Virus record (IMG/VR): IMGVR_UViG_3300029319_000019
Span: 1 to 64,000 of that record
Source of the DNA: a virus
Direction: 5' to 3' (one strand)
DNA length: 64,000 nucleotides
Part shown: one piece after another, positions 1-64,000 of the stretch
Position numbering within the stretch: the stretch's first letter is position 1
Layout of the letters: every line of letters begins with the position of its first letter
Made by a program: the position numbers and the translations under genes
Notes under the pieces: model-generated
The model's database searches: none
Told to the model about the DNA's origin: nothing
The model's input: only the letters and a program-made list of their open reading frames with translations

Positions 1-3
1 ATA

Positions 4-636
4 GTGGAATTAAAATGTAATGATGTTCCTATAACTTTGTTTGATACTTTTTTTGTAGATAAGAAACCATATAAGGTTAATGATATTTCTTTAGAGGTAG
101 TAGACTACAAACCTAATTACATTTTATCTGTAGCTAAGTTAACTAAGTCTTCATTGTTTTTGCTGCCTATGCTTGGCGGTAATAGAAAACTATTTATGTA
201 TGATAAGTTATTTGTTAATGCATTTATAGCAGCTGAAGAACATAAAGACTGTATTGCTTTGCTGTACAGATTTTCAGGTGATACTATCTTTCTGAAGTTT
301 GAACAAGCTTTGAAGAAGTTTAGAAACTTTAGAGATACTTTTGATCCATCTCCATACTTTGTAATGTTTGTATTTGATATACCTACAGATTACAAAGCTG
401 ATTATCAATTGTTTATCAGAGGTAAATATTCAGAGTTTAGTCCTGTTTACAAAACTAGAATACTAGATTTTCATAACTTTAATATCCATGGTCAGATGGC
501 TCAGATATTATTTAAAGATGAAAAGCGCAGACTACGTTTGCAAGAAGAACTAAACACAGAGATAGATCCTGATTCAGAACTGCTAAGTATTATAGATGTA
601 GAACAAGAAACGTTTAATCCAAAAATTTATATATGA
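4..636 (+). CDS. Hypothetical phage protein (possibly 5'-truncated by the window edge)
   Basis: 210-aa ORF whose stop overlaps the ung start (ATGA); no recognisable motif. Confidence 0.7.
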   Translation: MELKCNDVPITLFDTFFVDKKPYKVNDISLEVVDYKPNYILSVAKLTKSSLFLLPMLGGNRKLFMYDKLFVNAFIAAEEHKDCIALLYRFSGDTIFLKFEQALKKFRNFRDTFDPSPYFVMFVFDIPTDYKADYQLFIRGKYSEFSPVYKTRILDFHNFNIHGQMAQILFKDEKRRLRLQEELNTEIDPDSELLSIIDVEQETFNPKIYI

Positions 637-1349
637 GTGCAATAAAAAAGCAAGTAGGGGACTGGTATCCCTTGCTTGAACCGATAGTCAAGTCTAATTA
701 CTTTAAAAGTTTAACGACATCAATAAAGAAAAGTAAAGCAGAGGGTAGAATTATATACCCTGATACTAAGCTTACTTTTCGTGCATTTAAACTTTGCCCT
801 TTGTCAAACCTTAGAGTAGTTATACTTGGACAAGATCCATACCACGACGGTAGCGCAACCGGTCTAGCTTTTGCTAACAGTAACAATAGCTTAAGAGTTA
901 GTCCTAGTTTATCCTGGATTAAGAAAGCTTTAGAACATGAGTATAAGACTTTATGTCTTGACTTTGATTATGATCTAACTAGCTGGGCTGATCAAGGCGT
1001 GCTGCTACTTAATACTGCCTTAACTGTTGAAAAAGGCAAAGCCGGTTCACACACTGTGTTGTGGAACGAGTTTACAAAACAATTATTAACCAGTCTTTCA
1101 GGTAATATAGACAATATTGTCTATGTTCTATGGGGCAAAAAAGCTCAAGATTATGAAAAATTCATACAAGGGAATAACAAAATTGTTAAAGCGCCTCATC
1201 CCGCAGCTGATGCTTACACCGGTGGTAGTGCTGGCTTCCATACTAGTAATAGTTTTACTAGAGTTAACGCGTTTCTTGAAACGCCTATTAAATGGAATAC
1301 ACACTGTGGCGAACCATTGCCTAGAGAGATTACTGAAGTACCTTTTTAA
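633..1349 (+). CDS. ung: Uracil-DNA glycosylase, family 1
   Basis: Catalytic GQDPYH motif, GLAF, QGVLLLNTALTV, LWG and HP(AA) motifs in the expected order. Confidence 0.95.
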   Translation: MSAIKKQVGDWYPLLEPIVKSNYFKSLTTSIKKSKAEGRIIYPDTKLTFRAFKLCPLSNLRVVILGQDPYHDGSATGLAFANSNNSLRVSPSLSWIKKALEHEYKTLCLDFDYDLTSWADQGVLLLNTALTVEKGKAGSHTVLWNEFTKQLLTSLSGNIDNIVYVLWGKKAQDYEKFIQGNNKIVKAPHPAADAYTGGSAGFHTSNSFTRVNAFLETPIKWNTHCGEPLPREITEVPF

Positions 1350-1352
1350 ATT

Positions 1353-1898
1353 ATGAAACAATTAGCAAGAATAATTAAAGACTGTGGCCATCGAGGAAAA
1401 GTTGGTCATGTATATGAAGTAATAGAAACTAATCCTAGAGAAGGATTTAGGCTTATAATGCCTGGAGAAACTCAGTTTAGTTTTTGGTATCCAAAGGATT
1501 GTGTAGAAAAAGTTGAGCCTGGTGCATGCACTGTGCCTACTACTGATCCTGTATCATGGGAAGAAAAGGTAAAAGCTTTAGATGAGATTACCACGGGTCT
1601 GAATATAGATAAGTGGAAAGTCCCTGAGAATGCAGATTTTGCGTGGCACTTGGACAAAGTTACTGAATCCATTACTAATTTACTGAAGGAAAAGAACGCT
1701 GCGTATGGAAACACGGCGCTCAATCCTCTTGGTGTGTTTAGTAAACTTGGAGCAAGTGAAGCTATCAAAGCTAGGATAGATGATAAACTAGCCCGCATAG
1801 CTAACAAAGGATTGAACGATGATACAGAAGACACAGCTAGAGATCTAGTTGGTTATCTGTTGTTACTGCTCATGTCTTTAGAAAGAGAAGGGAAGTAA
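1353..1898 (+). CDS. DUF1599-like (nucleotide-modification-associated) helical domain protein with N-terminal extension
   Basis: C-terminal KNAAYGN...RIDDKLARI...EDTARDLVGY pattern recognised by eye. Confidence 0.65.
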   Translation: MKQLARIIKDCGHRGKVGHVYEVIETNPREGFRLIMPGETQFSFWYPKDCVEKVEPGACTVPTTDPVSWEEKVKALDEITTGLNIDKWKVPENADFAWHLDKVTESITNLLKEKNAAYGNTALNPLGVFSKLGASEAIKARIDDKLARIANKGLNDDTEDTARDLVGYLLLLLMSLEREGK

Positions 1899-4800
1899 TT
1901 ATTTATACGTACCTGATATGAAGTACTTAGCCGCATCTTCTGGGGAAGCTGATTTATTCAGACCTCGAAGAAGCGGTATTAAGTCTTCAAGATCTTTCTG
2001 TATCTTTCTATCACCCTTGTTATAGCGACCTGTCTTTCTTTGATAAAATATTTCTTTTTCATCTATTGGTATTCCAACATTGTACATAAACTCTAGACTT
2101 ATTTGGTCTATTAGTCCTTGTACTTTTTCTATCTGTCTAGCTGTTGCTGTTGGAGATTTAAGTATTCTTATTGCTTCTGCTGTACCATATAGTGGTAGCC
2201 ACTGCTGTACTTCAGCTCTATATCTTAATGCTTGATATAATAAGAAATTGGTTGCCCATGTTTTTTCATCATCATCTATATTGCTTAATGCTGCTATTAT
2301 TACACCGGCTACAGCTAAAGATGATAGATCAGTAACTGTACGTTTAACGTTTTGTTTTTCCATATCAGTTAACTTACCGTATACTTCTTGAGGCATTTCT
2401 TTTTCTCTGACACTTTCTCTTAGCATGTTCCAGAATGATATGTATGTACCTTGTGTAACTGCACCAAGTTCTTCGTCAACATGTATAGATGGTCCATTAA
2501 CACCTCCATGACCATAACGCTTTCTGATACCTGGGTTCATCCAGCTACGGAATAGCATAAATAATTTACCATACCATATTCTGTTTAGAGTTGGTCTGTC
2601 AAAACTACCTTTAGTCTGGTTAGTTCTTCTACTTAAACCTTGTATTAGATTTATAAAATCATATCTATTAAAGTTTGCAACTCTTGGATCTACAGACATC
2701 TTACCTTTTTTATCTATGAGTAATAAATCATATAGATTAGCAGGGTTACCGCTTTCATTCATTATTACATTACCATCCTTATCTTTTAACTTACCTTCTA
2801 AGTTCTTCATCAAAGCTAACATTCTTGTAGAAGATGCTTCATGCTCAGCTGCTTGCTGTACTACGAGTGCATTACCTAGCTGTAAAGCTTTACGTAAATT
2901 TCCTCCTACTAATCTATTACCTTCTTGATCTGTAAACTCAGTTAATGCATCAAAGAATTCTAATGCTTTACCTAACTTTGTTTCAGGCATAAATTTACCG
3001 GTATCAGTTAATCCTGCACCTTCCGCCCAATACTGTGACTTTGCCCAAGCTAAGTCTTTTATATTAAAAAATTGTCCCGCATTTGCTTCAGCTACAATAG
3101 CCATATTATCTATCAAACTCTGGTTAAAACCTTGTAAGAAGTTGAATGATAAAGTATTTATTGCAGTGAATGCATTGATTGCATCTACAGTTTTAGTTAG
3201 TGATATTCCTTTTAGGTTTTGTTTTAGTTGTATCTGCCCAAACATTATAGTATCTACAAAGTCATTTACATGTTTTAAAGTATAAGACTCGCCTGGTTTT
3301 TTTGCAGGTAGTTTGTATCCTAGTTTACTAGCTACTTGACTCAGGTATGCGACACCTTGACTATCAAGCTCCATGGTATCTCTGTTCTCTATGATGTTTC
3401 TGAATAACATCACGTGTCCATAGATTTCACTTTTTGCTTTGAAGTTGTGTGCCATATCTCTAAATAGATATAAACTGCTAGCTACATCTCTAGATACATC
3501 CTTAGATTCTATAGGCCTTGTATGATATACAGGCACTGATTTTTTTAACTCTCCTGTTTTTTCATTATATATACCAAACACTCTATCAGTTTCTTTTACT
3601 GTAAATCCTTCTGATAGCATATCTTTTGTAGCAGGTATAAATCCTTGTTCTTTTAATCTGTCGTAATCTCTTTTACGAACAGATGGTAGTAGATATGAAA
3701 ACTCATCCCAGGTATTTTTAGGCATACGCTTTTTACCTATCATTGCATGTGCTTCTCCAAAGCTTTTTAATGTAAAGTCATAAAACTTTTTAAGTCTTGC
3801 ATCGTTTTGTATCTTAACATACTTTGGATTTTCATATATAGATTGTTTTGGTTTAACTAAGTCTGCTCTTGGATTACCTGTTTCAGGGTTTAGTATACGT
3901 TTTAGAGTAGTTTCTGCATCGTTGTATTGTATTCTAGCTGCTTCTGCGGCCCCTACTTTACCTGCTTCGTATGCTTTTTCTTCTGTTTTTAAAGCATCTT
4001 TTTTTATCTTTTCATATCCAGCTATAATCTTTTCGTATCCTTCAATTGGTTCAGTGTTTTGCTCAAACCATTTATCTACTTCTTTATAATATGCGGTTCT
4101 ATTTTTAGCATTCTCTGTGCTAAAGGTCCAGTTCTTACGCTCCTGTTCATACTTTGCTTGTGATTTATAATCAGCTCTCATTGGCTTTTTATATTTCTTT
4201 CCAAGCTCCTTATACATTTCACGCTTATTGTTTTCGTACTTGTCTATATCTGTTGGTTGTACTAGTGATAGTACTTTAATTGTTTCTGTTTCTCCAAGAG
4301 AGTTTTGAGTTTGATAATCTACCTCTTCTACTATATCTTCATATAACTTTTCTACATCTTCTTCAGGCTGACCTTGCGCGAACTCTTGATATTGTTCATT
4401 TAGATCGCCTTTAAAATCAAGAGTCATATCATTCTTTTTGAATGTAGCTTCTTTTACAGACTTGGTAAACAATTGTATTGTTGCTTCTGATGAATACATT
4501 AAAGGATCAAAGTAGTAAGAGAATGCACTTTTATCTCTATGAGCTTCTGTCATTTCTCTTATCAAAGGTTCTCTACCAGTTAACTTTCTATTCTTGAAAC
4601 TTTGAACAGTCATTCGTTGTGCTTGCTTGTTAAAGTTTTCTTCAGTTATTACCCCTCTATCTCTTTTGTTTTTTAATTCTTTATATTCGTTAGCAAACTT
4701 TCCTTTTTCTATCTCACTTTCAAATCTTCTCCAACGCCCGTGCTCTTCAATGTTTTTTACAATAGCATCTAGTTGTGGATCTACTGCTTCATTGTGATAA

Positions 4801-5759
4801 CCAATTAATATATCAGCCATTATAGGGATTATCTCTTGTTCAAACTGGTTGTTCAATCTTTCAGCTGTAGATATTGTATCAGAAAGCATATCTAACATTA
4901 CATCTAATCTACCTACAGCACCTAACGCTTTTTGATCTAGCACTATTTGTTTTAGTTTTAATAGTGTATCTACAGCATCTAGTGATTCTTTTATGGCATA
5001 CATGTTATTTAGATTAACAAATGTAGCTTGTTCTTCCCTAGGCATGTTCATAATAGAATCAAACTCTAGCACTGCGTTATCTATATTATCTTTGTTCGCA
5101 ACTATAAACGTGTAGAAGTCATCTACTCTGTTGATTCTTTTTACAGCTGCTTGTAGTTGTAGTAATCTTTTTTCTTTTTTAGTTCTCTCTTCTTCTGGTA
5201 AGTTTTTTAAATCTTCTATCTCAGACTCTATGATAACTTTAGCATCTATTGCTAGCTTTTGCATTTCATCATAAGCCTGCGCATCTGTTCTATATGTTTT
5301 AGGTAATGGTTTTTGTTCTACCTCTTCTGTTAAACTTTGACCAACGTTATCATTAGCTCTTTGATTTAGTTTTTTATCTAACTCATACTGATTGCCATAC
5401 GTTATGTCTGCATTTCTATCTTTAACGGCGTCAGCAAAGTTTAGAATAAGATTGTTTACAGATATTTGATATAGGTTTGTATTCTTCTTTGTAGTGGGAT
5501 CTACAATACTTTCTACAAATGTAGATGTTAGTAGTCCAGGCAGCAAACTAGGGTTGTCTATGTATCCTAATTGAACTAGATCTTCCTGTGTTGCGTATAC
5601 TCCGTCTCTTCCTTGAACAGCTCTCACAGCTCCAGTCTCTTTTAGTATGTCTATTACTTTATCAACCTTTCTAGTTCCCGGATTAGAGTTATCAATGTAG
5701 TCAAACAATGTGGTTAACATTGTATTCTCTTCTTTATTTACAAATATCTTACAAGCCAT
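1899..5759 (-). CDS. Large virion cargo protein, third gene of the RNAP block
   Basis: Helical protein directly downstream of the vRNAP. Start placed at ATG 5759 (MACKIF, TAATG overlap with the upstream stop) rather than 5774. Confidence 0.75.
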   Translation of the reverse strand: MACKIFVNKEENTMLTTLFDYIDNSNPGTRKVDKVIDILKETGAVRAVQGRDGVYATQEDLVQLGYIDNPSLLPGLLTSTFVESIVDPTTKKNTNLYQISVNNLILNFADAVKDRNADITYGNQYELDKKLNQRANDNVGQSLTEEVEQKPLPKTYRTDAQAYDEMQKLAIDAKVIIESEIEDLKNLPEEERTKKEKRLLQLQAAVKRINRVDDFYTFIVANKDNIDNAVLEFDSIMNMPREEQATFVNLNNMYAIKESLDAVDTLLKLKQIVLDQKALGAVGRLDVMLDMLSDTISTAERLNNQFEQEIIPIMADILIGYHNEAVDPQLDAIVKNIEEHGRWRRFESEIEKGKFANEYKELKNKRDRGVITEENFNKQAQRMTVQSFKNRKLTGREPLIREMTEAHRDKSAFSYYFDPLMYSSEATIQLFTKSVKEATFKKNDMTLDFKGDLNEQYQEFAQGQPEEDVEKLYEDIVEEVDYQTQNSLGETETIKVLSLVQPTDIDKYENNKREMYKELGKKYKKPMRADYKSQAKYEQERKNWTFSTENAKNRTAYYKEVDKWFEQNTEPIEGYEKIIAGYEKIKKDALKTEEKAYEAGKVGAAEAARIQYNDAETTLKRILNPETGNPRADLVKPKQSIYENPKYVKIQNDARLKKFYDFTLKSFGEAHAMIGKKRMPKNTWDEFSYLLPSVRKRDYDRLKEQGFIPATKDMLSEGFTVKETDRVFGIYNEKTGELKKSVPVYHTRPIESKDVSRDVASSLYLFRDMAHNFKAKSEIYGHVMLFRNIIENRDTMELDSQGVAYLSQVASKLGYKLPAKKPGESYTLKHVNDFVDTIMFGQIQLKQNLKGISLTKTVDAINAFTAINTLSFNFLQGFNQSLIDNMAIVAEANAGQFFNIKDLAWAKSQYWAEGAGLTDTGKFMPETKLGKALEFFDALTEFTDQEGNRLVGGNLRKALQLGNALVVQQAAEHEASSTRMLALMKNLEGKLKDKDGNVIMNESGNPANLYDLLLIDKKGKMSVDPRVANFNRYDFINLIQGLSRRTNQTKGSFDRPTLNRIWYGKLFMLFRSWMNPGIRKRYGHGGVNGPSIHVDEELGAVTQGTYISFWNMLRESVREKEMPQEVYGKLTDMEKQNVKRTVTDLSSLAVAGVIIAALSNIDDDEKTWATNFLLYQALRYRAEVQQWLPLYGTAEAIRILKSPTATARQIEKVQGLIDQISLEFMYNVGIPIDEKEIFYQRKTGRYNKGDRKIQKDLEDLIPLLRGLNKSASPEDAAKYFISGTYK

Positions 5760-8700
5760 TATTTTATTGTACAAGCTTTTGTTATAACCACCTCTCTAGT
5801 TGTTGGTGCTGGTATTGTTATTTCTTTTATTTTTCTATCCATTATAGGGCTAGCTGTTGTTTCACCTGTCTTTTCTTTACGTAGAGCGCTTTGATCTTCA
5901 ACGTTTCCAACTTCATTTACTTGTCCTTTTATCCCTTTCTGTTGAAGTTTTGCATAAATATCTTCTCCTACCTTCACATATATCTCAGGTCCATCTATTC
6001 CAGTGTTACTTACAAAGTAGTCTGGTTTATTACCTTTTCGTGTAATTTTGTAGTTGTTATTTCTATCTCTAGCTACTGCCCTAGAAGATACTGTTGGTAA
6101 CATAAAATTTCCGCCAGGTGTGTGCGTTCCAAAGTTACGAATAAAATCGTGAATAAAGTCATCAAAGTATTCATTGTTGTAAGATTGGTTCTCAATACTA
6201 GAGAAGAACTGCACTGGAGATTGTTGCTCTTCATTTAATATGTTTGTAGTAAATGCTTCTGGTGGTATTATGTCCATGTAAGATCCTCTTCTAGGATGAA
6301 AGCCAGATGTCATTAACTGATTAGCTACTAGGTCCTGTGCAAACTCTTTTACTTCAGAGTCTTCACTAAGTAATAGTTGTCTAAAACTATCTACTAGGGC
6401 ATTCTTTTCTGTAGCATTTAGATTATAAGTTGTATTCAAGTCTATTGTAAATACTATGCTTTGTGTATTGTTTGTAGTGCTTGATTGTAATAGGTCAAAG
6501 AATATATTGTTTTGTACCTTACCACTCTTTCTTAAATTATACAATCTAGTTGCTATGTTATCGTTTGGATTTGTATACAGTTTTTTAAATCTTTCTATAG
6601 ATGTATAATCTTTCAAAGGATTGTTTACATCTTGACTAGTCACCATCTTTAAGAACAACGCTCTGTCTATAAACTTATGTGTAGCTGCATCAAATCTTTT
6701 CTTACCAGTTAAGAATTTTAGTTTTTCTTTGAAGTTGTAGAACGCTGCTCTATTGTTTATAAAGCCTGCTTGATCTCCAGCTTTGATAGTTTCATTTAGT
6801 ATGTTTCTATATGTAGCTTGTATGGGCGAAATAACTTCATCAAACTCTGCTATTGATAAGTCTCTATTTATAAATGTTTCTACTCCGGATATAGCATTTT
6901 CTTCTCTTAGCACCTCGTTTTCTTTTTCAATAAACTCTCTTACACCGGATATTTCATTAACATTATCAAGACCATCAGGATTCATAACTTGGAATGATCT
7001 ACTCAACTCTCTTCCAGTCTTTACTAGAATATTGAAATTGTTTAACATTTTTAATTGAGTTGTATCATCTTCTGTTCTACTGTCTAGTTCTTCCAATGTC
7101 ATATTTTGTACAGACTTTTCTAGATCTCTACTCATTCCATACTCTTTTCCTATCTCTTGTATAGATATAAATAGTTGGCTTGGATTGTAGCCATTAGCTC
7201 TAGCATGCTGTATTGTTTTTACAATAGATGGTTGTGTTAGAAACTTAACTACATACTCTACGGGCACACCAGTTGTAAGCATTAGTCCTGCCACAGGCAC
7301 TGTAAATATATTATCATTTATATCTATTTGTATAGGTTTGCTAGCTGCGTCAACAGAAGCAGATAAATATAAAGATAGAGTTGAGTTTACAAATTTATTA
7401 GAAGGAAGACCAGTAGAAAAATCATGAGCATATGTTTCACCTATATTTTGAAATTCTACACCTTCTATTATTGGGTATCTTTTAAATACATTTCCATTAA
7501 AATCTCCAAGATCTGGTATTCTAAGACTTCCCATTTGAGCAACGTTATGTCCTGATAACATATTAGCCCATAGTCCTATCAATGCATTACCGGCTTTGTT
7601 ACGCATTTCCATTTCAATCTCGTTTAGAGGATTGTTGTAGTCAATAGCTTTTGATAAACTTAACTCAGCTGCTAAGTTTTCTAGCTCTTTACCATCCAGT
7701 GGATCAAATACTTCTTGTAGATACGCAGGACTTGTAATAAGATCCATCATAGTATCATATATCTTTTGATCTCTCTTCTGTCTATCAGTTTCACTAGATG
7801 TTTCTTTTTGCATGACCATCATTTTATCTACGTCAAAGTCACTACCCATCTGTGTTGTTATACCTCCAGGCACTACAATAGCTTTTTCATGGGACTCAGG
7901 TAAAAACTGTACTACTTTTAATGGTAGCATAGAGTTCTTACCTTGGTTAGGTATACGGTATCCTATGACTTTTAGTCTTGAGTCATTTGGATCTACATCT
8001 GCTATGTTTGTACCAGGCTCAAACCCTAAATCACTAGCTCGCATTAACATCTCTGCATGCCACATACCGCCTTCTTCTACATACATTCTAAGTTCTTTTG
8101 TCTGTCCTTGGCTATCTATGTATCCACCAGGCTCTGCTATCTGAACTAGTTCTTTGCCTTTTATCTTTTGTGTGTATACGTTATTGTTAAACATGCTAAA
8201 GAACACTTGTTCAAACTTAGCCTGGTAGTTAGGAAATGCTAGAGGTATATCAAAGCGCAAATCGTTATCACCGTTAGGCACTATGTCTAATGCCCCCAAG
8301 TAGGAGTCAGGAAGTTTTTTATCTCTTAGCGTTCTTACTAGAGCGTCCCTTAGTTTTTCTAAGTATTTTCTTTTTGCATTTAGTCTCTGTTCAGTAGTCT
8401 TAGCATTGTTTAGTTCTGTTATTCCTAGCTCATCTTGTAATGCTTTTAGATCTTCATTTACATTTTCTGAAACTAGTTCGTGGAATGTATTATATAAAGG
8501 TTTGTCTTCAGGTCTTAGGTTAGCTAGTATGTTTTTACGAACCTGTCTTGCAAATACTATTTCAGGCTTTGCAACTCTTGATATAGTTTGTGGAAATCTT
8601 AAGTTTCTAGATTTCTTTTTTATTATAGAGTCTTTTATGTTAGATAGATCATCGTTATATAAATCTATAACAAGACCTGGTGTACCTTTTGTAGCTCCTT

Positions 8701-11700
8701 CTTCATTTGCAACGCCTATGTTGTTTTCTATCATTACTGTTCGCAGTCTGTCTGCTACTGGGTAGTTTGCTGTAAACTCTGAGGTTAATACTGTGTATGA
8801 GTTCTTATCCATATGTAATACAGGCACACCGTTCTGAACAGTTAGCTCTTCATGGTACGGTTTCTGTGGATATATAGGTCTAGGATTACCTTCGTTGTCT
8901 ACGTAACCTCTACCTGCCATCTCATTATCATATGCTTCTTGATCTTTTTCGGTCCACTGACCTTTACCTTGTTGTATGTCTCTATACATTGGAACAGTTA
9001 TATAAGCTTGCGCATCTGTTTTAACTGTAGACTGATAGTTCCTTGTTATCTCAGTAGCTTCATCTTGTTCTAATTGTCTAAGTCCCGCTTTATTACTTGT
9101 TAGAGCTGCATCTAAATCATCCACTACATCTCTAGCGCCAAACGGATCTTGAAAGTCTAGCTCTCTAAACGTTATAGCATTATACTCTTCAGGCATACCC
9201 CATGTAGGATCACCTTGTACATCTCCTTTTATAGATAGTTTATTTCCAGGCGTGGTTAGAAGACGCATTCTTTTGTAGAAGTCTGCAGGACTTTTAGCAA
9301 AACTATAGCCGCCACGTAAAAATTTATTTAGTTCTATTCTAGCATAGAAATCATTTAGTACAAAGTTTCTTATGTCTTCATCACTTCTAATACTTTCATG
9401 CAGCTCTGTTCTATCAAGCCCTATATTATTAGAATAGTCTAGCATTTCTTGTTGATACTCTCCTATTCTAGTAAATGTCTTATCTACTAATTCTTCTACC
9501 TTGTCATTTATAAGTTGATATTTTGGATTCTCAGGATGATACTGTTTCATAGATTGTATCAAAGATTTGAATCCTAGCTCTGTGCTTACATAATCATTTT
9601 GTAATGATAGTATTTGTGGGTTTTTAAACACAGGAGCGCCTAGCTTTGGATGTGTAAATAGATCGTCTAGTTTAATAACTAATGGGTTCTCTCCTTTTGG
9701 ATAGTGGTAGCCTTCTATTAGTTTACTTATATCTTTAGTTTCTTTAGCTTCAATGATTGCATCTTCAGCTGCCTGCATTACAGACAAGTCTTGTAGTATA
9801 AATCCTTTGATTACTTCTCTTGGACTTGTATCCTTTAACTTATTTATACGTTTTACTGGTAAGAATCCCAGCTGATCTCTATCTGCTTGTGTAGATACTG
9901 CAATATACATTACATCCTCAGTCCCATTATTAGCATAGAAGTTTAATCTAGCAGTCAAAGACTCTTTTTCATTCTGTACTTTGTAACCTCTACCTTCACT
10001 TTTATCTTTTGCTGTTTTAGATGCGTCATATATTTGATAGTCAAAGATGGCTCTAAAGTTATTATCTCTTAAACTATTCATCAAAACAGACTGTGCTTTG
10101 TAAAACAATGGGTGTGTTTCATCAAAAGGATTAAATAGTTTTGTTTTCTTTAATTCTTCCCTACGCTCATTAAAACCTCTTCTAATATCAGCACCTATGT
10201 CTTTTATTGGTGTAGATGTTTGTATTGGGTAAAATGTTTTACCGCCAGCACTAAGCATAGATATAGCTCTTTGTCTTTGGAACGTTGGGTATATCTTACC
10301 TAATACACGTATTGCGCCTCTATCAGATTCAAATATATCTCTACCTTGGCTTACAGATCTAGCAAGTATCTCCATACTGCGGTTTGGTATTTGAAATAAA
10401 ATATTATTTAACGCACCAGTGCCTTCATTTCTAAAATAGTTTTGTAAGTTTTCAAATGATTCTTCTTTTGAGTTTGCAAACTGTATAGATAAATTCCATA
10501 AAAACTCATTTAGATTTCTTACGTCGTTGTCTGAATGTATGTGTGCAGGATTACTAAAGTTTCTTTTTTCTTTTTGTAGCAGGGCCCAAGCTTTCATAGC
10601 TGCAGATTGCTTCTCTTTTATTATAGATACCGTACCATCTTCTTGCTCTTTGTATGCAGCTCTTTCATTAGGCATCAATAACTCTCTAGATTGTCTTGAC
10701 CACTCTGTAACAATAGTTGTTGCTAGGTTGTTTGAGTTAGATGGTAGTATTACTACATCTTTTTTAGTTACATCTTTTTCTTGTGTAGGATCAGGTTTTG
10801 TTTTTACAAACGTCTTAACCATACTAAACTTGTTGTATGTCTTAGAAAAGTTGTAATGAAAAGCTGCTTGTTGCTTAGGCGTTAGTGTCTTTAGTTTAGC
10901 TACTACAGGAACTAGATTCTTTTTATATTTAGACAGTCTAGTTATTTCTGCTAGCTGTTCTTTAAAACTTAGCTTATCAACTGAAGCCTCTGCTATATCT
11001 GGGTAGATCTCTTCTAAAGGTATTGCTGTTTGATAGTTTAGTTCGTTGTTCTCAGTTCTTCGTATGTCTAATAAGAATTCTTTTACTTCTGCAGACAGGT
11101 TTAGTACAGGGTTCTCTTCAAGTCTAGATATTTGATGAATCTTTACAGGCGTGTCATCAACCTCTAACAACTCTCCTTGATCGTCTTTTATTCTAATACC
11201 AAAACTTTCTAGCTCTTCTTTTATCTTAGTTCTCCATCCGCTTGTAGTTTCTGTATCACTCCAGTTTTTGTAAACACTTATCATTACAGTTCCTACTTTA
11301 TTTCTTCCTTCAACACTGTTAGGTATATCATCTTTAAACTGTACGCCTTCAGGCATAGCTGCTATCATGGCAGTCTTACCTTGTTTTATTCCTATGTTTA
11401 CTAACTCTACCGCTTTCTCTACAGACTCTTGTGTTGGAGCCCCAAACTCATTTGTTGGCCAACCGCTGAATGCTTCAGCTGCAACTCTATTTGCAATGAT
11501 ACCTTTGTCTGTTTTACTACCAGGGTTAAGTAGCTCTGATATTCTATCTTTAAATTCTTGTGGACTGTTTCTACGTATGTCATTAGCAAATGTAACGACA
11601 GTGTCTATAACTTGTTTTTGTCTTTCGTATCTTAAGTTACTATTTGTTTGTGCTTGTGTTAGTTTAGCTGGTATTATTATTCTTTGACCGCTAGTAGCTA

Positions 11701-11974
11701 CAATAAAGTAAACTCCATTGTCAGGGACTAGTATAGGTTCACCGTTGTCATCTGTAAATAGGAACGTACCTTCAAGAGCTTTTGCATCATTTTCAAAATC
11801 TATACCAAACGCTTGTTTAGTCGCAGGGCTGTATATTCTTTCATATAATACTTGTGCTTTTTCAGGGTGTCCTGATGCATCTAGTAAGTCTTTAAACAGT
11901 TGTGAGTCATTACCATTCTTAGCAATAGCACCTGTTATATCTCCTTTGTTATTTCTTTTATATCTACAAGCCAT
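5759..11974 (-). CDS. Virion-packaged single-chain two-barrel RNA polymerase (crAss-like, phi14:2 gp66 type)
   Basis: GYRIPNQG...GSDFDVDK catalytic loop (DFDVD at 7826-7840), upstream TDAQ and PQKP motifs, 2071 aa, gene context. Confidence 0.92.
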   Translation of the reverse strand: MACRYKRNNKGDITGAIAKNGNDSQLFKDLLDASGHPEKAQVLYERIYSPATKQAFGIDFENDAKALEGTFLFTDDNGEPILVPDNGVYFIVATSGQRIIIPAKLTQAQTNSNLRYERQKQVIDTVVTFANDIRRNSPQEFKDRISELLNPGSKTDKGIIANRVAAEAFSGWPTNEFGAPTQESVEKAVELVNIGIKQGKTAMIAAMPEGVQFKDDIPNSVEGRNKVGTVMISVYKNWSDTETTSGWRTKIKEELESFGIRIKDDQGELLEVDDTPVKIHQISRLEENPVLNLSAEVKEFLLDIRRTENNELNYQTAIPLEEIYPDIAEASVDKLSFKEQLAEITRLSKYKKNLVPVVAKLKTLTPKQQAAFHYNFSKTYNKFSMVKTFVKTKPDPTQEKDVTKKDVVILPSNSNNLATTIVTEWSRQSRELLMPNERAAYKEQEDGTVSIIKEKQSAAMKAWALLQKEKRNFSNPAHIHSDNDVRNLNEFLWNLSIQFANSKEESFENLQNYFRNEGTGALNNILFQIPNRSMEILARSVSQGRDIFESDRGAIRVLGKIYPTFQRQRAISMLSAGGKTFYPIQTSTPIKDIGADIRRGFNERREELKKTKLFNPFDETHPLFYKAQSVLMNSLRDNNFRAIFDYQIYDASKTAKDKSEGRGYKVQNEKESLTARLNFYANNGTEDVMYIAVSTQADRDQLGFLPVKRINKLKDTSPREVIKGFILQDLSVMQAAEDAIIEAKETKDISKLIEGYHYPKGENPLVIKLDDLFTHPKLGAPVFKNPQILSLQNDYVSTELGFKSLIQSMKQYHPENPKYQLINDKVEELVDKTFTRIGEYQQEMLDYSNNIGLDRTELHESIRSDEDIRNFVLNDFYARIELNKFLRGGYSFAKSPADFYKRMRLLTTPGNKLSIKGDVQGDPTWGMPEEYNAITFRELDFQDPFGARDVVDDLDAALTSNKAGLRQLEQDEATEITRNYQSTVKTDAQAYITVPMYRDIQQGKGQWTEKDQEAYDNEMAGRGYVDNEGNPRPIYPQKPYHEELTVQNGVPVLHMDKNSYTVLTSEFTANYPVADRLRTVMIENNIGVANEEGATKGTPGLVIDLYNDDLSNIKDSIIKKKSRNLRFPQTISRVAKPEIVFARQVRKNILANLRPEDKPLYNTFHELVSENVNEDLKALQDELGITELNNAKTTEQRLNAKRKYLEKLRDALVRTLRDKKLPDSYLGALDIVPNGDNDLRFDIPLAFPNYQAKFEQVFFSMFNNNVYTQKIKGKELVQIAEPGGYIDSQGQTKELRMYVEEGGMWHAEMLMRASDLGFEPGTNIADVDPNDSRLKVIGYRIPNQGKNSMLPLKVVQFLPESHEKAIVVPGGITTQMGSDFDVDKMMVMQKETSSETDRQKRDQKIYDTMMDLITSPAYLQEVFDPLDGKELENLAAELSLSKAIDYNNPLNEIEMEMRNKAGNALIGLWANMLSGHNVAQMGSLRIPDLGDFNGNVFKRYPIIEGVEFQNIGETYAHDFSTGLPSNKFVNSTLSLYLSASVDAASKPIQIDINDNIFTVPVAGLMLTTGVPVEYVVKFLTQPSIVKTIQHARANGYNPSQLFISIQEIGKEYGMSRDLEKSVQNMTLEELDSRTEDDTTQLKMLNNFNILVKTGRELSRSFQVMNPDGLDNVNEISGVREFIEKENEVLREENAISGVETFINRDLSIAEFDEVISPIQATYRNILNETIKAGDQAGFINNRAAFYNFKEKLKFLTGKKRFDAATHKFIDRALFLKMVTSQDVNNPLKDYTSIERFKKLYTNPNDNIATRLYNLRKSGKVQNNIFFDLLQSSTTNNTQSIVFTIDLNTTYNLNATEKNALVDSFRQLLLSEDSEVKEFAQDLVANQLMTSGFHPRRGSYMDIIPPEAFTTNILNEEQQSPVQFFSSIENQSYNNEYFDDFIHDFIRNFGTHTPGGNFMLPTVSSRAVARDRNNNYKITRKGNKPDYFVSNTGIDGPEIYVKVGEDIYAKLQQKGIKGQVNEVGNVEDQSALRKEKTGETTASPIMDRKIKEITIPAPTTREVVITKACTIK

Positions 11975-11979
11975 GTTTA

Positions 11980-14900
11980 TTATAGGTTACAGTCATTATC
12001 AAGTCTATTATCACCAAAGAATGGATTCTCAATCTCATCACCAATAACTTGGTCACCTGCTTGAGGTAGACTTATTGTGCCACCTTTTGCAAATTTAGTA
12101 TTTTGTGCAGCTTCCTGCATTGTTCCTCCTAATATATTTCCTCTTGTAAGTTCTATTATAGGATTGTGGAATAGAGATCCGTCTCTAGTACGTACTAAAT
12201 CCGTACGCAGTATGCCTAGTCTACCTCCTGTTTCTTGTGGTGAAAACAAATAGTCTTTGTAAGACGGGTATGAAACATTAGTTACTGGACTGGTGTATTG
12301 CCCAGGCGTGGTTGCTTCATTTTTATCAATGTTATATTTTTTATCTTTTAAGAAGTTTTCAAAGTTAGTTACAAAATCACTTTTTAGTTTATCAAACTTG
12401 CTTTTATCTGCAGCTTTTTCTATATACCTACCATCACTATTAAGTGTAACAAACTGTCCTGAGAATGGTTTACCTGATAATGCATTCTGTACTTGACTGC
12501 CATACATTCTTACTGTCTCACCTAGATTATTATCTCTATATACAAGATAAGGCTGACCATCACTAAACTCTCCAAACTCTAGGAACTCAGACTTACGGAA
12601 ATCATCTTTTCTTTCTGCTAAATCTCTAGTTGTGCTGTTTGCTACTATCTTTTTAGCTGTGTCAAAGTCTCCCTCTCTAAGCGCATCTAATACTCTTTGC
12701 TGTGCTTGTGGAGTTAGATCAGCTGTTGATGCGGTAGAGAATGTTGGCTGTCCTCCAGGCACCTGATTGCTAGGTATTAAGAATCCAACTTGTCCTGAGT
12801 TTAAACCTCTTCTATTTACATTACCTTCTACTTCATTAGCTAATGATGTTGGCTGTCCTTGTTCTGTAGTTACTAGCTGGCGTACTCCATTAGTTACAGT
12901 TTGGAATACAAGCTCTGGGTTACCACCAAACACTGATTGTGGATTACTAAAGAAGGGCGCTCCAGCCTCAGTTCTAGCATTGTTATAGTTTGGAGCATAT
13001 ACACGTTTAACTCCTAGCTGTACTTCTTGTCCTGCTCTTAGTTTATTTATTATATCTTGCCTATCTTTTAGTTTGGCCTCGGCATTTGCTCCTCTAGCAG
13101 CTGCAAGTTTACCTACGTACTTACCTTCTGAGTTTATTAAATATAGTGGTAAGTTTTCTGTATCCGCAAATCCTTCTTGTTCAACTATCTGAACTGTAAG
13201 CACGTCTCCTGGTTGTAGATTATTCTTAGCTTGTACGTCTATTAGCTCATCTACTACAGGCTCAAGCGGTACACCTGATTCATTAACTTGTATTCTAGTT
13301 CTATTAGCTACTTGATCTACTATCACGTTAGCTGACCCGGCCATCTTAAGTGATAACTCTTCTCCGTTTTCTTGTGGCGGTACACCTGCTGATATTTTTT
13401 GTTTCAGAGCTTCGCCTGTAGGATAATTTGCTTTTGTCCATAACTCAAGATGAGTCTTTAAATTAGCCTCAAAATTAGCTGGATCAAGTCCCATTTCTCG
13501 ATAATAAGCTCTATATCTTTCTGTCTCCTCTTCAATTTCCTGTAAAGTAGGTACTTGTTGTCTTAGTAATTCACCAAATGTAGGACCTTCTACACTTTGC
13601 GGAGGAGTAAGTTGTTCTGCTGGTCCTGCTGATTCTTGAGTAGCAGCATTGTCTTCTAACTGTGCAGATACTGCATCATCATTTACATTTGTATTTTCAT
13701 TAACTTCTTGACTTCCATAAATTCTATTAAATTGGTCTTTAGATAAAGCAGCTTTCATCTTTGGATTCATAACAGCATCAGGGCCTTCAGTTTGATCTGT
13801 TGTAACTATATCTCCATCTTTTTCAAATACCTCTAGTTCTTGTCTAGTAGATAGGTTATCTCTTTCAATAATACTTTTATCAGCTATTTTACCACTGCCA
13901 AAAGGTTGATAAACACCACCACTAAATATGTCCCATTCACGTGAGCCATCTAAACGTTTCGTTACTCTAAACTTTTTAACGTTTCCATCGCTATCTGTTA
14001 CAGTAAAGTATTCTCTTCCAATAGGAATTTGAGCATCTAAAAACCTTGGTTTTACTTGAGCATCCCCCTCTTCTTGAGCGCGGTTATCAATATTTTGATT
14101 TTTTCCTGCATTGACTTGTTCTTCAGTTGTTGCTGTAGTGCTGGGGGCAGGCTGTCCTGTAGAGTCTGTAGATCCCTTATTTTTGCCATCTTCTATTCTT
14201 TTTAATTGTTTTCTTTCTAAATGTATGAAAGCGTTGTTTCTTTCTATAGATCTTTGTTCTGCTGCTAGCTTATCTTGATAGTTTTTTAAATCTGTTTGAG
14301 CTGCGGCCAAGGCATCTGTGTCTCCTTCTTGCTGATATTTTTCTACCAGCTTATTAGTTTCTTCTATCTTCTCTTGTAGTTCTACTATATTATTTTCTGA
14401 TAGTGTTACTTCTCCTGTAAGTTTACTTACTTCTTGTAATACCTTACTTTCTAAGTTAGACAGCTGGTCAGATGTTAGACCTACACTTTCTCCACGAGCA
14501 CCAAGAACATTTTTAATCTTTGTTATTTGTGTTCTTATTTTCTTTGCTTCTTTTTTTAGACCTGCAACATCACCCTCAGTAAACAATTCTAACCGAACTT
14601 GTTGAGGCGTAGCATTGCTAGAGGCTATGTTTTGTGTAAGCTTATCTATAGATTCGTTAACTGTTTCTAGTAATTTATCTAGTTCGTATACTTTTTCTTT
14701 TAAGGATTGTGTATCAAGAGCGCCGTACTTTCCTTTATATGCTGCCTTTGTTCTAGCAAACACAATAGCAACCTTAAGCATTTCTATTTCAGTAGGATCA
14801 GTAATGTCTTGTTGCTTACCCATCTTCTCTGCATAAGCTCCTAGTATGGCAACTGCCATAGGTTCCACAGTATCTGCTTTTATTTCCTTTCTAGTATTAC

Positions 14901-17790
14901 CATTCTCATCTACAAATGTGATAGATATAGGTTTACCATTTTTATCAAATCCTATTGCATCTACAGGATTAGATTCTCTTATGAATACTTGTTGTCCATC
15001 GTAGTATATAGTTCTACCGCCGTTAACTGCTTCAAACTTACCAGTATTCTCTGCCTTGAACACTTCTTCAACTTCACCTTTCTTTTTATCAGTAACAGTA
15101 TCATTTTTATTTTCTTCAGGTAGTACTTCTAACTCTCCATTCTGCTCTCTTCTTTTTATACTTTCATAATGCTCTATAGCACGATTAAGACCAGCCTTCG
15201 CTGTAGGAGCTAAGTCTTTTTTAGATATTTGTTTTAGATTATCTAACTTCTCTTGTACAGTATTACCATCAATCTTTACATATTTTTTGTATGCATCTTG
15301 TTCTTGCTTTTCTAACTCATCATATTTCTTTTGAGCTAAAGCCTTGTCTTCTTTGCTAGCATCTTTAAATAACTCATCAAGTTCTTCTGTTGTCTTAGCT
15401 TTTTCTGTTCCCTCTCTGTACTCTTTTTGACGCTCTTGATTTTTTATTATCTCTTCTTGAGTTTTCCTTTCTTGTTGAAACTGTTCTTGAGCTGCTGCAC
15501 TAGATGACAATTTATTGTATACATCTACTGCTCTTGTTACATCAAATGAAATATCTGAGTAATCTTGTGCTAGTTCTTTTAGTTGCATAGCAGCTATAGG
15601 ATCTATTTTACCTAGCTCTACTATAGCTTCATTTAATTTCTTTATCATTTTGGTACGAGCATCTTCAGCATCGTAGCCCTCTTCTGCAGTTCCTGGATCT
15701 GTTTTGTATAGTGAAAACTCAGATAATACTTGGTTCATGTCTAAAGAACCTTCCATCATTTTGTTATTACTTCTTAGAGAGTTATCTATTACAGCTTGCA
15801 TTTGTTTTTGTATTTTGCCTAGTCTGTCAGTTTTATCTTTTACAGAACTGCCTCTTAGTATAAGCTCTCTTCTCAGTGCTAGTTGATTATCATACACATT
15901 TTGCTGTGCAGTTCTAGTTGCTGCATCTTGTAGTAGTCTTGGTAAACCTTTAGCTGGCTCTTGTATGGGCATTGAGTTAGATACATTGTCATACATAGTT
16001 TTAAATCCATTTATTTTAGATTTAAGACTATCTACTATTTGATTTTTATCCTTAATCATTCCAGTAGAGTCAATAGTTTTTCCTTTTGAGTCTGTAAGCT
16101 CTTGTAACGGATTACCATTTTCATCTGTATAACCAAATCGTTTAGCAAAATCAAGGTCTGATAATTGTTTTGTATTTTCTAACTGCTCCATAAACACATC
16201 AAATGTTCCAGTTTCCAGTGCATGTAGAGCGTTAAATTGTATTAATTGAAATTGTAGATCTTTGAATAACTTTTTGTCTCCGTCTTGTAATGCTTTATGC
16301 ATTCTTTTTACTACATCAGTTTGTGCTTGTATATTAAGAAGAGAGTTTTTTGCATTATCTAAGAAGCCTCCATTTCTAACATCAGCTATTGTTTGAGCCA
16401 TGTGCTTTCTATTAGAATATTCTTTAGACATGGCCATGCCACCGCCTCTCATTAAAGCTCCTACTAAAAATCCAACAAGCATAGACTCTTGACCTTCTCG
16501 TGACCCAAATGTTTCGGAGAAGCCTTTATTTAAGGCCTTAATCATATCTCCATATCCTCCATTCTTATATCTATCAGAGTGATATGTAGATGAAAAAGTA
16601 CTAGATGCAAACTGAAATCCTTCCTGGAATGCTTCCGTAATACCAGCTCTACCCATGTCTGTAGCTTTACGTAATGTGCCTTTCCAAAAGCCATCATTAG
16701 CAAATTTACTTACAGCTTTTTTAGATGCTGCATCAAATATAACATCCGTGTTTACTTTAGTAGCTGTGTTAAAGCCCATCATTTGTTTACCAAACATTAT
16801 AAAGTTTGTTCCCGCAAGAACGGGTAGCTGTGATATAAAGTTTGTATTACCTGCAGCATAAGACGTATCTTCTATATCTTTTAATACATCTGCTGGTATT
16901 TGTGATAAATTGTCAACACCATCAGTTCTTTCAATATAAGCTTTTGTAAGATCGTCAAAGGTGCTTCTTTGAGTTTCCCTAGCTTCTACAGATGCTTCTG
17001 CCATAGACATCATTAACGCTCCATCTACAGAACTCAAGAATGTTTTATATGCACCCGCAGTGCCTTTCATTCCCTTAAGATTATTAGCTAATTTTGTTCC
17101 GTTTGTAACAGCTGTCACTGCCCTATTTAAAGATTTTAATTTGTTTGCACCTGCTAATGCTCTTATTCCTTTATCAGCTATTCCTACTGCTCCAAGTCCT
17201 CCTGTCAAATACATGGTAGCAATAGATCCAAGAGAATAACCTATACCGTTTGCAAAAGTATCAGCCCAAAAGTTAGCTGTGCCTAACCTTCTAAACCCAC
17301 TCATGTTCTGCTCTTCTCTTGTGAGATAGTTAGGCATGTTCTCACGCATCCAATCGTTAGTCTTATCTACAGTTCTACCTATAAAGTTATCATAATATGC
17401 ACCTCCGCTAAACACTTCGCCTAACCCAAACATTACACCCAAAGTGTTTTCAGCTACAGCTCCAAGTGTAGTAACACCTGCCTTAGCTAAACCATTACCC
17501 CACTGATCAGCTGTAGATTGATTTCTAGCACGAATCTCTTCCCAGTCTAATAATTGTCCTCTAGGCACATTGTACTTAGCAAACTTATCAAGATCTCTTG
17601 TACCTAGATAGTCTGTTCTAAACAACAGCCCTTGATCGTAACCAGGATTACCTAAATTTATCTGTGGTGTAGGGGCTTGCAACGCCTTACCAGTTATAGG
17701 ATTTATTGGAGTTTCCACTCCTGTAGTAGTGCTAGTAGTTGGCTGACCGCCTACTGGTAGTCCTGTTATTGGATTAATAGTTTCTGACAT
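11980..17790 (-). CDS. Large virion cargo/ejection protein, first gene of the RNAP block
   Basis: 1936 aa; N-terminal Gly/Ala-rich hydrophobic segments, long coiled coils; position upstream of vRNAP. Confidence 0.75.
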   Translation of the reverse strand: MSETINPITGLPVGGQPTTSTTTGVETPINPITGKALQAPTPQINLGNPGYDQGLLFRTDYLGTRDLDKFAKYNVPRGQLLDWEEIRARNQSTADQWGNGLAKAGVTTLGAVAENTLGVMFGLGEVFSGGAYYDNFIGRTVDKTNDWMRENMPNYLTREEQNMSGFRRLGTANFWADTFANGIGYSLGSIATMYLTGGLGAVGIADKGIRALAGANKLKSLNRAVTAVTNGTKLANNLKGMKGTAGAYKTFLSSVDGALMMSMAEASVEARETQRSTFDDLTKAYIERTDGVDNLSQIPADVLKDIEDTSYAAGNTNFISQLPVLAGTNFIMFGKQMMGFNTATKVNTDVIFDAASKKAVSKFANDGFWKGTLRKATDMGRAGITEAFQEGFQFASSTFSSTYHSDRYKNGGYGDMIKALNKGFSETFGSREGQESMLVGFLVGALMRGGGMAMSKEYSNRKHMAQTIADVRNGGFLDNAKNSLLNIQAQTDVVKRMHKALQDGDKKLFKDLQFQLIQFNALHALETGTFDVFMEQLENTKQLSDLDFAKRFGYTDENGNPLQELTDSKGKTIDSTGMIKDKNQIVDSLKSKINGFKTMYDNVSNSMPIQEPAKGLPRLLQDAATRTAQQNVYDNQLALRRELILRGSSVKDKTDRLGKIQKQMQAVIDNSLRSNNKMMEGSLDMNQVLSEFSLYKTDPGTAEEGYDAEDARTKMIKKLNEAIVELGKIDPIAAMQLKELAQDYSDISFDVTRAVDVYNKLSSSAAAQEQFQQERKTQEEIIKNQERQKEYREGTEKAKTTEELDELFKDASKEDKALAQKKYDELEKQEQDAYKKYVKIDGNTVQEKLDNLKQISKKDLAPTAKAGLNRAIEHYESIKRREQNGELEVLPEENKNDTVTDKKKGEVEEVFKAENTGKFEAVNGGRTIYYDGQQVFIRESNPVDAIGFDKNGKPISITFVDENGNTRKEIKADTVEPMAVAILGAYAEKMGKQQDITDPTEIEMLKVAIVFARTKAAYKGKYGALDTQSLKEKVYELDKLLETVNESIDKLTQNIASSNATPQQVRLELFTEGDVAGLKKEAKKIRTQITKIKNVLGARGESVGLTSDQLSNLESKVLQEVSKLTGEVTLSENNIVELQEKIEETNKLVEKYQQEGDTDALAAAQTDLKNYQDKLAAEQRSIERNNAFIHLERKQLKRIEDGKNKGSTDSTGQPAPSTTATTEEQVNAGKNQNIDNRAQEEGDAQVKPRFLDAQIPIGREYFTVTDSDGNVKKFRVTKRLDGSREWDIFSGGVYQPFGSGKIADKSIIERDNLSTRQELEVFEKDGDIVTTDQTEGPDAVMNPKMKAALSKDQFNRIYGSQEVNENTNVNDDAVSAQLEDNAATQESAGPAEQLTPPQSVEGPTFGELLRQQVPTLQEIEEETERYRAYYREMGLDPANFEANLKTHLELWTKANYPTGEALKQKISAGVPPQENGEELSLKMAGSANVIVDQVANRTRIQVNESGVPLEPVVDELIDVQAKNNLQPGDVLTVQIVEQEGFADTENLPLYLINSEGKYVGKLAAARGANAEAKLKDRQDIINKLRAGQEVQLGVKRVYAPNYNNARTEAGAPFFSNPQSVFGGNPELVFQTVTNGVRQLVTTEQGQPTSLANEVEGNVNRRGLNSGQVGFLIPSNQVPGGQPTFSTASTADLTPQAQQRVLDALREGDFDTAKKIVANSTTRDLAERKDDFRKSEFLEFGEFSDGQPYLVYRDNNLGETVRMYGSQVQNALSGKPFSGQFVTLNSDGRYIEKAADKSKFDKLKSDFVTNFENFLKDKKYNIDKNEATTPGQYTSPVTNVSYPSYKDYLFSPQETGGRLGILRTDLVRTRDGSLFHNPIIELTRGNILGGTMQEAAQNTKFAKGGTISLPQAGDQVIGDEIENPFFGDNRLDNDCNL

Positions 17791-20186
17791 TACAGTTTAG
17801 TTCTAATTTCGTATCCTAGCTTTGCAGCATCATTTACAAATGTAACAAACTCTGGGCTATCTACTCTGTAAGTTACATCTCTACCTTTAGTTGGGTCAAA
17901 CAATGTTACCTTATCTGATGCACCTGAGAATGAGAAAGTAGCTGAACCTGTTTCTTCACCATCTGGTCCGTATATTGCCATGTCTGCACTAGGAGCACCT
18001 GTATGTTTATGTAAGTTCATCTCCATCTGTAGTAGGTATCCAGGAGAGTTAAAGTATTGATCCATTTGTTTGTTTCTAATATTACTATATGGTAATATTA
18101 TTTCCTTACTTACATTTTTATTATTCTTATCCTTACCAACTACTGTTAGTTGTAATGTAGGCTCACCAAATGCTGGAGTAGTATGGAATAATACATTTTT
18201 AACTTGAATCTCTTCACTACTCCATCCTAAATCTTTAACCATTTCAGCTACAGTTCCAATCCCTCTTTGCTGTTTACCGTCCCAATAGATATTAAATGTT
18301 TTATCTAGTGGCGTAGACTTAAAGAATTCTTTTACATACTTAGTGTTTTTTGTAACATCTTGAGGAGTCATGCCTGGCATGTTGTTAGATGCAAAGGTAC
18401 CTTTAGTTAATGTAGAATTTTCCTCTAACCATCTATCTATCTCTTTCTTGTCTGCCTTTCCTGCATCTGTTAAAGCATTTAAAGATCTTAAAACCGCAAA
18501 AGAATCAGACTTATCTCCAAACATATTTTGTACAGCTAAAGCTCTTTTATATCTATTATGATCAGGATGGCTAGGATCTTGTAATATTCTAGGATCAATC
18601 TTAGTAGAAGTTCTAAAAGGATTAACTGTTTCAAAGAAAGATTCTTCTCCATATATGTCACCTATATCATCTCTGATATTAATAAGATCTATTAGAGTTA
18701 GGCTAGGATCGTTAAGAACTTGTCTAGCTCTATCTAATAATTCCTGACCTGTGTACTTTCCAAATTCTTGATTAAGTTTAGACTCATCAGTTATGCCAGT
18801 TGCTTCGTAAGCTCTCCTCAATCTCTCCTGTTGTATAACGACTTGTTTTTTAATAGTCATTACTTTATATCTCATTTCTTGGAATACAGCATTATCTTTT
18901 AACTCTTCAGGTACGTTATTAGATATAATATCCTGCTCAGTAAGTTTTCTACCATCAGTTAAAAATGGAGCAGCTAAAGAGTTAACATCTTGTACAGTTT
19001 TAGTTACTGTATTAAGGTTTAAATCAATATTAGCTCCAATCTCTGCAGACGTTCTACCACCTATATCATCAAGCTGATTAACTTCTGTAAGTTTAAGTAC
19101 ATTTGGAGTGCTATTTTCTAGTTCAAAATTATAATCAGCTGTCCATTTTGCTGAATATTCAACAGCGCTGTTCTGATCTACATTCTTAAACACAAACTTG
19201 TCATAAGATGTTTGTAGCTCTCTATTAATGTCTTGTTGTATTACAGAGTTTTTAAGATAAGTTCTACGCTGTGCAGTAAGATCTTCTCCACTGCCTGTAT
19301 CATTTAATAATCTTTCTTGTTCTTTTATTATATTATCAAGTCTTTGTGCTTCTTTATCGTTACCAGAATCAATTGCCTCTTGTCTTTGTTCTATTAGACC
19401 TTTAGAGTCTGGATTGTCTTCATCACCATATAATGTAGTAGATATTCTAGATCGTATCTCTTCATCACTCAAGTGGAATGTTCTTAGTTCTCCTTTTTGT
19501 TGAAATGCTGCTGCAACATCAGGGTCTTGCATTATGTTGTTAAATACACTAGCAACTCTTTCGGGACTAATCTCTTCAACATCAATACCATTAGTAACAT
19601 AGAAGTTACCATCTTTACTGATTACTTTACCTTCGTTACCATACTTTCTTACCGCAACATCTTTCATTTGCTCTGACATCATTGCTTGAATGTCAACATC
19701 GTCAACCACATTAAACCCAGAGAAGAAAGAACTTTGATCTATTGTACCATCTTCATTTTTTTGTAGTCCTGAGTATTCATGTCTAGATCTCTGCAAGGCA
19801 AGAGCTCTTGTTTCAGAGTCTATTCTCTTATCGTCATATAGCTTATTAAGATTCTCTCTATATGCATTGTATGCTTCATAGTTCTTTTTAATAGGCTGAT
19901 ATTGCTGATCAAAGACTCTAGCACTTTTAGCTACATCCATCATCATAGTTTCATAATCACCACGGCCCGCCCTGTCCATTAGTTGTTGTCTAGTACTTTG
20001 CTCTAACTGATTCTTAAGATCTTGGTCGCCTGCAAAATCTGCAGCTTGCATTTGATCTACAGCTCCTGCTAATGCATCATCAGCATTGAATGCTTGTTGA
20101 AACCTTTGTCTTTGTAGCGCATTTATCTGTACAGATCCTGGATCTCTATAAACACTTTGGTAGGGTTTTAAACTATATCTACTCAT
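17790..20186 (-). CDS. Putative internal virion (cargo) protein
   Basis: 798 aa, Cys-free, helical, coupled to both neighbours by 1-nt overlaps within the cargo block. Confidence 0.65.
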   Translation of the reverse strand: MSRYSLKPYQSVYRDPGSVQINALQRQRFQQAFNADDALAGAVDQMQAADFAGDQDLKNQLEQSTRQQLMDRAGRGDYETMMMDVAKSARVFDQQYQPIKKNYEAYNAYRENLNKLYDDKRIDSETRALALQRSRHEYSGLQKNEDGTIDQSSFFSGFNVVDDVDIQAMMSEQMKDVAVRKYGNEGKVISKDGNFYVTNGIDVEEISPERVASVFNNIMQDPDVAAAFQQKGELRTFHLSDEEIRSRISTTLYGDEDNPDSKGLIEQRQEAIDSGNDKEAQRLDNIIKEQERLLNDTGSGEDLTAQRRTYLKNSVIQQDINRELQTSYDKFVFKNVDQNSAVEYSAKWTADYNFELENSTPNVLKLTEVNQLDDIGGRTSAEIGANIDLNLNTVTKTVQDVNSLAAPFLTDGRKLTEQDIISNNVPEELKDNAVFQEMRYKVMTIKKQVVIQQERLRRAYEATGITDESKLNQEFGKYTGQELLDRARQVLNDPSLTLIDLINIRDDIGDIYGEESFFETVNPFRTSTKIDPRILQDPSHPDHNRYKRALAVQNMFGDKSDSFAVLRSLNALTDAGKADKKEIDRWLEENSTLTKGTFASNNMPGMTPQDVTKNTKYVKEFFKSTPLDKTFNIYWDGKQQRGIGTVAEMVKDLGWSSEEIQVKNVLFHTTPAFGEPTLQLTVVGKDKNNKNVSKEIILPYSNIRNKQMDQYFNSPGYLLQMEMNLHKHTGAPSADMAIYGPDGEETGSATFSFSGASDKVTLFDPTKGRDVTYRVDSPEFVTFVNDAAKLGYEIRTKL

Positions 20187-23100
20187 TATTTATCTTCTTT
20201 TTTATCGTCCTCTTTGGTAGCAGTTGGCTTCGCAAAACGCTTGTTAAATAGCTCAGCTATGTCAGCATTTGTATATGGTTGACCTGTTCTAGGATTAATT
20301 TGATTTCTTAAGAAGTTTCTTAATCTATCTCTTTCATAGATTCCCATATCACCAGTAGCTCTTGCTAGTCTCTCACTCGCTTGATAAGACATTGCATCAC
20401 CTGCTAATCCTGCAATACCTTGCGCAAATGTATCAACTGCACCTAATCTTCTATTAGACTGTGCAATACGTTCAGCTTCTCTTGCTGCAGTATTAATTTG
20501 ATTTACACGTAAAGCATTTTGTATATTCTGCGTTCTTGCTTGCATTTGCATTTGAGCTTCTCTATTTGCAATCTGAGTATTTATTCTAGACTCTTGTGCA
20601 GCAATCTTCATATCACCTTCTTGTTTACGTCTGTATGCAGACATCTTAGCAATGATACCAGCTGGTCCAATACCACTAGTTTCAATAAATCTATTTATCG
20701 CTCTATTGTCTGCTGCATTAGCTGCACGCTCTGCATTGAAGTTAACTCTATCTAGTGCAGGAGCTTTTATTCTACCAGGCGCACCCATTTGTTCTACCGG
20801 CTTGTCTTTCTTAAAGAAGGAATATGCTGCTGGTAATAACTGTGTTACCCCTGCAGCTATTGCTAAACCTGGTACATTTCTATTAAGTCTTTTAAGAGCT
20901 TTCTGTTCTTGCTCTGTTAATTCAACATTACTCTTTGCTTTATCTATTAAAGCTTGATCCTCTTCTGAAAGCTGCTCATTAATTTGATTTTGTAAATTTA
21001 ATGCACTCTGCACACCTTGATTTGGATCTACGTTTATTTCTACTAAGTCATCAAAAGGATTAGGTACTACATTCTCTGAAAGTGTATATTTATTAGGATC
21101 TATACCAGGATAAAATAGCTCTTGTCCCTCTTCTTGTCCCTCTTTCTCTTTCTTTTCTTCTTTTTTAACTTTTTTCTCTTCTTCTTTACTAGCTGGAGGA
21201 ACAGCACCGCTAGGCCCTAATAAATTTAGTTCCTCACTCATTTTATCTATACCGCTTATTGGGTTATATAAATTTATTCCCTGACTAAAGTCATCTATAC
21301 CATCCATATTAAGATCTGACATTATAACATTTCCTAGTGGGTCTACACCCCCTAACTGATAGTAACCACCCGCACCTAACTTAACAACGTTAGGATTTCT
21401 ACCTGCTTTCTTTTCTTGTAGCTTAGCTAGTGCATCAATATCTTTTTGACGTCCACCATTCTTTAGTATATCTTTATGTCTTTGTGCAAATGACTTACCT
21501 CCCATCTTTAAATGTTGTGAGAAGAAGTAATCTCCTACACCACCTTTCTTCATGGTTACTTTATCCATAGTCTCTCCACCCTCTACCTCTGTCATAGGAT
21601 CTAGCATTATGCCTCCTTGCTCATGACTTCTACCTTTAAACTCTACAGCATCACTACCTGGTATAGGTTTCATTTTACCTCCTGGTAGTTTTACACCACC
21701 TCTTTGATATACTTTATTAAAATACTTATCCATACTTGTAGGATCTCCTGCAGCTCCTGTGCCGTATAGTGCTGGCATGTCACTAGCATCTTGCATAGGG
21801 TTAACTAAAGATACTGTTTTTAAAAGTGGTGCTGCTGAGGCCGCTCCAACTCTTAAAAGTTTAGAACCCATAAGTAAACCTTTTTTTGCAGCTTTTTTAA
21901 GACCCATCTTTTCTACAACATTGCTAACACCTGATACTATATTATCAACTGCGCTAGGTTTTATTTGTTTTATAATTCTTTGACTAGGAGGCATTGGTAT
22001 GTTAGGTCTAGGCATATTTTGCAATACTCCAGGAGCCCCGCCTGTTTGATAATACCCACCATATCTAGCAACATCCTTACCAAAGTCAAATCCAGAATAC
22101 TCTCTAGCTTTTAAACTTTCCATTTTCTGTCTTTGTAATACTTTTGCAATTTCCCCTCTTTTCTTTCTTTCGGCTTTTGCCATCTCTTTCCTAGCCTTAC
22201 CTCTTTTTACAAGACCTCCAATTCCTGACACCCCTGCTCCTATAATACCACCAATCAACGCAGTAACAGGTGCAGCAGGTCCGCCAATCATACCTCCTAT
22301 ACCTGCCCCTGTTCCTAGACCTTGAAGTAATGAACCAGTTGTTTCTCCTACATTCATTGTTGTAGCATCATCATCGTCTGCTAATTTTTTAACACCCATA
22401 CCTGCTAAGGATGCAACCAGAGCTGGATTTAACATTGATGCTGCAGTAGATGTGCCACCTGTAATAGAACCTGTTAAAAACTCTCCTGCTTTTGCAGCTC
22501 CAGTTCCAGCAGTTGCAGATCCTAAATTAGCTATAGATTGTTTTGCTCCGGCAGCTACCTTAGACAAACCAGTGCTTAGTTTACTGCCCCCAGATACACC
22601 CATTACCTCAAATCCCGCTGGTACTTCTGCTCCAGGTAGTATAGACAGTTCTGCTCCTGTTGCAGGATTTACAGCAAATTGCACACCCTTTGGTGCTGAT
22701 GCTAGCCCCATTGATTCTGAAACTCCTTTACCATATAAGTCTGCACCTGTTTTAATTAGTGAAGGATCAGCAGTACTAGCTACCCCAACTGGCATAAAGT
22801 TACCAGCCTCATCTTTTATTTTTTCTCCTGTTTTAGGATCTACTTTAAACTTTTTACTTTTATCTGCTAAATCTAAAACTTGTTCACCTATACCTTGAAC
22901 AGTTTGCATTCGTGCTTCTTGCTTAGCTATTTCTTGCTGAGCTTCATCTTGATATTTAGTAGATTCTTGTGCTGCTTTTAAATCTTCTTCTATAGCTTTT
23001 AGTTTAGCAGGATCTGCTTCCTGATATGTAATGGAAGATGTTTCCGGTACACCTGGTAATGTATTAGCGCCATACATAGGGGCTTGTTGTAATCCACCTG

Positions 23101-23350
23101 CTTGGTAGTAACCCATACGTCTCATGAATTCTTTATTACTACTTTTAGGGTAACCGCCTTCTTGCATAGTATCAGCTAGTTTACCAATCTTTTTAGATTG
23201 TGCTGCATGTAGCTTAGATGCCTTAGCTAACTGCTTAGATACTTTACTAAGAGTTTTTGACTTTCCACCTTTTAACATTCTCTTAGGCTTCTTGCCAGCT
23301 TTCTTCATTGATATTGCTATTGCTGCTTGTTGCGCTCTTGATTTTGCCAT
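20186..23350 (-). CDS. Putative cargo/ejection protein with glycine-zipper membrane segment and repeated xxGG motifs
   Basis: 1054 aa directly after the muzzle gene; GLGTGAGIGGMIGG...LIGGIIGAGVSGIGG segment; GRSHEQGGI...EVEGGET module; many YQxGG-like motifs. Confidence 0.7.
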   Translation of the reverse strand: MAKSRAQQAAIAISMKKAGKKPKRMLKGGKSKTLSKVSKQLAKASKLHAAQSKKIGKLADTMQEGGYPKSSNKEFMRRMGYYQAGGLQQAPMYGANTLPGVPETSSITYQEADPAKLKAIEEDLKAAQESTKYQDEAQQEIAKQEARMQTVQGIGEQVLDLADKSKKFKVDPKTGEKIKDEAGNFMPVGVASTADPSLIKTGADLYGKGVSESMGLASAPKGVQFAVNPATGAELSILPGAEVPAGFEVMGVSGGSKLSTGLSKVAAGAKQSIANLGSATAGTGAAKAGEFLTGSITGGTSTAASMLNPALVASLAGMGVKKLADDDDATTMNVGETTGSLLQGLGTGAGIGGMIGGPAAPVTALIGGIIGAGVSGIGGLVKRGKARKEMAKAERKKRGEIAKVLQRQKMESLKAREYSGFDFGKDVARYGGYYQTGGAPGVLQNMPRPNIPMPPSQRIIKQIKPSAVDNIVSGVSNVVEKMGLKKAAKKGLLMGSKLLRVGAASAAPLLKTVSLVNPMQDASDMPALYGTGAAGDPTSMDKYFNKVYQRGGVKLPGGKMKPIPGSDAVEFKGRSHEQGGIMLDPMTEVEGGETMDKVTMKKGGVGDYFFSQHLKMGGKSFAQRHKDILKNGGRQKDIDALAKLQEKKAGRNPNVVKLGAGGYYQLGGVDPLGNVIMSDLNMDGIDDFSQGINLYNPISGIDKMSEELNLLGPSGAVPPASKEEEKKVKKEEKKEKEGQEEGQELFYPGIDPNKYTLSENVVPNPFDDLVEINVDPNQGVQSALNLQNQINEQLSEEDQALIDKAKSNVELTEQEQKALKRLNRNVPGLAIAAGVTQLLPAAYSFFKKDKPVEQMGAPGRIKAPALDRVNFNAERAANAADNRAINRFIETSGIGPAGIIAKMSAYRRKQEGDMKIAAQESRINTQIANREAQMQMQARTQNIQNALRVNQINTAAREAERIAQSNRRLGAVDTFAQGIAGLAGDAMSYQASERLARATGDMGIYERDRLRNFLRNQINPRTGQPYTNADIAELFNKRFAKPTATKEDDKKEDK

Positions 23351-23352
23351 AA

Positions 23353-26300
23353 TTATCTATAGAATTTTTTTGCAGCCACGTTGGTGGAATACAAATTTAT
23401 TAATTTTTTTGTAACATTGTCGTATTTTAAGCGAATTCCTATCCACTTATCTCTGAACTTTCTTTGTTTGTGCCATGATTTACCTGCATCTATAAAATTA
23501 TTGTTTATAGTTTCAGTCATTCCATCAATATTAAACATTGGATTTGCATTTACTTGACCATCTGTAACTTCTACACCTGTTGTTATAGTACCTGCAACGT
23601 TAGCACCAGGTACACCAAAGTTACTGCCAGTGAAAGCTCCTGTGTAAATAGTATCATTACTAGTAGTTAATTTAGCTAAGTCTCTAAATTTATTTATCTT
23701 CCACTCATTACCTACCTGTCTAGTGTTTATCATATACTCTATGGGTTGTTCATCAGATATTTGATGTGTAGTGTATACGTAGAAACTATTGAAGCCATGG
23801 TCATTTGCAAGAACATTATGAGAATCTTCTACATCTACCATATAATCAAAGCTGTAAAATATTTTATCAGAATCTTTACCTGAGTTATATATAAACTCAA
23901 ACTCTGTTAAATAATTTTCAGTATAAAATCTACCTCTATTAATTTCAGAACTATGAACCCAAACATTTCCATAACCTGGTGTAAATGATATAAGAGATTC
24001 ACCGTGTCTACTGTATATATACGGTATGTAATCATGGAATGAAACCCATACATTAAGTTCTACATCATACGAAATAGTCCAACCTGTTGATTCAAAATAT
24101 TCAGTATCACTGTAATCAATAGGAGTTACTTCAAGCGTAGAGGCTCCAGTATCGCCTACCTCTCCTATACTAAACACTTCATTTACTATTTCAAATTGAT
24201 TAGTGGTACTATTAAATTGTGCAATAGGGTACACAAGTTGTGATAACTGAGCAGCAAGTAAAAGTTCTAATAAATCCTCTGTTGGTTTTAAATCTCTCTT
24301 AGTTAAAAGTATCCTGTCATATCTTTCATCATACTCTGAGTGAAATCCTATACCAAGTATTGGATTATCAATGTCTGATGGCACACCATATTTTTCTAAT
24401 GTAAAAGGTATGTTGTCTTGGAACCAGCTTTCCATACCCTGCTTGCCTATGTCATACAACTGATCTTTAAATAAAAATACTCTACGGTTTCTATAATCTA
24501 AAGTGAAGTATCCATGTTTAGTTACCATAGAAACCCATTGAGATTGTGTGCCCCCATATCCATATTTAGTTTGTATAATCTCATCTGGGTCTTGTGCAAA
24601 TATGTCTCCACTACCTACAAAAGATTCTGTGCCATCTGACATTTGCAGGGATTGTTTACCTTTAGTTCTAAATAAACTATCTTCTGTATGCAAGTATAGT
24701 AGATTGTTTAATGATAAAAGTTTCCATAAATCTCCTCTGTTACGCGGCAGGTCTTTAAATTGTAATGCTAAGAATACTCTATAGTTATCTATAAGACTTG
24801 TATTGTCTGCCTTTGCAGATCTTTGCACCCTTGTTTTAAATATCTCTGGATCGGCCTCTCTAATAGGATAAGGCATTGGAGGTTTAATATCTGCTACTCC
24901 CAATGTATATGGATGAGAGTATAGCATAGCATCTTCTTTTGTTAAATCAACATCTGCTTTAAGATCTAACATTCTTTTAGCAGGGCTACCTGGGAAATAA
25001 GCACTTTCTTTATCTTTGTCATGTCTAAAGTTAATGTTATCAGTTGACTCACATATTGTATAAATAAGAGTTTTATGATCCCATGGGGCACTAAGGTTAT
25101 GCTCTGGTCTATGAGATATTCTATATCCATGTCTACATAAATATGTATCACCTCCCCACACTTCACCAGTCTCTCCAAAAACAGTAAATTCTGTAGCGTT
25201 CCCGTTTGCGTCTTCAACATAAGCACCAGGTTCTGTCCCATCGTCGTTTAAAATAAAATTTTGTAAATCTTCTCCTAATACTTCATAACCTGTCCATATT
25301 AACTCTTGTGTATCAAAAGATAAATACATATCAGTTTTAAAAGCATGTAGATTATGAATTTGCAATTGAACTGGAGAAGGCGGATTTTCATAATAAAATT
25401 GTTGGTCAGGATTATTAGGATCTCCTAGTACAGGATCTTCAGGATTAATATGCCAAGGAGCGCCTGTACCTGCATCAGACCACCCTCCTTGATTAGGTTG
25501 CCTATTTGCTAAGTACCCTAACATTATACTAGATTCTCCCCCTAAATTATAGATACGTTGACCAAACCCTAAAGACCTTCCATCAAATATAGAATTACCT
25601 CGTAAATATGTTTTACATTTTTCTCTTATAGGGTAGTGTCTAAAGTTTGGTGCTATACTCTGTTGTTGATAATTAGTTCCTATATGAAAACTCTTGAAAC
25701 TAGAATTTAATATACATTTAGGCCCGTCCCCTGCAGTATAAGGAGTGTTACCTTGAAGATTTTCACCAAGGTTGTAATGAACATCTTCATAAGAGTGAAA
25801 AGGCCCTCCAAAAGATAACATGTCAACAGTATACTCGTGACTTGTATGTGTTCCAGGCACTAAACTATTTTTTCTACTTAATAGATAAAAATCATGAAAA
25901 GTTGCAGAATTAATTGCCCCATTGTACAAAGCACCTGATGCTAGTATAAAATCTTCTGAGGCATTAAGAGTTTGTACACCATCATCTATGGTCCCTAATG
26001 TATCTATAGCCGCGTCACCAGCACAGTCAGATAGATCTATATCAAATTGCGAAATATTTTTTTTCAAAAGGTCTTGTCCAAGTATTCTTCTATTACTATG
26101 TTTTCTTTCAGCATAGTATATTCTAAACCCTTGCACTTTGTCTGCAATATCTACTGGTATTTTAATATCTTTAAACCTTACCCCTAAAGGTCTTACTTCA
26201 TGTGCTATCTGTCCTGCTAGGTTAGTATCAGTAACCTGAGCTTGCCATATAAAAATTCCGTATGTAACTTGGCTTGGCCATGTGCCTAAATCACCTTGAC

Positions 26301-28515
26301 CTGGTAAATTACCACTTCCAAAGAAATCAACACTATTGTCTTGATCTATTTCTACTTGACTATCATCACCATCTCCAATTCCTCCAGCCATGTTAACCCC
26401 TGTTACCGTTGACCAAGCACACCCTGATGTTGCAGTTAACGCTACTCCAACCTTATTCCAAACAAACCACCCTTCTTGCCCCATTAAAGCCGATGAAGGT
26501 TCCTGATATATCCATGTTTCAGCATCGCCCCAGTTATCAGTTATAGTATCCATAGCATTACCAAATCCAGGAGCGCCGGCTGTACCATTATTCAAGAGGC
26601 TATCAACGGGTGTATTACTTGTAACACCAATTAGTCCCAAGTTATCATCTGTATTATTCCCTCCGTTTGTATTTTCTGCAGCACCCGTATCCTGAAAGTT
26701 AGGATCACCAACTGCAAAATAATAAGTTTGTGTAAATGATCCATCTGTACCAGTAAACGTTGTAAGATTGTTAGTTATACTAGATTTATATGGGTTAGAG
26801 TTACTAGGCATATGATGATGTCTAACATTTGTACCTCTTAAATCTTCCGCAACCACTTCTGTTACCCCATCAAATACTTTGTAGTCATCTGTGTTGGGAT
26901 AAAATTCATTTTGGTTTTGCCAAAAATTCATACCATTAGAATTAGGTAAACCAGAGTAATCATAAAAATGAAATAACTGTCCTTGTGTCTGAGTCATTTC
27001 AACCAGACCTGGATCAAAACTAAACTGACTAAGAAAGTCTGTTTCTTCGTGATTAATATCATCCCAGTCAAGGCTGTTTGATGGGGTAGTACCTATTCCA
27101 GTAACACCTGAACCGTCTGTATCACCTATTGCTGTTCTACCTGGTATATGATATGCATAGGACATAGTACCATCATTAAGAACAAATGCTATATAAAATG
27201 CATATACTTCATCTCTCGTGTAGCCTTTACGCTGGGTTCTTGAAGCAAAAGGACTTGTACCTCCTACGTCAGATAATGATAAATTATTTACGTCTCTATA
27301 TCCTTGAGTTTTAGTAATATTAGCAGGAGGAGTTGTATTTAAATACCCATACATCATATTGTCTTGAGTCAACTCGTACGCATCAAATGGGTTAAATGTA
27401 TCTACAATACTTACTGATTTAATAAAGTTTGCATGTTTTTGATACCCAATATCTTTAGTCCCAGTTAAATTGCCCACATATAAAACACCATCTAATTGTG
27501 CTAAAGTTTTAGCTGTATCATATGCAACTGTATCTATTATAACTTCTTCTACTGATTTTGACTCATACCCTTCTAAACCAGAGAATGTAATTTTTTTACT
27601 ACCTCCTGTTGTTATATCAACATCGTTTAATTTAAAAGCAAATTCTGCAGGAGCTCCATCTTTATCTACAGATCTAAATACTACTACAGGTCTAAGAAAC
27701 TCATAGTCTTTATTTAAATTTGTAACTCTCCAAGCAATAGATTTACCTGTTTGACTATCAGGTAAACAACCATCATACCTTTCTATAGGACGAACTCCTT
27801 CATCATCTTCAACAATAGGAACTCCTAATGAATATGATACAAAATTAGTTTGTGTAAAGTCTTGATCTACATATGCTAAAAATAAATAGTATGTTCCAGA
27901 TTTAAGTGCACCTCCATTAGATATTGTATTAAAACTTATACGTGGAACTGGCCCTGAATGTGGAAATAAATTCATCCTATCTATATAGTTTTTGTTATTA
28001 GAAGACCCAGGAGAAACCCCATATAGTTCATTAGATAAAGAAGTTTGCTGTCTAGTAACATTTAAACTTCTTGGAGGATTAAAGTTATCAGTAAAATATA
28101 TTATTAAATTACCATTAGGATCAATTTTATATGTTCCTTCTATTGGATAATTTTTACTAAATTTTAAATCTACATCATTTTCTAAACCCGTAATTGAAGA
28201 AGTAGCAGTTTGTCCAGCCGTTGTACTAAAAATAGTAATCATACTTGCATCTTCAGGACCTATAGTGCTATATAAATGTATTGAAGAATCGCCATCTTCA
28301 TTAACTACAAATAGTATAACCTGATCTTCTGTAGTTTCTATAGTTCCAATAACCGTCTGATCAATAGATAAAGATTTATAAAATCTAGTACCAGGCTCAT
28401 TTGATATTGCACCAGCAGTTTCATTTATTAGAATGTTCTTAGCATATCTATACGATCCTTCTGGTTGGTCTACAGGAGCAGCATCTTTATTTAATCCTTT
28501 TATATATTTAGCCAT
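23353..28515 (-). CDS. Tail muzzle / stabilisation protein
   Basis: N-terminal KGLNKD...EGSYRYAKN, C-terminal WTISY...WVSFHDY and KFRDKWIGIRLKY patterns typical of crAss-like muzzle proteins; gene position. Confidence 0.8.
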   Translation of the reverse strand: MAKYIKGLNKDAAPVDQPEGSYRYAKNILINETAGAISNEPGTRFYKSLSIDQTVIGTIETTEDQVILFVVNEDGDSSIHLYSTIGPEDASMITIFSTTAGQTATSSITGLENDVDLKFSKNYPIEGTYKIDPNGNLIIYFTDNFNPPRSLNVTRQQTSLSNELYGVSPGSSNNKNYIDRMNLFPHSGPVPRISFNTISNGGALKSGTYYLFLAYVDQDFTQTNFVSYSLGVPIVEDDEGVRPIERYDGCLPDSQTGKSIAWRVTNLNKDYEFLRPVVVFRSVDKDGAPAEFAFKLNDVDITTGGSKKITFSGLEGYESKSVEEVIIDTVAYDTAKTLAQLDGVLYVGNLTGTKDIGYQKHANFIKSVSIVDTFNPFDAYELTQDNMMYGYLNTTPPANITKTQGYRDVNNLSLSDVGGTSPFASRTQRKGYTRDEVYAFYIAFVLNDGTMSYAYHIPGRTAIGDTDGSGVTGIGTTPSNSLDWDDINHEETDFLSQFSFDPGLVEMTQTQGQLFHFYDYSGLPNSNGMNFWQNQNEFYPNTDDYKVFDGVTEVVAEDLRGTNVRHHHMPSNSNPYKSSITNNLTTFTGTDGSFTQTYYFAVGDPNFQDTGAAENTNGGNNTDDNLGLIGVTSNTPVDSLLNNGTAGAPGFGNAMDTITDNWGDAETWIYQEPSSALMGQEGWFVWNKVGVALTATSGCAWSTVTGVNMAGGIGDGDDSQVEIDQDNSVDFFGSGNLPGQGDLGTWPSQVTYGIFIWQAQVTDTNLAGQIAHEVRPLGVRFKDIKIPVDIADKVQGFRIYYAERKHSNRRILGQDLLKKNISQFDIDLSDCAGDAAIDTLGTIDDGVQTLNASEDFILASGALYNGAINSATFHDFYLLSRKNSLVPGTHTSHEYTVDMLSFGGPFHSYEDVHYNLGENLQGNTPYTAGDGPKCILNSSFKSFHIGTNYQQQSIAPNFRHYPIREKCKTYLRGNSIFDGRSLGFGQRIYNLGGESSIMLGYLANRQPNQGGWSDAGTGAPWHINPEDPVLGDPNNPDQQFYYENPPSPVQLQIHNLHAFKTDMYLSFDTQELIWTGYEVLGEDLQNFILNDDGTEPGAYVEDANGNATEFTVFGETGEVWGGDTYLCRHGYRISHRPEHNLSAPWDHKTLIYTICESTDNINFRHDKDKESAYFPGSPAKRMLDLKADVDLTKEDAMLYSHPYTLGVADIKPPMPYPIREADPEIFKTRVQRSAKADNTSLIDNYRVFLALQFKDLPRNRGDLWKLLSLNNLLYLHTEDSLFRTKGKQSLQMSDGTESFVGSGDIFAQDPDEIIQTKYGYGGTQSQWVSMVTKHGYFTLDYRNRRVFLFKDQLYDIGKQGMESWFQDNIPFTLEKYGVPSDIDNPILGIGFHSEYDERYDRILLTKRDLKPTEDLLELLLAAQLSQLVYPIAQFNSTTNQFEIVNEVFSIGEVGDTGASTLEVTPIDYSDTEYFESTGWTISYDVELNVWVSFHDYIPYIYSRHGESLISFTPGYGNVWVHSSEINRGRFYTENYLTEFEFIYNSGKDSDKIFYSFDYMVDVEDSHNVLANDHGFNSFYVYTTHQISDEQPIEYMINTRQVGNEWKINKFRDLAKLTTSNDTIYTGAFTGSNFGVPGANVAGTITTGVEVTDGQVNANPMFNIDGMTETINNNFIDAGKSWHKQRKFRDKWIGIRLKYDNVTKKLINLYSTNVAAKKFYR

Positions 28516-29471
28516 TAGTAATCTCTATTTAACTCTTCTCTATGATTTAAGTATTCAAAGAAACAAGCATGTGCATTGATGTCTGGTATAAGTCTAACCC
28601 ACTGATTCATGTAAGATTCGTATCTTTCAATGTCAGGATAGTTAGCAGCGTTTCTAGCTTGCGTACAATAGTACTTCCATTTTGAATCTGCAAAGTTATA
28701 GTCTATCCTATTATTAGGTTTATCATAACCACCCAATAACATTTGTTTGTATATATACCAAAACATAGCTTCTTTATAACTTATATCGTCTGGTATCATT
28801 GGAAAGCATTCATCATCAATAGGAAAAGCTGTATAGCTTATACATACTTTACCGCTAGCAAAAGATGTTTTTATGTAATCACAATCTATTATATAGCTTT
28901 CGTTATTTGTAGCATGTTCGTTAATACAATCATCGCAATGCATAGAGCTATGGAAAGTGCTAGCTCCATAACGTAATGGTTCTAAGCCAGCACCTCCACC
29001 TTTAGCATTAAAATATATCCCCTCTAAAACGGTTATCCTACTAATTAGCTCTCTAAGCTCTGCTACATTTGCTTTGTATTGTGTATCATATGTGTTTAAA
29101 TCTGCATTAGTAATGTTAGCTCCATTGTTAGCTACATCATTTTCTAAAGTCTCATTATATTGTGCTATGTCAGCTCTAAGTTTTCTAACTTGCTCTGTAA
29201 GAACATCAAGCTCATCACTTGAAGAAGTACCAACAGTTCCATTAACTGCTACTTGATTTATAAAATATAAGTCTCCAGGTAAACATGCTTTATGATCTTC
29301 TATTGTAAGCACGCATTGTTTTTGACACAGTTGTGAAGCTGCCCCAATGTGCTCTAAAGCTTCTCCTATCCATTCTACTGCATCATCTACCCAGTCTGCA
29401 TGATTAGGTCTTAGATCACGCATAACCTTACGGATAATCATTTTACTTGATATGTTCTTATATACTGCCAT
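28515..29471 (-). CDS. Tail ring (tubular) protein
   Basis: EWIGEALEHIG, YIKTSF.SG.V.ISY.AFP.D...PMIPD and W..YC.QAR motifs; immediately upstream of muzzle. Confidence 0.75.
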   Translation of the reverse strand: MAVYKNISSKMIIRKVMRDLRPNHADWVDDAVEWIGEALEHIGAASQLCQKQCVLTIEDHKACLPGDLYFINQVAVNGTVGTSSSDELDVLTEQVRKLRADIAQYNETLENDVANNGANITNADLNTYDTQYKANVAELRELISRITVLEGIYFNAKGGGAGLEPLRYGASTFHSSMHCDDCINEHATNNESYIIDCDYIKTSFASGKVCISYTAFPIDDECFPMIPDDISYKEAMFWYIYKQMLLGGYDKPNNRIDYNFADSKWKYYCTQARNAANYPDIERYESYMNQWVRLIPDINAHACFFEYLNHREELNRDY

Positions 29472-29473
29472 AT

Positions 29474-29743
29474 TTATCTCCAGTTACTACAGCTACCACA
29501 ATTCCATGCGCGTAGCGATTTATTAATTCTTGAGTTAGGATCTCTTTGTCCTTTAGCTCCTGTACGTTTAGCCTTCATCCCACACATTCTACTGCAGAAA
29601 CTAGAACGTCTTTTGTTACCTTTCTTTTTACTAGGAGCTTTTAAGTTACCCCCTGTTGCTCTATTATAAGATCGTCTACCTGCAGCGTTTAGTCCACCGC
29701 TAGGATTCTTGCCTGCTTTTCTTTGCCATGCTGGTGTTGCCAT
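29474..29743 (-). CDS. Small basic protein (DUF6321-like)
   Basis: KNPSGGLNAAGR, RRSSFCSRM and DPNSRINKSLRAWNC motifs recalled from aquatic phage small proteins. Confidence 0.7.
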   Translation of the reverse strand: MATPAWQRKAGKNPSGGLNAAGRRSYNRATGGNLKAPSKKKGNKRRSSFCSRMCGMKAKRTGAKGQRDPNSRINKSLRAWNCGSCSNWR

Positions 29744-29745
29744 AT

Positions 29746-30036
29746 TTATATTCTTGCTGGTCCAGGTAGTATAAATCCACCACCCTTCGCACGTTTAACT
29801 TTCTTTTTTCTTTTGTACCTACTAACTCTTCCTTTAGTATTCTTTTCTCTCTGAGCTCTAGCCTTCTCTGATGCAGATAGTTCAGACCACGTAGATGGTG
29901 TATCCTTAGATATACGTCTAGTAGGTCTAAATGTGTTCTCACCTCCACTGTAGTCTTTCTTACCACTAGGTGTTCTCCATTTTTCTTTAAACCAACGCTT
30001 TAGTCTAGCGCCTGCAGCAGTCTTTCTTACAGCCAT
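29746..30036 (-). CDS. Small basic protein (DUF5872-like)
   Basis: LKRWFKEKWRT and RPTRRISKDTPST..ELS motifs; Lys/Arg-rich. Confidence 0.65.
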   Translation of the reverse strand: MAVRKTAAGARLKRWFKEKWRTPSGKKDYSGGENTFRPTRRISKDTPSTWSELSASEKARAQREKNTKGRVSRYKRKKKVKRAKGGGFILPGPARI

Positions 30037-30236
30037 TACTTCTTCTTTAATTTGCGACCACTGCCATATATGTCTGACATCAGACTGGTAGCTAGTCCAC
30101 CTTTTTCTTTTTTACTTTTATTTCCCCAGTTAGCAGCTCCAACCTTACGACACTTAGCCATCGCACCACTTCTGTATGCAGATGTCTTAGGACCGTATCG
30201 AGCTACAACTTTATGATAACACGCGTCTTTTGGCAT
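30036..30236 (-). CDS. Small basic protein
   Basis: KDACYHKV..RY...SAY.SGA..KCRKVGAANWGN; tightly packed in the operon. Confidence 0.65.
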   Translation of the reverse strand: MPKDACYHKVVARYGPKTSAYRSGAMAKCRKVGAANWGNKSKKEKGGLATSLMSDIYGSGRKLKKK

Positions 30237-30238
30237 CT

Positions 30239-30703
30239 CTAATTCTTTTTAAATTTTAAATAATCTAGTTCATCTAACTCCTTCAGTTTACCTTTGTTAC
30301 CCTTCACTCCTCGTGTAGCATCAAATCTGTAAACTGTTTTGTTCTTTACTTTGCACTTACCTTTACGCCAGTAGTATTTAAGATACTCACTGTCTGTATA
30401 GTATATGTGCCATTTGACACCGTCTCCAGTGTCCTTGTTGTAAAGCTCACTACCATTTTCTAATAGCTCAGCTTTATACTTGTTTGATTCGCCCCAGTCT
30501 ATACCAGGGTTTCTAGGATCTCTCTCCATTCTTACGACGGAAAGAGTTGATAGGTTATACCCCATGTTAAACTCTTTACCGTCTAGAATGTAATCTATAA
30601 TCATCATGTTAAACTCACTGCATATATCCACAAAAGTTTGCTTTGATATATTGCTGTCAGTCTCTACATAATCATTGTATATATGAGAGATGGTGTGTTG
30701 CAC
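30239..30703 (-). CDS. Conserved crAss-like protein, possibly IHF/HU-related
   Basis: Helix followed by IIDYILDGKEFNMGYNLSTLSVVR resembles the HU helix-strand arrangement; position near the ring and muzzle genes. Confidence 0.5.
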   Translation of the reverse strand: MQHTISHIYNDYVETDSNISKQTFVDICSEFNMMIIDYILDGKEFNMGYNLSTLSVVRMERDPRNPGIDWGESNKYKAELLENGSELYNKDTGDGVKWHIYYTDSEYLKYYWRKGKCKVKNKTVYRFDATRGVKGNKGKLKELDELDYLKFKKN

Positions 30704-31152
30704 TAGTCTCTATCTAAGTCAAATACACCTGGCTCGATGAATCCACCCATTTGGTACATCATCTTTTTACCGCCCATTCCCATCTTTTTCTTTCCACCCA
30801 TCATTTTCTTCTCTCCACCTTTCTTCATCATCGTTTTAGCCATAGCTGGGCCTTTCTTGCTTATCTTTTTGATAGCTTTGACAATTTTTCTTTTCCTTTT
30901 CTTTTTCGCTCTTTCTTCCTGTCGCATCTCTTTTTTAACGTTCTTCTTCTCATCTTCAGTCAATGGTCTCGCAGTCTTAGGACTACCACCCATCTGCATC
31001 TTACCTTTACCGTCAGCTGCAAAGAAAGGAACCTTCTTACCATCTTTCATGACCATCTTCAGCTTACCGCCGTCCTTCATCATCTTCTTTTTACCACCGT
31101 ACATCATCATCTTTTTCTTAGATCCTCCGTACATCATTTTTTTCTTATTCAT
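30703..31152 (-). CDS. Lys/Met-rich low-complexity basic protein with repeated xxGG motifs
   Basis: KKKMMYGG-type repeats; ATG at 31152 preferred over TTG at 31158. Confidence 0.75.
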   Translation of the reverse strand: MNKKKMMYGGSKKKMMMYGGKKKMMKDGGKLKMVMKDGKKVPFFAADGKGKMQMGGSPKTARPLTEDEKKNVKKEMRQEERAKKKRKRKIVKAIKKISKKGPAMAKTMMKKGGEKKMMGGKKKMGMGGKKMMYQMGGFIEPGVFDLDRD

Positions 31153-31176
31153 TTTCAAAAATATTTATAATTATAA

Positions 31177-31866
31177 TTATCGTTTTGGTGCAGGTCTACC
31201 CTGACCTTGATCCTGTAATGTATCATTAGTAGTATCATTTACTGATGACGATAACATCATAAGCTCTCCACTCATAATACCTTGTGTTATTGTTTGTAAC
31301 ATATCCATTGGTATAGGAAAGTCTGAATCACTATCATAGCAATCAGATCCATCACAATCAAATAGAGCAACATCTTCTGGATCTTCAAATATTCCTCTCA
31401 CATTTATAAATTTCAAACCATCTGCATTGTATACATACAAATAATCTTCAATCATATAAGCTTTCATTTTATTTTTAGTGTACTTATCAAAAGGTAACCA
31501 TTGAACTGTATGTGATTCTACTATAGGTATATTAGCTTTACCATCAATAGCTCCTACATAAGTAACTGCATCCTTAAAATTAAATCTAACTGTTTTTGGT
31601 ATCTTCTTAACTGTTCTATATACAGCACACTCTGTTGGTAAATTGCAACATTTAGATGCATCTACCTTTATTAATTCTAAACATCCTAAATCTTGTTCTA
31701 GGTGTCTAGTAATCATACCGTTTCTAGCAAAGTCCCTACGTATGAGCATAGCTCTGTAGTACTTTACATTAAATTTAATTTGACTAGTAGATATATGATC
31801 ATTATTGCTAGATCTACCTCCTCTAACTAAATTTAAAATATTGTATGAAATTTCATTTAATGTCAT
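31177..31866 (-). CDS. Putative tail ring / structural protein
   Basis: MTLNEISYNI..., YLYVYN, INVRGIFEDPED and FPIP..M patterns of crAss-like ring proteins. Confidence 0.65.
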   Translation of the reverse strand: MTLNEISYNILNLVRGGRSSNNDHISTSQIKFNVKYYRAMLIRRDFARNGMITRHLEQDLGCLELIKVDASKCCNLPTECAVYRTVKKIPKTVRFNFKDAVTYVGAIDGKANIPIVESHTVQWLPFDKYTKNKMKAYMIEDYLYVYNADGLKFINVRGIFEDPEDVALFDCDGSDCYDSDSDFPIPMDMLQTITQGIMSGELMMLSSSVNDTTNDTLQDQGQGRPAPKR

Positions 31867-31869
31867 TTG

Positions 31870-33000
31870 TTATATGTTAGTTTGTAAATATCCTTCATAT
31901 CCACGCGCTTTACTCCATATATGTGCTTGTCCTGTTCTTTTGGCTTCGTATCCCATCATCTTATGCCAAGCATCGTTAGCACAGATAGATGGTATAAATC
32001 TTACTTTTATTCCTCTAAACTCATCAACTCTTTCTTTATGTTTATGTCCACAGTGTACCTCTCTAAACGTAGCTTGTGCAAATAGCATAGGCTGTTCAGT
32101 TGCCATTATTAGTGGCATATCAGCTGTCTTTTCTTTATCTCCGTGTGTAAACATAATTAAGTTAACTCCGTATTTATAATATTTTCTAGAGTCAAAGTTG
32201 TTATCAACACTAACTCTTTCATCGTTTTTAAAGAATGCTCTTAGGTATTCACCTGCATAAAACATTCTTTCATAGTCGTGGTTACCTTGTACAACAACCA
32301 CATCTACTGGTGCAGTATCGGCTAAGTAGTTTATTGCTCTTACCATTAAGTTACAATATCCTACAAATGTTTCTTGCCACTCTGCTGAATCCTGCTGAGG
32401 TGTACCTTTTGTGGTAGCACGGGAATATCCCTCAGAGTTCATACCATCATTACCTATTGGTAATAAGATTTTTTCTATATCTAAGCCTTCTGCTTTAGCT
32501 AGTAAATCTTTTACAGTATTCATATACTCTTCCTCAGCTTCGTCAAGTGTCTGTCCAGTGTATTTACCATAGTGTATATCTGGTAAAGAGATCTCATATA
32601 CTACTGGGTCTTTGACAGCGTTGTAGTCCTTTTCAACCTTTGGGCTGTAAGACTCTAGAAGTGCAAGTATTTCTTCCTTTGCTTTCTTCATTAGATCGTC
32701 TTCTCCTTTTACTACAACAGAGAATCTATGATCCCCTTGCATGTTTTGCCAAAACTTAACAGACTTGACATCTGTTTCTTCTATTTCATTTTCTTTTAAG
32801 AACTTTTTGAACTCACTTATTTCTGACGCATTTACATTGTCTAGATCAAAGTTAGATCCTTTTGCTTCAAGCCTAGCTTCTTTCAAAGCATGTCTGCATG
32901 TTTCAACACTGCAGTTTAGTCTCTCAGACAATCGTTCGGCACCTTCATTCAGGTAACCAGGCTTCTCTTTTAGAAAAGCCTTAATTTCACTTTTAGTCAT
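31870..33000 (-). CDS. Calcineurin-like metallophosphoesterase with N-terminal HTH-like segment
   Basis: DIHYG, GND, GNHD, HGD and GHKH metal-binding motifs in order. Confidence 0.85.
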   Translation of the reverse strand: MTKSEIKAFLKEKPGYLNEGAERLSERLNCSVETCRHALKEARLEAKGSNFDLDNVNASEISEFKKFLKENEIEETDVKSVKFWQNMQGDHRFSVVVKGEDDLMKKAKEEILALLESYSPKVEKDYNAVKDPVVYEISLPDIHYGKYTGQTLDEAEEEYMNTVKDLLAKAEGLDIEKILLPIGNDGMNSEGYSRATTKGTPQQDSAEWQETFVGYCNLMVRAINYLADTAPVDVVVVQGNHDYERMFYAGEYLRAFFKNDERVSVDNNFDSRKYYKYGVNLIMFTHGDKEKTADMPLIMATEQPMLFAQATFREVHCGHKHKERVDEFRGIKVRFIPSICANDAWHKMMGYEAKRTGQAHIWSKARGYEGYLQTNI

Positions 33001-33016
33001 TATATTGGTCTATTGG

Positions 33017-33436
33017 TTATTTTTTTTCTGTATCATTTTTTTTGGAACTACCACCAAAAAAGAAATCAACAATTGTGTTAACTTTTGCACTCATTGCCCC
33101 AAAGATAGTGGAAATAAAACTAATTTCAAACTCTCCTAAGTTAATGTCTCCCAGCACAAAGTGATTAAACATCACAAAACTAATGCCAAAGTATGCAACT
33201 GTGAACAAAGTTGCTAACACTTTTTGGATGATAGCATCGTCCTTATACATGTCTCTTGCAGACTTGCGATCTTCTACTTCTTTAGCAAAAGCTTCGCGCT
33301 CTGCTTCTAACATTATCTTTTGTAATTCTATTTTAGCCTGATCTCTTTCTTTATCAGTTGTAATTACTTTGTCCAATATTCCTTCGGCGTTGTCTAGAAC
33401 TTTACCAAACAGTCCGCCCATTACTTTTTGTATCAT
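33017..33436 (-). CDS. Putative holin
   Basis: Amphipathic N-terminus, DRKSAR motif, two hydrophobic segments, FFFGGS and a basic tail; near a putative endolysin. Confidence 0.7.
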   Translation of the reverse strand: MIQKVMGGLFGKVLDNAEGILDKVITTDKERDQAKIELQKIMLEAEREAFAKEVEDRKSARDMYKDDAIIQKVLATLFTVAYFGISFVMFNHFVLGDINLGEFEISFISTIFGAMSAKVNTIVDFFFGGSSKKNDTEKK

Positions 33437-33437
33437 A

Positions 33438-33893
33438 TTAATATCCTGTTGTTATTCCTTGCTGTGATGTACTTAGATTTCTTTCATGTAAATTTCTACC
33501 TCCTTCATAATCCAGTAAAACATCTACGTTTTGTGTTGCTTTAATTACAAAATTATACATGTTACCGTGTGTACATGGATGATCTGTAAATAATGATAAT
33601 GTAGATCCTACAGGTATAGTAACACTTTTTATGTGATAGTATATTTTTTGATCAGCTTTAGTTGCATAATCATCAGCATCAATATTATAATTACTATCAT
33701 CGTTACGCCCATGCAGTTTCACAGTCTTATCTATATTATAAGTTTCTAAGTATACATCTACAACTGCGTCAGTAGAATCTACGTTAGCTATTTGACATTT
33801 ATGTATGGTAACATTATTATCACCATAAATATCACTTCTCCTAATAAGAATCTGTTCAACAGTTGTCGTTATATTTCTATATATATATTTCAT
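33438..33893 (-). CDS. Hypothetical beta-rich structural protein
   Basis: 151-aa ORF in operon; IANV...VDVYL...IKSVTIPVGSTL pattern. Confidence 0.55.
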   Translation of the reverse strand: MKYIYRNITTTVEQILIRRSDIYGDNNVTIHKCQIANVDSTDAVVDVYLETYNIDKTVKLHGRNDDSNYNIDADDYATKADQKIYYHIKSVTIPVGSTLSLFTDHPCTHGNMYNFVIKATQNVDVLLDYEGGRNLHERNLSTSQQGITTGY

Positions 33894-33899
33894 TCTATT

Positions 33900-34817
33900 T
33901 TAAGATGGTATTAAAGTTTTAATAACCACAGTCATTGATATTTGAATAGTATCACCTGTACTACCATCTCCTCTTATAGCTGGATAAATCATATCACCAG
34001 CGCTTAATGTAAAATCTCTACTTAAATCTTCTACCTTAGCAGCAACATTATTAAAAGTTCCGCCATCTTTGTCAGCTGCAGCGTAAGCTCTTAATGTTGC
34101 GTTTATAGAATTTGTAGTGCCCCAATCAGGAACACCCACGAACAAACCAGCTGCAAACTGTCTATCACCGTTAGCATTTCTACCAGCTCCGTATATTCCT
34201 ACTAACTTACCAGCGTAAGGTACCCTAACACCGGCATGTTGATATTGCTTTGCTACAGATATAGTAGTACTACCAACTGTTGTCGCGTTTTGATTAGAGT
34301 CGATAGTCCAAGTATGATTTGATATACCGTTACCACCAGGAAACTCCCAATCGCCATTAGCTTGAACCGTAGAGTTACCTAAGAAAGATATGTATTGATA
34401 ATGGTATCTAGCATCAACGTGAGACTTTAAACCTGCCGGCGTTACTGCTCTAGCCGTATCAGTTCCTGTATCAGCTTCTCCAGTTGTTGCTAACTCAACA
34501 ATCCCTTTATTAGACGTACTAGCGTCTTCTCCAGCTATAGTAATAGTTCCAACACCTCCAGAAGTATCTATACCTTCACCGCCAGCTATAGTAAAGTTGG
34601 CATCGCCCGACGTCACTTGCGTCGCGTTTAAATCATCTGCCAAAAGCTGAACGGATGTTATATCGCCAGCTGGAACATTGGCTTTTACTATTTTATTATT
34701 AGCATCAAGACCAAGCATACCACCACTAGAAATAGTACCCGCGCTTACATCTTCTAAGTAAACATCGCTTCTAAATCTAGCAATTAAATCTTGTATGTAT
34801 TGACCTATAAACTTCAT
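33900..34817 (-). CDS. Tail or head fibre protein
   Basis: Tail-fibre repeat ASTSNKGIVELAT...AVTPAGLK followed by a beta-rich C-terminal domain. Confidence 0.65.
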   Translation of the reverse strand: MKFIGQYIQDLIARFRSDVYLEDVSAGTISSGGMLGLDANNKIVKANVPAGDITSVQLLADDLNATQVTSGDANFTIAGGEGIDTSGGVGTITIAGEDASTSNKGIVELATTGEADTGTDTARAVTPAGLKSHVDARYHYQYISFLGNSTVQANGDWEFPGGNGISNHTWTIDSNQNATTVGSTTISVAKQYQHAGVRVPYAGKLVGIYGAGRNANGDRQFAAGLFVGVPDWGTTNSINATLRAYAAADKDGGTFNNVAAKVEDLSRDFTLSAGDMIYPAIRGDGSTGDTIQISMTVVIKTLIPS

Positions 34818-35284
34818 TAATCAAAATCAATATATTCTATTGTTACTTCTTCTCCATTAGCTATTGCCTTTGCAATAGACGGATAAATCCTTTTATAAGC
34901 GTTAACGCTTTTACCAACAAACCCGTCAGGTAGTAGTTGGTTATTTTCCTGTGCATCGCCAACGATAAGACACCCAGCAGTGTGCTCGTCAGTGTTTCCA
35001 GTATGAATAAGAATATACTCAAAGTTAGGAACATCAGTGACATGCAACATACCACGGTGTATACCAGGATATTTTTTAGTATATCTTTCATGAAATCCAC
35101 CTTCTTTTCTTAATTCTATTTTATATGTGCCTGCAGGTACTCTAGTTTCACCTCTAACTTTTAAAGCTCTACGCTCGTCTTCAAGTGTGTAACAGAGAAA
35201 TTTATTACCCATATCACCCTCTTCAAATAATAAACCTGAAGTTGAGTCTGCTTCTGAGCTAAATCTTAATACTTTTAGTTTCAT
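34817..35284 (-). CDS. DUF5675-family protein, putative L,D-transpeptidase-fold endolysin
   Basis: CYTLED, ETRVPAGTY and ILIHTGNT..HTAGCLIVG (His/Cys) motifs. Confidence 0.8.
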   Translation of the reverse strand: MKLKVLRFSSEADSTSGLLFEEGDMGNKFLCYTLEDERRALKVRGETRVPAGTYKIELRKEGGFHERYTKKYPGIHRGMLHVTDVPNFEYILIHTGNTDEHTAGCLIVGDAQENNQLLPDGFVGKSVNAYKRIYPSIAKAIANGEEVTIEYIDFD

Positions 35285-37683
35285 TGTACAATTATTATTG
35301 TTGTAAAGTTTACCTTATCTTTAGTAACCTTTAAATAGTTTATACCTTTTTCTAATTTTATTCTTCTTACATTTTTATAGAAAACATGATCCGTACCTAA
35401 GTTGTCTATTACTAATACATCTACCTCTTCTTTAAAGTTTATGTAATCTTTTGTTGGATTAGGATATGGTATAAGCGCTGATCTTTCATACATTGCAATG
35501 TCTGTCGGTCCTGACCAGCCATCTTCACAATATGCGTATAATGCGTCACATGTGCCATCCCATGTATCATCACAGCAATAAGGATCTACCTGTATTACCC
35601 ACTCAAAACAAGCGTTAGGAATATAATATACATCACCAGAGTTACACCCAGCACTATAATAACACGAACTGTCTGCCACGTTAGCAAGCGGATTGTAATT
35701 AATAGCGGTCGCATCAGTGCAGCCAGACAAAGGATAAATACAGCTACCATTATCAGTATTTGCATTATCATCGTAATTAAGTGCTGTGCTGTCGGTACAT
35801 CCATAATAGTAAGGTATACAGTTTCCATTATCAGTATTACAAGTATCGCAATAGTTCCACATAGTTGGATCAATACACCCAAATATTACAGGTATGCAAG
35901 ATCCATCGTCAGTGTTAGCTAACGCATTATAATTAAAGGCTGCACCATCAGTACAGCCCCAGATAACGGGTATGCATGAACCATCATCTGTATTCGCTAA
36001 TATGTCATAGTTAAAAGCTGTACTATCCGTACAACCTAGTACAACATCTATACATGTACCATCATCAGCATTTGCTAATGGGTTATAGTTTATTGCATCA
36101 ACATCCATACATCCGTATACAAAAGGAGTACAAGATCCATTGTCTGTATTAGCAAGAGGATCAAAATTAAACATTGTACTATCTGTACATCCATATATAA
36201 ATGGTATGCAACTACCATTGTCTGTGTTTGCTAATGAGTTATAATTAAACATTGTATTATCTGTGCAACCAAAAATAATTGGAACACATGAGCCGTCATC
36301 TGTATTTGCTAACGGATTGTAGTTAAAGGCTGTGACGTCTAAACAACCTAAAACTACGGGCGTGCACGACCCATCATCCGTGTTTGCTAAGGAATCATAA
36401 TTAAAAGCTGTTACATCTGTACAACCGTATATATAAGGAATACAGCTACCATCGTCTACATTTGCATTAATATTGTAGTTTAACATTGTAGGATCAGTGC
36501 ATCCTTCTACTACTTCTATACAAGAGCCTGCTATTTCTACATTTGCAAGAGAGTCGTAATTTAACGCAGTACTGTCCATACACCCTATCACAACTAAAGT
36601 AGCACATGACCCATCATCATAATCATAAGAAGCGTCGTATTCTAAATATATAGGATTAGTACATCCTGGATTATAGTAACAACTTCCATCGTCTGTATTT
36701 ACTGTATCATTATAGTTTACAGCTAAGCTGTCTATACATCCGTACGTTCTTTCTATACAAGTATTACCACAATATGGTTGTCCTATAATAGGAAAGAATG
36801 GTGGTATAGGATTAACAAAACCACCTTCTATGTCTATTGCATAATAATCTTCTGAGTATAAAGAATAGCCACATTGTACTGCAGTAAAGTCTGATTGTTG
36901 TGTTATTTCAAATATTGCTCTAACAGGATAACCTGCTGCTAAATTTATAAAGAACGTTGTATCAAAACCATCTACTAAAGTATAAGTTCCAATGTCTTGA
37001 TAGTTGAATGGCGGTATTAAACTAGTTGCTTGTGCTAACTTTAAACTAGATCCAGCCCAACCATTACCAGCTAAATCTGTTAATTCTAACTCATGCATAC
37101 AGCTATCTATGTTTATATCTGTATTAGCTGAGTCTAAATAATTATATGCTAATGAGTCTGTACAACCGTATATTCTTGGTGTAAAGCACATTCCCGTGTC
37201 TAATGTAGCTGCTATGTCAAACTCTACATAGCTACTATCCATACACCCAAATACTGGAGGGGGCGGAGGGCACCCTGACGTATATATTGTATCATACATA
37301 AAGCTACCAAAGTCAGCCATAGGCAGCTCCCAAATAGTGTCGCCACATTGTTCTATATATACAGAACCATCATTACCACCCCATAAACTACCTGCTATAC
37401 CATCACCGTATGTATCATTGATAACAAAATAAAAACTATCAATAGGTGCACAAGCTGCAGCATATTGTGGTTCATAATCTATAATGTTTGTGTATGGCCC
37501 ACCTTGCATTAGTGTATCACCAAAGAAAGTCATTATATACCAAGACGTTTCTTCTGGATATTGATCAGGATTTATAGTAACATTTAAACTCCACGTACCT
37601 GGAGGGCATTGTCCAAATGTTGTAGCTACAGTAAATACTGTAACCATAATTAGTGCATATAATGTTTTTGTAAAATTATTCAT
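35281..37683 (-). CDS. Secreted Cys/Asp-repeat protein with signal peptide and T9SS type-A C-terminal sorting domain
   Basis: Signal peptide ending TFG|Q; 16 GCxDxxAxNY...DDGSC repeats; C-terminal PYPNPT...DNLG...KGINYLKV...TIIIVQ. Confidence 0.8.
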   Translation of the reverse strand: MNNFTKTLYALIMVTVFTVATTFGQCPPGTWSLNVTINPDQYPEETSWYIMTFFGDTLMQGGPYTNIIDYEPQYAAACAPIDSFYFVINDTYGDGIAGSLWGGNDGSVYIEQCGDTIWELPMADFGSFMYDTIYTSGCPPPPPVFGCMDSSYVEFDIAATLDTGMCFTPRIYGCTDSLAYNYLDSANTDINIDSCMHELELTDLAGNGWAGSSLKLAQATSLIPPFNYQDIGTYTLVDGFDTTFFINLAAGYPVRAIFEITQQSDFTAVQCGYSLYSEDYYAIDIEGGFVNPIPPFFPIIGQPYCGNTCIERTYGCIDSLAVNYNDTVNTDDGSCYYNPGCTNPIYLEYDASYDYDDGSCATLVVIGCMDSTALNYDSLANVEIAGSCIEVVEGCTDPTMLNYNINANVDDGSCIPYIYGCTDVTAFNYDSLANTDDGSCTPVVLGCLDVTAFNYNPLANTDDGSCVPIIFGCTDNTMFNYNSLANTDNGSCIPFIYGCTDSTMFNFDPLANTDNGSCTPFVYGCMDVDAINYNPLANADDGTCIDVVLGCTDSTAFNYDILANTDDGSCIPVIWGCTDGAAFNYNALANTDDGSCIPVIFGCIDPTMWNYCDTCNTDNGNCIPYYYGCTDSTALNYDDNANTDNGSCIYPLSGCTDATAINYNPLANVADSSCYYSAGCNSGDVYYIPNACFEWVIQVDPYCCDDTWDGTCDALYAYCEDGWSGPTDIAMYERSALIPYPNPTKDYINFKEEVDVLVIDNLGTDHVFYKNVRRIKLEKGINYLKVTKDKVNFTTIIIVQ
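35660..36745 (-). repeat. Tandem array of 14 ~26-aa (~78-nt) GCTD...DDGSC repeats
   Basis: Counted directly in the translation; boundaries approximate. Confidence 0.9.
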
Positions 37684-37690
37684 TATTATA

Positions 37691-38410
37691 TTATAAAGTT
37701 ATTCCTACTCTGCTAGCTATATCTTCTCTAACTAGCGTAGCGTCTGAATCGCTAAGAACTTCGTTATATATAGCAACTTCGTATATTGTTCCATTAAAAG
37801 GGTTTGAACCTCCTGTGCCTTGAGAACCCAATACTTCAAGGTTAAAATCAGACCCAGTACTATTTGCTAAAGCAAAATTGTCAAGGTCAGCGTTTACTCC
37901 TATGGTTACAGTGTTATCACCTTCTTGTCTAAACATTACTATAAACTTTTCTACTCCTCCATTTCCTTCAAAACTAAAGTCAGTAGAATGACTCACAATA
38001 AGGTCAAGTGAGTTATCAGCTCTTTTTGTCCTAAACTCATTATCAGCAGTTTGATTTATTCTTATAAAGTCAGCAGCGTTAGAGCTAGATAAAAAAGTCA
38101 TAGAAGTAGCACTGTCTGGCTCCATAGCAACAAACATAGTAAACGTAGATGTTGTTATTGTAGATGTTAAATCATAGTGGTCTCCATCATCATGATTAAA
38201 GTCAATACCACCATCTTCTACAGTTCCTTGCCTTGAAGAGGTTGATTGAGCTACGTGATTATCATTACCGCTAGAATCATCCCATTGAGCAGCAGTAACA
38301 CCTTCTCCATTTTTAAGCCATAGTTGTAAACCGCTAATATCAGATAAAGAAAACTCTGACAAAGGTCTATTACCACTAGATGATGTTGTATTTGATATTC
38401 CTAATCTCAT
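37691..38410 (-). CDS. LamG/concanavalin-A-like domain protein
   Basis: GLQLWL...QWDDSSGNDNH and FNGTIYEVAIYNEVLS motifs. Confidence 0.75.
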   Translation of the reverse strand: MRLGISNTTSSSGNRPLSEFSLSDISGLQLWLKNGEGVTAAQWDDSSGNDNHVAQSTSSRQGTVEDGGIDFNHDDGDHYDLTSTITTSTFTMFVAMEPDSATSMTFLSSSNAADFIRINQTADNEFRTKRADNSLDLIVSHSTDFSFEGNGGVEKFIVMFRQEGDNTVTIGVNADLDNFALANSTGSDFNLEVLGSQGTGGSNPFNGTIYEVAIYNEVLSDSDATLVREDIASRVGITL

Positions 38411-38766
38411 TAAAATTTACTCATTATTAGTTCGTCTATATAGTTTTGCACCTCTTTTCTTGTTGCTTGCATAGCAAAACTAAGATCTGCTTGAAATCTT
38501 TTTACTTCTTCACCGTCATCAAATATTATAATAGTTGGTACTACAGCTATTTGATATTTCTTTTGTAAATCATTATTGTCTATCATATATGATTCTTTAT
38601 CACAATCTCCTAGTTTGTTAAACCACTCTACACTGTTTTGTTCATTCCAACTAGCATTAAATTGCATCGCGGTCACCTGAGCTGAGCACGTAACACAAAC
38701 CAGCAATAATGGCAATACTAGCAAGTATGTCGCAAATGTTTTCCATATTAAATTTAGTTTTTTCAT
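38410..38766 (-). CDS. Exported thioredoxin-fold protein lacking CxxC
   Basis: Signal peptide ending CSA|Q; QFNASWN in place of F.A.WCxxC; KYQIAVVPTIIIFDDGEEVKRF cis-Pro region. Confidence 0.75.
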   Translation of the reverse strand: MKKLNLIWKTFATYLLVLPLLLVCVTCSAQVTAMQFNASWNEQNSVEWFNKLGDCDKESYMIDNNDLQKKYQIAVVPTIIIFDDGEEVKRFQADLSFAMQATRKEVQNYIDELIMSKF

Positions 38767-39042
38767 TTATCTTAATTCATCAATCTTATCTTCCATTCTA
38801 ATCATTCGCTCTTCTAATTTTTTAACATCATCACGTGTTTCTATGATTGTATTACGAATGTTTATATCCTTCATATCAAATTCCATTTTTGATACTTCAG
38901 GTTTTGGAAGCTCTTTTGCTTCTGATATGTCAGCTTGTAATGTAAACCACATACCAACAAGAGTAAAAATAAGTGCTGCAATACCTGCTAATGTTTTTAT
39001 ACTTATTTTAAAGCTAGTGTCTTCGTTTAATTCCTTTGCCAT
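38767..39042 (-). CDS. Single-TM protein with C-terminal coiled coil
   Basis: TM LAGIAALIFTLVGMWF followed by heptads; ATG at 39042 (MAKEL) preferred over TTG at 39090. Confidence 0.65.
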   Translation of the reverse strand: MAKELNEDTSFKISIKTLAGIAALIFTLVGMWFTLQADISEAKELPKPEVSKMEFDMKDINIRNTIIETRDDVKKLEERMIRMEDKIDELR

Positions 39043-39132
39043 TTTATTTTTTACATTTTGCAGAACAGTATCCGTAGCATACTTTTCCAAAAGTTAAAAA
39101 TTTAATTATATTACATAGTGTCTTTTTCATAT

Positions 39133-40167
39133 CTAAAATATTATATAGTTTATACCTAATTTAAAATCGTACCACTCTTTGTTCCAGTACTTGTTATATT
39201 TACCTTCAATAAAGCATCCTAAATTTTTAGTAGCTTTTAATCCAAATATTAAACCCCCTGAGTAATCATACCACTGTTCTCCATTATTGAAGTTGTGGTA
39301 TGAGTATTGTCCGCCATCATCATAGTGATAAGGCATTAGGTTACCCCAGGAATGTAACCAAAAGTTTTTCTTGTAGTAGTAATAATCAAATCCTACTACT
39401 ATTGAATATTGCCATTGATTAGCTAGTGCGTTTCTCTTTTTCTCTACATACTCTTCTAACACCTGTGGTATAACCACCTCATTCCAAACTTCTGCGCTAG
39501 TAGCAACAACATTTCCGTTAGGATCACTATACTCAGATTCATATACATCAACGCTATATCCTTGTTCAATAGCTAGCTGAGTGTAGTGTAAATTACCAGA
39601 TTGCATTGTCCATTCTTCTAATGGATCATAACCGTATGGTTCAGCTAATCTAGTAACTCCTCCAAAATTAAACGATAACTTTTTGTTACCTCGTAATCTA
39701 AATCTTTGCGTTGCTTCATAGTATTCTATATCTGCAAACCCATCTTTAATATACTCTACTTTTGTAAACCAAATAGGTCTTACATATCGTATAAAATGAT
39801 GTTGATCTAAATACTCTATACCTTCTTGTCTTTTATATTCTATCTCAAATAGATACTCAAAGGGATTTCTTCCTACACTTGCTGCATCAGAAAAAGATGT
39901 TTCTGTACCATCTTTAAACGGTGATGTGCCTTCATATTGAAACCTTTGTATCTTACGTATGCCCATAGCTAATGAATAGTCATATGGGGTACGTATTGTA
40001 TCATATACAAGACTACTACCATCTACAGAATATACTTCTCTATCTGATAGTGATGTGCCGCCATTTGCTGCTACATAGAATGTAGAAAACTTAAAAGCTT
40101 TTCTAAACTGTGCAGTTGCAGATAGTGACGCAAAAAGAAATACTAATATAAGTACTCTCAATTTCAT
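39133..40167 (-). CDS. Putative outer-membrane beta-barrel protein
   Basis: Signal peptide ending ATA|Q, aromatic-rich alternating strands, C-terminal FKLGINYIIF beta-signal. Confidence 0.75.
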   Translation of the reverse strand: MKLRVLILVFLFASLSATAQFRKAFKFSTFYVAANGGTSLSDREVYSVDGSSLVYDTIRTPYDYSLAMGIRKIQRFQYEGTSPFKDGTETSFSDAASVGRNPFEYLFEIEYKRQEGIEYLDQHHFIRYVRPIWFTKVEYIKDGFADIEYYEATQRFRLRGNKKLSFNFGGVTRLAEPYGYDPLEEWTMQSGNLHYTQLAIEQGYSVDVYESEYSDPNGNVVATSAEVWNEVVIPQVLEEYVEKKRNALANQWQYSIVVGFDYYYYKKNFWLHSWGNLMPYHYDDGGQYSYHNFNNGEQWYDYSGGLIFGLKATKNLGCFIEGKYNKYWNKEWYDFKLGINYIIF

Positions 40168-40170
40168 ATA

Positions 40171-40536
40171 CTATGCTTTACTAAACTGTGCGTATTCAAG
40201 TACACAAGCAGCAGTGTATGCCTCTGCTTGAACAGTTAGTCCACTGTACATAGGAACAAATGCAAACTCTCCTACATCTAGTCTTATAACTGCATTACCG
40301 CCAAGTTTAATTTGTAAAAAAGAAGCAGCATTGCTAGATGAAATATTTTTTATGTATAAATAAGAAAAAGCACTATTACTAGCTAGCACGTCTTGTGCAG
40401 ATCCAGTTGCTATTGATTTTCTTGATACATTTGTAGTAGGTTCTCCAACCACTAATACATCTGATACACTTAAATTTAAAACATCGCTTGTAGCAGTGCT
40501 ACTATTTAACGTTAATTTTGTTGTTAATGTTGCCAT
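40171..40536 (-). CDS. Small beta-rich structural protein
   Basis: YLYIKN...L..GEFAFVP pattern; tail module context. Confidence 0.55.
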   Translation of the reverse strand: MATLTTKLTLNSSTATSDVLNLSVSDVLVVGEPTTNVSRKSIATGSAQDVLASNSAFSYLYIKNISSSNAASFLQIKLGGNAVIRLDVGEFAFVPMYSGLTVQAEAYTAACVLEYAQFSKA

Positions 40537-40561
40537 TTTATTTTATGATTAATAATTAATA

Positions 40562-40870
40562 TTATGATCCTGCATTTACGGGCGTTACACCTGTTCTTGC
40601 ATATGCTAAAACCTTACCACTATCTAATTCAATAGAAGTAAAGTTTCCATATATAGTCATACCTTTTGGTATTGAAATTGTTGCTGCTGCGTCTGTAATA
40701 TTTGTTGTACACTCTGAAGTATCTATGACAGAGTCTTCTAATGCAGCTATTGCAAAGTATGGCCCAGTATGCTCAACCGTGTCGTCAATCATATGCACAA
40801 CACCTGGAGCCATAGTTTCACTTAAATTTTTTACTAAGCTTAATAATAAGCTTTCTGATACTGTTGACAT
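40562..40870 (-). CDS. Small structural protein
   Basis: FAIAALED...IPKGMTIYGNFTSIELDSGKVLAY; tail module context. Confidence 0.55.
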   Translation of the reverse strand: MSTVSESLLLSLVKNLSETMAPGVVHMIDDTVEHTGPYFAIAALEDSVIDTSECTTNITDAAATISIPKGMTIYGNFTSIELDSGKVLAYARTGVTPVNAGS

Positions 40871-41271
40871 TATTCTATAATTTTATCTATGTTAATAATT
40901 TGTTCTCCAGTAATATCTGCTGGTAAGCAGTCTTCTGGTATACCATGCAATTCAATTTCAGTTTCTTCTAATAGTAGTTTGTCTACCTCAGCTAACTGTT
41001 CTTTACGAGCATCAACAAGTTCTTTATTCTCTTCCTCTAATTTAGCTATCGCTTCATCATCTTTCTGATTCATAAGAACCTGCATTTTTTGTGATAGTCC
41101 TAAAAACTCGTCTGTAGGCTTACTAGCCTCTTCAATATCTTTAAGTTCTTCTTGTATTACTCTAATGTTCTTAGATACTAATAATCCAAACTTAACTCCT
41201 TTCAATTGTTGTACTGCTGTTAGTCCGTTAAATAATTCAACAAACTCACCATTTTTCATTTTTACTTTCAT
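40870..41271 (-). CDS. Putative tail-fibre assembly chaperone
   Basis: Helical acidic/basic 133-aa protein directly after a fibre gene. Confidence 0.5.
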   Translation of the reverse strand: MKVKMKNGEFVELFNGLTAVQQLKGVKFGLLVSKNIRVIQEELKDIEEASKPTDEFLGLSQKMQVLMNQKDDEAIAKLEEENKELVDARKEQLAEVDKLLLEETEIELHGIPEDCLPADITGEQIINIDKIIE

Positions 41272-41298
41272 TTTGTCTATATAATTAATTGGTTAATA

Positions 41299-42822
41299 TT
41301 AAGCGATTCTGTACATAGTTACTGCACTAGAACCAGTTCTTCTTATTCTGAATCTGCCAACACCTGCGTATCCTGCATCGTCAGCGTCATCTTGTGATTT
41401 TACTTTCATGTTACCTACAAGTGTTACACCGGTTCCTCCAGTAAGAGTAATATCAGATGTACCGTCTGTAGCTAAACTAATTAAACTAAAGTCAAAACTA
41501 TCATTATCTGCTGTTAAAGACAGTCCTGATATTAAATTAGATGCTGTATCTGTAGCTTTACTTCTATCAGCTGTAGGTGTACATTTTATAATACCTGTCA
41601 AAATATTAGCTGCAGATAATGCTGTAGTGCCATCATCTGTAGTAGCTTCAGCTCCTTGGTATTGTATAAATGCTGCCGTACTAGACGCTCTTGCATAAAT
41701 AGGTTTTGCTTTTACAAATAAATTACCTGTTTCTACTGATACATCTTGACTAGTATCTATAGTTACTGCTGTAGTTATTGATCCTCCGCTTGTATATGTT
41801 CTTAGTAATACATTACCTGCATCTCCTGATGCTGCATCTCCTCCAGATAGTGCTACATCACCTCCATTACCAGATCCTGTAGCAGTACCTGCTGAAAGTC
41901 TTAAATCACCACCATCCATATTTCCACCACCTGCAGTAGCTGCGTTTATAGCTAAAGTTGCGCCAGCAGTTCCAGACGCTGATGTTGTAGTTTGAATAGT
42001 GTATATAGATTGATATGCAGCAGTATTACCTATTGTAATCGCTGTAGCTGTACTACCTTGTATATTTAATTGACCTGTAGCTTCACCTGTAGTTAAAGTT
42101 GATCCAGAATCATTAAGTATTGTTTTACCATTAGTATGTACATATATACCTCTATCAGATCCATCATCACTAATATAGTTAGTATTCAAGTCAATGTTAT
42201 AACTACCTGTATCCAGGTTAGCTGCTAGACTTGATAAACTAGCTGCAAGTGTAATTGTACCTGCACCATTAGTAACAGTCATATTAGCTCCAGCTGTAAG
42301 AGTTGCTACTGATGGATAACCGTTAGTTGCATTACCTATAAGCAGTTGTCCATTTGTAGACATTGCGTCTGTAGCTGCTATTACATTATCTGCACTAGCG
42401 TATAATAACTGACCTTTAGATATTGTAGATAATCCTGTACCTCCATTTGTAACTCCACATTCTCCTGTAACTGTACCTGAAAAATCCATTCCAGATAAAA
42501 ACCCTGCTGTTGTATTGTTACACAAGCTAAGATCTATACCTGCTTCTAATACTGTTAATACTATATTATTTGAACTAGTTGCTACTGTTAACAAACCTGT
42601 GTCTCCAGAAGCAATACCCTTAAATACTATCTGATTTTTATTTGTTAGTGTTGCACTAGTATATATTGTTTCTGAACTTGTCCCTGCTGTAGAAACTGCT
42701 GGAAACAACGTTTGTAGTTGTAACTTTTTAGCAGCTTTTGTACTAGAGTTAGCTACTAATAAAAATTCATTAGCATCTACGTTAGTTTTTGAAAGGGTAC
42801 TTAATGATGTTATTTCTGCCAT
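41299..42822 (-). CDS. Tail fibre protein
   Basis: Thr/Gly/Ala-rich; GVTNGGTG...GQLLY, GQLLIG and GGD..LSAG repeats. Confidence 0.75.
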   Translation of the reverse strand: MAEITSLSTLSKTNVDANEFLLVANSSTKAAKKLQLQTLFPAVSTAGTSSETIYTSATLTNKNQIVFKGIASGDTGLLTVATSSNNIVLTVLEAGIDLSLCNNTTAGFLSGMDFSGTVTGECGVTNGGTGLSTISKGQLLYASADNVIAATDAMSTNGQLLIGNATNGYPSVATLTAGANMTVTNGAGTITLAASLSSLAANLDTGSYNIDLNTNYISDDGSDRGIYVHTNGKTILNDSGSTLTTGEATGQLNIQGSTATAITIGNTAAYQSIYTIQTTTSASGTAGATLAINAATAGGGNMDGGDLRLSAGTATGSGNGGDVALSGGDAASGDAGNVLLRTYTSGGSITTAVTIDTSQDVSVETGNLFVKAKPIYARASSTAAFIQYQGAEATTDDGTTALSAANILTGIIKCTPTADRSKATDTASNLISGLSLTADNDSFDFSLISLATDGTSDITLTGGTGVTLVGNMKVKSQDDADDAGYAGVGRFRIRRTGSSAVTMYRIA

Positions 42823-42839
42823 TTTATTTTATTGTTATG

Positions 42840-45800
42840 TTAGTTTAAATCTTCAAAACTGCTTTCGCCTGTTTCTTCTGTCTCATCCGCTCCTAGCGAT
42901 CCTCCTAATTCTGTAACATCAGAAACATCATCAAAAGTAGAATCATTCACTGTTACAATAGTGCCACCAATATTAAAGGTTCCTGTAACTTCAGTATTTG
43001 AGTCACCCGTTTCTCTATATGCTGGTATGCCGCAGTCCTTACAATACTCTTTAGCAAAGCTAAGAAAATTTGATAAATAATTTTCAGTCTCATTTTGTAT
43101 TTGGAAAGTTATACATTTTCTCCAACCGCTTGCTGGGTCATTAGAAAAAGGATCTATATGCAAACCTGTATTAGATATTGCTACATATATTACTCCAGCT
43201 AGTCCAAGTGGATTTGGAACAAATGCTCTTCTTACATATGTACCTAATGCATATGAGCCTACATTAGCAGGGTTCCAAAATTGAGAACCAGAGTTATTCC
43301 ACTTATCAACACAATTTACTTGCGCTCCTGCTAAACTAGGTGTTGCTGGATCTGTGCAATTGTATATACAAGGTAATCCTTGTCTAGACATTAAGTCTTG
43401 TATAATAACCATCTTCCATGTTTCCATGTTAGAGCAGTTGTTTCCTAGTCCTGTTATATGTTTAGTGTAAAATCTATGTCCAGATCTCGCAATACACTCA
43501 GCATTATAATCTAATAAATTAGCAATACCTCTTGGAGTACATGCTGGAATAGTTGTATCTACATCATCACAATCTTCCAAACATCCATTATATTCATATT
43601 CACAAGGACATGTAGCATCTGTATAATTTGCAGCTGGATTATAGTTAACAGCATTTTCATCCATACACCCACATATTGAATTATCAGGACAACATGTAAG
43701 ACTAAATGTTCCATCAAGACATGGGCACCCTCCTGGAGGTGGTGGATCATTAAACTCACAACACCCGTCATCTACATTTGCTAGAGGCACAGATGCACCA
43801 GCGCAGTTTACAAGATAGTTAAGTGCACTAGGATCTAAACACCCATGAATAATATTAGTACCATTTCCATTATCGCAATCTTCTATCGCTAGTGTTACCA
43901 TACCTACAAGGTGGGCGCAGGAACTGGTCAGTGCAACGTCGCCGTCAGCATCAGTGTCATATGGAAGTTCTGCATTGCCGTTAGCATTGATAAAAGCATC
44001 ATCGAAGAATGCTACCGCAAACTGATATGCTCCACCAGGAAGATCAGTAATATTTATTGTTTCATTAGCTGTAAGAGTATCAACTTCAAAAGAAGACAGA
44101 GAATCTACGTCCAATATAGGATCACCACTAGTCACTGGACCTGTAAACCAACTTCCATAAGTAATATCAACAGTCGTATGCTGTAAAACCCAAACATACC
44201 CAACACCAGCTGTGTTAGTTATATTCGCTAATAAATTTGTTGCATCTGGCAAGTTAACAGTCACAGAACCTGTAGAATTGTCATCACACAATCCTGTAGT
44301 TTCATTATAAGTTGATGTAGAATCTACTACATTACTAAATTGTACACCTCCAGATGCATTTGCTGTTGCTTCATATTCTTCTAGTTCACAACAGTCAGTA
44401 TCCAACCCTCCATTATTTTGCAAATAACCTTCGCACGCTGCTTGTGTAGGAAAGCCAAGACCAGCTGTACCTATTTCACTTACACATGTACCACATCTGT
44501 CTGGTACCCAAGTTACATTATTTCCATATAGACATGAGCCATCGTCAATAGTTGCCAGTGGATTAAAATTAGTCGCTGTTGGATCAGTGCAACCTAAAAC
44601 ATCTTCGGTAGGGTCTGTATCATAAACACAACTTCCATCATCTATTACTGCATTTGGATCAAAATTAATTGCTGCTGGATCTGTACATCCAGATGTAGAA
44701 ATAACAGGACAACAAGCTTCTATTGTAGATATTTGTGCTGGAGTAAATGGTACGAATACATCAACAGTTTCTTCCCAAACATTATTTGTTCCATAGTTAT
44801 ATGAAAAATTCACGCCTGTAGGAGCACCATGATTTTGTATTAAAGAGCAAAGTTGAGTACTTGAACTTGTAAGATTTGCAGAATTCACAACTTTGTGAAC
44901 GGCCTGGAAGGTAAATGTAGTTATGACGGTACCATCACCCATAACTAGATTAGTGTTTATGTGAAGTAAATCTAGAACGTGACCATTTCCATTACCACCT
45001 ATTTGTATAGGATCACCATTTGTATTTAAAGTAGTAAATTGAAGTGCATTACCGCTAAAGAAAGTATTTCCAATACCTATTACTTCATTTGGATTAAATG
45101 ACGGATAGCACAGATAATTATTAACTAAATACTGTGCATATACCCAAGTATTAGATCCAGAAGCAAAATTCAGAAACTGGCCAGCAGTAGGACCATTGCT
45201 AATAATAAAACCACCAGCATTTAAAACATCAATTATGTCAGGATTTGATATACCTAAAGGTACAGTGCTAATTCTAGGAAAGTCTCCAAGTGTAGGATGA
45301 GTTTCACAAGTTACCTCTACCTCAAAATTTAAATCATTACAACCATCAAAGTCAGGATCTATTGGTAAACATGAACCATCATCAAAAGTAGCAACTGGGT
45401 TAAAATTTGGAGAGCTTGGATTTGTACATCCTCCCTGTCCCACTGAATACTCTCCAAAAATAGTATAACACTGTTCTACTTCATCATCACCATCGTGAGT
45501 TCCATCATTATCATAAACAGCCGCTATAAAATATCTTCCATCTTCTAAACCTGTAAATGTATGCGCACCCCCAGTTCCTGAAACTGTTGTAATTAATGTT
45601 GAATCTTGAGTTAGATAAGTAAGGCCGTCTGCTCCACCTTGTATAAATAGCTGCGCAAGTTGCACAGTTACCTGAGTAATGTTAATCTTATATAACTTAT
45701 AATCAATTGGAGCAGCCTGATTACTAGTAGTAAATTCTGAAGCAGGGTTAAAAATTAAAGGAGTTGGTCCAGGAAGAACAGTATAAGGCGATGCAAAATT

Positions 45801-47234
45801 AACTCCTGCAAACGAAATAGTACCATCAGAAAGACTTGCTCCCGCAGGAGTTGATGTTGCAGGGGTCGTGCTTGTTCCTATACCTTCTTCAAATACAGGT
45901 CCTAGTACTTGTAAAAATCTACCACTACCTGCTTCTAACTGACCTGTAGTAGCATTACAAAATACACAGGCAGCATCTTCATTTGTAGTAACAGTATTAT
46001 CGTAGTTAATTGCAGATGCAGTGTCTTTACATCCAAAAGAGCTATTTACAACATCTATATCCTCTAAGATATTAAATGTCATAATATCACTACAGGCCGT
46101 TCCAGTGTTAGAATCTGTTACTGTAATTTCATATGATCCTGGGAATAAACCACTAATAGTAAAAGGAGAGGAACTTATTCCTGAAGTTGTTGCTGTGCTG
46201 TAAGTTAATGTTGGGTTATCTAAAGATAAAGCTTCTACAGTCGCAGTAAAGTTTGCTGTACCACCTGTAACAGTAACAGTGATTGTACCATCAGCTGTAT
46301 CTGTAGTTGCTGCAGTTGAATTTGATAAAGTTATTTCAAAATCATCACATCCAGTAGTATACTCACAACATCCTCCATCTACATTAACATAATCATTAAG
46401 CCTTTGTGAAGTAAGAGCAATGCCATCACAATCGTTAGCATGCGTACCACCAGGTAAATCTGTACAAGGTAATGATTGACCAACACATCCTGTTAAGTAG
46501 TAGTTTGAGGCTGTAGGATCTAAACATACACTGTTTATAATAAGATCCCTAGCCTGCATTTGATTAAATACAAAACCACCCACAACTGTTGGTTGATCTT
46601 TTCCTGTAACATTTGGAGTTGTAGTAAATAATAAACTACTATTATTATCAAATCCTCCTCTAGGCTTACCTAAATTTTCAGAAGTAGACCCGCTGTTTGT
46701 ATATTTTATGCTATTTAAAAACTGATTTTGTAAATCAGTAGATGCTACATATGCTGCATTGCCAGAACTTAAATAATAAAAATCTTTTTTACTACTTGTA
46801 TCTAAATGTGGATTTGTAGATTCTGGAAATATTACTAACTGTTTAAATACTGCTTTATCATAATATAAAGCATCTGTAATATTATATCCAGTTTTTGAGC
46901 CTTCTTCTATAGAAAATGTAAAAGACCTTTGTAAACTTGCATATGGAACTGGTAAAGCTTGTGCTTCTGTTAGTTCATTTAAAACAACTTGACTTGTATC
47001 CCCGTTTCTAAATACAATGTCAAATGTACCTGAACCGTTGTAAGTTAGTACTATTTCATTTGTTCCGTCTCTTAGAGATTGTCTAGTATCAGAAGTGATT
47101 ACACTTAAACCCTTAAGAGTAGGTGTTATAGATACAATAGGATTCTCTGCATGAGAATTGAAAATAGCGTAGTTTACGCCAGCAGCATCTTTTAGATACT
47201 TATATGAATAAAATGTCTGTAATACCTTTGACAT
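42840..47234 (-). CDS. Large Cys-rich tail hub/fibre protein with GCTDP repeats and an SprB-like Ig module
   Basis: About 7 GCxDPxAxN...DDGSC repeats; DGTITVTVTGGT...GL.PG.Y.ITVTD module; no signal peptide; tail-hub gene position. Confidence 0.65.
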   Translation of the reverse strand: MSKVLQTFYSYKYLKDAAGVNYAIFNSHAENPIVSITPTLKGLSVITSDTRQSLRDGTNEIVLTYNGSGTFDIVFRNGDTSQVVLNELTEAQALPVPYASLQRSFTFSIEEGSKTGYNITDALYYDKAVFKQLVIFPESTNPHLDTSSKKDFYYLSSGNAAYVASTDLQNQFLNSIKYTNSGSTSENLGKPRGGFDNNSSLLFTTTPNVTGKDQPTVVGGFVFNQMQARDLIINSVCLDPTASNYYLTGCVGQSLPCTDLPGGTHANDCDGIALTSQRLNDYVNVDGGCCEYTTGCDDFEITLSNSTAATTDTADGTITVTVTGGTANFTATVEALSLDNPTLTYSTATTSGISSSPFTISGLFPGSYEITVTDSNTGTACSDIMTFNILEDIDVVNSSFGCKDTASAINYDNTVTTNEDAACVFCNATTGQLEAGSGRFLQVLGPVFEEGIGTSTTPATSTPAGASLSDGTISFAGVNFASPYTVLPGPTPLIFNPASEFTTSNQAAPIDYKLYKINITQVTVQLAQLFIQGGADGLTYLTQDSTLITTVSGTGGAHTFTGLEDGRYFIAAVYDNDGTHDGDDEVEQCYTIFGEYSVGQGGCTNPSSPNFNPVATFDDGSCLPIDPDFDGCNDLNFEVEVTCETHPTLGDFPRISTVPLGISNPDIIDVLNAGGFIISNGPTAGQFLNFASGSNTWVYAQYLVNNYLCYPSFNPNEVIGIGNTFFSGNALQFTTLNTNGDPIQIGGNGNGHVLDLLHINTNLVMGDGTVITTFTFQAVHKVVNSANLTSSSTQLCSLIQNHGAPTGVNFSYNYGTNNVWEETVDVFVPFTPAQISTIEACCPVISTSGCTDPAAINFDPNAVIDDGSCVYDTDPTEDVLGCTDPTATNFNPLATIDDGSCLYGNNVTWVPDRCGTCVSEIGTAGLGFPTQAACEGYLQNNGGLDTDCCELEEYEATANASGGVQFSNVVDSTSTYNETTGLCDDNSTGSVTVNLPDATNLLANITNTAGVGYVWVLQHTTVDITYGSWFTGPVTSGDPILDVDSLSSFEVDTLTANETINITDLPGGAYQFAVAFFDDAFINANGNAELPYDTDADGDVALTSSCAHLVGMVTLAIEDCDNGNGTNIIHGCLDPSALNYLVNCAGASVPLANVDDGCCEFNDPPPPGGCPCLDGTFSLTCCPDNSICGCMDENAVNYNPAANYTDATCPCEYEYNGCLEDCDDVDTTIPACTPRGIANLLDYNAECIARSGHRFYTKHITGLGNNCSNMETWKMVIIQDLMSRQGLPCIYNCTDPATPSLAGAQVNCVDKWNNSGSQFWNPANVGSYALGTYVRRAFVPNPLGLAGVIYVAISNTGLHIDPFSNDPASGWRKCITFQIQNETENYLSNFLSFAKEYCKDCGIPAYRETGDSNTEVTGTFNIGGTIVTVNDSTFDDVSDVTELGGSLGADETEETGESSFEDLN

Positions 47235-47236
47235 AA

Positions 47237-47773
47237 TTAACAGTTACACCCACAATGTCCTGCGCACATGTCTTGGGCTGTTAGATACTTTCTTTTTGCA
47301 TTGTCGATAACAGCTTGAATTTGATCTATAGTACCTTCTTCAGATGAGGTAGCTAATTCATTTTCTGCTGTTTTTAGTAATAAAAATATTTTTTGTGCTT
47401 CAACAAAATGTGGTGAACATTTGTTACAATCGCAATCACAGTCTAATAATTCGTTAATTTTATGGGCTATACAACACAAAACATCACACGCAAAAAGTAT
47501 TCCTTTACGTGCAAAAACTTGTCCATCTACAATATGGTCAATAATAAACACACCATTACCACCGCCTACTTGACTTGCTAAAACAATTCTTGTATTATCT
47601 GGTCCTCCTGGAAATGTATAATTATAAGTTCCGTTAGGCCCTGTTACTAATATTTCATGTGTGGCTTGTGGATCAGGACTTGTAACTCTAATTATAACTT
47701 TATTACAATCCGCTGTTTGAGTTGTATTTATTGCCATATTGTTGTTAGGTTTTATTATGGTGCCTAAGGCCAT
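47237..47773 (-). CDS. Putative tail hub protein
   Basis: Cys clusters CDCDCNKC and terminal CAGHCGCNC; position after the auxiliary capsid genes. Confidence 0.55.
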   Translation of the reverse strand: MALGTIIKPNNNMAINTTQTADCNKVIIRVTSPDPQATHEILVTGPNGTYNYTFPGGPDNTRIVLASQVGGGNGVFIIDHIVDGQVFARKGILFACDVLCCIAHKINELLDCDCDCNKCSPHFVEAQKIFLLLKTAENELATSSEEGTIDQIQAVIDNAKRKYLTAQDMCAGHCGCNC

Positions 47774-47788
47774 TGTTTAAATTTTTGT

Positions 47789-47829
47789 AAAAAAAGACCT
47801 ACAGGGGAAACTAGTCCCCTGTGAGTCTT
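47789..47829 (-). terminator. Intrinsic terminator
   Basis: Minus-strand hairpin AAGAC..ACAGGGGA-CTAGTT-TCCCCTGT..GTCTT followed by a U tract. Confidence 0.8.
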
Positions 47830-47842
47830 ATATGTTAAGAGA

Positions 47843-48346
47843 TTATGCTATATCTCCAGTTTGTACGTACTCTACGAACAAAGTAATTTTACCAGCATCA
47901 ATGTTGTGGTCATTGTTAAGAGTTAACAATAATTCAACATCTGCGGCAGTATACAATAAAGTAGCGTCTCTTGCTATACCCATGTTAAGCTGTGTTAGAG
48001 CGTTTCCATCTAAAGCATAGTTGTCTACTAAAGTCATACCAATACCTGCTGAATACTGAACTGTGTTACATGCAACTGCTGCAATGAAAGCTCCTGTAGC
48101 TCCAGTATAACCTAAAGCTAGAGTTGTTGAGTTATCATCATCATCAGTTAATGCTGTTTCACAGTATGTATAAGCACGAAGAATTAAAGATCCTTCAGGA
48201 ATGATAATACTTTTACCTGCTACATAACCGTTATCGCTGTTAGTACTTGTGCTTGGAGCATAAGATTTGTTAGTTGCTAAAGTACCGCTAACCCCTATAT
48301 CCCAAACTGCTTTAACCATTGTAGGTGCATAAATGTTATTTGCCAT
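47843..48346 (-). CDS. Putative capsid decoration protein
   Basis: IPEGSLILRAY...LALG...AGKITLFVEY jelly-roll-like pattern; followed by a terminator, suggesting high expression. Confidence 0.55.
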   Translation of the reverse strand: MANNIYAPTMVKAVWDIGVSGTLATNKSYAPSTSTNSDNGYVAGKSIIIPEGSLILRAYTYCETALTDDDDNSTTLALGYTGATGAFIAAVACNTVQYSAGIGMTLVDNYALDGNALTQLNMGIARDATLLYTAADVELLLTLNNDHNIDAGKITLFVEYVQTGDIA

Positions 48347-48372
48347 TTTTTTAAAGTTTTAAAAGATTAATA

Positions 48373-49314
48373 TTATAAGTTAACGTTTGCAAATCCAGCT
48401 GAGAATAAGTAAGGATTAAGTTGTCCTTCTAAAGCTGAAGTTAAAGCTGCTGTTCCATTATCAAACGCAATGTAAATTTCAATTAAGTTATCTACACCGT
48501 GAATTTGAGAAGCTGAAGATCCGTCTTTAGTAGCTACAATGTGGTAAACATCATAAGAGTCACCAGTTACAGTACTTTGAGTTGGAGTGTTAGGAAGTTC
48601 AACACGGTTATAAAAACCATACTGAGAACCTCTTAATTCTTCTTCCATCTCTTTAATGTAAAATCCATCACCTGCACCTCTATCTCCAGCAGTTTGATAA
48701 GTTACAGTATCTGCTGTTGTGTTAGCTGCAGGAACTGTTTCAAATACTATGTCCATGTGTACCAATTCATTTTGAACTGATCCGTCAGCTTTAACTTCAC
48801 CTTTTTTGAAACCAGTAAAATCAATACTAGTACCATTGTTAGTAATACTACTTACCCAGTGAGGTAAATCAGCGTTAATAGCTGTTGTAAAAGCTGTACA
48901 CTGCTCAGTTGGAGTGTTTGTACCAGCTGGATCAACGTCAATCTCATAACTCTTAAACTCAAATGGTGCCTCACCATTAGTTAAGTTAATTACTTTAATT
49001 GTGTGCTGTCCTACAGCTGCAGCGTTACCAGCTAAAGCGATTCTACAAACCTCTGCAGTTTGAGCTGCGTGAGACTTACCGCCCCATGCTATAACATCTC
49101 TTCCGTAGATCCAAGGAGATACGATGTTTACATCAATCCCAGAGGGACCTCCTTGTACAATTCTAATTTGATCAGAATCTGCTATAGTATCATTCGGTAA
49201 CAATGAAGTTGGTCCGTCAGAAGATAATTTTTGAACATCTATTGCTCCGTCTGCCAATAATCCATTAGTGTAAGATACTGCAACAGCATTTCCAATATAC
49301 AAATGTCTTGCCAT
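48373..49314 (-). CDS. Putative auxiliary capsid protein
   Basis: 313 aa, beta-rich; occupies the auxiliary-capsid position of crAss-like gene order. Confidence 0.6.
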   Translation of the reverse strand: MARHLYIGNAVAVSYTNGLLADGAIDVQKLSSDGPTSLLPNDTIADSDQIRIVQGGPSGIDVNIVSPWIYGRDVIAWGGKSHAAQTAEVCRIALAGNAAAVGQHTIKVINLTNGEAPFEFKSYEIDVDPAGTNTPTEQCTAFTTAINADLPHWVSSITNNGTSIDFTGFKKGEVKADGSVQNELVHMDIVFETVPAANTTADTVTYQTAGDRGAGDGFYIKEMEEELRGSQYGFYNRVELPNTPTQSTVTGDSYDVYHIVATKDGSSASQIHGVDNLIEIYIAFDNGTAALTSALEGQLNPYLFSAGFANVNL

Positions 49315-49329
49315 TTTTCTAAAATTTAT

Positions 49330-49344
49330 GCGGCATTATGCCGC
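49330..49344. other. Intergenic GC-rich inverted repeat (possible mRNA processing or stabilising hairpin)
   Basis: GCGGCAT-T-ATGCCGC between the ring and auxiliary capsid genes. Confidence 0.55.
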
Positions 49345-49353
49345 TATTAATAA

Positions 49354-50517
49354 TTATTCATTCTTTGTCACTTCTCCAAGCGCTGTTCTATATCGCGGAT
49401 CAGAGATAGCTTCTAAAATACTACTCACTGTCATAGCAACAATCTCTTGATGAGTGTGCTCTGGCAGTTCGCAATCAATCCCCAAAGATAAGGATATTTC
49501 TTTCGGCTTTCTTATGTACGTTATTTTTAAGGTATCTATTATAAATATATCACTAGTGTATACATCTATAGACCTTCCTCTAATTGTTGTCAATGGAGAG
49601 GTATGTTTTGTTGTATTAAACGGGTCACTTAAAAGCGCAAATATGTCGTCTTGTTGAGAGAATCTGTTTCCCTCTTGTATTCTCGCTGAGTACTCTATTG
49701 GCTCTCTTCTTTCAGCATATGTTATATCCACAACCTGTGCTGCCTGTGCTGTAGGTGCTGTAGCTGTTGCTATAGGAGTTCCTACTATGTGACTAACACT
49801 TCCTGCGGATAAATCAAAGTTAAACCAGTCATGTTGATCTGTATCTACTACAACAATAAACTGGCCTGGAAAATTTAATGTTTCATACTCTTCCCAGTAT
49901 ATTTCAAACCCAGGTCCTGGGTGGTCTAATATATCCTGTATAACTGCTTGCACATTTGCAGGATAACTTTCTGGTGTCCATCCTGTAGCTACAAAATCTG
50001 ATGATGGATTCCATACTACAGCAGATGTAGGATCAACTCCTGTAGTATCAGCAACCATATCTATAGCAGTAATAAATGCTGTAGAGTCATTAGCTGCATT
50101 ATTCAATACAAAATTATTTAAGTCTAGTGTAAAGAATGATACTGCTGGGGGATTAACTAATTCAAAACTTATAGGTTTACAATTATTAATCCATATTTTA
50201 GACATTTGATTTACTAGATACATATAATCTACAGGTAGTTGAAATGTATCTACAAATATTTTTGGTTTTAACTGCTCCTTAAATGTTACAGGAGCTTCAT
50301 ACTCACGCACAAGTGTACGTAAATCATCTATTCTTTTTTGTGATTCTTCAAAACCTTTTCTGTACATGTTATTTCTACCGTACTTGGTGTTGATGAATCT
50401 AAACATGTTTTTGTTTAATTCAATATCTATCTCTTCAGATAATAAACTGTCAGCTTGGAGTGAATTAATCTTATCCACTCCTTGCTGTACAGCTATATGC
50501 ATTTCAGTTACATTCAT
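49354..50517 (-). CDS. Tail ring / head-tail connector protein
   Basis: MNVTEMH...DK..S......EEID..LNK, GFEESQKRIDDLRTLV and YIRKP....CELPEHTHQEIV motifs. Confidence 0.75.
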   Translation of the reverse strand: MNVTEMHIAVQQGVDKINSLQADSLLSEEIDIELNKNMFRFINTKYGRNNMYRKGFEESQKRIDDLRTLVREYEAPVTFKEQLKPKIFVDTFQLPVDYMYLVNQMSKIWINNCKPISFELVNPPAVSFFTLDLNNFVLNNAANDSTAFITAIDMVADTTGVDPTSAVVWNPSSDFVATGWTPESYPANVQAVIQDILDHPGPGFEIYWEEYETLNFPGQFIVVVDTDQHDWFNFDLSAGSVSHIVGTPIATATAPTAQAAQVVDITYAERREPIEYSARIQEGNRFSQQDDIFALLSDPFNTTKHTSPLTTIRGRSIDVYTSDIFIIDTLKITYIRKPKEISLSLGIDCELPEHTHQEIVAMTVSSILEAISDPRYRTALGEVTKNE

Positions 50518-51326
50518 TAAGATGCTAATGTTTTAAGTTTTGCTCTTAAAGTAGTTAATTTTCCTGAGTTCTTTTTGTCATTCAGGTGTATAACAGTGTC
50601 ATCTAATGTTTCTCCTAATACCTCATCAATAAAGATAACTTGGTTACCTATCTTTCTTAGTACTCCTGCAGATACCATTGTCTCGATTTCTGCTTTTAGT
50701 TCTAAGTGTTTATCTTGAGATACTTTGATAAACTTCTTAGGTTCTTTCTCCTTAATGTCATAGAGTAAGTTTTCTACTTGTTCTCTAGTCAATGTTTTAG
50801 GATCAATGTTTCCTAATAATCTAAACACTCTTCTCATTTGATTTTCATCATTAGATACTTTGATAAATGCTTTGTCAGCATCTTTCTTAATCTGAATATC
50901 ATTATTACGTTGAAGATCCTTCTTAGCTAAATCTTGAATATAGAAACGTTTTTGTGAACTTGCGTTCATTTCTTTTTCTGATAAAGCTACATGTGGATGT
51001 CTCAATGCAAAATTATATTTGATAAAATCAGTAATATCAATAGGTTCACCGTCTTCAGTTTTACCTACTTCTAGTTCTACACCTTCAAAGCCTACTGGGA
51101 TTGTAAATTCAGCCCAGAATGTTTTGGTGTGTTTAGGCCACTCCATATGTGAAGGGTCTACATCTAACATACCAGCTAAATATTTCTTTTCATCTTCTGG
51201 ATCAAAAGCTTTTAGTGGTTGTCTGTTTACATATACGCTACTTAGTTTTCTAATAGCGCTAGCGTTAATTTCCTTGGGTAAGTGATTATTAATCTGCTTA
51301 GCCCTTAAATAAACTTTCTTGCTCAT
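50517..51326 (-). CDS. Conserved crAss-like protein downstream of the major capsid gene
   Basis: 269-aa ORF in the conserved post-MCP position. Confidence 0.65.
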   Translation of the reverse strand: MSKKVYLRAKQINNHLPKEINASAIRKLSSVYVNRQPLKAFDPEDEKKYLAGMLDVDPSHMEWPKHTKTFWAEFTIPVGFEGVELEVGKTEDGEPIDITDFIKYNFALRHPHVALSEKEMNASSQKRFYIQDLAKKDLQRNNDIQIKKDADKAFIKVSNDENQMRRVFRLLGNIDPKTLTREQVENLLYDIKEKEPKKFIKVSQDKHLELKAEIETMVSAGVLRKIGNQVIFIDEVLGETLDDTVIHLNDKKNSGKLTTLRAKLKTLAS

Positions 51327-51387
51327 AATATAGTACTTTTAAAGTTTTAATAGTGGATGTAAAGTATAACTCCCCAATATCTTAAAG

Positions 51388-51413
51388 TAAGGAAGCGGGG
51401 GCACTAAGCCCCC
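51388..51413 (-). terminator. Terminator-like hairpin after the major capsid gene
   Basis: GGGGGC-TTAGT-GCCCCC followed by a weak pyrimidine tract on the minus strand. Confidence 0.6.
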
Positions 51414-51470
51414 ACGACCTCAACCAAAAACCAATATATAGACTTGCGAATGCACGCTTCTTTAGTCTCT

Positions 51471-52919
51471 TTATGAAGCAGTACACGTAATGTCTAAAGA
51501 CGTATCAAATCTACGTAAGCAGATACCTGCAGTCTTTAACATGTGTACGCTCGCACCGTCAACATCTGACGCTCTAGTATCAGTAGCCGCGAATCCTCGT
51601 GGAACTACAGAACCAGCAACGCACCAACGCATCATCTCACGACCTTTCTTAGAGATCATTGTAAGGTTAGCTTGTCCGTCATAGTTAGACTGGTCAACAA
51701 ATACCATACGGTAAGACTCTAATGAGTAACCAGTAACTGGGTGCTTTTCACGAGCTTGTGCAACAGGACCATGATCAAATAATGGAATCTTAACCACATT
51801 GATCACATGACCATCTACGTGCTCGTAAGTAGTGAAGTAACCAGTTAATCCTAAGTTACGTCCGCTACCTGTGATGAATCTGTTCTCACCACCTACTTTG
51901 AAAGTATTAGATGCGAAGTGATTTTTAAGAGCTTCATCAAACTCTCTTGCTCCACCAGTACCAGTAAATAATGTTACTTGCTTCTGGTTTGCATCCGTCA
52001 TTTGGTAGAATAAATCACCAATGATGTTCTTCAACTTAGTTTCAGTCATAGTTGAATAAGTATCAGTGTTTACGATTTGCTCGAATAAACCTGGGCCTAC
52101 AATTACAGGCTGTCCATTCTCATCCTTCATAAACGTGTTACCGTTTGAATCATAAGTTTTTTGTCCATACCAGTAGTACATCTCACACTCTTCTTTAAAG
52201 TCAAGCATGTGGTTGTACTCTTCATAGTCCATCCAAAGGTTAGTAGTACCACCACCTTTAGTTGGTAAAGTAAAGTTCGCTACGTAATCTTTAGCATGTC
52301 CTGACATGTGGTAAGATTTACGAACTGTAGTAATTTTGTTACGAACTTTTCCTGGAGCTTGCCAGTTAGAAGCGTTACCTCTTGAGAAGTCAACTCCTAC
52401 TGGTGCATACAATTGAGCCCAAAGATCACCTGCAGTAAAACCTGAAGTTAATACTGTAGCTGCTGCTGGGTTTACTAATTGTAATGTATACTCCCATCCT
52501 GAACCTGCCGCATAAGGTGTAGGTTCTTTCATGATACGAGCTAGTTCACCTTTGTTGTTTACTAACACGTATGGAAATACGAATCGTTTGTCAGGGAAAA
52601 CCAATGTAAAAGTTGATCCTCCTTGTCCTAAGTTTGCTCCTGCATTAGTCACAGCCACTGGACGCGTTCTCAATTTGTGAGTAGCCACACGATATTCGTA
52701 CTCTAAACGGTCAATTGATTGAACGTTTCCAGCTCCTTCAGTTAAGAAAGATAGTGGAAAACGCTTATCATCTTTGCCCGCTAGGTGCGTAATAATCGGA
52801 GATAGTTCAGTTGGCTTAGACAGTAATGCATTAGCTAGACTGTTCATGTCTGTCATTTGCGAATCATTATAAAACGTCTTGTGTACGCTAATGTTCGTTC
52901 CGGTCATTTGTCCTGCCAT
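51471..52919 (-). CDS. Major capsid protein
   Basis: 482 aa; TD.N.L, RNKITTVRKSY..SG, GPGLFEQI, LFTGTGG..EF and HP.TG..LESY motifs of crAss-like MCPs; between scaffold and ring genes. Confidence 0.9.
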   Translation of the reverse strand: MAGQMTGTNISVHKTFYNDSQMTDMNSLANALLSKPTELSPIITHLAGKDDKRFPLSFLTEGAGNVQSIDRLEYEYRVATHKLRTRPVAVTNAGANLGQGGSTFTLVFPDKRFVFPYVLVNNKGELARIMKEPTPYAAGSGWEYTLQLVNPAAATVLTSGFTAGDLWAQLYAPVGVDFSRGNASNWQAPGKVRNKITTVRKSYHMSGHAKDYVANFTLPTKGGGTTNLWMDYEEYNHMLDFKEECEMYYWYGQKTYDSNGNTFMKDENGQPVIVGPGLFEQIVNTDTYSTMTETKLKNIIGDLFYQMTDANQKQVTLFTGTGGAREFDEALKNHFASNTFKVGGENRFITGSGRNLGLTGYFTTYEHVDGHVINVVKIPLFDHGPVAQAREKHPVTGYSLESYRMVFVDQSNYDGQANLTMISKKGREMMRWCVAGSVVPRGFAATDTRASDVDGASVHMLKTAGICLRRFDTSLDITCTAS

Positions 52920-52965
52920 TATTATCTAATTTATAAAGTTAAGTTTTGCATTTTAAAATTGCCAT

Positions 52966-54093
52966 TTATATGTTAAGATCTAAATCATCCAAGTCTACTT
53001 GTTTACTCTTACGTCTTTGACGTCCTCGTGCACTTTTAACTCTTTCTTCATTTCTGGATATTCTATCTCTTAATGATTTAGCATTTGATGTTCTAGCTTT
53101 TGTTTCTACCAATTTTGATAAATCAAAACCTTTGAACATTAAATAATCAATCGCGAGTTTAGTCTCCATCTCTGCTTCAGAATGATCTAAGTCTCGTTGT
53201 GTGCGACCATCGTTAGTCACAGGGTTTGAGATATAATCAAAAAACTTTGACTTCTCTCTCTTTGGAATAGAGATACCTGCAAAATCATCAGTACTATCGA
53301 TGGCTTCATACACACCATTCCAAAATTCTTCTTGCTGTTCTTCTTGTTGAGCTCTTTGTTGTTTTTGCTGTTCAACCAATTGACTTCTTGATTGTTCTTG
53401 CATCTTACCTAAAGCTACTCTAGCAGATTCAGCTTTCTGGTATAATTTACCAGTATCTTCATAATCAGTCAGTAGCTCATTTATAAAATTCTGATCGTGT
53501 CCTTTTGTTGCAAAGTAATCAGATAAAATAGCTTTTTGACTTCTTATGTCATCTTCTTCAAAACTAACTTGGTTATAATCTAGTTGCGGATCATATGCCT
53601 GCATAAAATCTCTAGATTCCCCTCCGTTAAGAACGTATTCTAGATGTTTTTGTACTAGTGGAAAGTTCTCAAACAAATTATTTAGTTGATCTTCCGCTAT
53701 CTGTTGTCCAACATCTTGTGTCATTGCTAAAAGACCTTCTTCAGTATCATCATACTCTTCTTCAGTCTCAAAGCCTAGTTTATCTAGTATTGAAGAAACT
53801 ACTGTAGAAGTAACAGCTTCTCTGTCATCTTCTTCTTCATCGTCATCTTCATACTCTTCGTCTTCTTCGTAGTCCTCATCCTCTTCATATTCTTCCTCTT
53901 CTTCTTCTTCAACTTCTTCTACGTCTTCAGACTCTTCTAATTCTTCTGCATCCGCATCTAACTCTTCAGCTTCTGCGCTTGGGGTTTCAACTGCTAAATC
54001 TTCAGCAACTTCACCTCCTGGATTTCCTCCATCTAAAACATCGTCAAATGAAATATCATCCAAACCGATGCCTTCTTCTTCTGGTTCTATCAT
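52966..54093 (-). CDS. Putative capsid scaffolding protein
   Basis: Very acidic N-terminal tract, coiled coil, basic C-terminus; immediately upstream of MCP. Confidence 0.7.
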   Translation of the reverse strand: MIEPEEEGIGLDDISFDDVLDGGNPGGEVAEDLAVETPSAEAEELDADAEELEESEDVEEVEEEEEEEYEEDEDYEEDEEYEDDDEEEDDREAVTSTVVSSILDKLGFETEEEYDDTEEGLLAMTQDVGQQIAEDQLNNLFENFPLVQKHLEYVLNGGESRDFMQAYDPQLDYNQVSFEEDDIRSQKAILSDYFATKGHDQNFINELLTDYEDTGKLYQKAESARVALGKMQEQSRSQLVEQQKQQRAQQEEQQEEFWNGVYEAIDSTDDFAGISIPKREKSKFFDYISNPVTNDGRTQRDLDHSEAEMETKLAIDYLMFKGFDLSKLVETKARTSNAKSLRDRISRNEERVKSARGRQRRKSKQVDLDDLDLNI

Positions 54094-54114
54094 AATCTAT
54101 ATATTAATTTTTTA

Positions 54115-54122
54115 CAAAAATA
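54115..54122 (-). promoter_or_regulatory. Bacteroidota sigma-A -7 element upstream of scaffold/MCP
   Basis: TATTTTTG matches TAnnTTTG, intergenic, about 20 nt upstream of the ATG. Confidence 0.65.
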
Positions 54123-54185
54123 GTTAAATATGTGTGTATTGGTACACTCACATATGTTTTTGGATATGTCTTTATTATATATCAC

Positions 54186-55364
54186 TTATGCTCTTTTTCT
54201 AGACCTTCTAATAGCCTCTTTACCTTTAGTAAATATACTTGCCACCTGTCTTTTACCCATTACTTTGGCTCTTTGTTCGCCTACCGTAAGGATTTGGATC
54301 TTCCTAGCAAACGGTTTATTAACTCTTTTAACCTTAGCCACAGTAGCGCGAGCGTCAGCAGGTGTGGCAAAACGTATACCAACAGTATCCTTTGGATTTT
54401 CATCCGTATATAATCTTCTACCACTTCCTTTTGGTTTTTTACCTGTTCCTGTTACTGGATCTTTACCATGCTTAGATCTATAGCCACCTTTTTTATATAT
54501 TTTACTAGAGTATTTATCTATACTAATAGGATCACCCGCTGCACCAGTACCATATAAAGCTGGCATATCGCTAGCATCTCTAGATATGTCTACTGGTAAT
54601 ATTGTAGTAAAACCTGATTTTGCAGTTTTTGCTAAAGGTTTTACAACTTTGTAAATATCTTTACCAAATTTCTTACCTTCCCTTATCAACTCATCTACTT
54701 TTGCTTTTTCTTTTCTATAAAATATCTTTAAAGCTTTTTTAGCAACCTTATCACCTTTGGCTGCATCTTTAACTGCTTTAACCATTCCTTTATAATATTT
54801 TGGCTTTTCAACTACCCTTTTTAGATAATCAACTAAGTTTTGTCCAGCAGTTCCTTCAAAAGGTCTAGTCTTCTTCATACTAGTATATAATGGTTCTCCA
54901 GCCCCTGCTGCAGAACTTATAACTTCAAGCTTGTCTTTAAAACCTCCTTTTTGATAGGCTGGTGTCTCTATAACTGTACCACTCTTTGGTCCTGTAGGTA
55001 AATCTTTGATGCCTGGTGGTACATTCTGATACGATTGTACTAAATGTCCTTGGTCATCCACCTTTGTAATATTGATAGGCACTCTCATACCTTCAGTATT
55101 GAATGATGTATTAGCTGGTACATCTGGAAAAACCATGCTAGCACCTATGTTACCCATGGCTTGCTGTTCACGTAAACCTACTTGTTGTTCTTGTGGAGTT
55201 TGTGCAACTAGCATATTCTCTTGCTTAGCCTGTGCCTCTGCTTGTAACATTGCTGGTACATTAGCGCCCTGGTTAGCCATTTGATACAAGTCTAATATGC
55301 TACCTTCAAATCCAGTAGACCTAGCCATGTCTAATATTTCTCTACGCATTTGGTTATTCAGCAT
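54186..55364 (-). CDS. Basic modular protein with YxKGG motifs, probably virion-internal
   Basis: 392 aa, Cys-free, between portal and scaffold; shares a 32-aa cassette with the 1054-aa cargo protein. Confidence 0.7.
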   Translation of the reverse strand: MLNNQMRREILDMARSTGFEGSILDLYQMANQGANVPAMLQAEAQAKQENMLVAQTPQEQQVGLREQQAMGNIGASMVFPDVPANTSFNTEGMRVPINITKVDDQGHLVQSYQNVPPGIKDLPTGPKSGTVIETPAYQKGGFKDKLEVISSAAGAGEPLYTSMKKTRPFEGTAGQNLVDYLKRVVEKPKYYKGMVKAVKDAAKGDKVAKKALKIFYRKEKAKVDELIREGKKFGKDIYKVVKPLAKTAKSGFTTILPVDISRDASDMPALYGTGAAGDPISIDKYSSKIYKKGGYRSKHGKDPVTGTGKKPKGSGRRLYTDENPKDTVGIRFATPADARATVAKVKRVNKPFARKIQILTVGEQRAKVMGKRQVASIFTKGKEAIRRSRKRA

Positions 55365-57609
55365 TGCCCTCTCTTGCTATCTGATTTTTCTCGTTGTCAT
55401 TGTTTGTTTTAGCATCAAGTTCTTTCTCTCTAATATCTAGCTCACGCTGTTTGTTTTCAAAGTCTTGCATTAACTTCTGCATATTGAAGCTATCTAACTC
55501 TGGATTCTTTCTAGCTTCTGCGTTGATTAATGCTACCTCAATATCTAGCTGTCTATCTTTTTCTTTATCAATAGAAGCTCTTTCCATTTCTTGTTGTTGC
55601 ATTTGCATCTGCTGTTGAGCTTGTGCTTGTTGTGCTTGTTGTTGTGCTTGCTCTAATTCTGCTGCAGCTTTCTCTGCTGCTTTTAACTTGCCTTTTATTT
55701 GACTGAAGTTTTCAGACTCAAACATCTCAGCAACCATAGAAGCTTTAGTACCATTCTGAATCATAGCCTGTGCGAGACCCTTAATCTGATCTAATCTCTG
55801 TTGATCCTTGCCAGCGTCAGATACAAAGATACCATAGTTAGCCTCCATATGTTGCAAAGTGTCAATGTCTAAAAAGTCTGCAGTACCATCAGGCATTACA
55901 AACATACCTTGTTTACCAGTAAGCCATGCTTCTTTTGAATAGTCAAGCAGTGCTTGTAAATCTCTTTGTTCTAATCTAGCAAATTTTCTAAATAAATCTT
56001 CTGTAATATGTGAAGATTGTAATATAGCTTGCTGTGAACTAGCTTTACCTTCATACGCACCAATCGTACCTTGTCTTTGTCTAGACACACCAGATATTTT
56101 CTCCCACTCTTGTAGTATAGATTCTAACAGTGTTATGTATTGTGATATAGTCTTGATTGACATATCAAGAACTGATTGATGTTGTGGGTTAAGTTGTATA
56201 CCTTCTTTGTTATAATCTACCCATGCAATACCCGTACCTTCTACATAGTACATAAATTTATCCATGTCCCATTTCTTAGGAATCATGTTAATATCAAACT
56301 GTGCAATAATATCTTTACTTCTAGCTATTGCCAGTTCCATTCTATACTTGTAGATATTGTAGTTTAACTGATAAGGTATACCAAGTGATACTAGTGAAAT
56401 ATTGTCTGCATTTATATCAGAGTACTTTCTACCATTGATAGGCAGTTTGCAAGTAGATGCATTGTCAATAGATAACCTTTGATTAGCTACAGGATTAATG
56501 TTAATGTAAAATCTACCATCAATACGTGTACCTTCCCATACTTCATTTACCCATAGATAAGTTACCTTAGCTCCTGCTTCTTTTAGCTCTTTAGGCATTC
56601 TAAACTTTTCATCAACCTCCATCTCTTCCATAGCTCCAGTATCTGGGTCCATGTATTCTAAGAAACCTACTCTTTTTCTTGACTTCCAATATACAGTAAC
56701 TACTTCTATTAATCTGTTTCTGTATGTGTTTGGATCAGAACCTGCTCTTGCTCTTCTGTATAATAGGTATGATTCTGGATCTGATTGTCTAGGCTCTTCT
56801 AGTTCTAGTACTTGTTCATCTGTTAATGACTCATAGAATGAATCTATAACTGATGATGCATGTACATACTTTCTAACTAATGCCCAGTCTCCATCTTCTA
56901 CAAACTCTATGTCTGGATCTTTATCATAATCAATATCAATAGGATTTAATACTTCATAGAATGGCTCTTTGTTTCTCACGCCTCTATGTGTATATACTTC
57001 ACCTGATACTAAAAAGTGAAACCAAGCTTTTTGTATTTTATCATACACCTCTGACTGTTGCATTATGTATGTCATAGCATGTTGTCCTTTGATAGCTCTG
57101 TTATCTACATAACTATTCTCAAACTGATCTGCTATTTCTTTAGGCATTGGAATATCTTCTGGAGTTTCAATATTCTGCATTACCTCTGGATTAGTTTCAG
57201 CTAATACTTTTAAGAATCTTTGTTGTAAGTTTTGATATATAGCTTGTTGCTTTGCTTTTTCTTTCTGACTTACAGCGTCTCCATTTTGTACTGTAACGGT
57301 GTAATTAAGAGGTCTTTTAGACTTCTCACCTAATAAAAGATCAATAATAGGTTTGATAATAGGATAGTTACGCATTTTAGAGGGGAAATTTGTACGGGAC
57401 TTGCCGTAAGGTTGTGTAACGTAACGATAGTCATCCTCATAAATTACACCGTTGTAGTAATCATACAATCTCTTTAGGTCATCTTTTCTTTCGTTGACCC
57501 CATATAAAGATAACTCTATGTAGGCTTCTACACAGCTCTCTCTCCATTTTTTATTCTTCTTTGATAAAGGCAGCTTTTGCTGCGGTATTTTGTCTCCCCC
57601 TAGATACAT
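55354..57609 (-). CDS. Portal protein
   Basis: 751 aa after terminase; PQQKLP..KK...W, YPIIKPIIDLLLGE, WVNEVWEGTRI, GVSRQRQG and a Gln-rich crown. Confidence 0.9.
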   Translation of the reverse strand: MYLGGDKIPQQKLPLSKKNKKWRESCVEAYIELSLYGVNERKDDLKRLYDYYNGVIYEDDYRYVTQPYGKSRTNFPSKMRNYPIIKPIIDLLLGEKSKRPLNYTVTVQNGDAVSQKEKAKQQAIYQNLQQRFLKVLAETNPEVMQNIETPEDIPMPKEIADQFENSYVDNRAIKGQHAMTYIMQQSEVYDKIQKAWFHFLVSGEVYTHRGVRNKEPFYEVLNPIDIDYDKDPDIEFVEDGDWALVRKYVHASSVIDSFYESLTDEQVLELEEPRQSDPESYLLYRRARAGSDPNTYRNRLIEVVTVYWKSRKRVGFLEYMDPDTGAMEEMEVDEKFRMPKELKEAGAKVTYLWVNEVWEGTRIDGRFYININPVANQRLSIDNASTCKLPINGRKYSDINADNISLVSLGIPYQLNYNIYKYRMELAIARSKDIIAQFDINMIPKKWDMDKFMYYVEGTGIAWVDYNKEGIQLNPQHQSVLDMSIKTISQYITLLESILQEWEKISGVSRQRQGTIGAYEGKASSQQAILQSSHITEDLFRKFARLEQRDLQALLDYSKEAWLTGKQGMFVMPDGTADFLDIDTLQHMEANYGIFVSDAGKDQQRLDQIKGLAQAMIQNGTKASMVAEMFESENFSQIKGKLKAAEKAAAELEQAQQQAQQAQAQQQMQMQQQEMERASIDKEKDRQLDIEVALINAEARKNPELDSFNMQKLMQDFENKQRELDIREKELDAKTNNDNEKNQIAREGNAE

Positions 57610-57616
57610 ATGTATG

Positions 57617-57624
57617 CAAAATTA
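57617..57624 (-). promoter_or_regulatory. Bacteroidota sigma-A -7 element upstream of portal
   Basis: TAATTTTG matches TAnnTTTG, intergenic, 7 nt upstream of the ATG. Confidence 0.55.
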
Positions 57625-57687
57625 ATTAAATTTATATTTTGTTATACTACCTGTGTGCCTTTTGTACTCCCTATTATAAATATAACA

Positions 57688-59679
57688 CTAGTAGTAATTT
57701 TTATCAAACCAATCATTAGATGAGTTATCTTCTAATATTTCTTTTACCTCTGCGTTATACAACTCTCTGGTATGATACATTCCCACCATTAGTGCCATAA
57801 CACGGTCAAAGTTACCTCTGTGATTAAACTTTATTAACTCTTGTAAAAGAGCCAAGTCATATATCTTGTGTAAGTTCAAAGTTATTTTATCTCCATCGTC
57901 TGATCTTACAGCATTTAGCCAGTCTCGTATGTACAACTCTCCTTGTCTTTTTCTAGCCTCTGTTGTATGCATACCATAGTTACGTTTTACATTTCTAGAT
58001 CTTAGATCTTTTTTGTCTAGCATTTCAAACTCTTCTTGTAATCTATGTAACTTTCTATGCTGTCTTGCGTATTGTATAACAGCACCACGATCATTCTCAA
58101 ACCCTATCTTTGCATTATAATAATCAGCTAGCATAAATAAATTTTTATTATATTCGTCTTGCGTATGTGGTCTACCTACATAGCTAGCAACAATTAAATC
58201 ATCAGGCTTTGATATATTATTTATTCTCTTTATCACATACGCAGCACCTAGAGAACTGGAATCTGCTGATTGGTTTTGTCCATACGGGTCATGACAAACT
58301 AGATATAGATTGTGTGGGACTTGTCCCTCTTGATTCCGATATGGACCTTCATACAGAACAATGGCTCCTGTTAAATTATCTTCCTTACGATGAGGAAACC
58401 TTAGAATAGGTCTTGCATCTCCATCTGGTTCAAACTTTATCTTATTATCTTTACCATAGTACAATCTACCAGCTGTACCTATTGCATGCAGCTTGTTTGC
58501 TTTTACTTTGTTATACTGTTCTTGTAGTGATGAAATGTCAAATAGATTTGATGACACTTGTAGTGTAGCTTCACTAGGACATAATGGATGTTCTGCTATA
58601 TATTGATCGTAGGCTTTTGGATCATTAGTGCCTTTCTTTTTATTCCTATTAGTCTGTTCAAACTCTTTAGCTTCTTCTACATTAGAGTTACCATCATCAT
58701 CAATAAATCCTTCTAAGTTCTCAAAGATTGGTACAAAGTATCCACACTCTGTGCCCATAGCACCATCATCCCACTCGTTTGCAAAAGATAGACAGTCATA
58801 TGATTCTGGGTTGTAGAATAATTCTTCCATACCCGCAAAGTCTACACCCTGTGTACCGCCTGTACCAAAAGCAATCATAGTACCTAGCGTCTTACTACCT
58901 TGACGCATTGTTGGCATAGCTACTTCCCAAGCTTTTAGTAGTCCTGGAAATGATCCTGCCTCTTCAAAAAATATAAGTTCACCTGCCTTACCCCTTACTT
59001 TATCTGGATCATCTTTTAGTGACACACCTATAATCTGTGACTTCATACCCATCTCTACAAGTGCACCATTTACATTCTTCTTGTATCCAGATTGCTTGTG
59101 CATTTCTCTATCTCGCAATCTTGGCTGTGTCCATGCTGTATTATCATCTACAAATGACATAATATCCCAAGCTTTAGATAATAAACCATCCCCAATCAAG
59201 TATTCTTTCTGCCCTGCAAATACATAGTTCTTACTATTACGCACATGAAAGTAGTTACGTACCAACATAGCAGCAGCTTTGTAAGAAAATCCTTTACGAC
59301 GTGCTTTTAACACTGTCATGTGCTTGTTTTCTTTCCTACATCTATCTACTGCAGTAAAGTATTTCCAATCTCCGTCGTAAAATGCTGGGAATGTACGCTC
59401 TCTTCGAGCTATAACTGTACCATCTGGTAGTTCTTCATCAACAGATCTGTCAATGGGACAATAGTTAAGATAAAAATAGTGGTTGCCTGTGATTGTTACA
59501 CCGTTATAGGTGTACCCATATAAGCATCTTTTGCGTTCTTCGTCCCAGTATTCAAAGTATGGCTTTGTACCAGGCAGTGCATTAGTATAATATCCGTTCT
59601 TAAGATACTTATTAGCTGCTGGAGCTAATCCTTGCGTTTGTTTAAAAACTTGTTTTTTATATTCTGTAACTCCTGACAT
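57688..59679 (-). CDS. terL: Terminase large subunit
   Basis: Walker A LKARRKGFSY, Walker B LIFFEEAG, GTGG coupling motif, nuclease HDPY and NFDRVMA; exact start uncertain. Confidence 0.95.
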   Translation of the reverse strand: MSGVTEYKKQVFKQTQGLAPAANKYLKNGYYTNALPGTKPYFEYWDEERKRCLYGYTYNGVTITGNHYFYLNYCPIDRSVDEELPDGTVIARRERTFPAFYDGDWKYFTAVDRCRKENKHMTVLKARRKGFSYKAAAMLVRNYFHVRNSKNYVFAGQKEYLIGDGLLSKAWDIMSFVDDNTAWTQPRLRDREMHKQSGYKKNVNGALVEMGMKSQIIGVSLKDDPDKVRGKAGELIFFEEAGSFPGLLKAWEVAMPTMRQGSKTLGTMIAFGTGGTQGVDFAGMEELFYNPESYDCLSFANEWDDGAMGTECGYFVPIFENLEGFIDDDGNSNVEEAKEFEQTNRNKKKGTNDPKAYDQYIAEHPLCPSEATLQVSSNLFDISSLQEQYNKVKANKLHAIGTAGRLYYGKDNKIKFEPDGDARPILRFPHRKEDNLTGAIVLYEGPYRNQEGQVPHNLYLVCHDPYGQNQSADSSSLGAAYVIKRINNISKPDDLIVASYVGRPHTQDEYNKNLFMLADYYNAKIGFENDRGAVIQYARQHRKLHRLQEEFEMLDKKDLRSRNVKRNYGMHTTEARKRQGELYIRDWLNAVRSDDGDKITLNLHKIYDLALLQELIKFNHRGNFDRVMALMVGMYHTRELYNAEVKEILEDNSSNDWFDKNYY

Positions 59680-59903
59680 TTTTCATATTCTTCTGTGCTT
59701 ATAAAATGATGTATTAACAAATCTAAAGTAGCTTCATCTCTTCCATCACTTTCTATAGGATCAAAAGGTAAATAAAAATCTTCTATCCTACCTGTCTTCT
59801 CAGCTTTCTCGTATATATCATCAAGAGTTATTCTTTTAGTTACAAAGTCATACGCATTCTCCATGGCATTATTATAATCTTGTAAGTCTTCTAAAAAATC
59901 CAT
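59625..59903 (-). CDS. Small protein with UvrB/C-like EEYEKC motif
   Basis: LIHHFISTEEYEKCQELQNIK. Confidence 0.55.
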   Translation of the reverse strand: MDFLEDLQDYNNAMENAYDFVTKRITLDDIYEKAEKTGRIEDFYLPFDPIESDGRDEATLDLLIHHFISTEEYEKCQELQNIKNKFLNKRKD

Positions 59904-59912
59904 GTCTCAAAT

Positions 59913-60419
59913 CTACGAACTATATTTGTTAACTACAACACCGCCACGTGTATTTGTATTTACTTGTTCTTGTTTAGCTACTTGCTCTTCTAGTTTTGAT
60001 AATCCACTAACTACATCTCCCATCTTAGATAAATTAGCAACCAAGTCTTTTGCATGAAAGATCGGTCTACCATTATCATCCATCATTGTTAGATCTACAG
60101 TCTCAAAATACTTTTGTAGTTTTATTACTGACAGTCTTGCTGCCTTCAATAGTTTTACTGCAGATGTTTCTTTTAATTTTTTGTATGTATCACAAGCTGC
60201 TTTTACTTTAGAACTAGGTGCCCACTTTGATTTACCATATACACCTAACACTACCTCATCATGTCTACTCTCTTCATCATATACCGCATATGGAGATTTA
60301 TGATCACACATAAAGTACACATATGCAAGTTCTTTAGAATCTAAAGGCTTAAATTCTATAATACTTAGTGCATATGGAGAAGGCACTGCTACGTTATCAA
60401 CTATCTCTAGTAACTCCAT
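59913..60419 (-). CDS. Conserved phage protein, candidate terminase small subunit
   Basis: ELAYVYFM.D.KSPY motif, helical body, RGG tail; near terL; function inferred from position only. Confidence 0.5.
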   Translation of the reverse strand: MELLEIVDNVAVPSPYALSIIEFKPLDSKELAYVYFMCDHKSPYAVYDEESRHDEVVLGVYGKSKWAPSSKVKAACDTYKKLKETSAVKLLKAARLSVIKLQKYFETVDLTMMDDNGRPIFHAKDLVANLSKMGDVVSGLSKLEEQVAKQEQVNTNTRGGVVVNKYSS

Positions 60420-60612
60420 TTATATTATCTCTTCTTTCTTTTTTAGAATAAAATCTACCAAAGTATGGCAGTCTTACAGAGTGAAAATTACCTTCAGACA
60501 TAATTTTTGCTACATACTTAAACTGGCTGTTTATAATTTTCTCTACCTTTTCAAGAGGTAAATTATACTTTGTCGCTAGTATCTGTATTACTTCCTTTTT
60601 TGACTTTGCCAT
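60397..60612 (-). CDS. HU/IHF-like DNA-binding protein
   Basis: KKEVIQILATKYNL....VEKIINSQF and SVRLPYFGRF. Confidence 0.7.
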   Translation of the reverse strand: MAKSKKEVIQILATKYNLPLEKVEKIINSQFKYVAKIMSEGNFHSVRLPYFGRFYSKKERRDNINGVTRDS

Positions 60613-60862
60613 TGGTTTGTGATTTCCATTTGTTTATAGGACATGTAGTTGATCTCCATTTTGCTTTGTGTTGTATTAAACATCCGCATTTACCACACCT
60701 CATTCTATCTCTTATTAAATGCTCACAGCTATTACAATCAGATAATCTCTCTGCATAGTCTTCTTCAGATACATTAGGGGCACCTTCAGATATATACTTA
60801 GCAAGATCTTTACTAAAACTCTTAGTCATTTGCCATAAACTTGGCATTTTATCCTTACTCAT
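60563..60862 (-). CDS. Zn-finger protein (DUF6171-like)
   Basis: RL..CNSC...RCGKCGC....KA......CP..KW. Confidence 0.7.
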   Translation of the reverse strand: MSKDKMPSLWQMTKSFSKDLAKYISEGAPNVSEEDYAERLSDCNSCEHLIRDRMRCGKCGCLIQHKAKWRSTTCPINKWKSQTNGKVKKGSNTDTSDKV

Positions 60863-61187
60863 TCCAGTTAATGTTTACTTCTACTTTCTTAGTATCTAAA
60901 TTTAATAATCTACTTAAAATATAGTTTTTACCATCTTTTCTAATAGCTCTTTTGTCTTTCATCTTCTTTACATAATTATTTAATGTATTGAAGTCTGCTA
61001 GTCCTAAAACTTTTGCTGCAGCTTTTTTAACTTTTGCAGAACATATACTAGGATCTTCTAAGGCAACAGCTGCATCTACTAAGGCTGCTAAAACTTTTAC
61101 CTCTGTAGAAGTAAGATTAAACACCCCGTTCCAGAACTGTAAATATTTTAGTGTAGAATTTACTTTAATCGTTATCTTTTGCTCCAT
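60855..61187 (-). CDS. Putative winged-helix DNA-binding protein
   Basis: LTSTEVKVL...AAKVLGL..NTLNNYVKKMKDK.AI pattern. Confidence 0.55.
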   Translation of the reverse strand: MEQKITIKVNSTLKYLQFWNGVFNLTSTEVKVLAALVDAAVALEDPSICSAKVKKAAAKVLGLADFNTLNNYVKKMKDKRAIRKDGKNYILSRLLNLDTKKVEVNINWNE

Positions 61188-61347
61188 CTTGTTCTTCTTT
61201 TTCTTTTAAATACGCAGTAAGTATAGCTTCGTACTGTTGTAATTGTATTTTTTGGTTTTCTAATAATTGATACACTTCATACGCTACTCTTATAGGTTTA
61301 CCATCAATATATATTCTTCTTTTATTCTGTTTCTTCAGTGCTTTCAT
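61165..61347 (-). CDS. Hypothetical protein
   Basis: 60-aa ORF overlapping neighbours in the operon. Confidence 0.5.
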   Translation of the reverse strand: MKALKKQNKRRIYIDGKPIRVAYEVYQLLENQKIQLQQYEAILTAYLKEKEEQDGAKDND

Positions 61348-61513
61348 CTTCTACTGTTACTATTAATATATATTCCATGTCCCCTATCAAGACTTGTATA
61401 TCCCATGTACAATTTATATTTTTTTCTGACCACATGTCTAACTTTTCTTCAAATTCTCTATACAATAAAAAGAGTTCTTCCCAACTATGAGTCTGAAACT
61501 TTGTTCTGATCAT
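61322..61513 (-). CDS. Hypothetical acidic protein
   Basis: 63-aa ORF overlapping neighbours in the operon. Confidence 0.5.
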   Translation of the reverse strand: MIRTKFQTHSWEELFLLYREFEEKLDMWSEKNINCTWDIQVLIGDMEYILIVTVEDESTEETE

Positions 61514-61751
61514 CCTTAAATTGTATTGTTGCTCTATCGTTTTCTACTACTATGGTAGCAGTCTTAGATTGCCTGTTAAATTCATCTATATACTTAGATA
61601 TATCTTCTCTTGTACACAAAAATGACAAGAACACAGACAGCTCTTTTGCTGCTCTGGATGTATTATGCTTTAGATCGTTAGTTTTTTGAGTGTGTTCTAT
61701 CAATTCTAAGTAATCATCCAGGTTTATTGTAACTGTTCCTGGCAACTTCAT
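61485..61751 (-). CDS. Hypothetical protein
   Basis: 88 aa; start overlaps the groES stop (TAATG). Confidence 0.6.
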   Translation of the reverse strand: MKLPGTVTINLDDYLELIEHTQKTNDLKHNTSRAAKELSVFLSFLCTREDISKYIDEFNRQSKTATIVVENDRATIQFKDDQNKVSDS

Positions 61752-62026
61752 TAGAACTTACCTAATACTTGAAACTCATTAACAAACAAATACTGAACTT
61801 CGTCAATATGAATAAGCATTGCCTCTGTGTTTGGATCTACCATGATCTTATCACCCGGCTCACACTGCGTAACTTGCGGTCCTACCGCCAATACTTCTAC
61901 AATATTTGTCTGTAATTGTCTTGCAGTCTCGTCATCAAGAATGATACCTGCATCTGTCTTCTTTTTGTCCGGTCTTGGTACTACTATCCATGCACCAAAC
62001 GGTTGAAATGTAAATTCCTTTGCCAT
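61751..62026 (-). CDS. groES: Co-chaperonin GroES (Cpn10)-like
   Basis: FQPFGAWIVV, mobile loop KKTDAGIIL, EVLAVGP, GDKI and a terminal VLG. Confidence 0.85.
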   Translation of the reverse strand: MAKEFTFQPFGAWIVVPRPDKKKTDAGIILDDETARQLQTNIVEVLAVGPQVTQCEPGDKIMVDPNTEAMLIHIDEVQYLFVNEFQVLGKF

Positions 62027-62051
62027 TGCTATCTATAATTAGTTATAAATG

Positions 62052-62059
62052 CAAAGGTA
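62052..62059 (-). promoter_or_regulatory. Bacteroidota sigma-A -7 element heading the late block
   Basis: TACCTTTG(C) 25 nt upstream of the groES ATG; a TTG lies 21 nt further upstream. Confidence 0.75.
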
Positions 62060-62094
62060 TAATAAAATATTTTACAAATACAAGTGTTTTTTGA

Positions 62095-62372
62095 AGAACT
62101 TCACTATTGGGTACACCACACCCCTAGGAGATTTGCTATTTCAGTTGGAATTTTACCTCTGGCAGTGCTGTCTTTTGGACTACCTAAGGACACTAAAACT
62201 GATGTTAATTCATCACACCTACCTCTGTGTAATGTGCCCTAACCGTTGGCTATATCCGCCTTTTCAGAGACTATTGGAGAAAACTCTAATCCTTATTTAG
62301 GATCTACAATCCAACGTCTGACCCCATAACTACCTTTCGGCCCTCTGGGGTGATACGTATATTACGTGTCTC
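62095..62372 (-). ncRNA. Candidate structured non-coding RNA (~280 nt), family unassigned
   Basis: GC-enriched intergenic segment with at least 6 hand-identified helices, a GAAA tetraloop and an upstream TAnnTTTG element. Confidence 0.55.
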
Positions 62373-62378
62373 TGCGGA

Positions 62379-62386
62379 CAAAAATA
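62379..62386 (-). promoter_or_regulatory. Bacteroidota sigma-A -7 element upstream of the candidate ncRNA
   Basis: TATTTTTG matches TAnnTTTG. Confidence 0.55.
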
Positions 62387-62583
62387 CTAAAAAAAATTTA
62401 ACCACCAAAATTTTTGAGCGTGTGTACCTACTATTGCAAAGACCCTACCTATGTTTCGGAGTTAGAGATACCCCGTGCATAAATATATATAAATTATATG
62501 TATGTTCTATTGCATAGACATTCGCTAGCTCTCGCGTAGTGTGTCGCGGTGATACACTCGTATAATCTAACAACAATTGTGAT

Positions 62584-62832
62584 ATGAATAAGCTAAGCAC
62601 TTATCTTAAAGAAAACGGCTATATGCAAGCCAAAGTAGTAAATGGCCCTAATGGTGACTTCGTTGTTGCAGCTAAAGAGGATAACTCTATTGCAACATTC
62701 CCAGTAGGCAAGAACTCTCAAGGAGAAACAGACATCTTCGCATTCAACTATGTAGTAGGTACGCGTGACGGTATTAGTCAAGTAATTGCTACTGTTAATC
62801 AGTATAGTGAAACAGAGTTCCAAGTATTGTAA
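62584..62832 (+). CDS. Hypothetical early protein
   Basis: 82 aa, preceded by the repeated motif and followed by a terminator. Confidence 0.75.
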   Translation: MNKLSTYLKENGYMQAKVVNGPNGDFVVAAKEDNSIATFPVGKNSQGETDIFAFNYVVGTRDGISQVIATVNQYSETEFQVL

Positions 62833-62838
62833 TTAGTT

Positions 62839-62869
62839 AGAGGCTTCGGCCTCTTTCTTTTCTTTTTTC
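62839..62869 (+). terminator. Intrinsic terminator
   Basis: AGAGGC-TTCG-GCCTCT hairpin followed by a long U-rich tract. Confidence 0.9.
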
Positions 62870-62959
62870 TGTTGTTTACTACAATACGAATAAGATACTT
62901 ATTGTTCTATTGCAAAGACTTTAACTAGATTACGAGAGTGTGCGTTGTAGCGTTCATTC

Positions 62960-62983
62960 ACCACATTTTACCACATTTTACCA
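62960..62983 (+). repeat. Short tandem repeat (ACCACATTTT x2.4)
   Basis: Read directly from the sequence. Confidence 0.7.
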
Positions 62984-63019
62984 ATCAATAGGTTTATTCC
63001 TATTACATTATATATCATT

Positions 63020-63208
63020 ATGACTAACGATGAATTATTTGAAATTGTAGCAGTGCTTACTGCTAAAAATATGGCTCTTGAAGAAAAGATAGAGAAAATG
63101 AAAGAATCTCATGAATTCCGATTAAGAGCTCTACAACAACAGATTGATCTCTACAAACGTTTATATGAAAATAAATATGAATCAGAAGTAGAAGAGGAAG
63201 ATCATTAA
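63020..63208 (+). CDS. Small coiled-coil protein
   Basis: 62 aa with heptad pattern and AT-rich leader. Confidence 0.65.
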   Translation: MTNDELFEIVAVLTAKNMALEEKIEKMKESHEFRLRALQQQIDLYKRLYENKYESEVEEEDH

Positions 63209-63512
63209 AGATATTTAAGATTACAGGAGCTTTACATAATAGAGTGGTCGATCTCTATATGACAGGCAGGTTTGATCACCTGCTCTGTTGCTCCGTACGA
63301 TATAAAGAGAGTTAGCTAGTGCACATAGCTACCATCCTGATACTATTATAAGGCAGTGAAATACAGAAATAAGACTAGGATCTGTACTCTCTTTTAACCT
63401 ACATGCAGCAACGTGGTTGACTAGGATCAATGACCAGACAGGCCTGTAGCCTAGCTTCCACCAAGCTGTATCAATTATTAACTTACATTTATTAACCAAT
63501 ACTTACATTATT

Positions 63513-63758
63513 ATGAAATCTTACTTTCATTTAAAACGATTGACAGCCATTTACCAAATATTGTCGTTTATTTCTTTTGTTCCTTTACTTATATCTATGG
63601 TCTTTATCATAGATGGTAAAGCTTTTACATTAGAAACTACATTAACTTTAATCATATCTATCATAGCAATGATTGGATTTACTATGCGTCACGATATGTA
63701 TCAGAAGAAGTTAAGGAACTTTGATTACAAACATTATCTTGATAAACTAGATAAGTAA
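63513..63758 (+). CDS. Small two-TM membrane protein
   Basis: Two hydrophobic segments and a basic tail. Confidence 0.65.
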   Translation: MKSYFHLKRLTAIYQILSFISFVPLLISMVFIIDGKAFTLETTLTLIISIIAMIGFTMRHDMYQKKLRNFDYKHYLDKLDK

Positions 63759-63760
63759 AG

Positions 63761-63925
63761 ATGAGGTTAGTTATATTATGCATTTGTGTTATGGCTCTAG
63801 GTAGCTGTAGCACAACGCATAGTCTTGAGCGTATTAAGCGAGACTATGAATTAGATAAGTTATGGATTGAGTATACTTACAAAGCAGACAGTTTAATCAT
63901 TCAATATAAAGAGTCATGCAAATAG
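63761..63925 (+). CDS. Small predicted lipoprotein (54 aa, not in the supplied ORF track)
   Basis: Hand translation MRLVILCICVMALGS|CSTTHS...; LGSC lipobox. Confidence 0.6.
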   Translation: MRLVILCICVMALGSCSTTHSLERIKRDYELDKLWIEYTYKADSLIIQYKESCK

Positions 63926-64000
63926 TATACAAATTTATAAAGTTCTTAATGTATTGTGTATGTGCGTGTGTGATTGCTAGTGCAGCAGTCATATTCGCAT
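63916..64000 (+). CDS. Partial small hydrophobic protein running off the window
   Basis: Hand translation MQIVYKFIKFLMYCVCACVIASAAVIFA; overlaps the previous stop. Confidence 0.45.
   Translation, partial: MQIVYKFIKFLMYCVCACVIASAAVIFA

Follow-up and report, generated by a model that had tools for sequence, protein, structure and literature searches.

Comparison of the cargo genes of crAss-like viruses indicates that three consecutive proteins of one such virus, designated C, B and A, are probably joined head to tail by inter-chain disulfides, formed between cysteines that face each other at the gene breaks and taking the place of the missing peptide bond. In this proposal C, B and A would be three pieces of a cysteine-free polyprotein of about 5300-5700 aa, which is encoded whole elsewhere. 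At each break an upstream cysteine, 1-10 residues from the C-terminus, would bond with a downstream cysteine at position 3-6, so that a linear N-to-C covalent thread, C-S-S-B-S-S-A, would be restored in the oxidised virion, and the pieces would behave inside the particle as the undivided polyprotein does elsewhere.

The window, the 64,000-nt stretch of DNA analysed here, is part of an 80,339-bp crAss-like virus record. Its minus strand carries a crassvirus structural module, in which the portal (55354-57609), the major capsid protein (51471-52919), ring proteins, including ring 1 (49354-50517 and 28515-29471), and a muzzle protein of 1720 aa with 7 Cys (23353-28515; phrog_15100, weak match to crAss_MUZ_C) were recognised. 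The muzzle gene marks the start of the cargo block and is followed on the same strand by five large genes encoding proteins E (20186-23350; 1054 aa), D (17790-20186; 798 aa), C (11980-17790; 1936 aa), B, the putative virion RNA polymerase (vRNAP; 5759-11974; 2071 aa), and A (1899-5759; 1286 aa), whose ATG at 5759 overlaps the stop codon of B as TAATG. Protein C is a homologue of phi14:2 gp67 and crAss001 gp47, and protein A of phi14:2 gp65 and crAss001 gp49. The only PHROGs match of C was phrog_32390, whose function is not known, and no Pfam domain was found in it; Pfam and PHROGs named no domain in A or B. The canonical HExxH motif, expected from the zincin-like domain reported in gp65 orthologues, is absent from the A protein of the window, and no near relative turned up among 50,697 phage records searched with the block by megablast.

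The polymerase was recognised from several features. By tblastn, B was matched to phi14:2 g066 and crAss001 gp50, and its residues 821-1427 match the phi14:2 gp66 structure (PDB 6VR4; 6vr4_A, E 7.8e-23). It contains a DFDxD motif at residues 1379-1383, in which D1379, D1381 and D1383 are invariant in an alignment of 25 sequences; an ORF bearing this motif was present in 79 loci. Its gene belongs to the cargo block that follows the muzzle gene in the crassvirus structural module. Judged by the DFDxD motif, the similarity to gp66 and the gene position, B is assigned to the Crassvirales vRNAP family. By analogy with phi14:2 and crAss001, whose gp67-gp66-gp65 and gp47/gp50/gp49, respectively, were all detected in virions by mass spectrometry (PMC10172136), B would be packaged in the virion and ejected.

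Proteins C, B and A together contain four cysteines in 5293 residues, all of them no more than 4 residues from the two facing junctions. The sole cysteine of C is Cys1934, third from the end (DNDCNL*; TGT at 11989-11991). The only two in B are Cys3 (MAC; 11966-11968) and the fourth-last residue, Cys2068 (KACTIK*; 5771-5773), and the sole one in A is Cys3 (MAC; 5751-5753), all on the minus strand. This pattern had been described in an earlier note on the window, and translation of the minus-strand ORFs reproduced each of its codons and positions, as well as the absence of cysteine from the outer ends of the trio and from the 798-aa and 1054-aa proteins, D and E. The observation on the four cysteines is confirmed. 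Counterparts of D and E in related loci likewise have no cysteine; D is outside the proposed covalent chain, of which C is the first link and A the last.

Cysteine accounts for 1.52% of the residues encoded by the 31 other genes on the minus strand of the window. About 109 cysteines are expected in the five cargo proteins (7145 aa), against 4 found and none internal (Poisson P ~3e-41), and under uniform placement all four would lie no more than 4 residues from the four facing termini with a probability of ~8e-11. These two values, for depletion and for terminal placement, exclude chance.

The same positions are conserved in distant homologues. In the 37 vRNAP homologues, whose identity goes down to ~23%, a cysteine lies no more than 7 residues from the C-terminus in 36 and at position 3-5 in 29, and for 27 these two terminal cysteines are the only ones in about 2000-3200 residues. 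In the 25-sequence alignment, with a mean identity of 21%, Cys2068 stands beside the catalytic aspartates as one of 28 invariant columns. All 12 homologues of C have a single cysteine, 2-3 residues from the end. In homologues of A, a cysteine is located at position 3-6 in 17 of 19, being the sole one in 16 of those, and C3 is invariant in the alignment of 17 sequences; of the two exceptions, one has a start called too far downstream and the other is a longer form.

The cultured phages have homologous cargo with the same terminal-cysteine pattern, phi14:2 with the gene order of the window and crAss001 with the first gene on the other strand. In phi14:2, gp67 (1797 aa) ends in its sole cysteine, the only ones in gp66 are Cys3 and Cys-2, and Cys3 is the sole one of gp65. 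In crAss001, gp50 has Cys5 and Cys-9 plus one internal cysteine, gp49 only Cys5, and gp47 a single cysteine, third from the end (within 2334 residues read); the gp47 gene is convergent, on the opposite strand, and its C-terminal cysteine is nevertheless kept. Disulfides have been reported in the tail and in gp57 of crAss001 virions, and the cargo proteins are thought to cross the tail partially unfolded (PMC10172136). Cargo-protein cysteines are mentioned neither in that work nor in the phi14:2 polymerase preprint.

In order to follow gene breaks across the order, a census was made by an IMG/VR profile scan and covered 80 loci of at least 495 relatives, several on partial contigs, which were dereplicated into 56 lineages. 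Architecture was assigned by homology to C- and A-type pieces (blastp) and by the DFDxD motif, without use of cysteines. Gene calls took simply the first ATG, with the start in locus L060 and a frameshift in L009 corrected by eye, and state changes were placed on a FastTree topology of the polymerase core. The block occurs in three main forms, C|B|A, C-B|A and C-B-A as one ORF, with breaks at other points in L046, L055, L064 and L081, each with its own cysteine pair.

Cysteines were present on both sides at 64 of 64 gene breaks within the block in the 56 lineages, at N-terminal positions 3-6 and at 1-10 residues from the C-terminal end, with one case at 24. None was present at the true outer ends, neither at the 32 first N-termini nor at the 51 last C-termini; the apparent outer-end exceptions in L081 and L011 are not first pieces. 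The C-B fusions, of 3500-4950 aa, keep the C-terminal cysteine alone, and eight complete single-ORF C-B-A polyproteins of 4730-5711 aa (L018, L021, L025, L027, L028, L029, L035 and L066; L027 being a near-copy of L021, which leaves seven distinct fusions) have no cysteine at all. On the vRNAP tree at least 13 state changes were counted, at least 9 at C|B and at least 4 at B|A. All phylogenetically independent contrasts agreed with the pattern, 8 of 8 for C|B and 4 of 4 for B|A, and simple arithmetic on these counts gives a sign test of ~5e-4 for 12 of 12. The expectation of the earlier note, that terminal cysteines would occur only at facing junctions and be gone upon fusion, met with no exception among these breaks and fusions. 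As judged from these gene sequences, terminal-cysteine pairing at gene breaks is an order-wide rule. Pairwise local alignments of split with fused relatives did not extend across the junctions, since the flanking sequences have diverged too far.

Internal cysteines are rare, with a frequency of 0.026% over 280,732 aa in the 56 lineages. They do occur in some gut lineages: locus L082 (5987-18403) has 21 in the vRNAP and 5 in A, with the shared-junction cysteines kept, and loci sharing one IMG sample-number prefix with crAss001-like loci have 1-8. Since they number up to 26, as in L082, purging of the interior is not absolute and seems to be relaxed in some lineages.

One locus shows a gene that was cut by homing endonucleases. 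In L033, two homing-endonuclease genes of the GIY-YIG type (Pfam; 7625-8293 and 9314-9949) break up the last cargo gene; the contig ends inside the second of them, and two pieces of the cargo gene are complete. One, of 92 aa (7356-7634), can be aligned to the N-terminal ~80 residues of longer A-type proteins from relatives. The other, of 345 aa (8283-9320), contains an ART-PolyVal domain and weak GNAT matches, and aligns with internal cysteine-free stretches of relatives. Each has two cysteines only, one per end. Because the homologous stretches are internal and free of cysteine, the new ends in L033 have gained new cysteines. A screen of 1021 ORFs of at least 80 aa from the window and the crAss-like loci showed that the coding-strand ORFs below 1500 aa with cysteines at both ends and none inside are these two pieces and a middle piece of 1167 aa in L046.

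In T4-like phages, the nrd and topoisomerase genes are split by free-standing homing endonuclease genes, and the pieces reassemble non-covalently. The L033 arrangement resembles these splits in that GIY-YIG genes lie between the pieces of a formerly continuous gene, but differs from them in having a cysteine at each new end instead of non-covalent reassembly.

A structural precedent for the proposed link is found in the Anabaena phage A-4L (A4), where a disulfide between gp27 Cys1715 and gp26 Cys5 of the virion has been observed by cryo-EM (PNAS 2025, PMC12002296). The A-4L genome (KF356198) encodes a gp27 of 1717 aa, whose sole cysteine is Cys1715, and a gp26 of 1114 aa, whose sole cysteine is Cys5. 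As in the crAss block, these are products of consecutive large ejection-protein genes, with the C-end cysteine of the upstream protein facing the N-end cysteine of the downstream one, and the crAss block, judged by sequence, shows the same signature, a near-sole C-end cysteine facing an N-end cysteine at position 3-6. Unlike the crAss block, A4 has one such junction only, located in a folded pentameric pre-ejectosome, and the bond was treated as a stabilising contact, not as a gene-break rule or a substitute for a peptide bond (PMC12002296). Searches with A4 gp26 and gp27 by phmmer found nothing among the window proteins at E<=10, nor among 165 block proteins at E<=0.01. With no similarity detectable, A4 is an analogue and a structural precedent, not a relative.

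The depletion of internal cysteine also has a published counterpart. The ejection proteins of Schitoviridae (N4 gp50 vRNAP; DEV gp71, gp72 and gp73) have almost no cysteine, for which passage through the oxidising periplasm was the proposed reason in N4-like phages (PMC11445570). Like the crAss block, they are giant, packaged, ejected and cysteine-poor proteins that include a vRNAP, and the cysteine frequency of the window cargo is likewise far below the proteome background. Terminal cysteine pairs have not been reported in Schitoviridae, however, and their vRNAP is one polypeptide, whereas in crAss-like viruses the suppression coexists with strictly placed junction cysteines.

Several other explanations of the facing cysteines were weighed against the disulfide. 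The two might bridge the chains through a bound metal ion, in the manner of a zinc clasp; cysteine is a common metal ligand, such a clasp would be able to arise under the reducing conditions of the cytoplasm while the particle is assembled, and the strict coupling to gene breaks fits any tether. This is improbable, however, as there are only two cysteines per junction, also in the two-piece systems, there is no conserved His, Asp or Glu nearby, the positions and neighbouring residues vary, and the one solved case of this signature, that of A4, is a disulfide. Other pairings of the same cysteines, namely an intrachain N-to-C bond in B together with a C-to-A bond, dimers of one protein joined at identical ends, or B polymerised head to tail with C and A as caps, are slightly less probable again. 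Partners in the three-piece form, where B is tagged at both ends, are not assignable from sequence alone, but in the two-piece forms head-to-tail is the sole possible hetero-pair, rings or dimers give no reason for the loss of cysteines on fusion or their gain at every new break, and ring closure would oppose passage through the tail.

About equally improbable is that the cysteines are tags for another process acting on separately translated pieces, such as a packaging signal, processing, or transient thioester formation or acylation, with no link between the chains. In its favour, 58 of the 64 residues at position 2 are small ones (A, S, G, T or P), which suggests removal of Met and an exposed N-terminal tail. 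However, no fixed distance or motif surrounds the cysteine, and the first piece never has an N-terminal cysteine nor the last piece a C-terminal one, a polarity that a per-protein tag would not show. Hardly credible is the view that the cysteine codons result incidentally from a nucleotide signal at the junctions (translational coupling or a promoter) or from stop-codon drift. B and A do begin with an identical 10-mer, ATGGCTTGTA, found nowhere else in the window, but this amounts to M-A-C in preferred codons plus one base, TGT and TGC are both used, the spacers range from -4 to >40 nt, and the cysteine positions vary. Moreover, gp47-type homologues keep the C-terminal cysteine although their gene is convergent and not upstream of the vRNAP gene, and this retention on the other strand removes the nucleotide-signal explanation.

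ATGGCTTGTA was rejected as a nucleotide motif on these grounds. It lies in the contexts 5750-5776 and 11965-11974 of the window, where no wider nucleotide motif was found; GCTTGTA also encodes the A-C of KACTIK in B, 17 nt upstream of the start of A. A split intein with trans-splicing was rejected as well, the cysteine positions being variable (3-6 at the N-end, 1-10 at the C-end) and never residue 1, and Pfam finding no Hint domain, nor any domain in C, B and A.

The head-to-tail disulfide remains the preferred reading. Of what the earlier note had proposed, covalent chaining end to end in gene order is strongly favoured, since the comparative test had no exception and a disulfide of the same signature is known in A4; that the link is a disulfide, that it forms in the particle and is reduced in the cytoplasm, and that the pieces travel as one thread is what we infer from these data. 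With the cysteines at the extreme ends, each bond would leave a stub of only a few residues, and the joined thread, being effectively linear, could still go through the narrow tail in a partially unfolded state. The interior would have been emptied of cysteine, as in other ejected phage proteins, and loops and wrong pairings would be avoided. The pieces would travel as one thread, and reduction of the link in the host cytoplasm would release the polymerase. Points against a disulfide are that the cytoplasm is reducing at the time of assembly and that gut phages live anaerobically.

A broader joint reading, which is plausible but held with less than even confidence, is that terminal cysteine pairs serve the ejection cargo of phages in general as a modular 'covalent splice'. 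Wherever the polyprotein is broken, by homing endonucleases too, an end-to-end disulfide would heal it post-translationally, and effector modules flanked by terminal cysteines, such as the 345-aa ART/GNAT-like link of L033, could be plugged into the thread. The whole thread would be pulled through the tail N-to-C and would fall apart by cytoplasmic reduction, and the device would have arisen independently in crassviruses and in the cyanopodophage A4.

If the proposed thread exists, the most abundant phages of the human gut would deliver their RNA-polymerase block not as three proteins but as a single covalent chain, which would fix order and 1:1:1 stoichiometry. It would explain how genes can be freely fused, variably split, moved between strands and cut by endonucleases without loss of function. 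The link would also provide a redox switch for release or activation of the polymerase in the host. In the phi14:2 polymerase preprint, the fused polyproteins were assumed to be 'likely cleaved', and this assumption of cleavage before packaging would have to be revised. Literature searches for a cysteine rule in Crassvirales found no description of one. The earlier note knew of no description, which for Crassvirales agrees with these searches, but the analogous A4 link and the cysteine suppression in N4-like phages are both published (PMC12002296, PMC11445570); the proposed thread would link these two separate observations, cysteine-free ejected proteins and the single A4 disulfide.

Some other features of the loci were observed. 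An N-terminal motif, C-P-N-x-N-x-x-[EK]-[WF], begins the vRNAP piece of L011, L013, L014 and L023 and is found at the N-end of the last piece in L030, L043, L053 and L065; a related form, C-I-N-x-[NS], occurs in L046, L050, L055, L064 and L033. The recurring motif begins different pieces in different lineages, as if it were a small domain marking a favoured break point. In the crAss001-like Steigviridae (L042, L056, L074 and L080), the C-terminal cysteine of the vRNAP lies 6-10 residues from the end, deeper in than in most other lineages, and within a conserved I-C-G motif. In L030, the fused C-B gene is separated from the A gene by a gene for a 163-aa ferritin-like protein with 5 Cys (L030:14288-14779; Pfam Ferritin, E 3.8e-15). 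The frameshift in L009 is apparent near the 3' end of the vRNAP gene (L009:15346-15975), with the true C-terminal 209 aa (...KKC) in another frame, and represents either an error of sequencing or a genuine break.

The structural module of the window also encodes three proteins very rich in cysteine, in sharp contrast to the cysteine-free cargo block of the same module. They comprise 800 aa with 47 Cys (35281-37683), 1464 aa with 55 Cys and a weak SprB-repeat match (42840-47234), and 178 aa with 12 Cys and a C-terminal HCGCNC (47237-47773), and may be tail or fibre parts.

What the first reader, a model, noticed from the sequence alone, without database searches (positions are those of the whole stretch)
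20186..55364. A (Y/M)xxGG motif punctuates several basic proteins: candidate cassette polyprotein or head-loading signal system
Seen: the 1054-aa protein carries MLKGG, MQEGG, YQAGG, YQTGG, YQRGG, MKKGG and YQLGG. The 392-aa protein (54186-55364) has YQKGG and YKKGG. The Lys/Met protein (30703-31152) has MMYGG twice, MKDGG, MQMGG, MKKGG and YQMGG. The 96-aa and 66-aa proteins have RAKGG and KEKGG near their ends, and the 1936-aa protein has YKNGG and FAKGG. The motifs separate compositionally distinct, mostly Lys-rich blocks. Some blocks (MAKSRAQQAAIAISMKKAG; SKQLAKASKLHAAQSK; KDPVTGTGKKPKGSGRRLYTDENP) resemble short stand-alone proteins I recall from aquatic phages (unverified). Inference: xxGG is a protease cleavage site or a capsid-interior docking tag that lets small basic modules be shuffled into polyproteins and loaded into the head.
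Basis: partly seen in the sequence, partly recalled or inferred. Interest (0 to 1): 0.8.

Follow-up and report, generated by a model that had tools for sequence, protein, structure and literature searches.

The report
Gly-Gly seams in crassvirus cargo proteins
Three very basic proteins that this uncultured marine crAss-like phage probably packs into its particle are strings of swappable modules joined by a short conserved (Tyr/Phe/Met)-x-x-Gly-Gly peptide; I found no published description of it, and nothing yet shows that the joints are cut.

Summary
YQxGG occurs 6 times in 47 late proteins against 0.19 expected. All six lie in three proteins:
- the 1054-aa homologue of cargo protein C1 (crAss001 gp45);
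- a 392-aa protein encoded just after the portal gene;
- a 151-aa Lys/Met-rich protein.

The motif marks real module borders. Homology breakpoints in hundreds of relatives fall on it. In 22 of 77 related phages the C1 gene is split there. In 55% of C1 relatives a short basic N-terminal leader ends in it. Small basic proteins carry it before a shared C-terminal tail (FLEP..P.LDDL). Gut crassviruses, crAss001 gp45 included, have an aromatic-x-x-GG version at homologous joints.

Some listed instances are not seams. YKNGG and FAKGG in the 1936-aa protein are chance. MKKGG600 lies inside a folded portal-binding domain.

Cleavage is not shown:
- Pfam finds no protease in the 80-kb genome.
- DUF192 is not the motif's obligatory partner.
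- The homologous joint in the solved crAss001 structure is modelled as continuous chain.

I favour an uncut hinge and docking handle (0.45) over a protease site (0.33). Earlier notes of this scan report the same seam in at least 27 other genomes. I found no published description.

The parts
20186..23350 (-). 1054-aa cargo protein C1 homologue (net charge +32), directly after the muzzle gene. It has six seams: MLKGG25, MQEGG62, YQAGG82, YQTGG434, YQRGG548 and YQLGG664.
   Evidence: Gene order is R2 ... R1, muzzle, this gene, C2, giant proteins.
23264..23350 (-). Leader cassette, residues 1-29, ending in MLKGG. In other proteins it is followed by different modules immediately after GG.
   Evidence: P0274 skips the next block, and P0276-P0278 carry a different module.
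23093..23263 (-). Two short cassettes, residues 30-66 (ending MQEGG) and 67-86 (ending YQAGG).
   Evidence: in P0273 the first cassette is followed by a LysM domain right after MQKGG.
22037..23092 (-). Block of residues 87-438 with a Gly-zipper hydrophobic segment (about 340-385), ending in YQTGG. In relatives with a split gene, the first gene corresponds to this part.
   Evidence: crAss001 gp45 has a like segment at 134-160.
21695..22036 (-). Block of residues 439-552. It has a Lys-rich stretch plus a 32-aa cassette shared with the 392-aa protein, and ends in YQRGG.
   Evidence: Relatives with a split C1 gene lack this block.
21347..21694 (-). Portal-binding domain (residues 553-663) plus its C-terminal seam YQLGG664-668.
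   Evidence: AlphaFold2 model, core pLDDT above 90. Best structural match is 7qog_M, crAss001 gp45 425-548: Z 8.5, rmsd 3.3, 86 residues aligned, next hit Z 4.0. Both flanking motifs are conserved in 131 representative homologues.
20189..21346 (-). C-terminal part, residues 669-1054, with a widely conserved domain at about 820-1040.
54186..55364 (-). 392-aa post-portal carrier protein (net charge +33). Layout: N-domain 1-136 (three helices plus a DUF192 barrel), YQKGG137, middle block, YKKGG290, then a 98-aa C-terminal module.
   Evidence: Pfam DUF192, 29.7 bits against a cut-off of 27. Fold matches 3m7a and 3pjy. 1463 homologues with variable C-terminal halves. It lies directly downstream of the portal gene in 12 of 12 relatives.
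54942..54956 (-). YQKGG seam after the N-domain. The GG is invariant in 71 aligned homologues.
   Evidence: BLAST matches end at residues 141-147. pLDDT drops below 50 from residue 140.
54483..54497 (-). YKKGG seam before the 98-aa C-terminal module (54189-54482).
   Evidence: BLAST matches start at residues 290-302. The nearest Atlas clusters are stand-alone viral proteins of 90-96 aa; this is a lead only.
30703..31158 (-). Lys/Met-rich protein (net charge +35) made of tandem K-K-K-M-x-x-G-G units. It ends YQMGG plus the tail FIEPGVFDLDRD.
   Evidence: Relatives in the same slot are strings of mini-modules with the same seams and tail.
29474..30236 (-). Three small basic proteins: 89 aa (DUF6321), 96 aa (DUF5872, RAKGG plus tail) and 66 aa (KEKGG plus tail).
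   Evidence: Pfam and PHROGs. Relatives have fused forms with GG joints.
52966..54093 (-). 375-aa very acidic protein (net charge -73) between the carrier gene and the MCP gene. It is scaffold-like and a possible electrostatic partner of the basic cargo (inference).
   Evidence: Atlas gives only weak leads to scaffolding families, 0.82-0.83.
55354..57609 (-). Portal protein.
   Evidence: Pfam P22_portal, weak. 22 of 22 relatives have it.

Best explanation
The (Y/F/M)-x-x-G-G peptide is a conserved seam of the virion-internal cargo proteins of crAss-like phages.

In this phage it does three things:
- It ends short basic N-terminal leaders.
- It separates exchangeable modules.
- It precedes short C-terminal tails.

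It does this in the three most basic late proteins (C1 cargo, post-portal carrier, Lys/Met protein) and, in weaker form, in the small basic proteins between the ring genes.

Shown here: the motif is non-random, under protein-level selection, confined to these proteins, and coincides with module borders and with gene fission points.

Inferred: the seam works as an exposed hinge plus a short handle, made of an aromatic or Met anchor, a GG turn, and flanking Lys. The handle would let any module be spliced into a cargo chain and still be taken into the particle. The chain stays uncut at least at the portal-binding domain. The basic leaders and spacers may bind the very acidic scaffold-like protein during assembly and DNA afterwards.
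For: Enrichment and specificity:
- In 77 related loci Y[QK]xGG is 68 observed against 4.3 expected in C1, and 41 against 1.3 in the small unlabelled ORFs. It is at or below expectation in muzzle, C2 and RNAP1 homologues.
- Codons at the motifs differ synonymously.

Borders:
- Homology breakpoints fall at residues 141-147 and 290-302 of the 392-aa protein.
- In C1 they fall at 434, 546-549 and 665-672.
- Leader cassette swaps occur exactly after GG.
- C1 is split at the seams in 22 of 77 loci.

Not a mere linker:
- 55% of 145 C1 representatives start with a basic leader ending in the motif. None of the muzzle, C2, RNAP1, R1, IHF or R2 homologues does.

For an uncut handle:
- The N-flank motif is homologous to NAFGG424-428 of crAss001 gp45. 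The solved chain is modelled from residue 425 onward (PMC10172136).
- The motif is kept right before the domain even when the leader is 3 residues long.
- One carrier protein ends exactly in FRYGG.
- The context is quasi-palindromic, K-[YF]-x-x-G-G-[FVMYL]-[KR], and Pro after GG is not depleted: 34 of 553 sites, 1.3 times background.

Charge:
- The motif proteins are +32 to +35 and the scaffold-like protein is -73.
Against: - No binding partner of the motif is shown.
- Tandem arrays of 9-10-residue K/M units, cleavable-looking leaders and cleavable-looking tails fit a processing site at least as well.
- The crAss001 joint is one site in one distant phage, and only its AFGG part is ordered.
- Packaging of the 392-aa and Lys/Met proteins into the virion is inferred from gene position, charge and shared cassettes. 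It has not been observed.
Confidence: 0.45

Rival explanations
1. The seams are cleavage sites of a protease, phage-encoded but unrecognised or host-encoded. On this reading the cargo proteins are true polyproteins. Leaders and tails are trimmed, and modules and small basic peptides are released inside the capsid or after ejection.

This would work like:
- T4 internal proteins cut by gp21;
- phiKZ or SPN3US head proteins cut at S/A/G-x-E;
- adenovirus core proteins cut at (M/I/L)xGG.
For: - The form of the motif: a hydrophobic residue followed by two Gly, as in adenain, ULP/DUB and C39 sites (general knowledge).
- Leaders of 8-30 basic residues end in the motif.
- Short basic tails, often with Cys, or FLEP-type tails follow GG.
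- There are tandem 9-10-residue units.
- The C-flank and carrier seams lie in low-confidence linkers next to folded domains.
- Frequent fission and fusion at the seams would be neutral if the products are cut anyway.
- Precedent for a host enzyme: P22 gp7 leader removal by OpdA (my knowledge, not checked here).
- Some relatives carry HExxH modules in the same proteins.
Against: - No protease family was found by Pfam in any ORF of the 80-kb genome.
- No HExxH occurs in its late proteins.
- The crAss001 joint is continuous in the solved model.
- Pro is tolerated after GG.
- The motif occurs at an extreme C-terminus.
- No proteolysis is reported for Crassvirales in PMC10172136 or PMC10136315.
Confidence: 0.33
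2. The motif has no function of its own. It would be a by-product of descent and recombination: cassettes spread together with their conserved ends, or short junction homology favours illegitimate recombination.
For: - Cassettes are clearly mobile between proteins.
- The same modules are joined without the motif in other phage groups, for example the 427-aa structural protein of cyanomyovirus RB11-B.
Against: - Codons at the motif vary synonymously within this genome.
- The motif is kept at N-terminal leaders of stand-alone genes, where no joint is needed.
- It is conserved at the flanks of the portal-binding domain from marine to gut crassviruses, at under 30% identity.
Confidence: 0.1
3. The DUF192 domain of the post-portal protein is the GG-specific protease. 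It would cut itself free at YQKGG and then process the other seams.
For: - The motif invariably follows the domain; the GG is invariant in 71 sequences.
- The gene sits in the usual prohead-protease slot between portal and scaffold/MCP.
Against: - DUF192 is absent from 5 gut crassviruses whose C1 carries aromatic-x-x-GG.
- The profile of this carrier's N-terminal domain found no match in 6 of 19 near-complete marine relatives. Several of these were seen to carry the motif in C1.
- The barrel is degenerate in some relatives that still keep the motif.
- The fold matches only 3m7a and 3pjy, of unknown function, and no protease.
Confidence: 0.03

Closest known systems
Cargo protein C1 (gp45) of Bacteroides phage crAss001 (Bayfield et al. 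2023, PMC10172136; PDB 7QOG)
   Same: - Same gene position after the muzzle gene.
- Gly-zipper hydrophobic segment.
- Same portal-binding domain fold (Z 8.5).
- N-terminal basic leader ending in FDTGG.
- Aromatic-GG peptides bracket both ordered segments: SAYGG206 and FAEGG260 around the 214-245 helix, NAFGG424 and FAYGG559 around 425-552.
   Different: - Under 30% identity.
- The Pfam crAss_CARG1 model does not match the window protein.
- The marine form of the motif is Y-Q/K-x-G-G and much more regular.
- The paper does not describe the motif or a modular build.
Polyvalent proteins and MuF-type packaged effector carriers (Iyer et al. 2017, PMC5512222)
   Same: - A conserved head-associated N-terminal part, encoded next to the portal gene.
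- It is fused to very variable effector-like C-terminal modules. Relatives carry SLT, glucosaminidase and HExxH modules.
- The proteins are presumably delivered with the DNA.
   Different: - No MuF domain and no MPTase in this genome.
- The modules here are often tiny basic peptides.
- A defined junction peptide is not a described feature of polyvalent proteins.
Capsid-targeting leaders and multi-site processing of phage head proteins (T4 IPs with gp21; phiKZ or SPN3US prohead protease, PMC10052503)
   Same: Short N-terminal leaders and a recurring short motif in proteins stored in the head.
   Different: - Those motifs end in Glu and are cut by an identified, essential phage protease that also cuts capsid or scaffold proteins.
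- Here no protease is known.
- MCP, portal and the scaffold-like protein lack the motif.
Adenovirus protease sites (M/I/L)xGG|x in basic core proteins pVII, pX/mu and pVI (general knowledge, not checked here)
   Same: - A hydrophobic residue followed by GG.
- Very basic, DNA-associated substrates.
- Short basic Cys-containing C-terminal tails after the site in some relatives.
   Different: - Spacing differs: the hydrophobic residue is three residues before GG here, against two in adenovirus.
- No clan CE protease was found.
- There is no evidence of cutting.

Membership tests
Crassvirales cargo protein C1 (crAss001 gp45) | Gene directly downstream of the muzzle gene and upstream of C2 and the giant RNAP-block genes. 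| tested here: met
   R1 and R2 by Pfam. Weak muzzle C-terminal match, E = 0.0013. The order is conserved in 77 loci.
Crassvirales cargo protein C1 (crAss001 gp45) | Portal-binding domain with the fold of gp45 residues 425-552. | tested here: met
   7qog_M: Z 8.5, rmsd 3.3, 86 residues, 28% identity; next hit Z 4.0.
Crassvirales cargo protein C1 (crAss001 gp45) | Match to the Pfam crAss_CARG1 model (PF25725). | tested here: not met
   No hit at E <= 0.01 or E <= 10 in six frames. The model does hit phi14:2 g070.
Crassvirales cargo protein C1 (crAss001 gp45) | Presence in the virion. | not testable with these tools
   The phage is uncultured.
DUF192 (PF02643) | Profile match above the gathering score, and the same fold. 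| tested here: met
   29.7 bits against a cut-off of 27, residues 52-136. Foldseek 3m7a E = 4e-4 and 3pjy, probability 1.0.
Protease-processed head or internal proteins (T4, phiKZ, adenovirus type) | A maturation protease encoded by the virus. | tested here: not met
   Pfam over all ORFs of the genome finds none. No HExxH in late proteins. A novel fold or a host enzyme is not excluded.
Protease-processed head or internal proteins (T4, phiKZ, adenovirus type) | A recurring consensus at leader ends and between mature parts. | tested here: met
Protease-processed head or internal proteins (T4, phiKZ, adenovirus type) | Observed cleavage at the consensus. | not testable with these tools
   The only related structural datum, the crAss001 joint at 424-428, shows continuous chain.
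Polyvalent or MuF-type packaged effector carriers | A conserved head-associated domain fused to variable effector domains, encoded by the packaging module. | tested here: met
   Head association itself is inferred.
Polyvalent or MuF-type packaged effector carriers | A MuF domain or an embedded MPTase. | tested here: not met

The most novel reading that the evidence does not exclude
The GG seams are cut by a so far unidentified Gly-Gly-specific protease of phage or host. Crassvirus cargo genes would then be true polyproteins that release enzymes, a portal-bound piece and many small Lys/Met-rich DNA-binding peptides inside the particle. That would be an adenovirus-like maturation chemistry in a tailed phage, and a new protease family to find.
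Probability: 0.3. Interest if true: 0.85.

Novelty: new variant of a known kind. Interest (0 to 1): 0.6.

Why it matters
Crassvirales are among the most abundant phages of the gut and are common in the sea. How they load and eject their protein cargo is open; PMC10136315 states that the assembly mechanisms are not established.

A defined seam peptide helps in three ways:
- It gives a simple rule for parsing the otherwise unannotatable cargo proteins into modules.
- It predicts exact sites to test by N-terminomics in cultured phages. In crAss001 gp45 these are GG at residues 21, 210, 264, 333, 428 and 563.
- It suggests where foreign modules might be inserted and still be delivered.

The finding also exposes a large family of post-portal carrier proteins (1463 homologues found) with hypervariable effector-like ends.

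Tried and rejected
Hypotheses rejected:
- DUF192 as the seam protease: rejected on phyletic pattern and fold.
- A nucleotide-level recombination signal: codons at the motifs vary synonymously.

Searches that found nothing:
- Pfam and PHROGs on the whole 1054-aa and 392-aa proteins and on single blocks gave nothing except DUF192 and weak PHROG hits.
- PDB sequence search found no relatives.
- The search for related loci with the whole C1 protein found none in IMG/VR. The domain alignment found 77 loci.
- tblastn of the portal-binding domain and of the DUF192 N-domain against 50,697 phage records gave no match.
- Literature searches found no description of the motif or of proteolysis in Crassvirales.

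Jobs without an answer:
- Complex prediction of portal with the carrier N-domain returned no verdict, score 0.00. This is not evidence either way.

Other:
- Both Atlas look-ups gave only leads.
Full report
**Context**

The window is the late, minus-strand module of an 80.3-kb uncultured crAss-like phage.
- Pfam names ring proteins R1 (28515-29471) and R2 (31177-31866).
- The MCP (51471-52919) is about 31% identical to crassvirus MCPs.
- The 1720-aa gene has a weak muzzle C-terminal match.

The order is portal, 392-aa gene, acidic 375-aa gene, MCP ... R2, Lys/Met protein, IHF-like, three small basic proteins, R1, muzzle, 1054-aa, 798-aa, three giant proteins. This mirrors crAss001, where gp45 (C1) and gp46 (C2) follow the muzzle gene and are virion cargo (PMC10172136).

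Yes. All listed peptides are present.
- YQxGG occurs 6 times in 47 proteins against 0.19 expected. [YM]xxGG occurs 26 times against 7.6.
- Given a GG, the residue four before it is Y or M at 16 of 30 sites in the three core proteins. The expectation is 2.75, P = 1e-9.
- In the other 44 proteins the figure is 10 of 103 against 6.05 expected.
- The rest of the genome has none.
- Codons at the motifs differ synonymously, so selection acts on the protein.

Not every listed instance is a seam.
- The 1936-aa protein's YKNGG and FAKGG are chance. Its 65 homologues show 0 against 2.3 expected.
- MKKGG600 lies inside a folded domain.

**The seams are module borders**

1. The 392-aa protein has 1463 database homologues that share different parts of it.
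   - BLAST matches end at residues 141-147, just after YQKGG137-141. They start at 290-302, at YKKGG290-294.
   - The same module follows YQDGG in two different contexts, P0003 and P0009.
2. In 150 representative homologues of the 1054-aa protein, matches break at 434, 546-549 and 665-672.
   - The 120-residue domain between YQRGG548 and YQLGG664 is present in 131 of them.
   - It is flanked on both sides by [YF][QK]xGG.
3. The 29-residue leader cassette is followed, exactly after M-x-K-G-G, by different modules in different small proteins, including a LysM domain.
4. In 22 of 77 related IMG/VR loci the C1 gene is two genes.
   - The break is at residues 432-438 and 546-549 of the window protein.
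   - The second gene begins with a short basic leader that again ends in the motif.
5. 55% of 145 C1 representatives start with such a leader. None of the muzzle, C2, RNAP1, R1, IHF or R2 homologues does.
6. The small basic proteins of the R2-R1 interval are strings of mini-modules in relatives.
   - These include EF-hand-like, DUF6321 and DUF5872 modules, and the 66-aa module.
   - In 20 loci they end in a shared tail, YxxGG-FLEP..P.LDDL. The window's Lys/Met protein has it too.
7. Across the 77 loci the motif is enriched only in C1 (68 against 4.3) and in these small ORFs (41 against 1.3).

**Structures**

An AlphaFold2 model of residues 536-680 has a core pLDDT above 90.
- Its C-terminal flank is at low confidence.
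- Its N-terminal flank, with the YQRGG seam, is at intermediate confidence (pLDDT about 50-70).
- Its best structural match is the portal-bound domain of crAss001 gp45 (7qog_M: Z 8.5, rmsd 3.3, 86 residues; next hit Z 4.0). So the domain between two seams is the portal anchor of C1.

The N-domain of the 392-aa protein folds as three helices plus a DUF192 barrel.
- It becomes disordered from the GG onward.
- It matches only the DUF192 structures 3m7a and 3pjy, of unknown function.

**Range**

Gut crassviruses have aromatic-x-x-GG or aromatic-GG at N-terminal leaders and module edges. The ones checked were crAss001, DAC15, IAS virus, p-crAssphage and crAss002.
- This includes both flanks of the portal-binding domain.
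- It also includes both ends of a cassette that recurs in a marine carrier protein.
- phi14:2 g070 carries the domain with LATGG and QYVGG flanks.

Outside Crassvirales the same modules are joined without the motif. An example is a cyanomyovirus structural protein. The seam is therefore a lineage feature, not a property of the modules.

**Mechanism**

A plain linker is excluded, because stand-alone genes keep the leader plus the motif.

For a cleavage site:
- the look of the motif;
- the leaders, tails and tandem 9-10-residue units;
- the ease of gene fission and fusion at the seams.

Against a cleavage site:
- Pfam finds no protease in any ORF of the genome.
- No HExxH occurs in the late proteins.
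- Pro after GG is not avoided.
- One carrier ends exactly in the motif.
- In crAss001 the homologous joint NAFGG424-428 lies within the chain modelled from residue 425. At least that joint is therefore uncut in the virion.

DUF192 is not the motif's obligatory partner.
- It is absent from five gut crassviruses.
- The carrier N-domain profile found no match in 6 of 19 near-complete marine relatives.
- The motif persists where the barrel has decayed.

The motif proteins are the most basic of the phage, at +32 to +35. The scaffold-like 375-aa protein is -73. This suggests electrostatic co-assembly; that is inference.

I therefore rank the readings as follows:
- uncut hinge and docking handle: 0.45;
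- protease site: 0.33;
- by-product of cassette mobility: 0.10.

**Comparison and novelty**

The protein is a C1 cargo homologue by position and fold, though not by the Pfam model.

The carrier protein works like MuF-type or polyvalent packaged effector carriers (PMC5512222) but lacks their defining domains.

I found no paper describing the seam. Earlier notes of this scan report the same seam in at least 27 other crAss-like genomes, with the same open question. Those notes are not independent evidence.

Noticed in passing
52966-54093 (-): A 375-aa protein with net charge -73 and a poly-Glu/Asp/Tyr tract at residues about 25-90. It is conserved between the post-portal gene and the MCP gene in relatives. 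It is probably the scaffolding protein, homologous in position to crAss001 gp31.
   Followed up: partly
L086:1501-3669, L093:1501-3486; L129:10360-12141 (phi14:2 g070): Post-portal carrier proteins of two relatives, and the C1-like protein g070 of Cellulophaga phage phi14:2, carry HExxH motifs in modules that Pfam does not name. These may be zincin-like peptidases. The window's own late proteins have no HExxH.
   Followed up: partly
L001-L077 (22 loci, e.g. L009:7594-12070): The C1 cargo gene is split into two adjacent genes in 22 of 77 related phages. The first gene ends in a conserved tail, (F/M/Y)GG....MPRYGY.
   Followed up: yes
29474-29743 (-): The DUF6321 protein is 84% identical to Pelagibacter phage HTVC035P gp29 and has homologues in 517 phage records, mostly cyanophages. 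In a T7-like Prochlorococcus phage the gene lies between the MCP and tail tube genes. This is a very widely shared small basic module of marine phages.
   Followed up: partly
28515-29471 (-): Ring protein R1 has an MLLGG at residue 244. R1 homologues show [YFM]xxGG 21 times against 2.2 expected. This is probably a conserved site of the folded protein and unrelated to the seams.
   Followed up: no
61751-62026 (-), 60397-60612 (-), 34817-35284 (-): A GroES-like Cpn10 gene, an HU-like DNA-binding protein and a DUF5675 protein lie among the late and early genes.
   Followed up: no
21695-21790 and 54483-54578 (-): A 32-residue cassette is shared by C1 and the post-portal carrier. In both it follows a Lys-rich stretch and ends in YxxGG. 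It may be a common docking element for two different cargo proteins.
   Followed up: partly

Follow-up and report, generated by a model that had tools for sequence, protein, structure and literature searches.

A seam-bounded peptide module shared by two otherwise dissimilar putative cargo proteins of a marine crAss-like phage

The otherwise unrelated internal proteins that phage T4 packs into its head and ejects have in common a short peptide, the capsid targeting sequence, which is located at the N-terminus, is required for packaging and is removed by the prohead protease. In crAss-like phages, which are among the most abundant known viruses, the choice of the injected proteins, their packing and their ordering are at issue. 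The cargo protein C1 (gp45) of crAss001 is seen in the virion as ordered pieces, with residues 214-245 on the tail rings and residues 425-552 on the portal wing, along with a further, unassigned muzzle-bound fragment; the rest of the chain is invisible, the part between the tail-ring and portal-wing segments must pass through the portal tunnel, and only three short anchored cargo segments are resolved in the structure (Bayfield et al. 2023, PMC10172136). We found no literature on cargo motifs in Crassvirales beyond that study.

Here we describe a peptide module that occurs once in the apparent counterpart of C1 and once in a protein encoded next to the portal gene of the same phage. The DNA analyzed (the window) is a stretch of 64,000 nucleotides, positions 1 to 64,000 of the IMG/VR record IMGVR_UViG_3300029319_000019, within a genome of 80 kb that is 93% complete. 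The relevant features are as follows.

20186..23350, minus strand: gene of the C1-type cargo protein (P0003, 1054 aa), which comes straight after the muzzle gene and encodes the Y[QK]xGG seam at four positions (residues 82, 434, 548 and 664)
21347..21694, minus strand: residues 553-668 of P0003, putatively equivalent to the domain by which crAss001 C1 binds the portal wing, between the YQRGG and YYQLGG seams
21695..22036, minus strand: whole C1 module (114 aa, residues 439-552), from just past the YYQTGG seam to the VYQRGG seam
21695..21790, minus strand: first cassette copy, residues 521-552 of P0003, consisting of a 17-aa invariant core, 10 variable residues and the VYQRGG seam
21806..21943, minus strand: Lys-rich amphipathic stretch of P0003, about residues 470-515 (maximum hydrophobic moment 0.58, net charge +6)
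23353..28515, minus strand: gene of the muzzle-type protein, immediately upstream of the C1 gene (PHROG 15100, E 9e-52)
30703..31158, minus strand: gene of a Lys/Met-rich protein of ~150 aa that consists of nearly nothing but x-x-G-G seam motifs (MMYGG, MKDGG, MQMGG, MKKGG, MMGG, MGMGG, MYQMGG)
54186..55364, minus strand: gene of the portal-adjacent protein (P0004, 392 aa), following the portal gene
54186..54482, minus strand: C-terminal basic module of P0004, residues 295-392, fused after the seam; elsewhere a standalone gene of ~95 aa in many marine phages
54483..54941, minus strand: whole portal-adjacent module (153 aa, residues 142-294), equal to the 459-nt indel relative to the related phage G001
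54483..54578, minus strand: second cassette copy, residues 263-294 of P0004
54600..54848, minus strand: Lys-rich amphipathic helices predicted by AF2 (pLDDT 60-75), residues 173-255 (maximum hydrophobic moment 0.80, net charge +9)
54942..55364, minus strand: constant N-domain of P0004, residues 1-141, DUF192-like (Pfam PF02643), with the AYQKGG seam at its end
55354..57609, minus strand: gene of the portal protein, directly followed by the portal-adjacent gene (PHROG 6547, E 1e-125; synteny in 39 loci)

The two shared peptides reported in the initial annotation are obtained from the reverse complement of both intervals; both copies lie on the minus strand, and translation of the plus strand of 21695-21790 and of 54483-54578 runs into stops. 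The copies match at 25 of the 32 residues and the first 17 residues are all the same; 11 of the 17 codons of this core differ in the DNA alignment, in every case synonymously (11.0 synonymous differences on 12.7 synonymous sites and 0 non-synonymous differences by the Nei-Gojobori method). The proposed selection at the protein level is borne out by a dN/dS of 0.036 between the copies over 32 codons, and the core is under strong purifying selection. Outside the shared part, the carriers are indeed dissimilar: BLASTP of the C1-type protein against the portal-adjacent protein yields a single significant HSP, which spans 70 aa at 49% identity (E 2e-15), and no other hit with E<1, and the cassette pair is one of only two inter-protein matches when the 115 ORFs from the 80-kb genome are compared all against all by BLASTP, so that full-length paralogy of the carriers is ruled out. 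The genome contains only these two copies. In both proteins, the cassette is preceded by a Lys-rich amphipathic stretch and ends with Y-x-x-G-G. The idea of a bare 32-aa signal, however, proved too narrow: the shared part comprises ~70 aa including the helix, and the unit is the whole mobile module.

In this module, Lys-rich amphipathic helices (one or two) lead through a short turn to the core, which is followed by ~10 variable residues and an aromatic-x-x-Gly-Gly seam. The core, with the consensus DAS(D/S/A)MPA(L/M)(Y/W)GTGA(A/Q)GDP, is near-invariant among copies from 10 distinct contexts. The module sits in frame, with one seam at each end: YYQTGG and VYQRGG in the C1-type protein P0003, KQTGG and VYQKGG in P0014, FQDGG and VYQRGG in L134, MATGG and VYKSGG in P0006, and AYQKGG and IYKKGG in the portal-adjacent P0004. 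In the close relative G001, with portal and MCP 95% identical to those found here, the portal-adjacent gene lacks the module by a single clean in-frame indel of 459 nt, the ends of which are direct repeats coding for Y(Q/K)KGG, with flanks 92% and 85% identical at the nucleotide level; the C1 of this relative lacks an exact cassette as well. Within C1, the module fills, in frame, a slot that many homologues leave vacant; it is present at full length in P0014/G007 and in G008, where another module is located between the cassette module and the portal-bound domain. In portal-adjacent proteins, it is found in N-terminal, internal or C-terminal position and, given this variable placement and the spacer module of G007 and G008, the distance to the portal-bound domain is not constant. 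All four combinations of presence and absence of the cassette in C1 and in the portal-adjacent protein occur among the relatives, which rules out obligatory co-occurrence of the copies and implies that the module cannot be a required packaging signal. It is an accessory element, dispensable and missing from close relatives, that is gained and lost in frame precisely at the seams and is shuffled among putative cargo proteins within a single uncultured marine clade of crAss-like phages. Further inserts occupying this C1 slot (the G001-type PSVDMNQTFASETTG, AGASTVRDAYGVP and AIDMPIPF) seemed plausible by eye as diverged cassettes, but this idea was dropped because of hhalign E-values of 0.05-0.5.

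The known modules form two subtypes, split with 100/99 support, and the copies in the window fall on opposite sides of the split, subtype A in the portal-adjacent protein and subtype B in C1; the lowest dS of the C1 copy is to L134 and not to the second copy in its own genome. In a comparison of seven cassette copies, dN is 0-0.15 and dS, near-identical copies excepted, ranges from 0.5 to saturation. The earlier view that the pair is not a fresh duplication thus stands: with synonymous sites saturated and the copies in different subtypes, there was no local duplication, and intragenomic duplication or gene conversion is rejected as the source of the pair. The two copies in this phage are of independent origin, and in the relatives each also occurs independently of the other. 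Free decay of the segment was not seen in relatives, in which it is either cleanly absent or possesses a near-invariant core; this core is retained across phages with portals only 69% identical, whereas the flanks diverge freely.

The two carriers are, as initially proposed, a cargo protein, here of the C1 type, and a portal-adjacent protein. The C1-type gene lies straight after the muzzle gene and ahead of C2 and three large genes of the vRNAP block, as in the crAss001 map (the muzzle-type protein matches Pfam crAss_MUZ_C weakly, with 19.6 bits and E 1.3e-3, under the 27-bit cut-off). The putative portal-bound domain is 62-94% identical in 310 proteins, and its start in C1 homologues is always xxGG followed by (V/I/M)xLPGG. 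When a trimmed profile of 94 sequences of this domain was compared by hhalign with full-length gp45, it aligned to residues 422-575 (E 1.1e-4, probability 30%, 34% identity); the Smith-Waterman score of 50 between the domain and gp45 was attained in 9 of 2000 shuffles, and hhalign also picked up a related C-terminal region (E 4.8e-4). Pairwise BLAST of the C1-type protein against gp45 was insignificant, and the PF25725 HMM (crAss_CARG1, cut-off of at least 27 bits), which gave 222 bits with gp45 as the positive control, found nothing in P0003, P0014, P0028 or the domain taken alone, even with E-values up to 10. In position and architecture, P0003 corresponds to crAss001 gp45. A search for cultured relatives, in which the C1 domain and the portal-adjacent N-domain were compared by tblastn with 50,697 phage records, turned up no match.

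The portal-adjacent gene is a member of a hypervariable family in which a fixed DUF192-like N-domain is combined with swapped C-terminal modules and the gene length across loci ranges from about 290 to more than 3300 nt. The N-domain is 50-94% identical in at least 33 viral contigs; its assignment to DUF192 (PF02643, cut-off of at least 27 bits) is marginal, with 29.7 bits in P0004, 28.1 bits in P0005 and 23.9-31.4 bits in 10 further family members, and AF2 leaves the region unfolded (pLDDT 40-50). It gives only DUF192 in Pfam and nothing in PHROGs, the MuF (SPP1 gp7) domain being absent, and we found nothing relevant in the literature on DUF192. The gene order TerL, portal, portal-adjacent, gp31-like, MCP is observed in 39 loci, and in nearly every locus that reaches that far, the gene downstream of the portal-adjacent one is the conserved gp31-like head gene rather than a cognate immunity gene; two long contigs (L111 and L113) have a gap of ~2.6 kb between these genes. 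An SLT domain is recognized in the relatives P0006 and L099; the other modules of the relatives have no Pfam match, with HExxH and ART-like motifs seen by eye only, and the window's own protein is devoid of an enzymatic domain. Gene position and homology suggest that both carriers are most likely contained in the virion and ejected.

Of the readings considered, the one that we favor, with a probability of roughly 40%, is that the core is a docking peptide on ejected cargo proteins. It would act as a short linear address label that becomes ordered only once on its partner and ties whichever cargo protein bears it to one common site. By analogy with crAss001, this site would most likely be the mouth of the portal channel on the capsid side, which is where the slot of C1 must lie if the topology is the same; docking there would leave the bearer loaded and queued for ejection, with the Lys-rich helices providing non-specific affinity for DNA or an acidic channel wall and the core providing specificity. 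The C1 slot with its subtype B copy is immediately followed by the domain whose putative crAss001 counterpart clamps C1 to the portal wing. The notion of a linear motif is also consistent with the AF2 predictions, in which the core is unstructured, as such a motif would be, with pLDDT <50 and 26-34 in the two runs (one per carrier), values that may reflect only the shallow alignments of 30-35 rows. The models of both carriers are poor (mean pLDDT 51.6 and 53.5), and the Lys-rich stretch of C1, with pLDDT <50, is not drawn as a helix. Foldseek comparison of the poor AF2 model with the PDB gave no match, sequence searches of the PDB with both proteins gave nothing, the profile produced low-complexity matches only among PDB sequences, and the ESM Atlas offered no informative neighbor. 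Several considerations speak against docking: shared use of the same 12 portal sites by both proteins would mean competition, the module is dispensable in G001, all four combinations of presence and absence occur, and the distance to the portal-bound domain varies. We also observed, post hoc, a likeness over 7 residues between YGTGAAG of the core and FGSGAIG at gp45 214-220, the start of the tail-ring-bound segment; this likeness, to which we give no weight, is geometrically awkward in P0003 because the cassette lies there within 0-5 residues of the portal-bound domain.

Conceivably, although we regard this as rather unlikely, the peptide and the helices do their work only once ejected, at the envelope or in the cytoplasm of the host, where they would bind a host component or drive ejected proteins to co-assemble into the trans-envelope channel; any cargo protein with the module would thus be brought to one and the same cellular location. 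The two carriers are proteins of the ejected type, crAss001 C1 has been proposed to form a membrane channel (PMC10172136), and cell-wall modules are present in relatives, namely, SLT in P0006 and L099 and SLT or LysM (Pfam) in C1 homologues. Moreover, the helices combine strong amphipathicity with positive charge, small residues abound in the core (GTGAAG), and the module is optional and patchy, as host-interaction parts would be. However, a profile search run exhaustively over 1.84 billion representatives returned matches in phage proteins only, with no host-like sequence resembling the core, and no transmembrane or known binding motif was recognized.

Among the envisaged roles of binding, processing and modification, processing is the least supported, because no protease was found and because the homologous seam lies within the modelled virion chain of crAss001. 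Under this improbable scenario, a Gly-Gly-specific protease would cut the Y-x-x-G-G seams, with the core directing cleavage and thereby releasing the downstream module, such as the basic 95-aa protein, in parallel to polyprotein maturation in adenovirus or ASFV or to polyvalent-protein autoprocessing. The seams do coincide exactly with points of fusion: the basic module, usually a gene of its own, follows IYKKGG in this phage and, through an independent fusion, NRRGG in L003, and C1, a single gene in this phage, is split in G002-G004 into two genes, the second of which has a YQxGG seam shortly after its start. Furthermore, Y[QK]xGG is in excess (8 observed against 0.44 expected) and is confined to four proteins, all of the putative cargo or internal type, and the small Lys/Met-rich protein with its string of seams recalls adenoviral core proteins. 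Against this, a phage-encoded maturation protease, clan CE cysteine proteases included, was sought and rejected, since Pfam shows no peptidase family in any sizeable ORF scanned across the 80-kb genome, and HExxH motifs noticed on visual inspection of some relatives have no backing from Pfam; in addition, the resolved portal-bound segment 425-552 of crAss001 C1 starts with AFGGW, so that this seam is inside the modelled chain. Most seams have no core next to them, and a seam can therefore be defined without the core. The end of the cassette at YxxGG was correctly placed, but it is not a property of the cassette, since a general seam bounds every module; the seam before the portal-bound domain is present in all ~115 C1 homologues, with or without the cassette.

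Finally, a functionless segment generated by intragenomic duplication, gene conversion or passive hitch-hiking at seams is a very improbable and largely refuted explanation: seam-mediated movement of modules is demonstrated and the 8 residues after GDP in the portal-adjacent copy are closer to the C1 type (S-I/M-D-K-Y) than to their own subtype, possibly as a short conversion tract, but the copies combine synonymous saturation with zero replacements in the 17-aa core and belong to different, strongly supported subtypes, and the core is kept where portals are only 69% identical and flanks are free to diverge.

If the docking interpretation is correct, the module would provide a handle for loading foreign proteins into virions and a metagenomic marker of cargo genes; if it is not, the locus still documents in-frame exchange of modules at a conserved Gly-Gly seam with nucleotide precision. 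In either case, it supplies a portable 17-residue candidate anchor peptide and near-isogenic natural variants with and without the module, and the hypervariable family of portal-adjacent genes resembles a payload slot. A broader but unlikely generalization would be a modular grammar in which aromatic-x-x-Gly-Gly seams are universal in-frame joints and a few invariant, unstructured address peptides dock their bearers at the portal channel, setting the order of cargo exit; the portal-adjacent DUF192-like gene would then be an unrecognized third cargo locus, a crAss analogue of MuF effectors.

Comparison with described systems reveals several partial parallels. Like the T4 capsid targeting sequence, the cassette is a short peptide on unrelated, putatively packed proteins; unlike it, the cassette is internal and optional, and no protease was found in the phage genome. 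As in polyvalent proteins (Iyer, Burroughs, Anand, de Souza, Aravind 2017, PMC5512222), unrelated modules are joined in one polypeptide encoded among virion genes and presumably injected, with architectures reshuffled between relatives; the differences are that SLT alone is recognizable among the modules, that the window's protein has no enzymatic domain, that no processing peptidase was found, and that we did not find the seam peptide and the cassette described in that work. With the MuF/SPP1 gp7 polymorphic toxins of temperate phages (Jamet et al. 2017, PMC5576092), the portal-adjacent protein shares the location next to the portal gene, a constant N-terminal domain, exchanged C-terminal modules and presumed packaging in the head and delivery with DNA. 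By contrast, its N-domain is DUF192-like, the next gene, in nearly every locus that reaches that far, encodes a gp31-like head protein and not an immunity protein, Y-x-x-G-G seams link its modules, the cassette is no toxin domain, and the phage is crAss-like and probably lytic. With respect to crAss001, gp45 does not contain the DASDMPALYGTGAAGDP peptide, and the C1-type protein differs in failing to match PF25725 and in carrying the cassette module as an optional insert that is present in only a few marine homologues. Nevertheless, it resembles gp45 in the location of the gene between the muzzle gene and C2 with the vRNAP block, in the succession of a Gly-rich hydrophobic segment and a charged helix, in a domain that may correspond to residues 422-575, with which its profile aligns end to end, and that is flanked by aromatic-GG seams on both sides, and in a mostly disordered chain of the kind that in crAss001 is anchored by short ordered segments.

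The 32-residue peptide that the initial annotation reported in two otherwise dissimilar genes is encoded on the minus strand; the plus strand of both intervals contains stops, and the reverse complement of each reproduces the quoted peptide exactly. The carriers of this cassette, the first 17 residues of which form its core, are as follows.

20186-23350, minus strand: P0003, 1054-aa protein encoded after the muzzle gene, cassette at residues 521-552
54186-55364, minus strand: P0004, 392-aa protein encoded after the portal gene, cassette at residues 263-294

The two copies are identical in 25 of the 32 positions, including all 17 core residues, a similarity far beyond chance, and 11 of the 17 core codons differ, with every change synonymous. 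By the Nei-Gojobori method, 11.0 of the 12.7 synonymous sites in the core differ and no residue is replaced, and dN/dS over the 32 cassette codons is 0.036, which bears out the proposed selection at the protein level. The lack of wider similarity between the carriers holds as well: BLASTP aligns P0003 and P0004 in a single significant HSP (70 aa, 49%, E 2e-15), with no further significant match. Moreover, when the 115 ORFs of the 80,339-bp genome are compared all against all, only one other match between proteins appears, and the genome contains just two cassette copies. Each copy is preceded by cationic amphipathic helices, matching the Lys-rich amphipathic stretch originally noticed, and ends in Y-x-x-G-G. 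The pS between the core copies (21740-21790 and 54528-54578, minus strand) is 0.87 against a saturation level of 0.75, on too few sites for significance; such a high value might reflect selection against recombination between same-strand direct repeats 33 kb apart. The second inter-protein match (78 aa, 42% identity, E 7e-11) agrees with an earlier remark on a shared Cys-rich repeat and joins two other proteins.

42840-47234, minus strand: 1464-aa protein in the tail-hub position
35281-37683, minus strand: 800-aa protein

The source IMG/VR record (93% complete according to CheckV) belongs to a crAss-like phage, with genes for the Crassvirales major capsid protein (MCP), portal, TerL, ring proteins R1, R2 and R3/4, and a muzzle-type protein called via PHROG 15100, its Pfam muzzle match falling under the cut-off. 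The late genes are arranged on the minus strand in the order TerL, portal, P0004, gp31-like protein (E 4e-4 against gp31 of Bacteroides phage crAss001), MCP and, farther along, rings, muzzle, P0003, a 798-aa protein and three giant proteins. The order is the same in crAss001, where the muzzle gene is followed by cargo protein 1 (C1, gp45), C2 and the RNA-polymerase block (PMC10172136). Three small genes have Pfam matches, namely, to a Cpn10/GroES-like co-chaperonin (28 bits), DUF6171 and DUF5675.

61751-62026, 60563-60862 and 34817-35284, minus strand: the three small Pfam-matched genes, as a set

P0003 resembles gp45 in the Gly-rich hydrophobic segment and in the C-terminal region (hhalign E 4.8e-4). 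In addition, a P0003 domain, represented by a trimmed profile of 94 homologs, aligns end to end with gp45 residues 422-575 (E 1.1e-4, 34% identity); in the crAss001 virion, the domain seen at the portal wing comprises residues 425-552 (PMC10172136). Because PF25725, the Pfam model of the portal-wing domain, gives no hit in the marine proteins, P0003 appears to be a positional and architectural counterpart of C1 rather than a demonstrated member of its family.

When 1.84 billion representative proteins were searched exhaustively with a profile, only two further carriers of the cassette emerged, and DNA-pattern scans of viral and metagenome collections, together with a homolog search, added a handful of copies. 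All belong to one of two families, namely, the P0003-like C1 homologs (three carriers: P0003, P0014 of genome G007, and one in genome G008) and the portal-adjacent proteins (P0004, P0005, P0006, and those of L086/L087/L133/L136/L139, L140 and L134), and all conform to the core consensus DAS(D/S/A)MPA(L/M)(Y/W)GTGA(A/Q)GDP. The cassette forms the core of a mobile module bounded by Gly-Gly seams, typically aromatic-x-x-Gly-Gly motifs, with the boundary after GG.

Seams bounding the module
P0003: ...YYQTGG to VYQRGG
P0014: ...KQTGG to VYQKGG
L134: ...FQDGG to VYQRGG
P0006: ...MATGG to VYKSGG
P0004: ...AYQKGG to IYKKGG

The close relative G001, in which TerL, portal and MCP are each 95% identical to those of the window phage, differs in the portal-adjacent gene by one clean 459-nt in-frame indel; the DNA flanks are 92% and 85% identical, and the ends fall in direct repeats TATCAAAAAGGAGGT / TATAAAAAAGGTGGC, encoding YQKGG / YKKGG. 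Among the late proteins, Y[QK]xGG occurs 8 times against 0.44 expected (0 of 2000 shuffles exceed 4), only in P0003, P0004, a Lys/Met-rich small protein and one giant protein. Given the seam-bounded modules in all contexts and the indel at seam repeats, the YxxGG terminus, although present in both copies as described, is a general seam and not a property of the cassette. In ~115 C1 homologs, the putative portal-bound domain always starts with (V/I/M)xLPGG right after an xxGG seam and ends in ...Y(Y)QxGG; since in many of them it directly follows ...YGGYYQxGG, P0003 residues 439-552 (114 aa) fill a slot that is empty in those homologs.

C1 is one gene in the window (20186-23350) and in G001, and two consecutive genes in G002-G004 (L130, L131, L132), with the break near the YYQTGG seam of P0003 (residue ~434) and a YQxGG seam (YQKAG in one) shortly after the start of the second gene. 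The core segment YGTGAAG (21740-21760, minus strand) resembles FGSGAIG (gp45 214-220), the first residues of the C1 segment ordered on crAss001 tail rings R1/R2, a short, post hoc likeness that is a lead only. A second recurrent module, approximately G(E)IIDAKN..(D/K)GDY.GAA.NAAGF..PFVPG, is discernible by eye in many portal-adjacent proteins (P0006, L099, L108, L110, L118, L134), with a looser look-alike in some C1 homologs, such as that of G001 (L129), which suggests a possible common module pool. Between ring genes R2 and R1, a Lys/Met-rich ~150-aa protein made almost wholly of x-x-G-G motifs resembles concatenated seams without modules.

30703-31158, minus strand: seam-string protein with MMYGG, MMMYGG, MKDGG, MQMGG, MKKGG, MMGG, MGMGG and MYQMGG

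Phylogenetic analysis of nine module copies separated two subtypes with 100/99 support, one including the window C1 copy, P0014, L134 and P0006, and the other the window portal-adjacent copy, P0005, L086, L136 and L140. In DNA, the nearest copy to that of C1 is L134 (dS 0.55), and comparison with the second copy in the same genome is saturated, in accord with the original conclusion that this is not a fresh duplication. In G007 and G008, an extra module separates the cassette module from the portal-bound domain.

Presence of the cassette in C1 and in the portal-adjacent protein
Window phage: C1 yes; portal-adjacent yes
G001: C1 no; portal-adjacent no
G007: C1 yes; portal-adjacent no
BCSF01000013 (90,618 bp): C1 very probably no (inferred, P0051); portal-adjacent yes

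With the subtype split, the saturated dS and these combinations, local duplication, gene conversion and mutual dependence of the copies are excluded or unlikely. The two window copies are independent acquisitions of a portable module with sharp boundaries and a 17-residue core free of replacements at saturated synonymous divergence; what is left is the same peptide independently retained under strong purifying selection. The suggested functional linear signal common to two cargo-type proteins is partly supported, but the unit is the mobile module, acquired separately by each carrier.

AlphaFold2 produced poor models of both proteins, with an unstructured core (pLDDT <50 in P0003, 26-34 in P0004), helices before the core at 60-75 in P0004, and the Lys-rich stretch of P0003 likewise <50; structural searches gave no match, and the phage collection searched yielded no cultured relative. 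P0003 and P0004 are probably virion proteins, and a conserved yet unstructured core would be typical of a short linear motif for binding. In the crAss001 virion, the cargo chain can be seen only as short segments that are ordered on the tail rings, portal wing and muzzle, and the stretch between the segment on the rings and the one on the portal has to run through the portal tunnel (PMC10172136); by analogy, the cassette slot in C1 would correspond to that stretch. These segments and the slot position tentatively favor, at a probability of roughly 0.4, the core being a docking peptide that would anchor the protein carrying it at a site where the portal channel opens into the capsid, while the Lys-rich helices would contribute affinity of a non-specific kind. 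A role of the module in the host envelope after ejection is nearly as probable as docking, and the evidence fits both readings. Cleavage at the seam, to which the protein built of seams and the presence of seams where genes are fused could point, seems improbable, considering that Pfam searches found no protease in the genome and that a homologous seam lies inside the modelled crAss001 virion chain, where the resolved segment starts AFGGW. A functionless by-product of recombination is very unlikely in view of zero core replacements at saturated synonymous sites and copies in different subtypes.

The portal-adjacent gene occupies the same position, TerL-portal-X-gp31-like-MCP, in 39 loci. The first ~140 aa of its product always form a conserved domain (50-94% identity, ending ...PAYQKGG) that is DUF192-like (24-31 bits in every member tested); beyond it, the proteins, of 97 to >1100 residues, are mutually unrelated. 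Some contain an SLT lytic transglycosylase, and others HExxH and ART-like motifs seen by eye only, for which a Pfam search gives no support. Judging from sequence, this gene is apparently a hypervariable payload slot. The end of P0004 is itself a module.

54186-54482, minus strand: C-terminal 95-residue basic module of P0004, identified by homology to standalone genes

Elsewhere, these ~95 residues form a small, very basic, highly conserved standalone protein, encoded in >598 marine viral contigs (72-92% identity) and in Pelagibacter phage HTVC033P (77%), with more distant forms in cyanomyophages (41-45%); loci bearing these residues include L010, L028, L049, L061, L079 and L003. In P0004, the module is fused after a GG seam; a 649-aa ORF of L003 carries an independent fusion, after ...NRRGG. 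The module matches PDB only weakly (RRM-like). The nearest described concepts for the portal-adjacent family are the MuF-type polymorphic toxins, which likewise adjoin the portal gene (PMC5576092), and the polyvalent proteins (PMC5512222); it fits neither because a MuF domain, an immunity gene and a recognizable peptidase are all absent. The module and this hypervariable family appear to be undescribed in the literature searched; their general kind, crAss cargo and virion-delivered proteins of polymorphic or polyvalent type, is already known.

What the first reader, a model, noticed from the sequence alone, without database searches (positions are those of the whole stretch)
35281..37683. Phage-encoded cargo for the host type IX secretion system
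Seen: Sec signal peptide with +1 Gln, 16 disulfide/Asp-rich repeats, and a ~70-aa C-terminus (YPNP...DNLG...KG..YLKV...TIIIVQ) matching the type-A T9SS sorting-domain pattern. Established: such CTDs route Bacteroidota proteins through the T9SS to the cell surface or medium. Inference: the phage uses the host T9SS to display or release an adhesin-like protein during infection. Possible roles are receptor masking, aggregation with new hosts, grazer evasion or jamming the translocon. This is unusual cargo for a phage late operon.
Basis: partly seen in the sequence, partly recalled or inferred. Interest (0 to 1): 0.8.

Follow-up and report, generated by a model that had tools for sequence, protein, structure and literature searches.

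The report
Phage-encoded type IX secretion cargo
A marine crAss-like phage of Bacteroidota carries a conserved gene for a long cysteine-repeat stalk protein with both host export labels (a Sec signal peptide and a type IX secretion tail), so the infected cell very probably exports it; such phage genes have been noted before but never tested.

Summary
ORF 35281-37683 (-) encodes 800 aa: a signal peptide with Gln at +1, two globular N-terminal domains, 16 copies of a 26-aa two-cysteine Asp/Asn-rich repeat, a Cys-rich module and a 62-aa tail. The tail alone scores below the curated cut-offs (PF18962 14-19 bits against 27; TIGR04183 11.9 against 23). Homology is still solid. All 39 orthologous tails hit PF18962, their profile finds solved T9SS CTDs (8glj_D, E 3e-10), and the AlphaFold model's two best matches among 48,161 chains are translocon-bound CTDs (Z 8.5 and 7.9).

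The genome is an 80-kb, apparently virulent, distant crAss-like phage. The gene lies in the virion-gene block. It is conserved with synteny in dozens of IMG/VR contigs, is under purifying selection, and is mosaic: heads and tails recombine independently. It follows a virus-only outer-membrane barrel, a TM coiled-coil protein and a CxxC-less thioredoxin-fold protein. Its repeats also occur in a virion-type protein of the same phage and in giant secreted proteins of a T9SS-bearing Flavobacteriales MAG.

Export through Sec and then T9SS is well supported. The biological role is only inferred. Phage T9SS cargo was reported in 2019 and 2020, and this scan has met the same family on other phage DNA. 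It is a new member of a known kind.

The parts
37612..37683 (-). Sec signal peptide, residues 1-24; predicted cleavage T-F-G|Q leaves Gln at +1 (Bacteroidota Q-rule)
   Evidence: Sequence. Heuristic screen. Orthologues keep an N-terminal hydrophobic leader ending in ...Q: 29 of 40 match a strict pattern and 10 more do by eye. Q-rule: PMC5837995.
37264..37611 (-). Globular domain N1, residues 25-140 (DQYPEETSW and YGDG motifs)
   Evidence: No Pfam or PDB sequence match. Nearest Atlas clusters are virus-only. dN/dS 0.04-0.11 against close orthologues. Relatives at about 30% identity sit inside giant ORFs of a Flavobacteriales MAG.
37090..37263 (-). Pro-rich linker plus repeats 1-2, residues 141-198
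   Evidence: GC.D cores at residues 146 and 173.
36754..37089 (-). Globular domain N2, residues 199-310
   Evidence: dN/dS 0.03-0.12. No family match.
35644..36753 (-). Array of 14 further 26-aa repeats (GC.D..A.NY..A..DDGSC), residues 311-680; 24% Asp+Asn
   Evidence: Weak hits to PF25721 T4_Y03C and phrog_2192. No solved relative.
35470..35643 (-). Cys-rich pre-CTD module, residues 681-738 (..YCC..WD..C..Y.YC.DGWSGPTD)
   Evidence: Conserved in all orthologues, whichever tail follows. dN/dS 0.02-0.11 against close relatives.
35284..35469 (-). T9SS type-A C-terminal sorting domain, residues 739-800, of a divergent sub-type ending ..TTIIIVQ
   Evidence: PF18962 14.3 and 19.1 bits, TIGR04183 11.9 bits. 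An HMM built from 35 canonical orthologous tails gives 77.9 bits over residues 718-800. Family profile against the PDB: 8glj_D at 3.2e-10. AlphaFold pLDDT 80. VIA Z 8.5 and 7.9 to translocon-bound CTDs. dN/dS 0.11-0.28 within the sub-type.
39133..40167 (-). Context: omp344, a virus-only predicted outer-membrane beta-barrel (signal peptide A-T-A|Q, C-terminal ..GINYIIF)
   Evidence: AlphaFold pLDDT 77, pTM 0.71, about 14 strands. Only generic OMP barrels match. Syntenic with the cargo.
38767..39090 (-). Context: p107, a single-TM protein with a coiled-coil C-terminal part (orthologues start at the internal Met, about 91 aa)
   Evidence: Orthologue sequences. Synteny.
38410..38766 (-). Context: trx118, an exported thioredoxin-fold protein (C-S-A|Q) with CxxC replaced by WN.xN in all 44 orthologues
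   Evidence: Weak Thioredoxin hits. Orthologue sequences.
42840..47234 (-). Context: 1464-aa protein without signal peptide that carries several copies of the same repeat
   Evidence: BLASTP E 2e-12 to 3e-9 over repeat pairs. Sequence.

Best explanation
The gene encodes a phage-made substrate of the host's type IX secretion system.

Shown: it has an N-terminal Sec signal peptide and a terminal domain homologous in sequence and fold to type-A T9SS CTDs. It is conserved, selected and syntenic in a large group of marine crAss-like phages.

Inferred pathway: the gene is transcribed with the virion genes. The pre-protein crosses the inner membrane by Sec. Signal peptidase I exposes Gln, which the host cyclises to pyroglutamate. 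The 47-Cys passenger folds and oxidises in the periplasm, possibly helped by the neighbouring exported CxxC-less thioredoxin-fold protein. The CTD is then recognised by PorV and the SprA translocon, and the protein is passed to the cell surface or the medium.

Inferred product: because anchoring or cleavage happens at the C-terminal end, two N-terminal globular heads would sit at the tip of a roughly 16-repeat, probably Ca-binding and disulfide-locked stalk. That is the geometry of an adhesin or surface fibril. It is built from the same modules as giant secreted proteins of Flavobacteriales and as a virion-type protein of the same phage.

Inferred role: it most likely alters the surface of the infected cell. 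It could occupy or mimic surface structures that virions bind, which would limit superinfection or the loss of progeny on debris. The role is not established.
For: CTD:
- All 39 orthologous tails hit PF18962 (best E 1.6e-15).
- Relatives score 38.9-46.8 bits, over the cut-off of 27.
- The family profile finds 8glj_D, 8glk_D, RgpB and other solved CTDs.
- An HMM that excludes the window's own sub-type scores it at 77.9 bits, and it is the only such ORF in the genome.
- The two best of 48,161 chains are translocon-bound substrate CTDs: Z 8.5, rmsd 1.8 A over 66 residues, and Z 7.9. RgpB, mirolase, RemA, PorZ and PorU are in the top 15 (Foldseek agrees).

Signal peptide.

Phage and host:
- TerL, portal and MCP are present.
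- The MCP is about 31% identical to crAss-like phages of Bacteroides and Flavobacterium.
- The other strand carries a replication module, and no integrase was found among the ORFs scanned.

Conservation:
- 63 viral loci hold relatives.
- Synteny is omp344-p107-trx118-(LamG)-cargo.
- 50 of the 52 closest omp344 loci have a cargo-type gene beside the trio.
- 39 of 40 distinct orthologues keep a YPNP-type CTD.

Selection and mosaicism: omega is 0.03-0.28, and L028 shares the tail but not the heads while L011 shares the heads but not the tail.

Real junction: zero-mismatch metagenome contigs from different studies bridge 37552-38692.

Host-type modules: a Flavobacteriales MAG has 122 matches in giant signal-peptide ORFs and encodes SprA at 2590 bits.
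Against: - The protein's own score is below both curated cut-offs.
- Its tail ends ..IIIVQ without the usual Lys-rich last strand, and the G.Y motif is shifted. A weakened or altered signal cannot be excluded.
- No host is known, and no secretion, processing or expression data exist. The only RNA-library match is a 249-nt contig at 98% identity.
- The same repeat occurs in proteins without a signal peptide that look like virion parts, so the repeat itself does not imply export.
'Adhesin-like' therefore rests on architecture only.
Confidence: 0.8

Rival explanations
1. The cargo belongs to a lysis or egress apparatus. The barrel, the TM coiled-coil protein and the dead thioredoxin would form a spanin-like envelope-disrupting set. 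The exported repeat protein would act with them at or after lysis, not as a surface adhesin during infection.
For: p107 has the i-spanin architecture of an N-terminal TM segment followed by a coiled coil. The cassette is followed by DUF5675 and a weak holin-like protein. The genes are tightly packed, with an ATGA overlap between the cargo and DUF5675.
Against: No lysis-family match exists for omp344, p107 or trx118. The holin hit is below threshold, at 19-22 bits. An 800-aa stalk with a T9SS tag has no known counterpart in lysis systems. Among the 52 closest loci the trio was almost never without the cargo, so independence could not be shown.
Confidence: 0.12
2. It is a virion structural protein, such as a tail fibre or decoration protein. 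The hydrophobic N-terminus would be a false signal peptide, and the terminal beta-sandwich would be an ordinary Ig-like domain of the kind common on phage particles.
For: The gene lies inside the virion-gene block next to LamG-type and tail-fibre-like genes. The repeat also occurs in a 1464-aa protein and in a 3061-aa protein of other phages, both without a signal peptide. Ig-like folds give middling structural scores to many families.
Against: The tail is homologous specifically to T9SS CTDs by sequence profile, not merely Ig-like. The signal peptide with +1 Gln is conserved in nearly all orthologues and shared with two neighbouring envelope proteins. The proteins that carry the repeat and look like virion parts lack both tags.
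Confidence: 0.05
3. It is a passenger gene recently captured from the host with no function for the phage, or an assembly chimera.
For: The modules are shared with cellular Flavobacteriales giant proteins.
Against: Same position in dozens of phage contigs at 37-86% identity. Strong purifying selection. Virus-only nearest clusters for the N-terminal domains. Zero-mismatch contigs from separate studies bridge the 5' junction. GC content is like the rest of the genome.
Confidence: 0.03

Closest known systems
T9SS type-A cargo genes of 'Cryophage' (Bellas et al. 2020, PMC7468147)
   Same: Phage-encoded proteins carrying a T9SS type-A sorting domain, proposed to hijack the host system. The genes vary between phage variants. 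No experiment has been done.
   Different: The passengers there are enzymes or a PA14 protein (endoglucanase, GH39), in a freshwater or glacial phage. Here the passenger is a non-enzymatic Cys-repeat stalk with two uncatalogued heads, in marine crAss-like phages, fixed beside three other envelope-targeted genes.
T9SS sorting-domain proteins near crAss-BACON ORFs in gut crAss-like phages (de Jonge et al. 2019, PMC6949934)
   Same: crAss-like phages of Bacteroidota with ORFs annotated as T9SS sorting-domain proteins, some combined with tandem repeat domains.
   Different: The repeats there are BACON domains, the location is upstream of the head genes, and the paper only mentions them. There is no sequence relationship to this family.
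Bacterial type-A CTD cargo, e.g. F. johnsoniae FspA, NucA and RemA CTDs bound to SprA/PorV (PDB 8glj, 8glk, 8gl6) and P. gingivalis RgpB (5hfs, 5ag8)
   Same: Signal peptide plus a terminal beta-sandwich CTD of about 70 aa. Profile E is 3e-10 and 7e-9 to 8glj_D and 8glk_D. Z is 8.5 and 7.9, rmsd about 2 A.
   Different: This one is encoded by a virus. Its tail sub-type lacks the Lys-rich last strand and scores below the curated cut-offs on its own.
Giant secreted repeat proteins of a Flavobacteriales MAG (loci L064, L069, L070)
   Same: Signal peptide, N1-like head at about 30% identity, many copies of the same 26-aa two-Cys repeat, and C-terminal sorting-type tails.
   Different: They are cellular and 1,500-7,000 aa long. 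The phage proteins are 600-1,300 aa, and their head domains fall in virus-only clusters.
Phage-encoded envelope proteins in late regions: lambda Lom and Bor, T5 Llp (from my own knowledge, not tested here)
   Same: Phage genes placed among tail or late genes whose products go to the host outer membrane and change surface properties or block receptors.
   Different: No homology. Those use Sec, Lol or BAM only, not T9SS. Lom and Bor act in lysogens, whereas this phage shows no lysogeny genes among the ORFs scanned.

Membership tests
T9SS type-A CTD cargo (Pfam PF18962 / NCBIfam TIGR04183) | Terminal domain homologous to Por_Secre_tail | tested here: met
   The protein's own scores are sub-threshold: 14.3 bits for the whole protein and 19.1 for the 85-aa piece against a cut-off of 27, and TIGR04183 11.9 against 23. 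Homology is shown transitively. All 39 orthologous tails hit PF18962 (best 1.6e-15), and relatives score 38.9-46.8 bits. An HMM of 35 canonical tails scores the window at 77.9 bits. The family profile hits 8glj_D at 3.2e-10.
T9SS type-A CTD cargo (Pfam PF18962 / NCBIfam TIGR04183) | Domain lies at the extreme C-terminus and spans the whole model | tested here: met
   Residues 740-800 of 800, model positions 2-71 of 75 and 2-72 of 72.
T9SS type-A CTD cargo (Pfam PF18962 / NCBIfam TIGR04183) | N-terminal Sec (SPI) signal peptide | tested here: met
   Heuristic only, as no SignalP was available. There is a basic n-region, a 17-residue hydrophobic core and T-F-G|Q. It is conserved in orthologues.
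T9SS type-A CTD cargo (Pfam PF18962 / NCBIfam TIGR04183) | Compact Ig-like beta-sandwich fold of the CTD | tested here: met
   AlphaFold model with pLDDT 80 (above 85 over the sandwich). VIA-align gives Z 8.5 with rmsd 1.8 A over 66 residues to 8glj_D and Z 7.9 to 8glk_D, ranks 1-2 of 48,161. The top Foldseek hits are also CTDs, at weak E-values of 0.004-0.1.
T9SS type-A CTD cargo (Pfam PF18962 / NCBIfam TIGR04183) | Conserved CTD motifs (YPNP-type, G.Y, Lys-rich last strand) | tested here: inconclusive
   YPNP is present. The Gly of G.Y is present, but Tyr is shifted by one residue (GINY). The last strand is TTIIIVQ instead of K.I.K. The sub-type is under purifying selection (omega 0.11-0.28).
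T9SS type-A CTD cargo (Pfam PF18962 / NCBIfam TIGR04183) | Export depends on the T9SS, and the CTD is removed by PorU | not testable with these tools
   This needs a reporter fusion or proteomics in wild-type and T9SS-mutant hosts.
T9SS type-A CTD cargo (Pfam PF18962 / NCBIfam TIGR04183) | Producer cell possesses a T9SS | not testable with these tools
   The host is unknown. Indirect evidence: the MCP's relatives infect Bacteroides and Flavobacterium, the signal peptides follow the Q-rule, and the one cellular genome sharing the modules is a Flavobacteriales MAG with SprA at 2589.6 bits.
PorV / PorP-SprF outer-membrane partners of T9SS cargo (considered for the neighbour omp344) | Sequence or fold match specific to PorV (FadL-like) or PorP/SprF | tested here: inconclusive
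   No Pfam or NCBIfam hit. The best folds are generic 12-stranded barrels at Z 10-11. PorV (6h3i_F) scores Z 7.8 at rank 26.

The most novel reading that the evidence does not exclude
The cargo is the exported arm of a four-part phage envelope apparatus: a virus-only outer-membrane barrel, an inner-membrane coiled-coil protein, a redox-dead thioredoxin-fold chaperone and a T9SS-exported stalk. A virulent crAss-like phage would install it late in infection to refit the cell surface. Because the stalk uses the same repeat as host giant surface proteins and as a virion-type protein of the phage, it could occupy or mimic the structures that virions bind. That would exclude competitors or spare progeny from debris. 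A corollary: the ~40-aa short tail that replaces the type-A CTD in about a fifth of orthologues, and that also ends cellular giant proteins, would be an uncatalogued sorting signal.
Probability: 0.2. Interest if true: 0.75.

Novelty: new member of a known kind. Interest (0 to 1): 0.5.

Why it matters
T9SS substrates shape adhesion, gliding and polymer degradation in marine Flavobacteriia, and T9SS and gliding genes are recurrent phage-resistance loci in Flavobacterium (10.1101/2020.10.02.323337; PMC9804748). Here a large, conserved family of phage-made T9SS cargo sits in a fixed cassette with three other envelope proteins. That suggests virulent marine phages routinely rebuild the surface of the cells they infect, through a host secretion system that no phage has been shown experimentally to use. 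The family offers concrete material for testing: the CTD sub-types, the short tail, and the dead thioredoxin as a possible chaperone.

Tried and rejected
- **Deposited phage genomes:** megablast and tblastn of the gene, the protein and a canonical orthologous tail against INPHARED gave no match. That shows only that no deposited phage is close.
- **TIGR04183 over the whole genome:** nothing at E <= 0.001, and the controls did not ring either, so the result is uninformative.
- **Passenger function:** no Pfam, PHROG or NCBIfam family beyond weak T4_Y03C and phrog_2192 hits. There is no solved relative by sequence, and the nearest Atlas clusters are unnamed and viral.
- **omp344 as PorV or PorP:** not supported specifically.
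- **Expression:** the one RNA library holds only a 249-nt contig at 98% identity inside the repeat array and two tiny pieces. This is not evidence of transcription.
- **Repeat-number polymorphism:** joints inside the array skip net multiples of 78 nt, but their flanks are under 30 nt, so this is only a hint.
- **Trio without cargo (lead from e1-5843942):** among the 52 closest omp344 loci with enough flank, 39 have a type-A CTD ORF, 11 have a repeat ORF (10 of them ending in a short tail; the eleventh runs off its contig), and only 2 have neither. More distant loci (over 500) were not examined.
- **Short tail as half of a type-A CTD:** hhalign probability is 8% and there is no Pfam hit, so this is not shown.
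- **Origin of the long relatives:** The contexts of the 1,200-1,400-aa relatives on 128-277-kb contigs could not be read, and no phylogeny against host homologues was built.
Full report
**What is there.** ORF 35281-37683 on the minus strand encodes 800 residues. Reading from the N-terminus:
- Residues 1-24 form a signal peptide with a basic n-region, a 17-residue hydrophobic core and T-F-G|Q.
- Residues 25-140 form a globular domain, N1.
- Next come a Pro-rich linker and two 26-aa repeats.
- Residues 199-310 form a second globular domain, N2.
- Fourteen more repeats follow, giving 16 GC.D/GC.N cores in all.
- Residues 681-738 form a Cys-rich module.
- The last 62 residues form the tail.

The mature protein has 47 Cys, and the repeat array is 24% Asp+Asn. 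At the DNA level the period is 78 nt, but the copies are diverged. The array is therefore old and is kept at the protein level.

**Is the tail a T9SS CTD?** On its own it is sub-threshold. PF18962 gives 14.3 bits for the whole protein and 19.1 for the 85-aa piece, against a cut-off of 27. TIGR04183 gives 11.9 against 23. Both hits lie at the very end of the protein and span the whole model. The family settles the question:
- Relatives' tails show the classic YPNP / G.Y / K.I.K pattern, and the window belongs to a divergent sub-type ending ..IIIVQ.
- All 39 aligned tails hit PF18962 (best E 1.6e-15), and full-length relatives score 38.9-46.8 bits.
- The family profile finds substrate CTDs solved inside the SprA translocon (8glj_D at 3.2e-10, 8glk_D at 7.4e-9) and RgpB.
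- An HMM built only from canonical tails scores the window at 77.9 bits over residues 718-800, a stretch that includes the conserved linker. It is the only such ORF in the 80-kb genome.
- The AlphaFold model (pLDDT 80) has as its two best matches among 48,161 representative chains 8glj_D (Z 8.5, rmsd 1.8 A over 66 residues) and 8glk_D (Z 7.9). The RgpB, mirolase, RemA, PorZ and PorU CTDs are in the top 15. Foldseek ranks the same entries first, at weak E-values.

**Signal peptides.** A crude screen flags only three ORFs in the genome: this one and two neighbours. All three have Gln at +1. This fits the Bacteroidota Q-rule (PMC5837995), which has already been noted for phage proteins (PMC10367356). 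Orthologues keep such leaders.

**The phage.**
- The window is bases 1-64,000 of an 80,339-bp IMG/VR record that CheckV rates 93% complete.
- TerL, portal and MCP lie on the same strand as the gene.
- The MCP's nearest deposited relatives are crAss-like phages of Bacteroides and Flavobacterium, at about 31% identity. This agrees with earlier notes of this scan on the same genome.
- The other strand carries DNA polymerase, helicases, primase and rIIA/rIIB-like genes. No integrase was found among the ORFs scanned.
- The gene is tightly packed with its neighbours, seven bases after the upstream stop and with an ATGA overlap with DUF5675.

**Conservation.**
- More than 7,400 database proteins match, although many match through the repeats alone.
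- 63 IMG/VR loci encode relatives.
- In about 40 of these the order is omp344 - p107 - trx118 - (LamG) - cargo. A more distant group has the cargo ahead of the trio.
- Searching from omp344 instead, 50 of the 52 closest loci have a cargo-type gene beside the trio.
- Purifying selection is strong: omega is 0.03-0.12 for N1 and N2, and 0.11-0.28 for the CTD within its sub-type.
- The gene is mosaic. L028 shares the tail (92%) but not the heads (40%). L011 shares the heads (97% and 91%) but not the tail (35%).
- Zero-mismatch contigs from marine metagenomes of different studies bridge the cargo's 5' end into LamG239 and trx118.

**Neighbours.**
- omp344 is a virus-only family. It has a signal peptide, a terminal aromatic beta-signal and a predicted barrel of about 14 strands. 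It matches only generic small barrels, and PorV ranks 26th.
- p107 has one TM segment and a coiled coil.
- trx118 is an exported thioredoxin fold whose CxxC is replaced by WN.xN in every orthologue.
- That a dead thioredoxin travels with a 47-Cys exported protein suggests a chaperone role. This is an inference.

**Where the modules come from.**
- The same repeat occurs in a 1464-aa protein of this phage that lacks a signal peptide, and in a 3061-aa protein of other phages.
- The genome-collection scan gave one cellular hit, a Flavobacteriales MAG.
- That MAG holds 122 matches inside giant ORFs of up to 6,958 aa. Some of these have an N1-like head (about 30% identity), signal peptides and sorting-type tails.
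- The MAG also encodes SprA.
- The phage protein is therefore built like its presumed hosts' own surface proteins. Some relatives carry a MAM adhesion domain as the head.

**Reading.** Export by Sec and then T9SS is well supported (about 0.8). The product is a stalk with distal heads, which is adhesin-like by geometry. Its role in infection is unknown. Surface refitting or receptor masking is my preferred guess, and a role with the trio in lysis or egress is the main rival.

**Novelty.** Phage T9SS sorting-domain proteins were reported in 2019 (PMC6949934) and 2020 (PMC7468147). Further literature searches found no experimental work. This scan has also described the same family and cassette on other phage genomes. 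It is a new member of a known kind.

**Limits.** There was no SignalP. The passenger was not folded.

Noticed in passing
window 38410-40167 (-): A conserved trio precedes the cargo: a virus-only predicted outer-membrane barrel (344 aa), a TM coiled-coil protein, and an exported thioredoxin fold with CxxC lost in all orthologues. At least 580 IMG/VR stretches encode the barrel.
   Followed up: partly
L108, L125, L130-L132, L139, L141, L148-L150, L037 (ORF ends); cellular L064:17600-17749, L070:10128-10277, L071:6008-6157: About a fifth of orthologous cargo genes replace the 62-aa type-A CTD with a ~40-aa tail (..ITDLLGRP....LLFYIYDDGTVEKK..) after the same Cys-rich module. The same tail ends giant secreted proteins of a Flavobacteriales MAG. 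It has no Pfam hit, and hhalign to the CTD gives only 8% probability. It may be an uncatalogued sorting signal.
   Followed up: partly
window 37612-37683; L002:9517-9858 and relatives: The same signal-peptide module (..LYALIM..VFT.AT.F[GS]Q) heads different genes of the cassette in different phages. It is on the cargo here, on trx118 in L002, L009 and L018-L020, and on barrel genes in L044-type loci in a similar form. Leaders seem to be exchanged between genes.
   Followed up: no
window 42840-47234 (-): A 1464-aa protein without a signal peptide, in the tail-gene region, carries several copies of the 26-aa two-Cys repeat between other domains. A 3061-aa protein in L062 and L063 does the same.
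   Followed up: partly
window 34817-35284 (-): A DUF5675 protein (95.9 bits) starts in an ATGA overlap with the cargo's stop codon. By eye it has an H..(8)..T-A-G-C motif reminiscent of YkuD-type L,D-peptidases, and a weak holin-like gene lies at 33017-33436. It may be the endolysin. This was not tested.
   Followed up: no
G001 (Flavobacteriales MAG), e.g. C12:82000-117000, C2:47000-61500: The 2.3-Mb MAG devotes several giant ORFs (6,958, 4,058, 3,660 and 2,776 aa) to arrays of this repeat. 122 matches to a 291-aa query were found.
   Followed up: partly
window 35750-36400: Metagenome contigs show joints inside the repeat array that skip net multiples of 78 nt (1, 3 or 7 repeats). This fits the range of 6-22 repeat cores among orthologues, but the flanks are under 30 nt.
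   Followed up: partly
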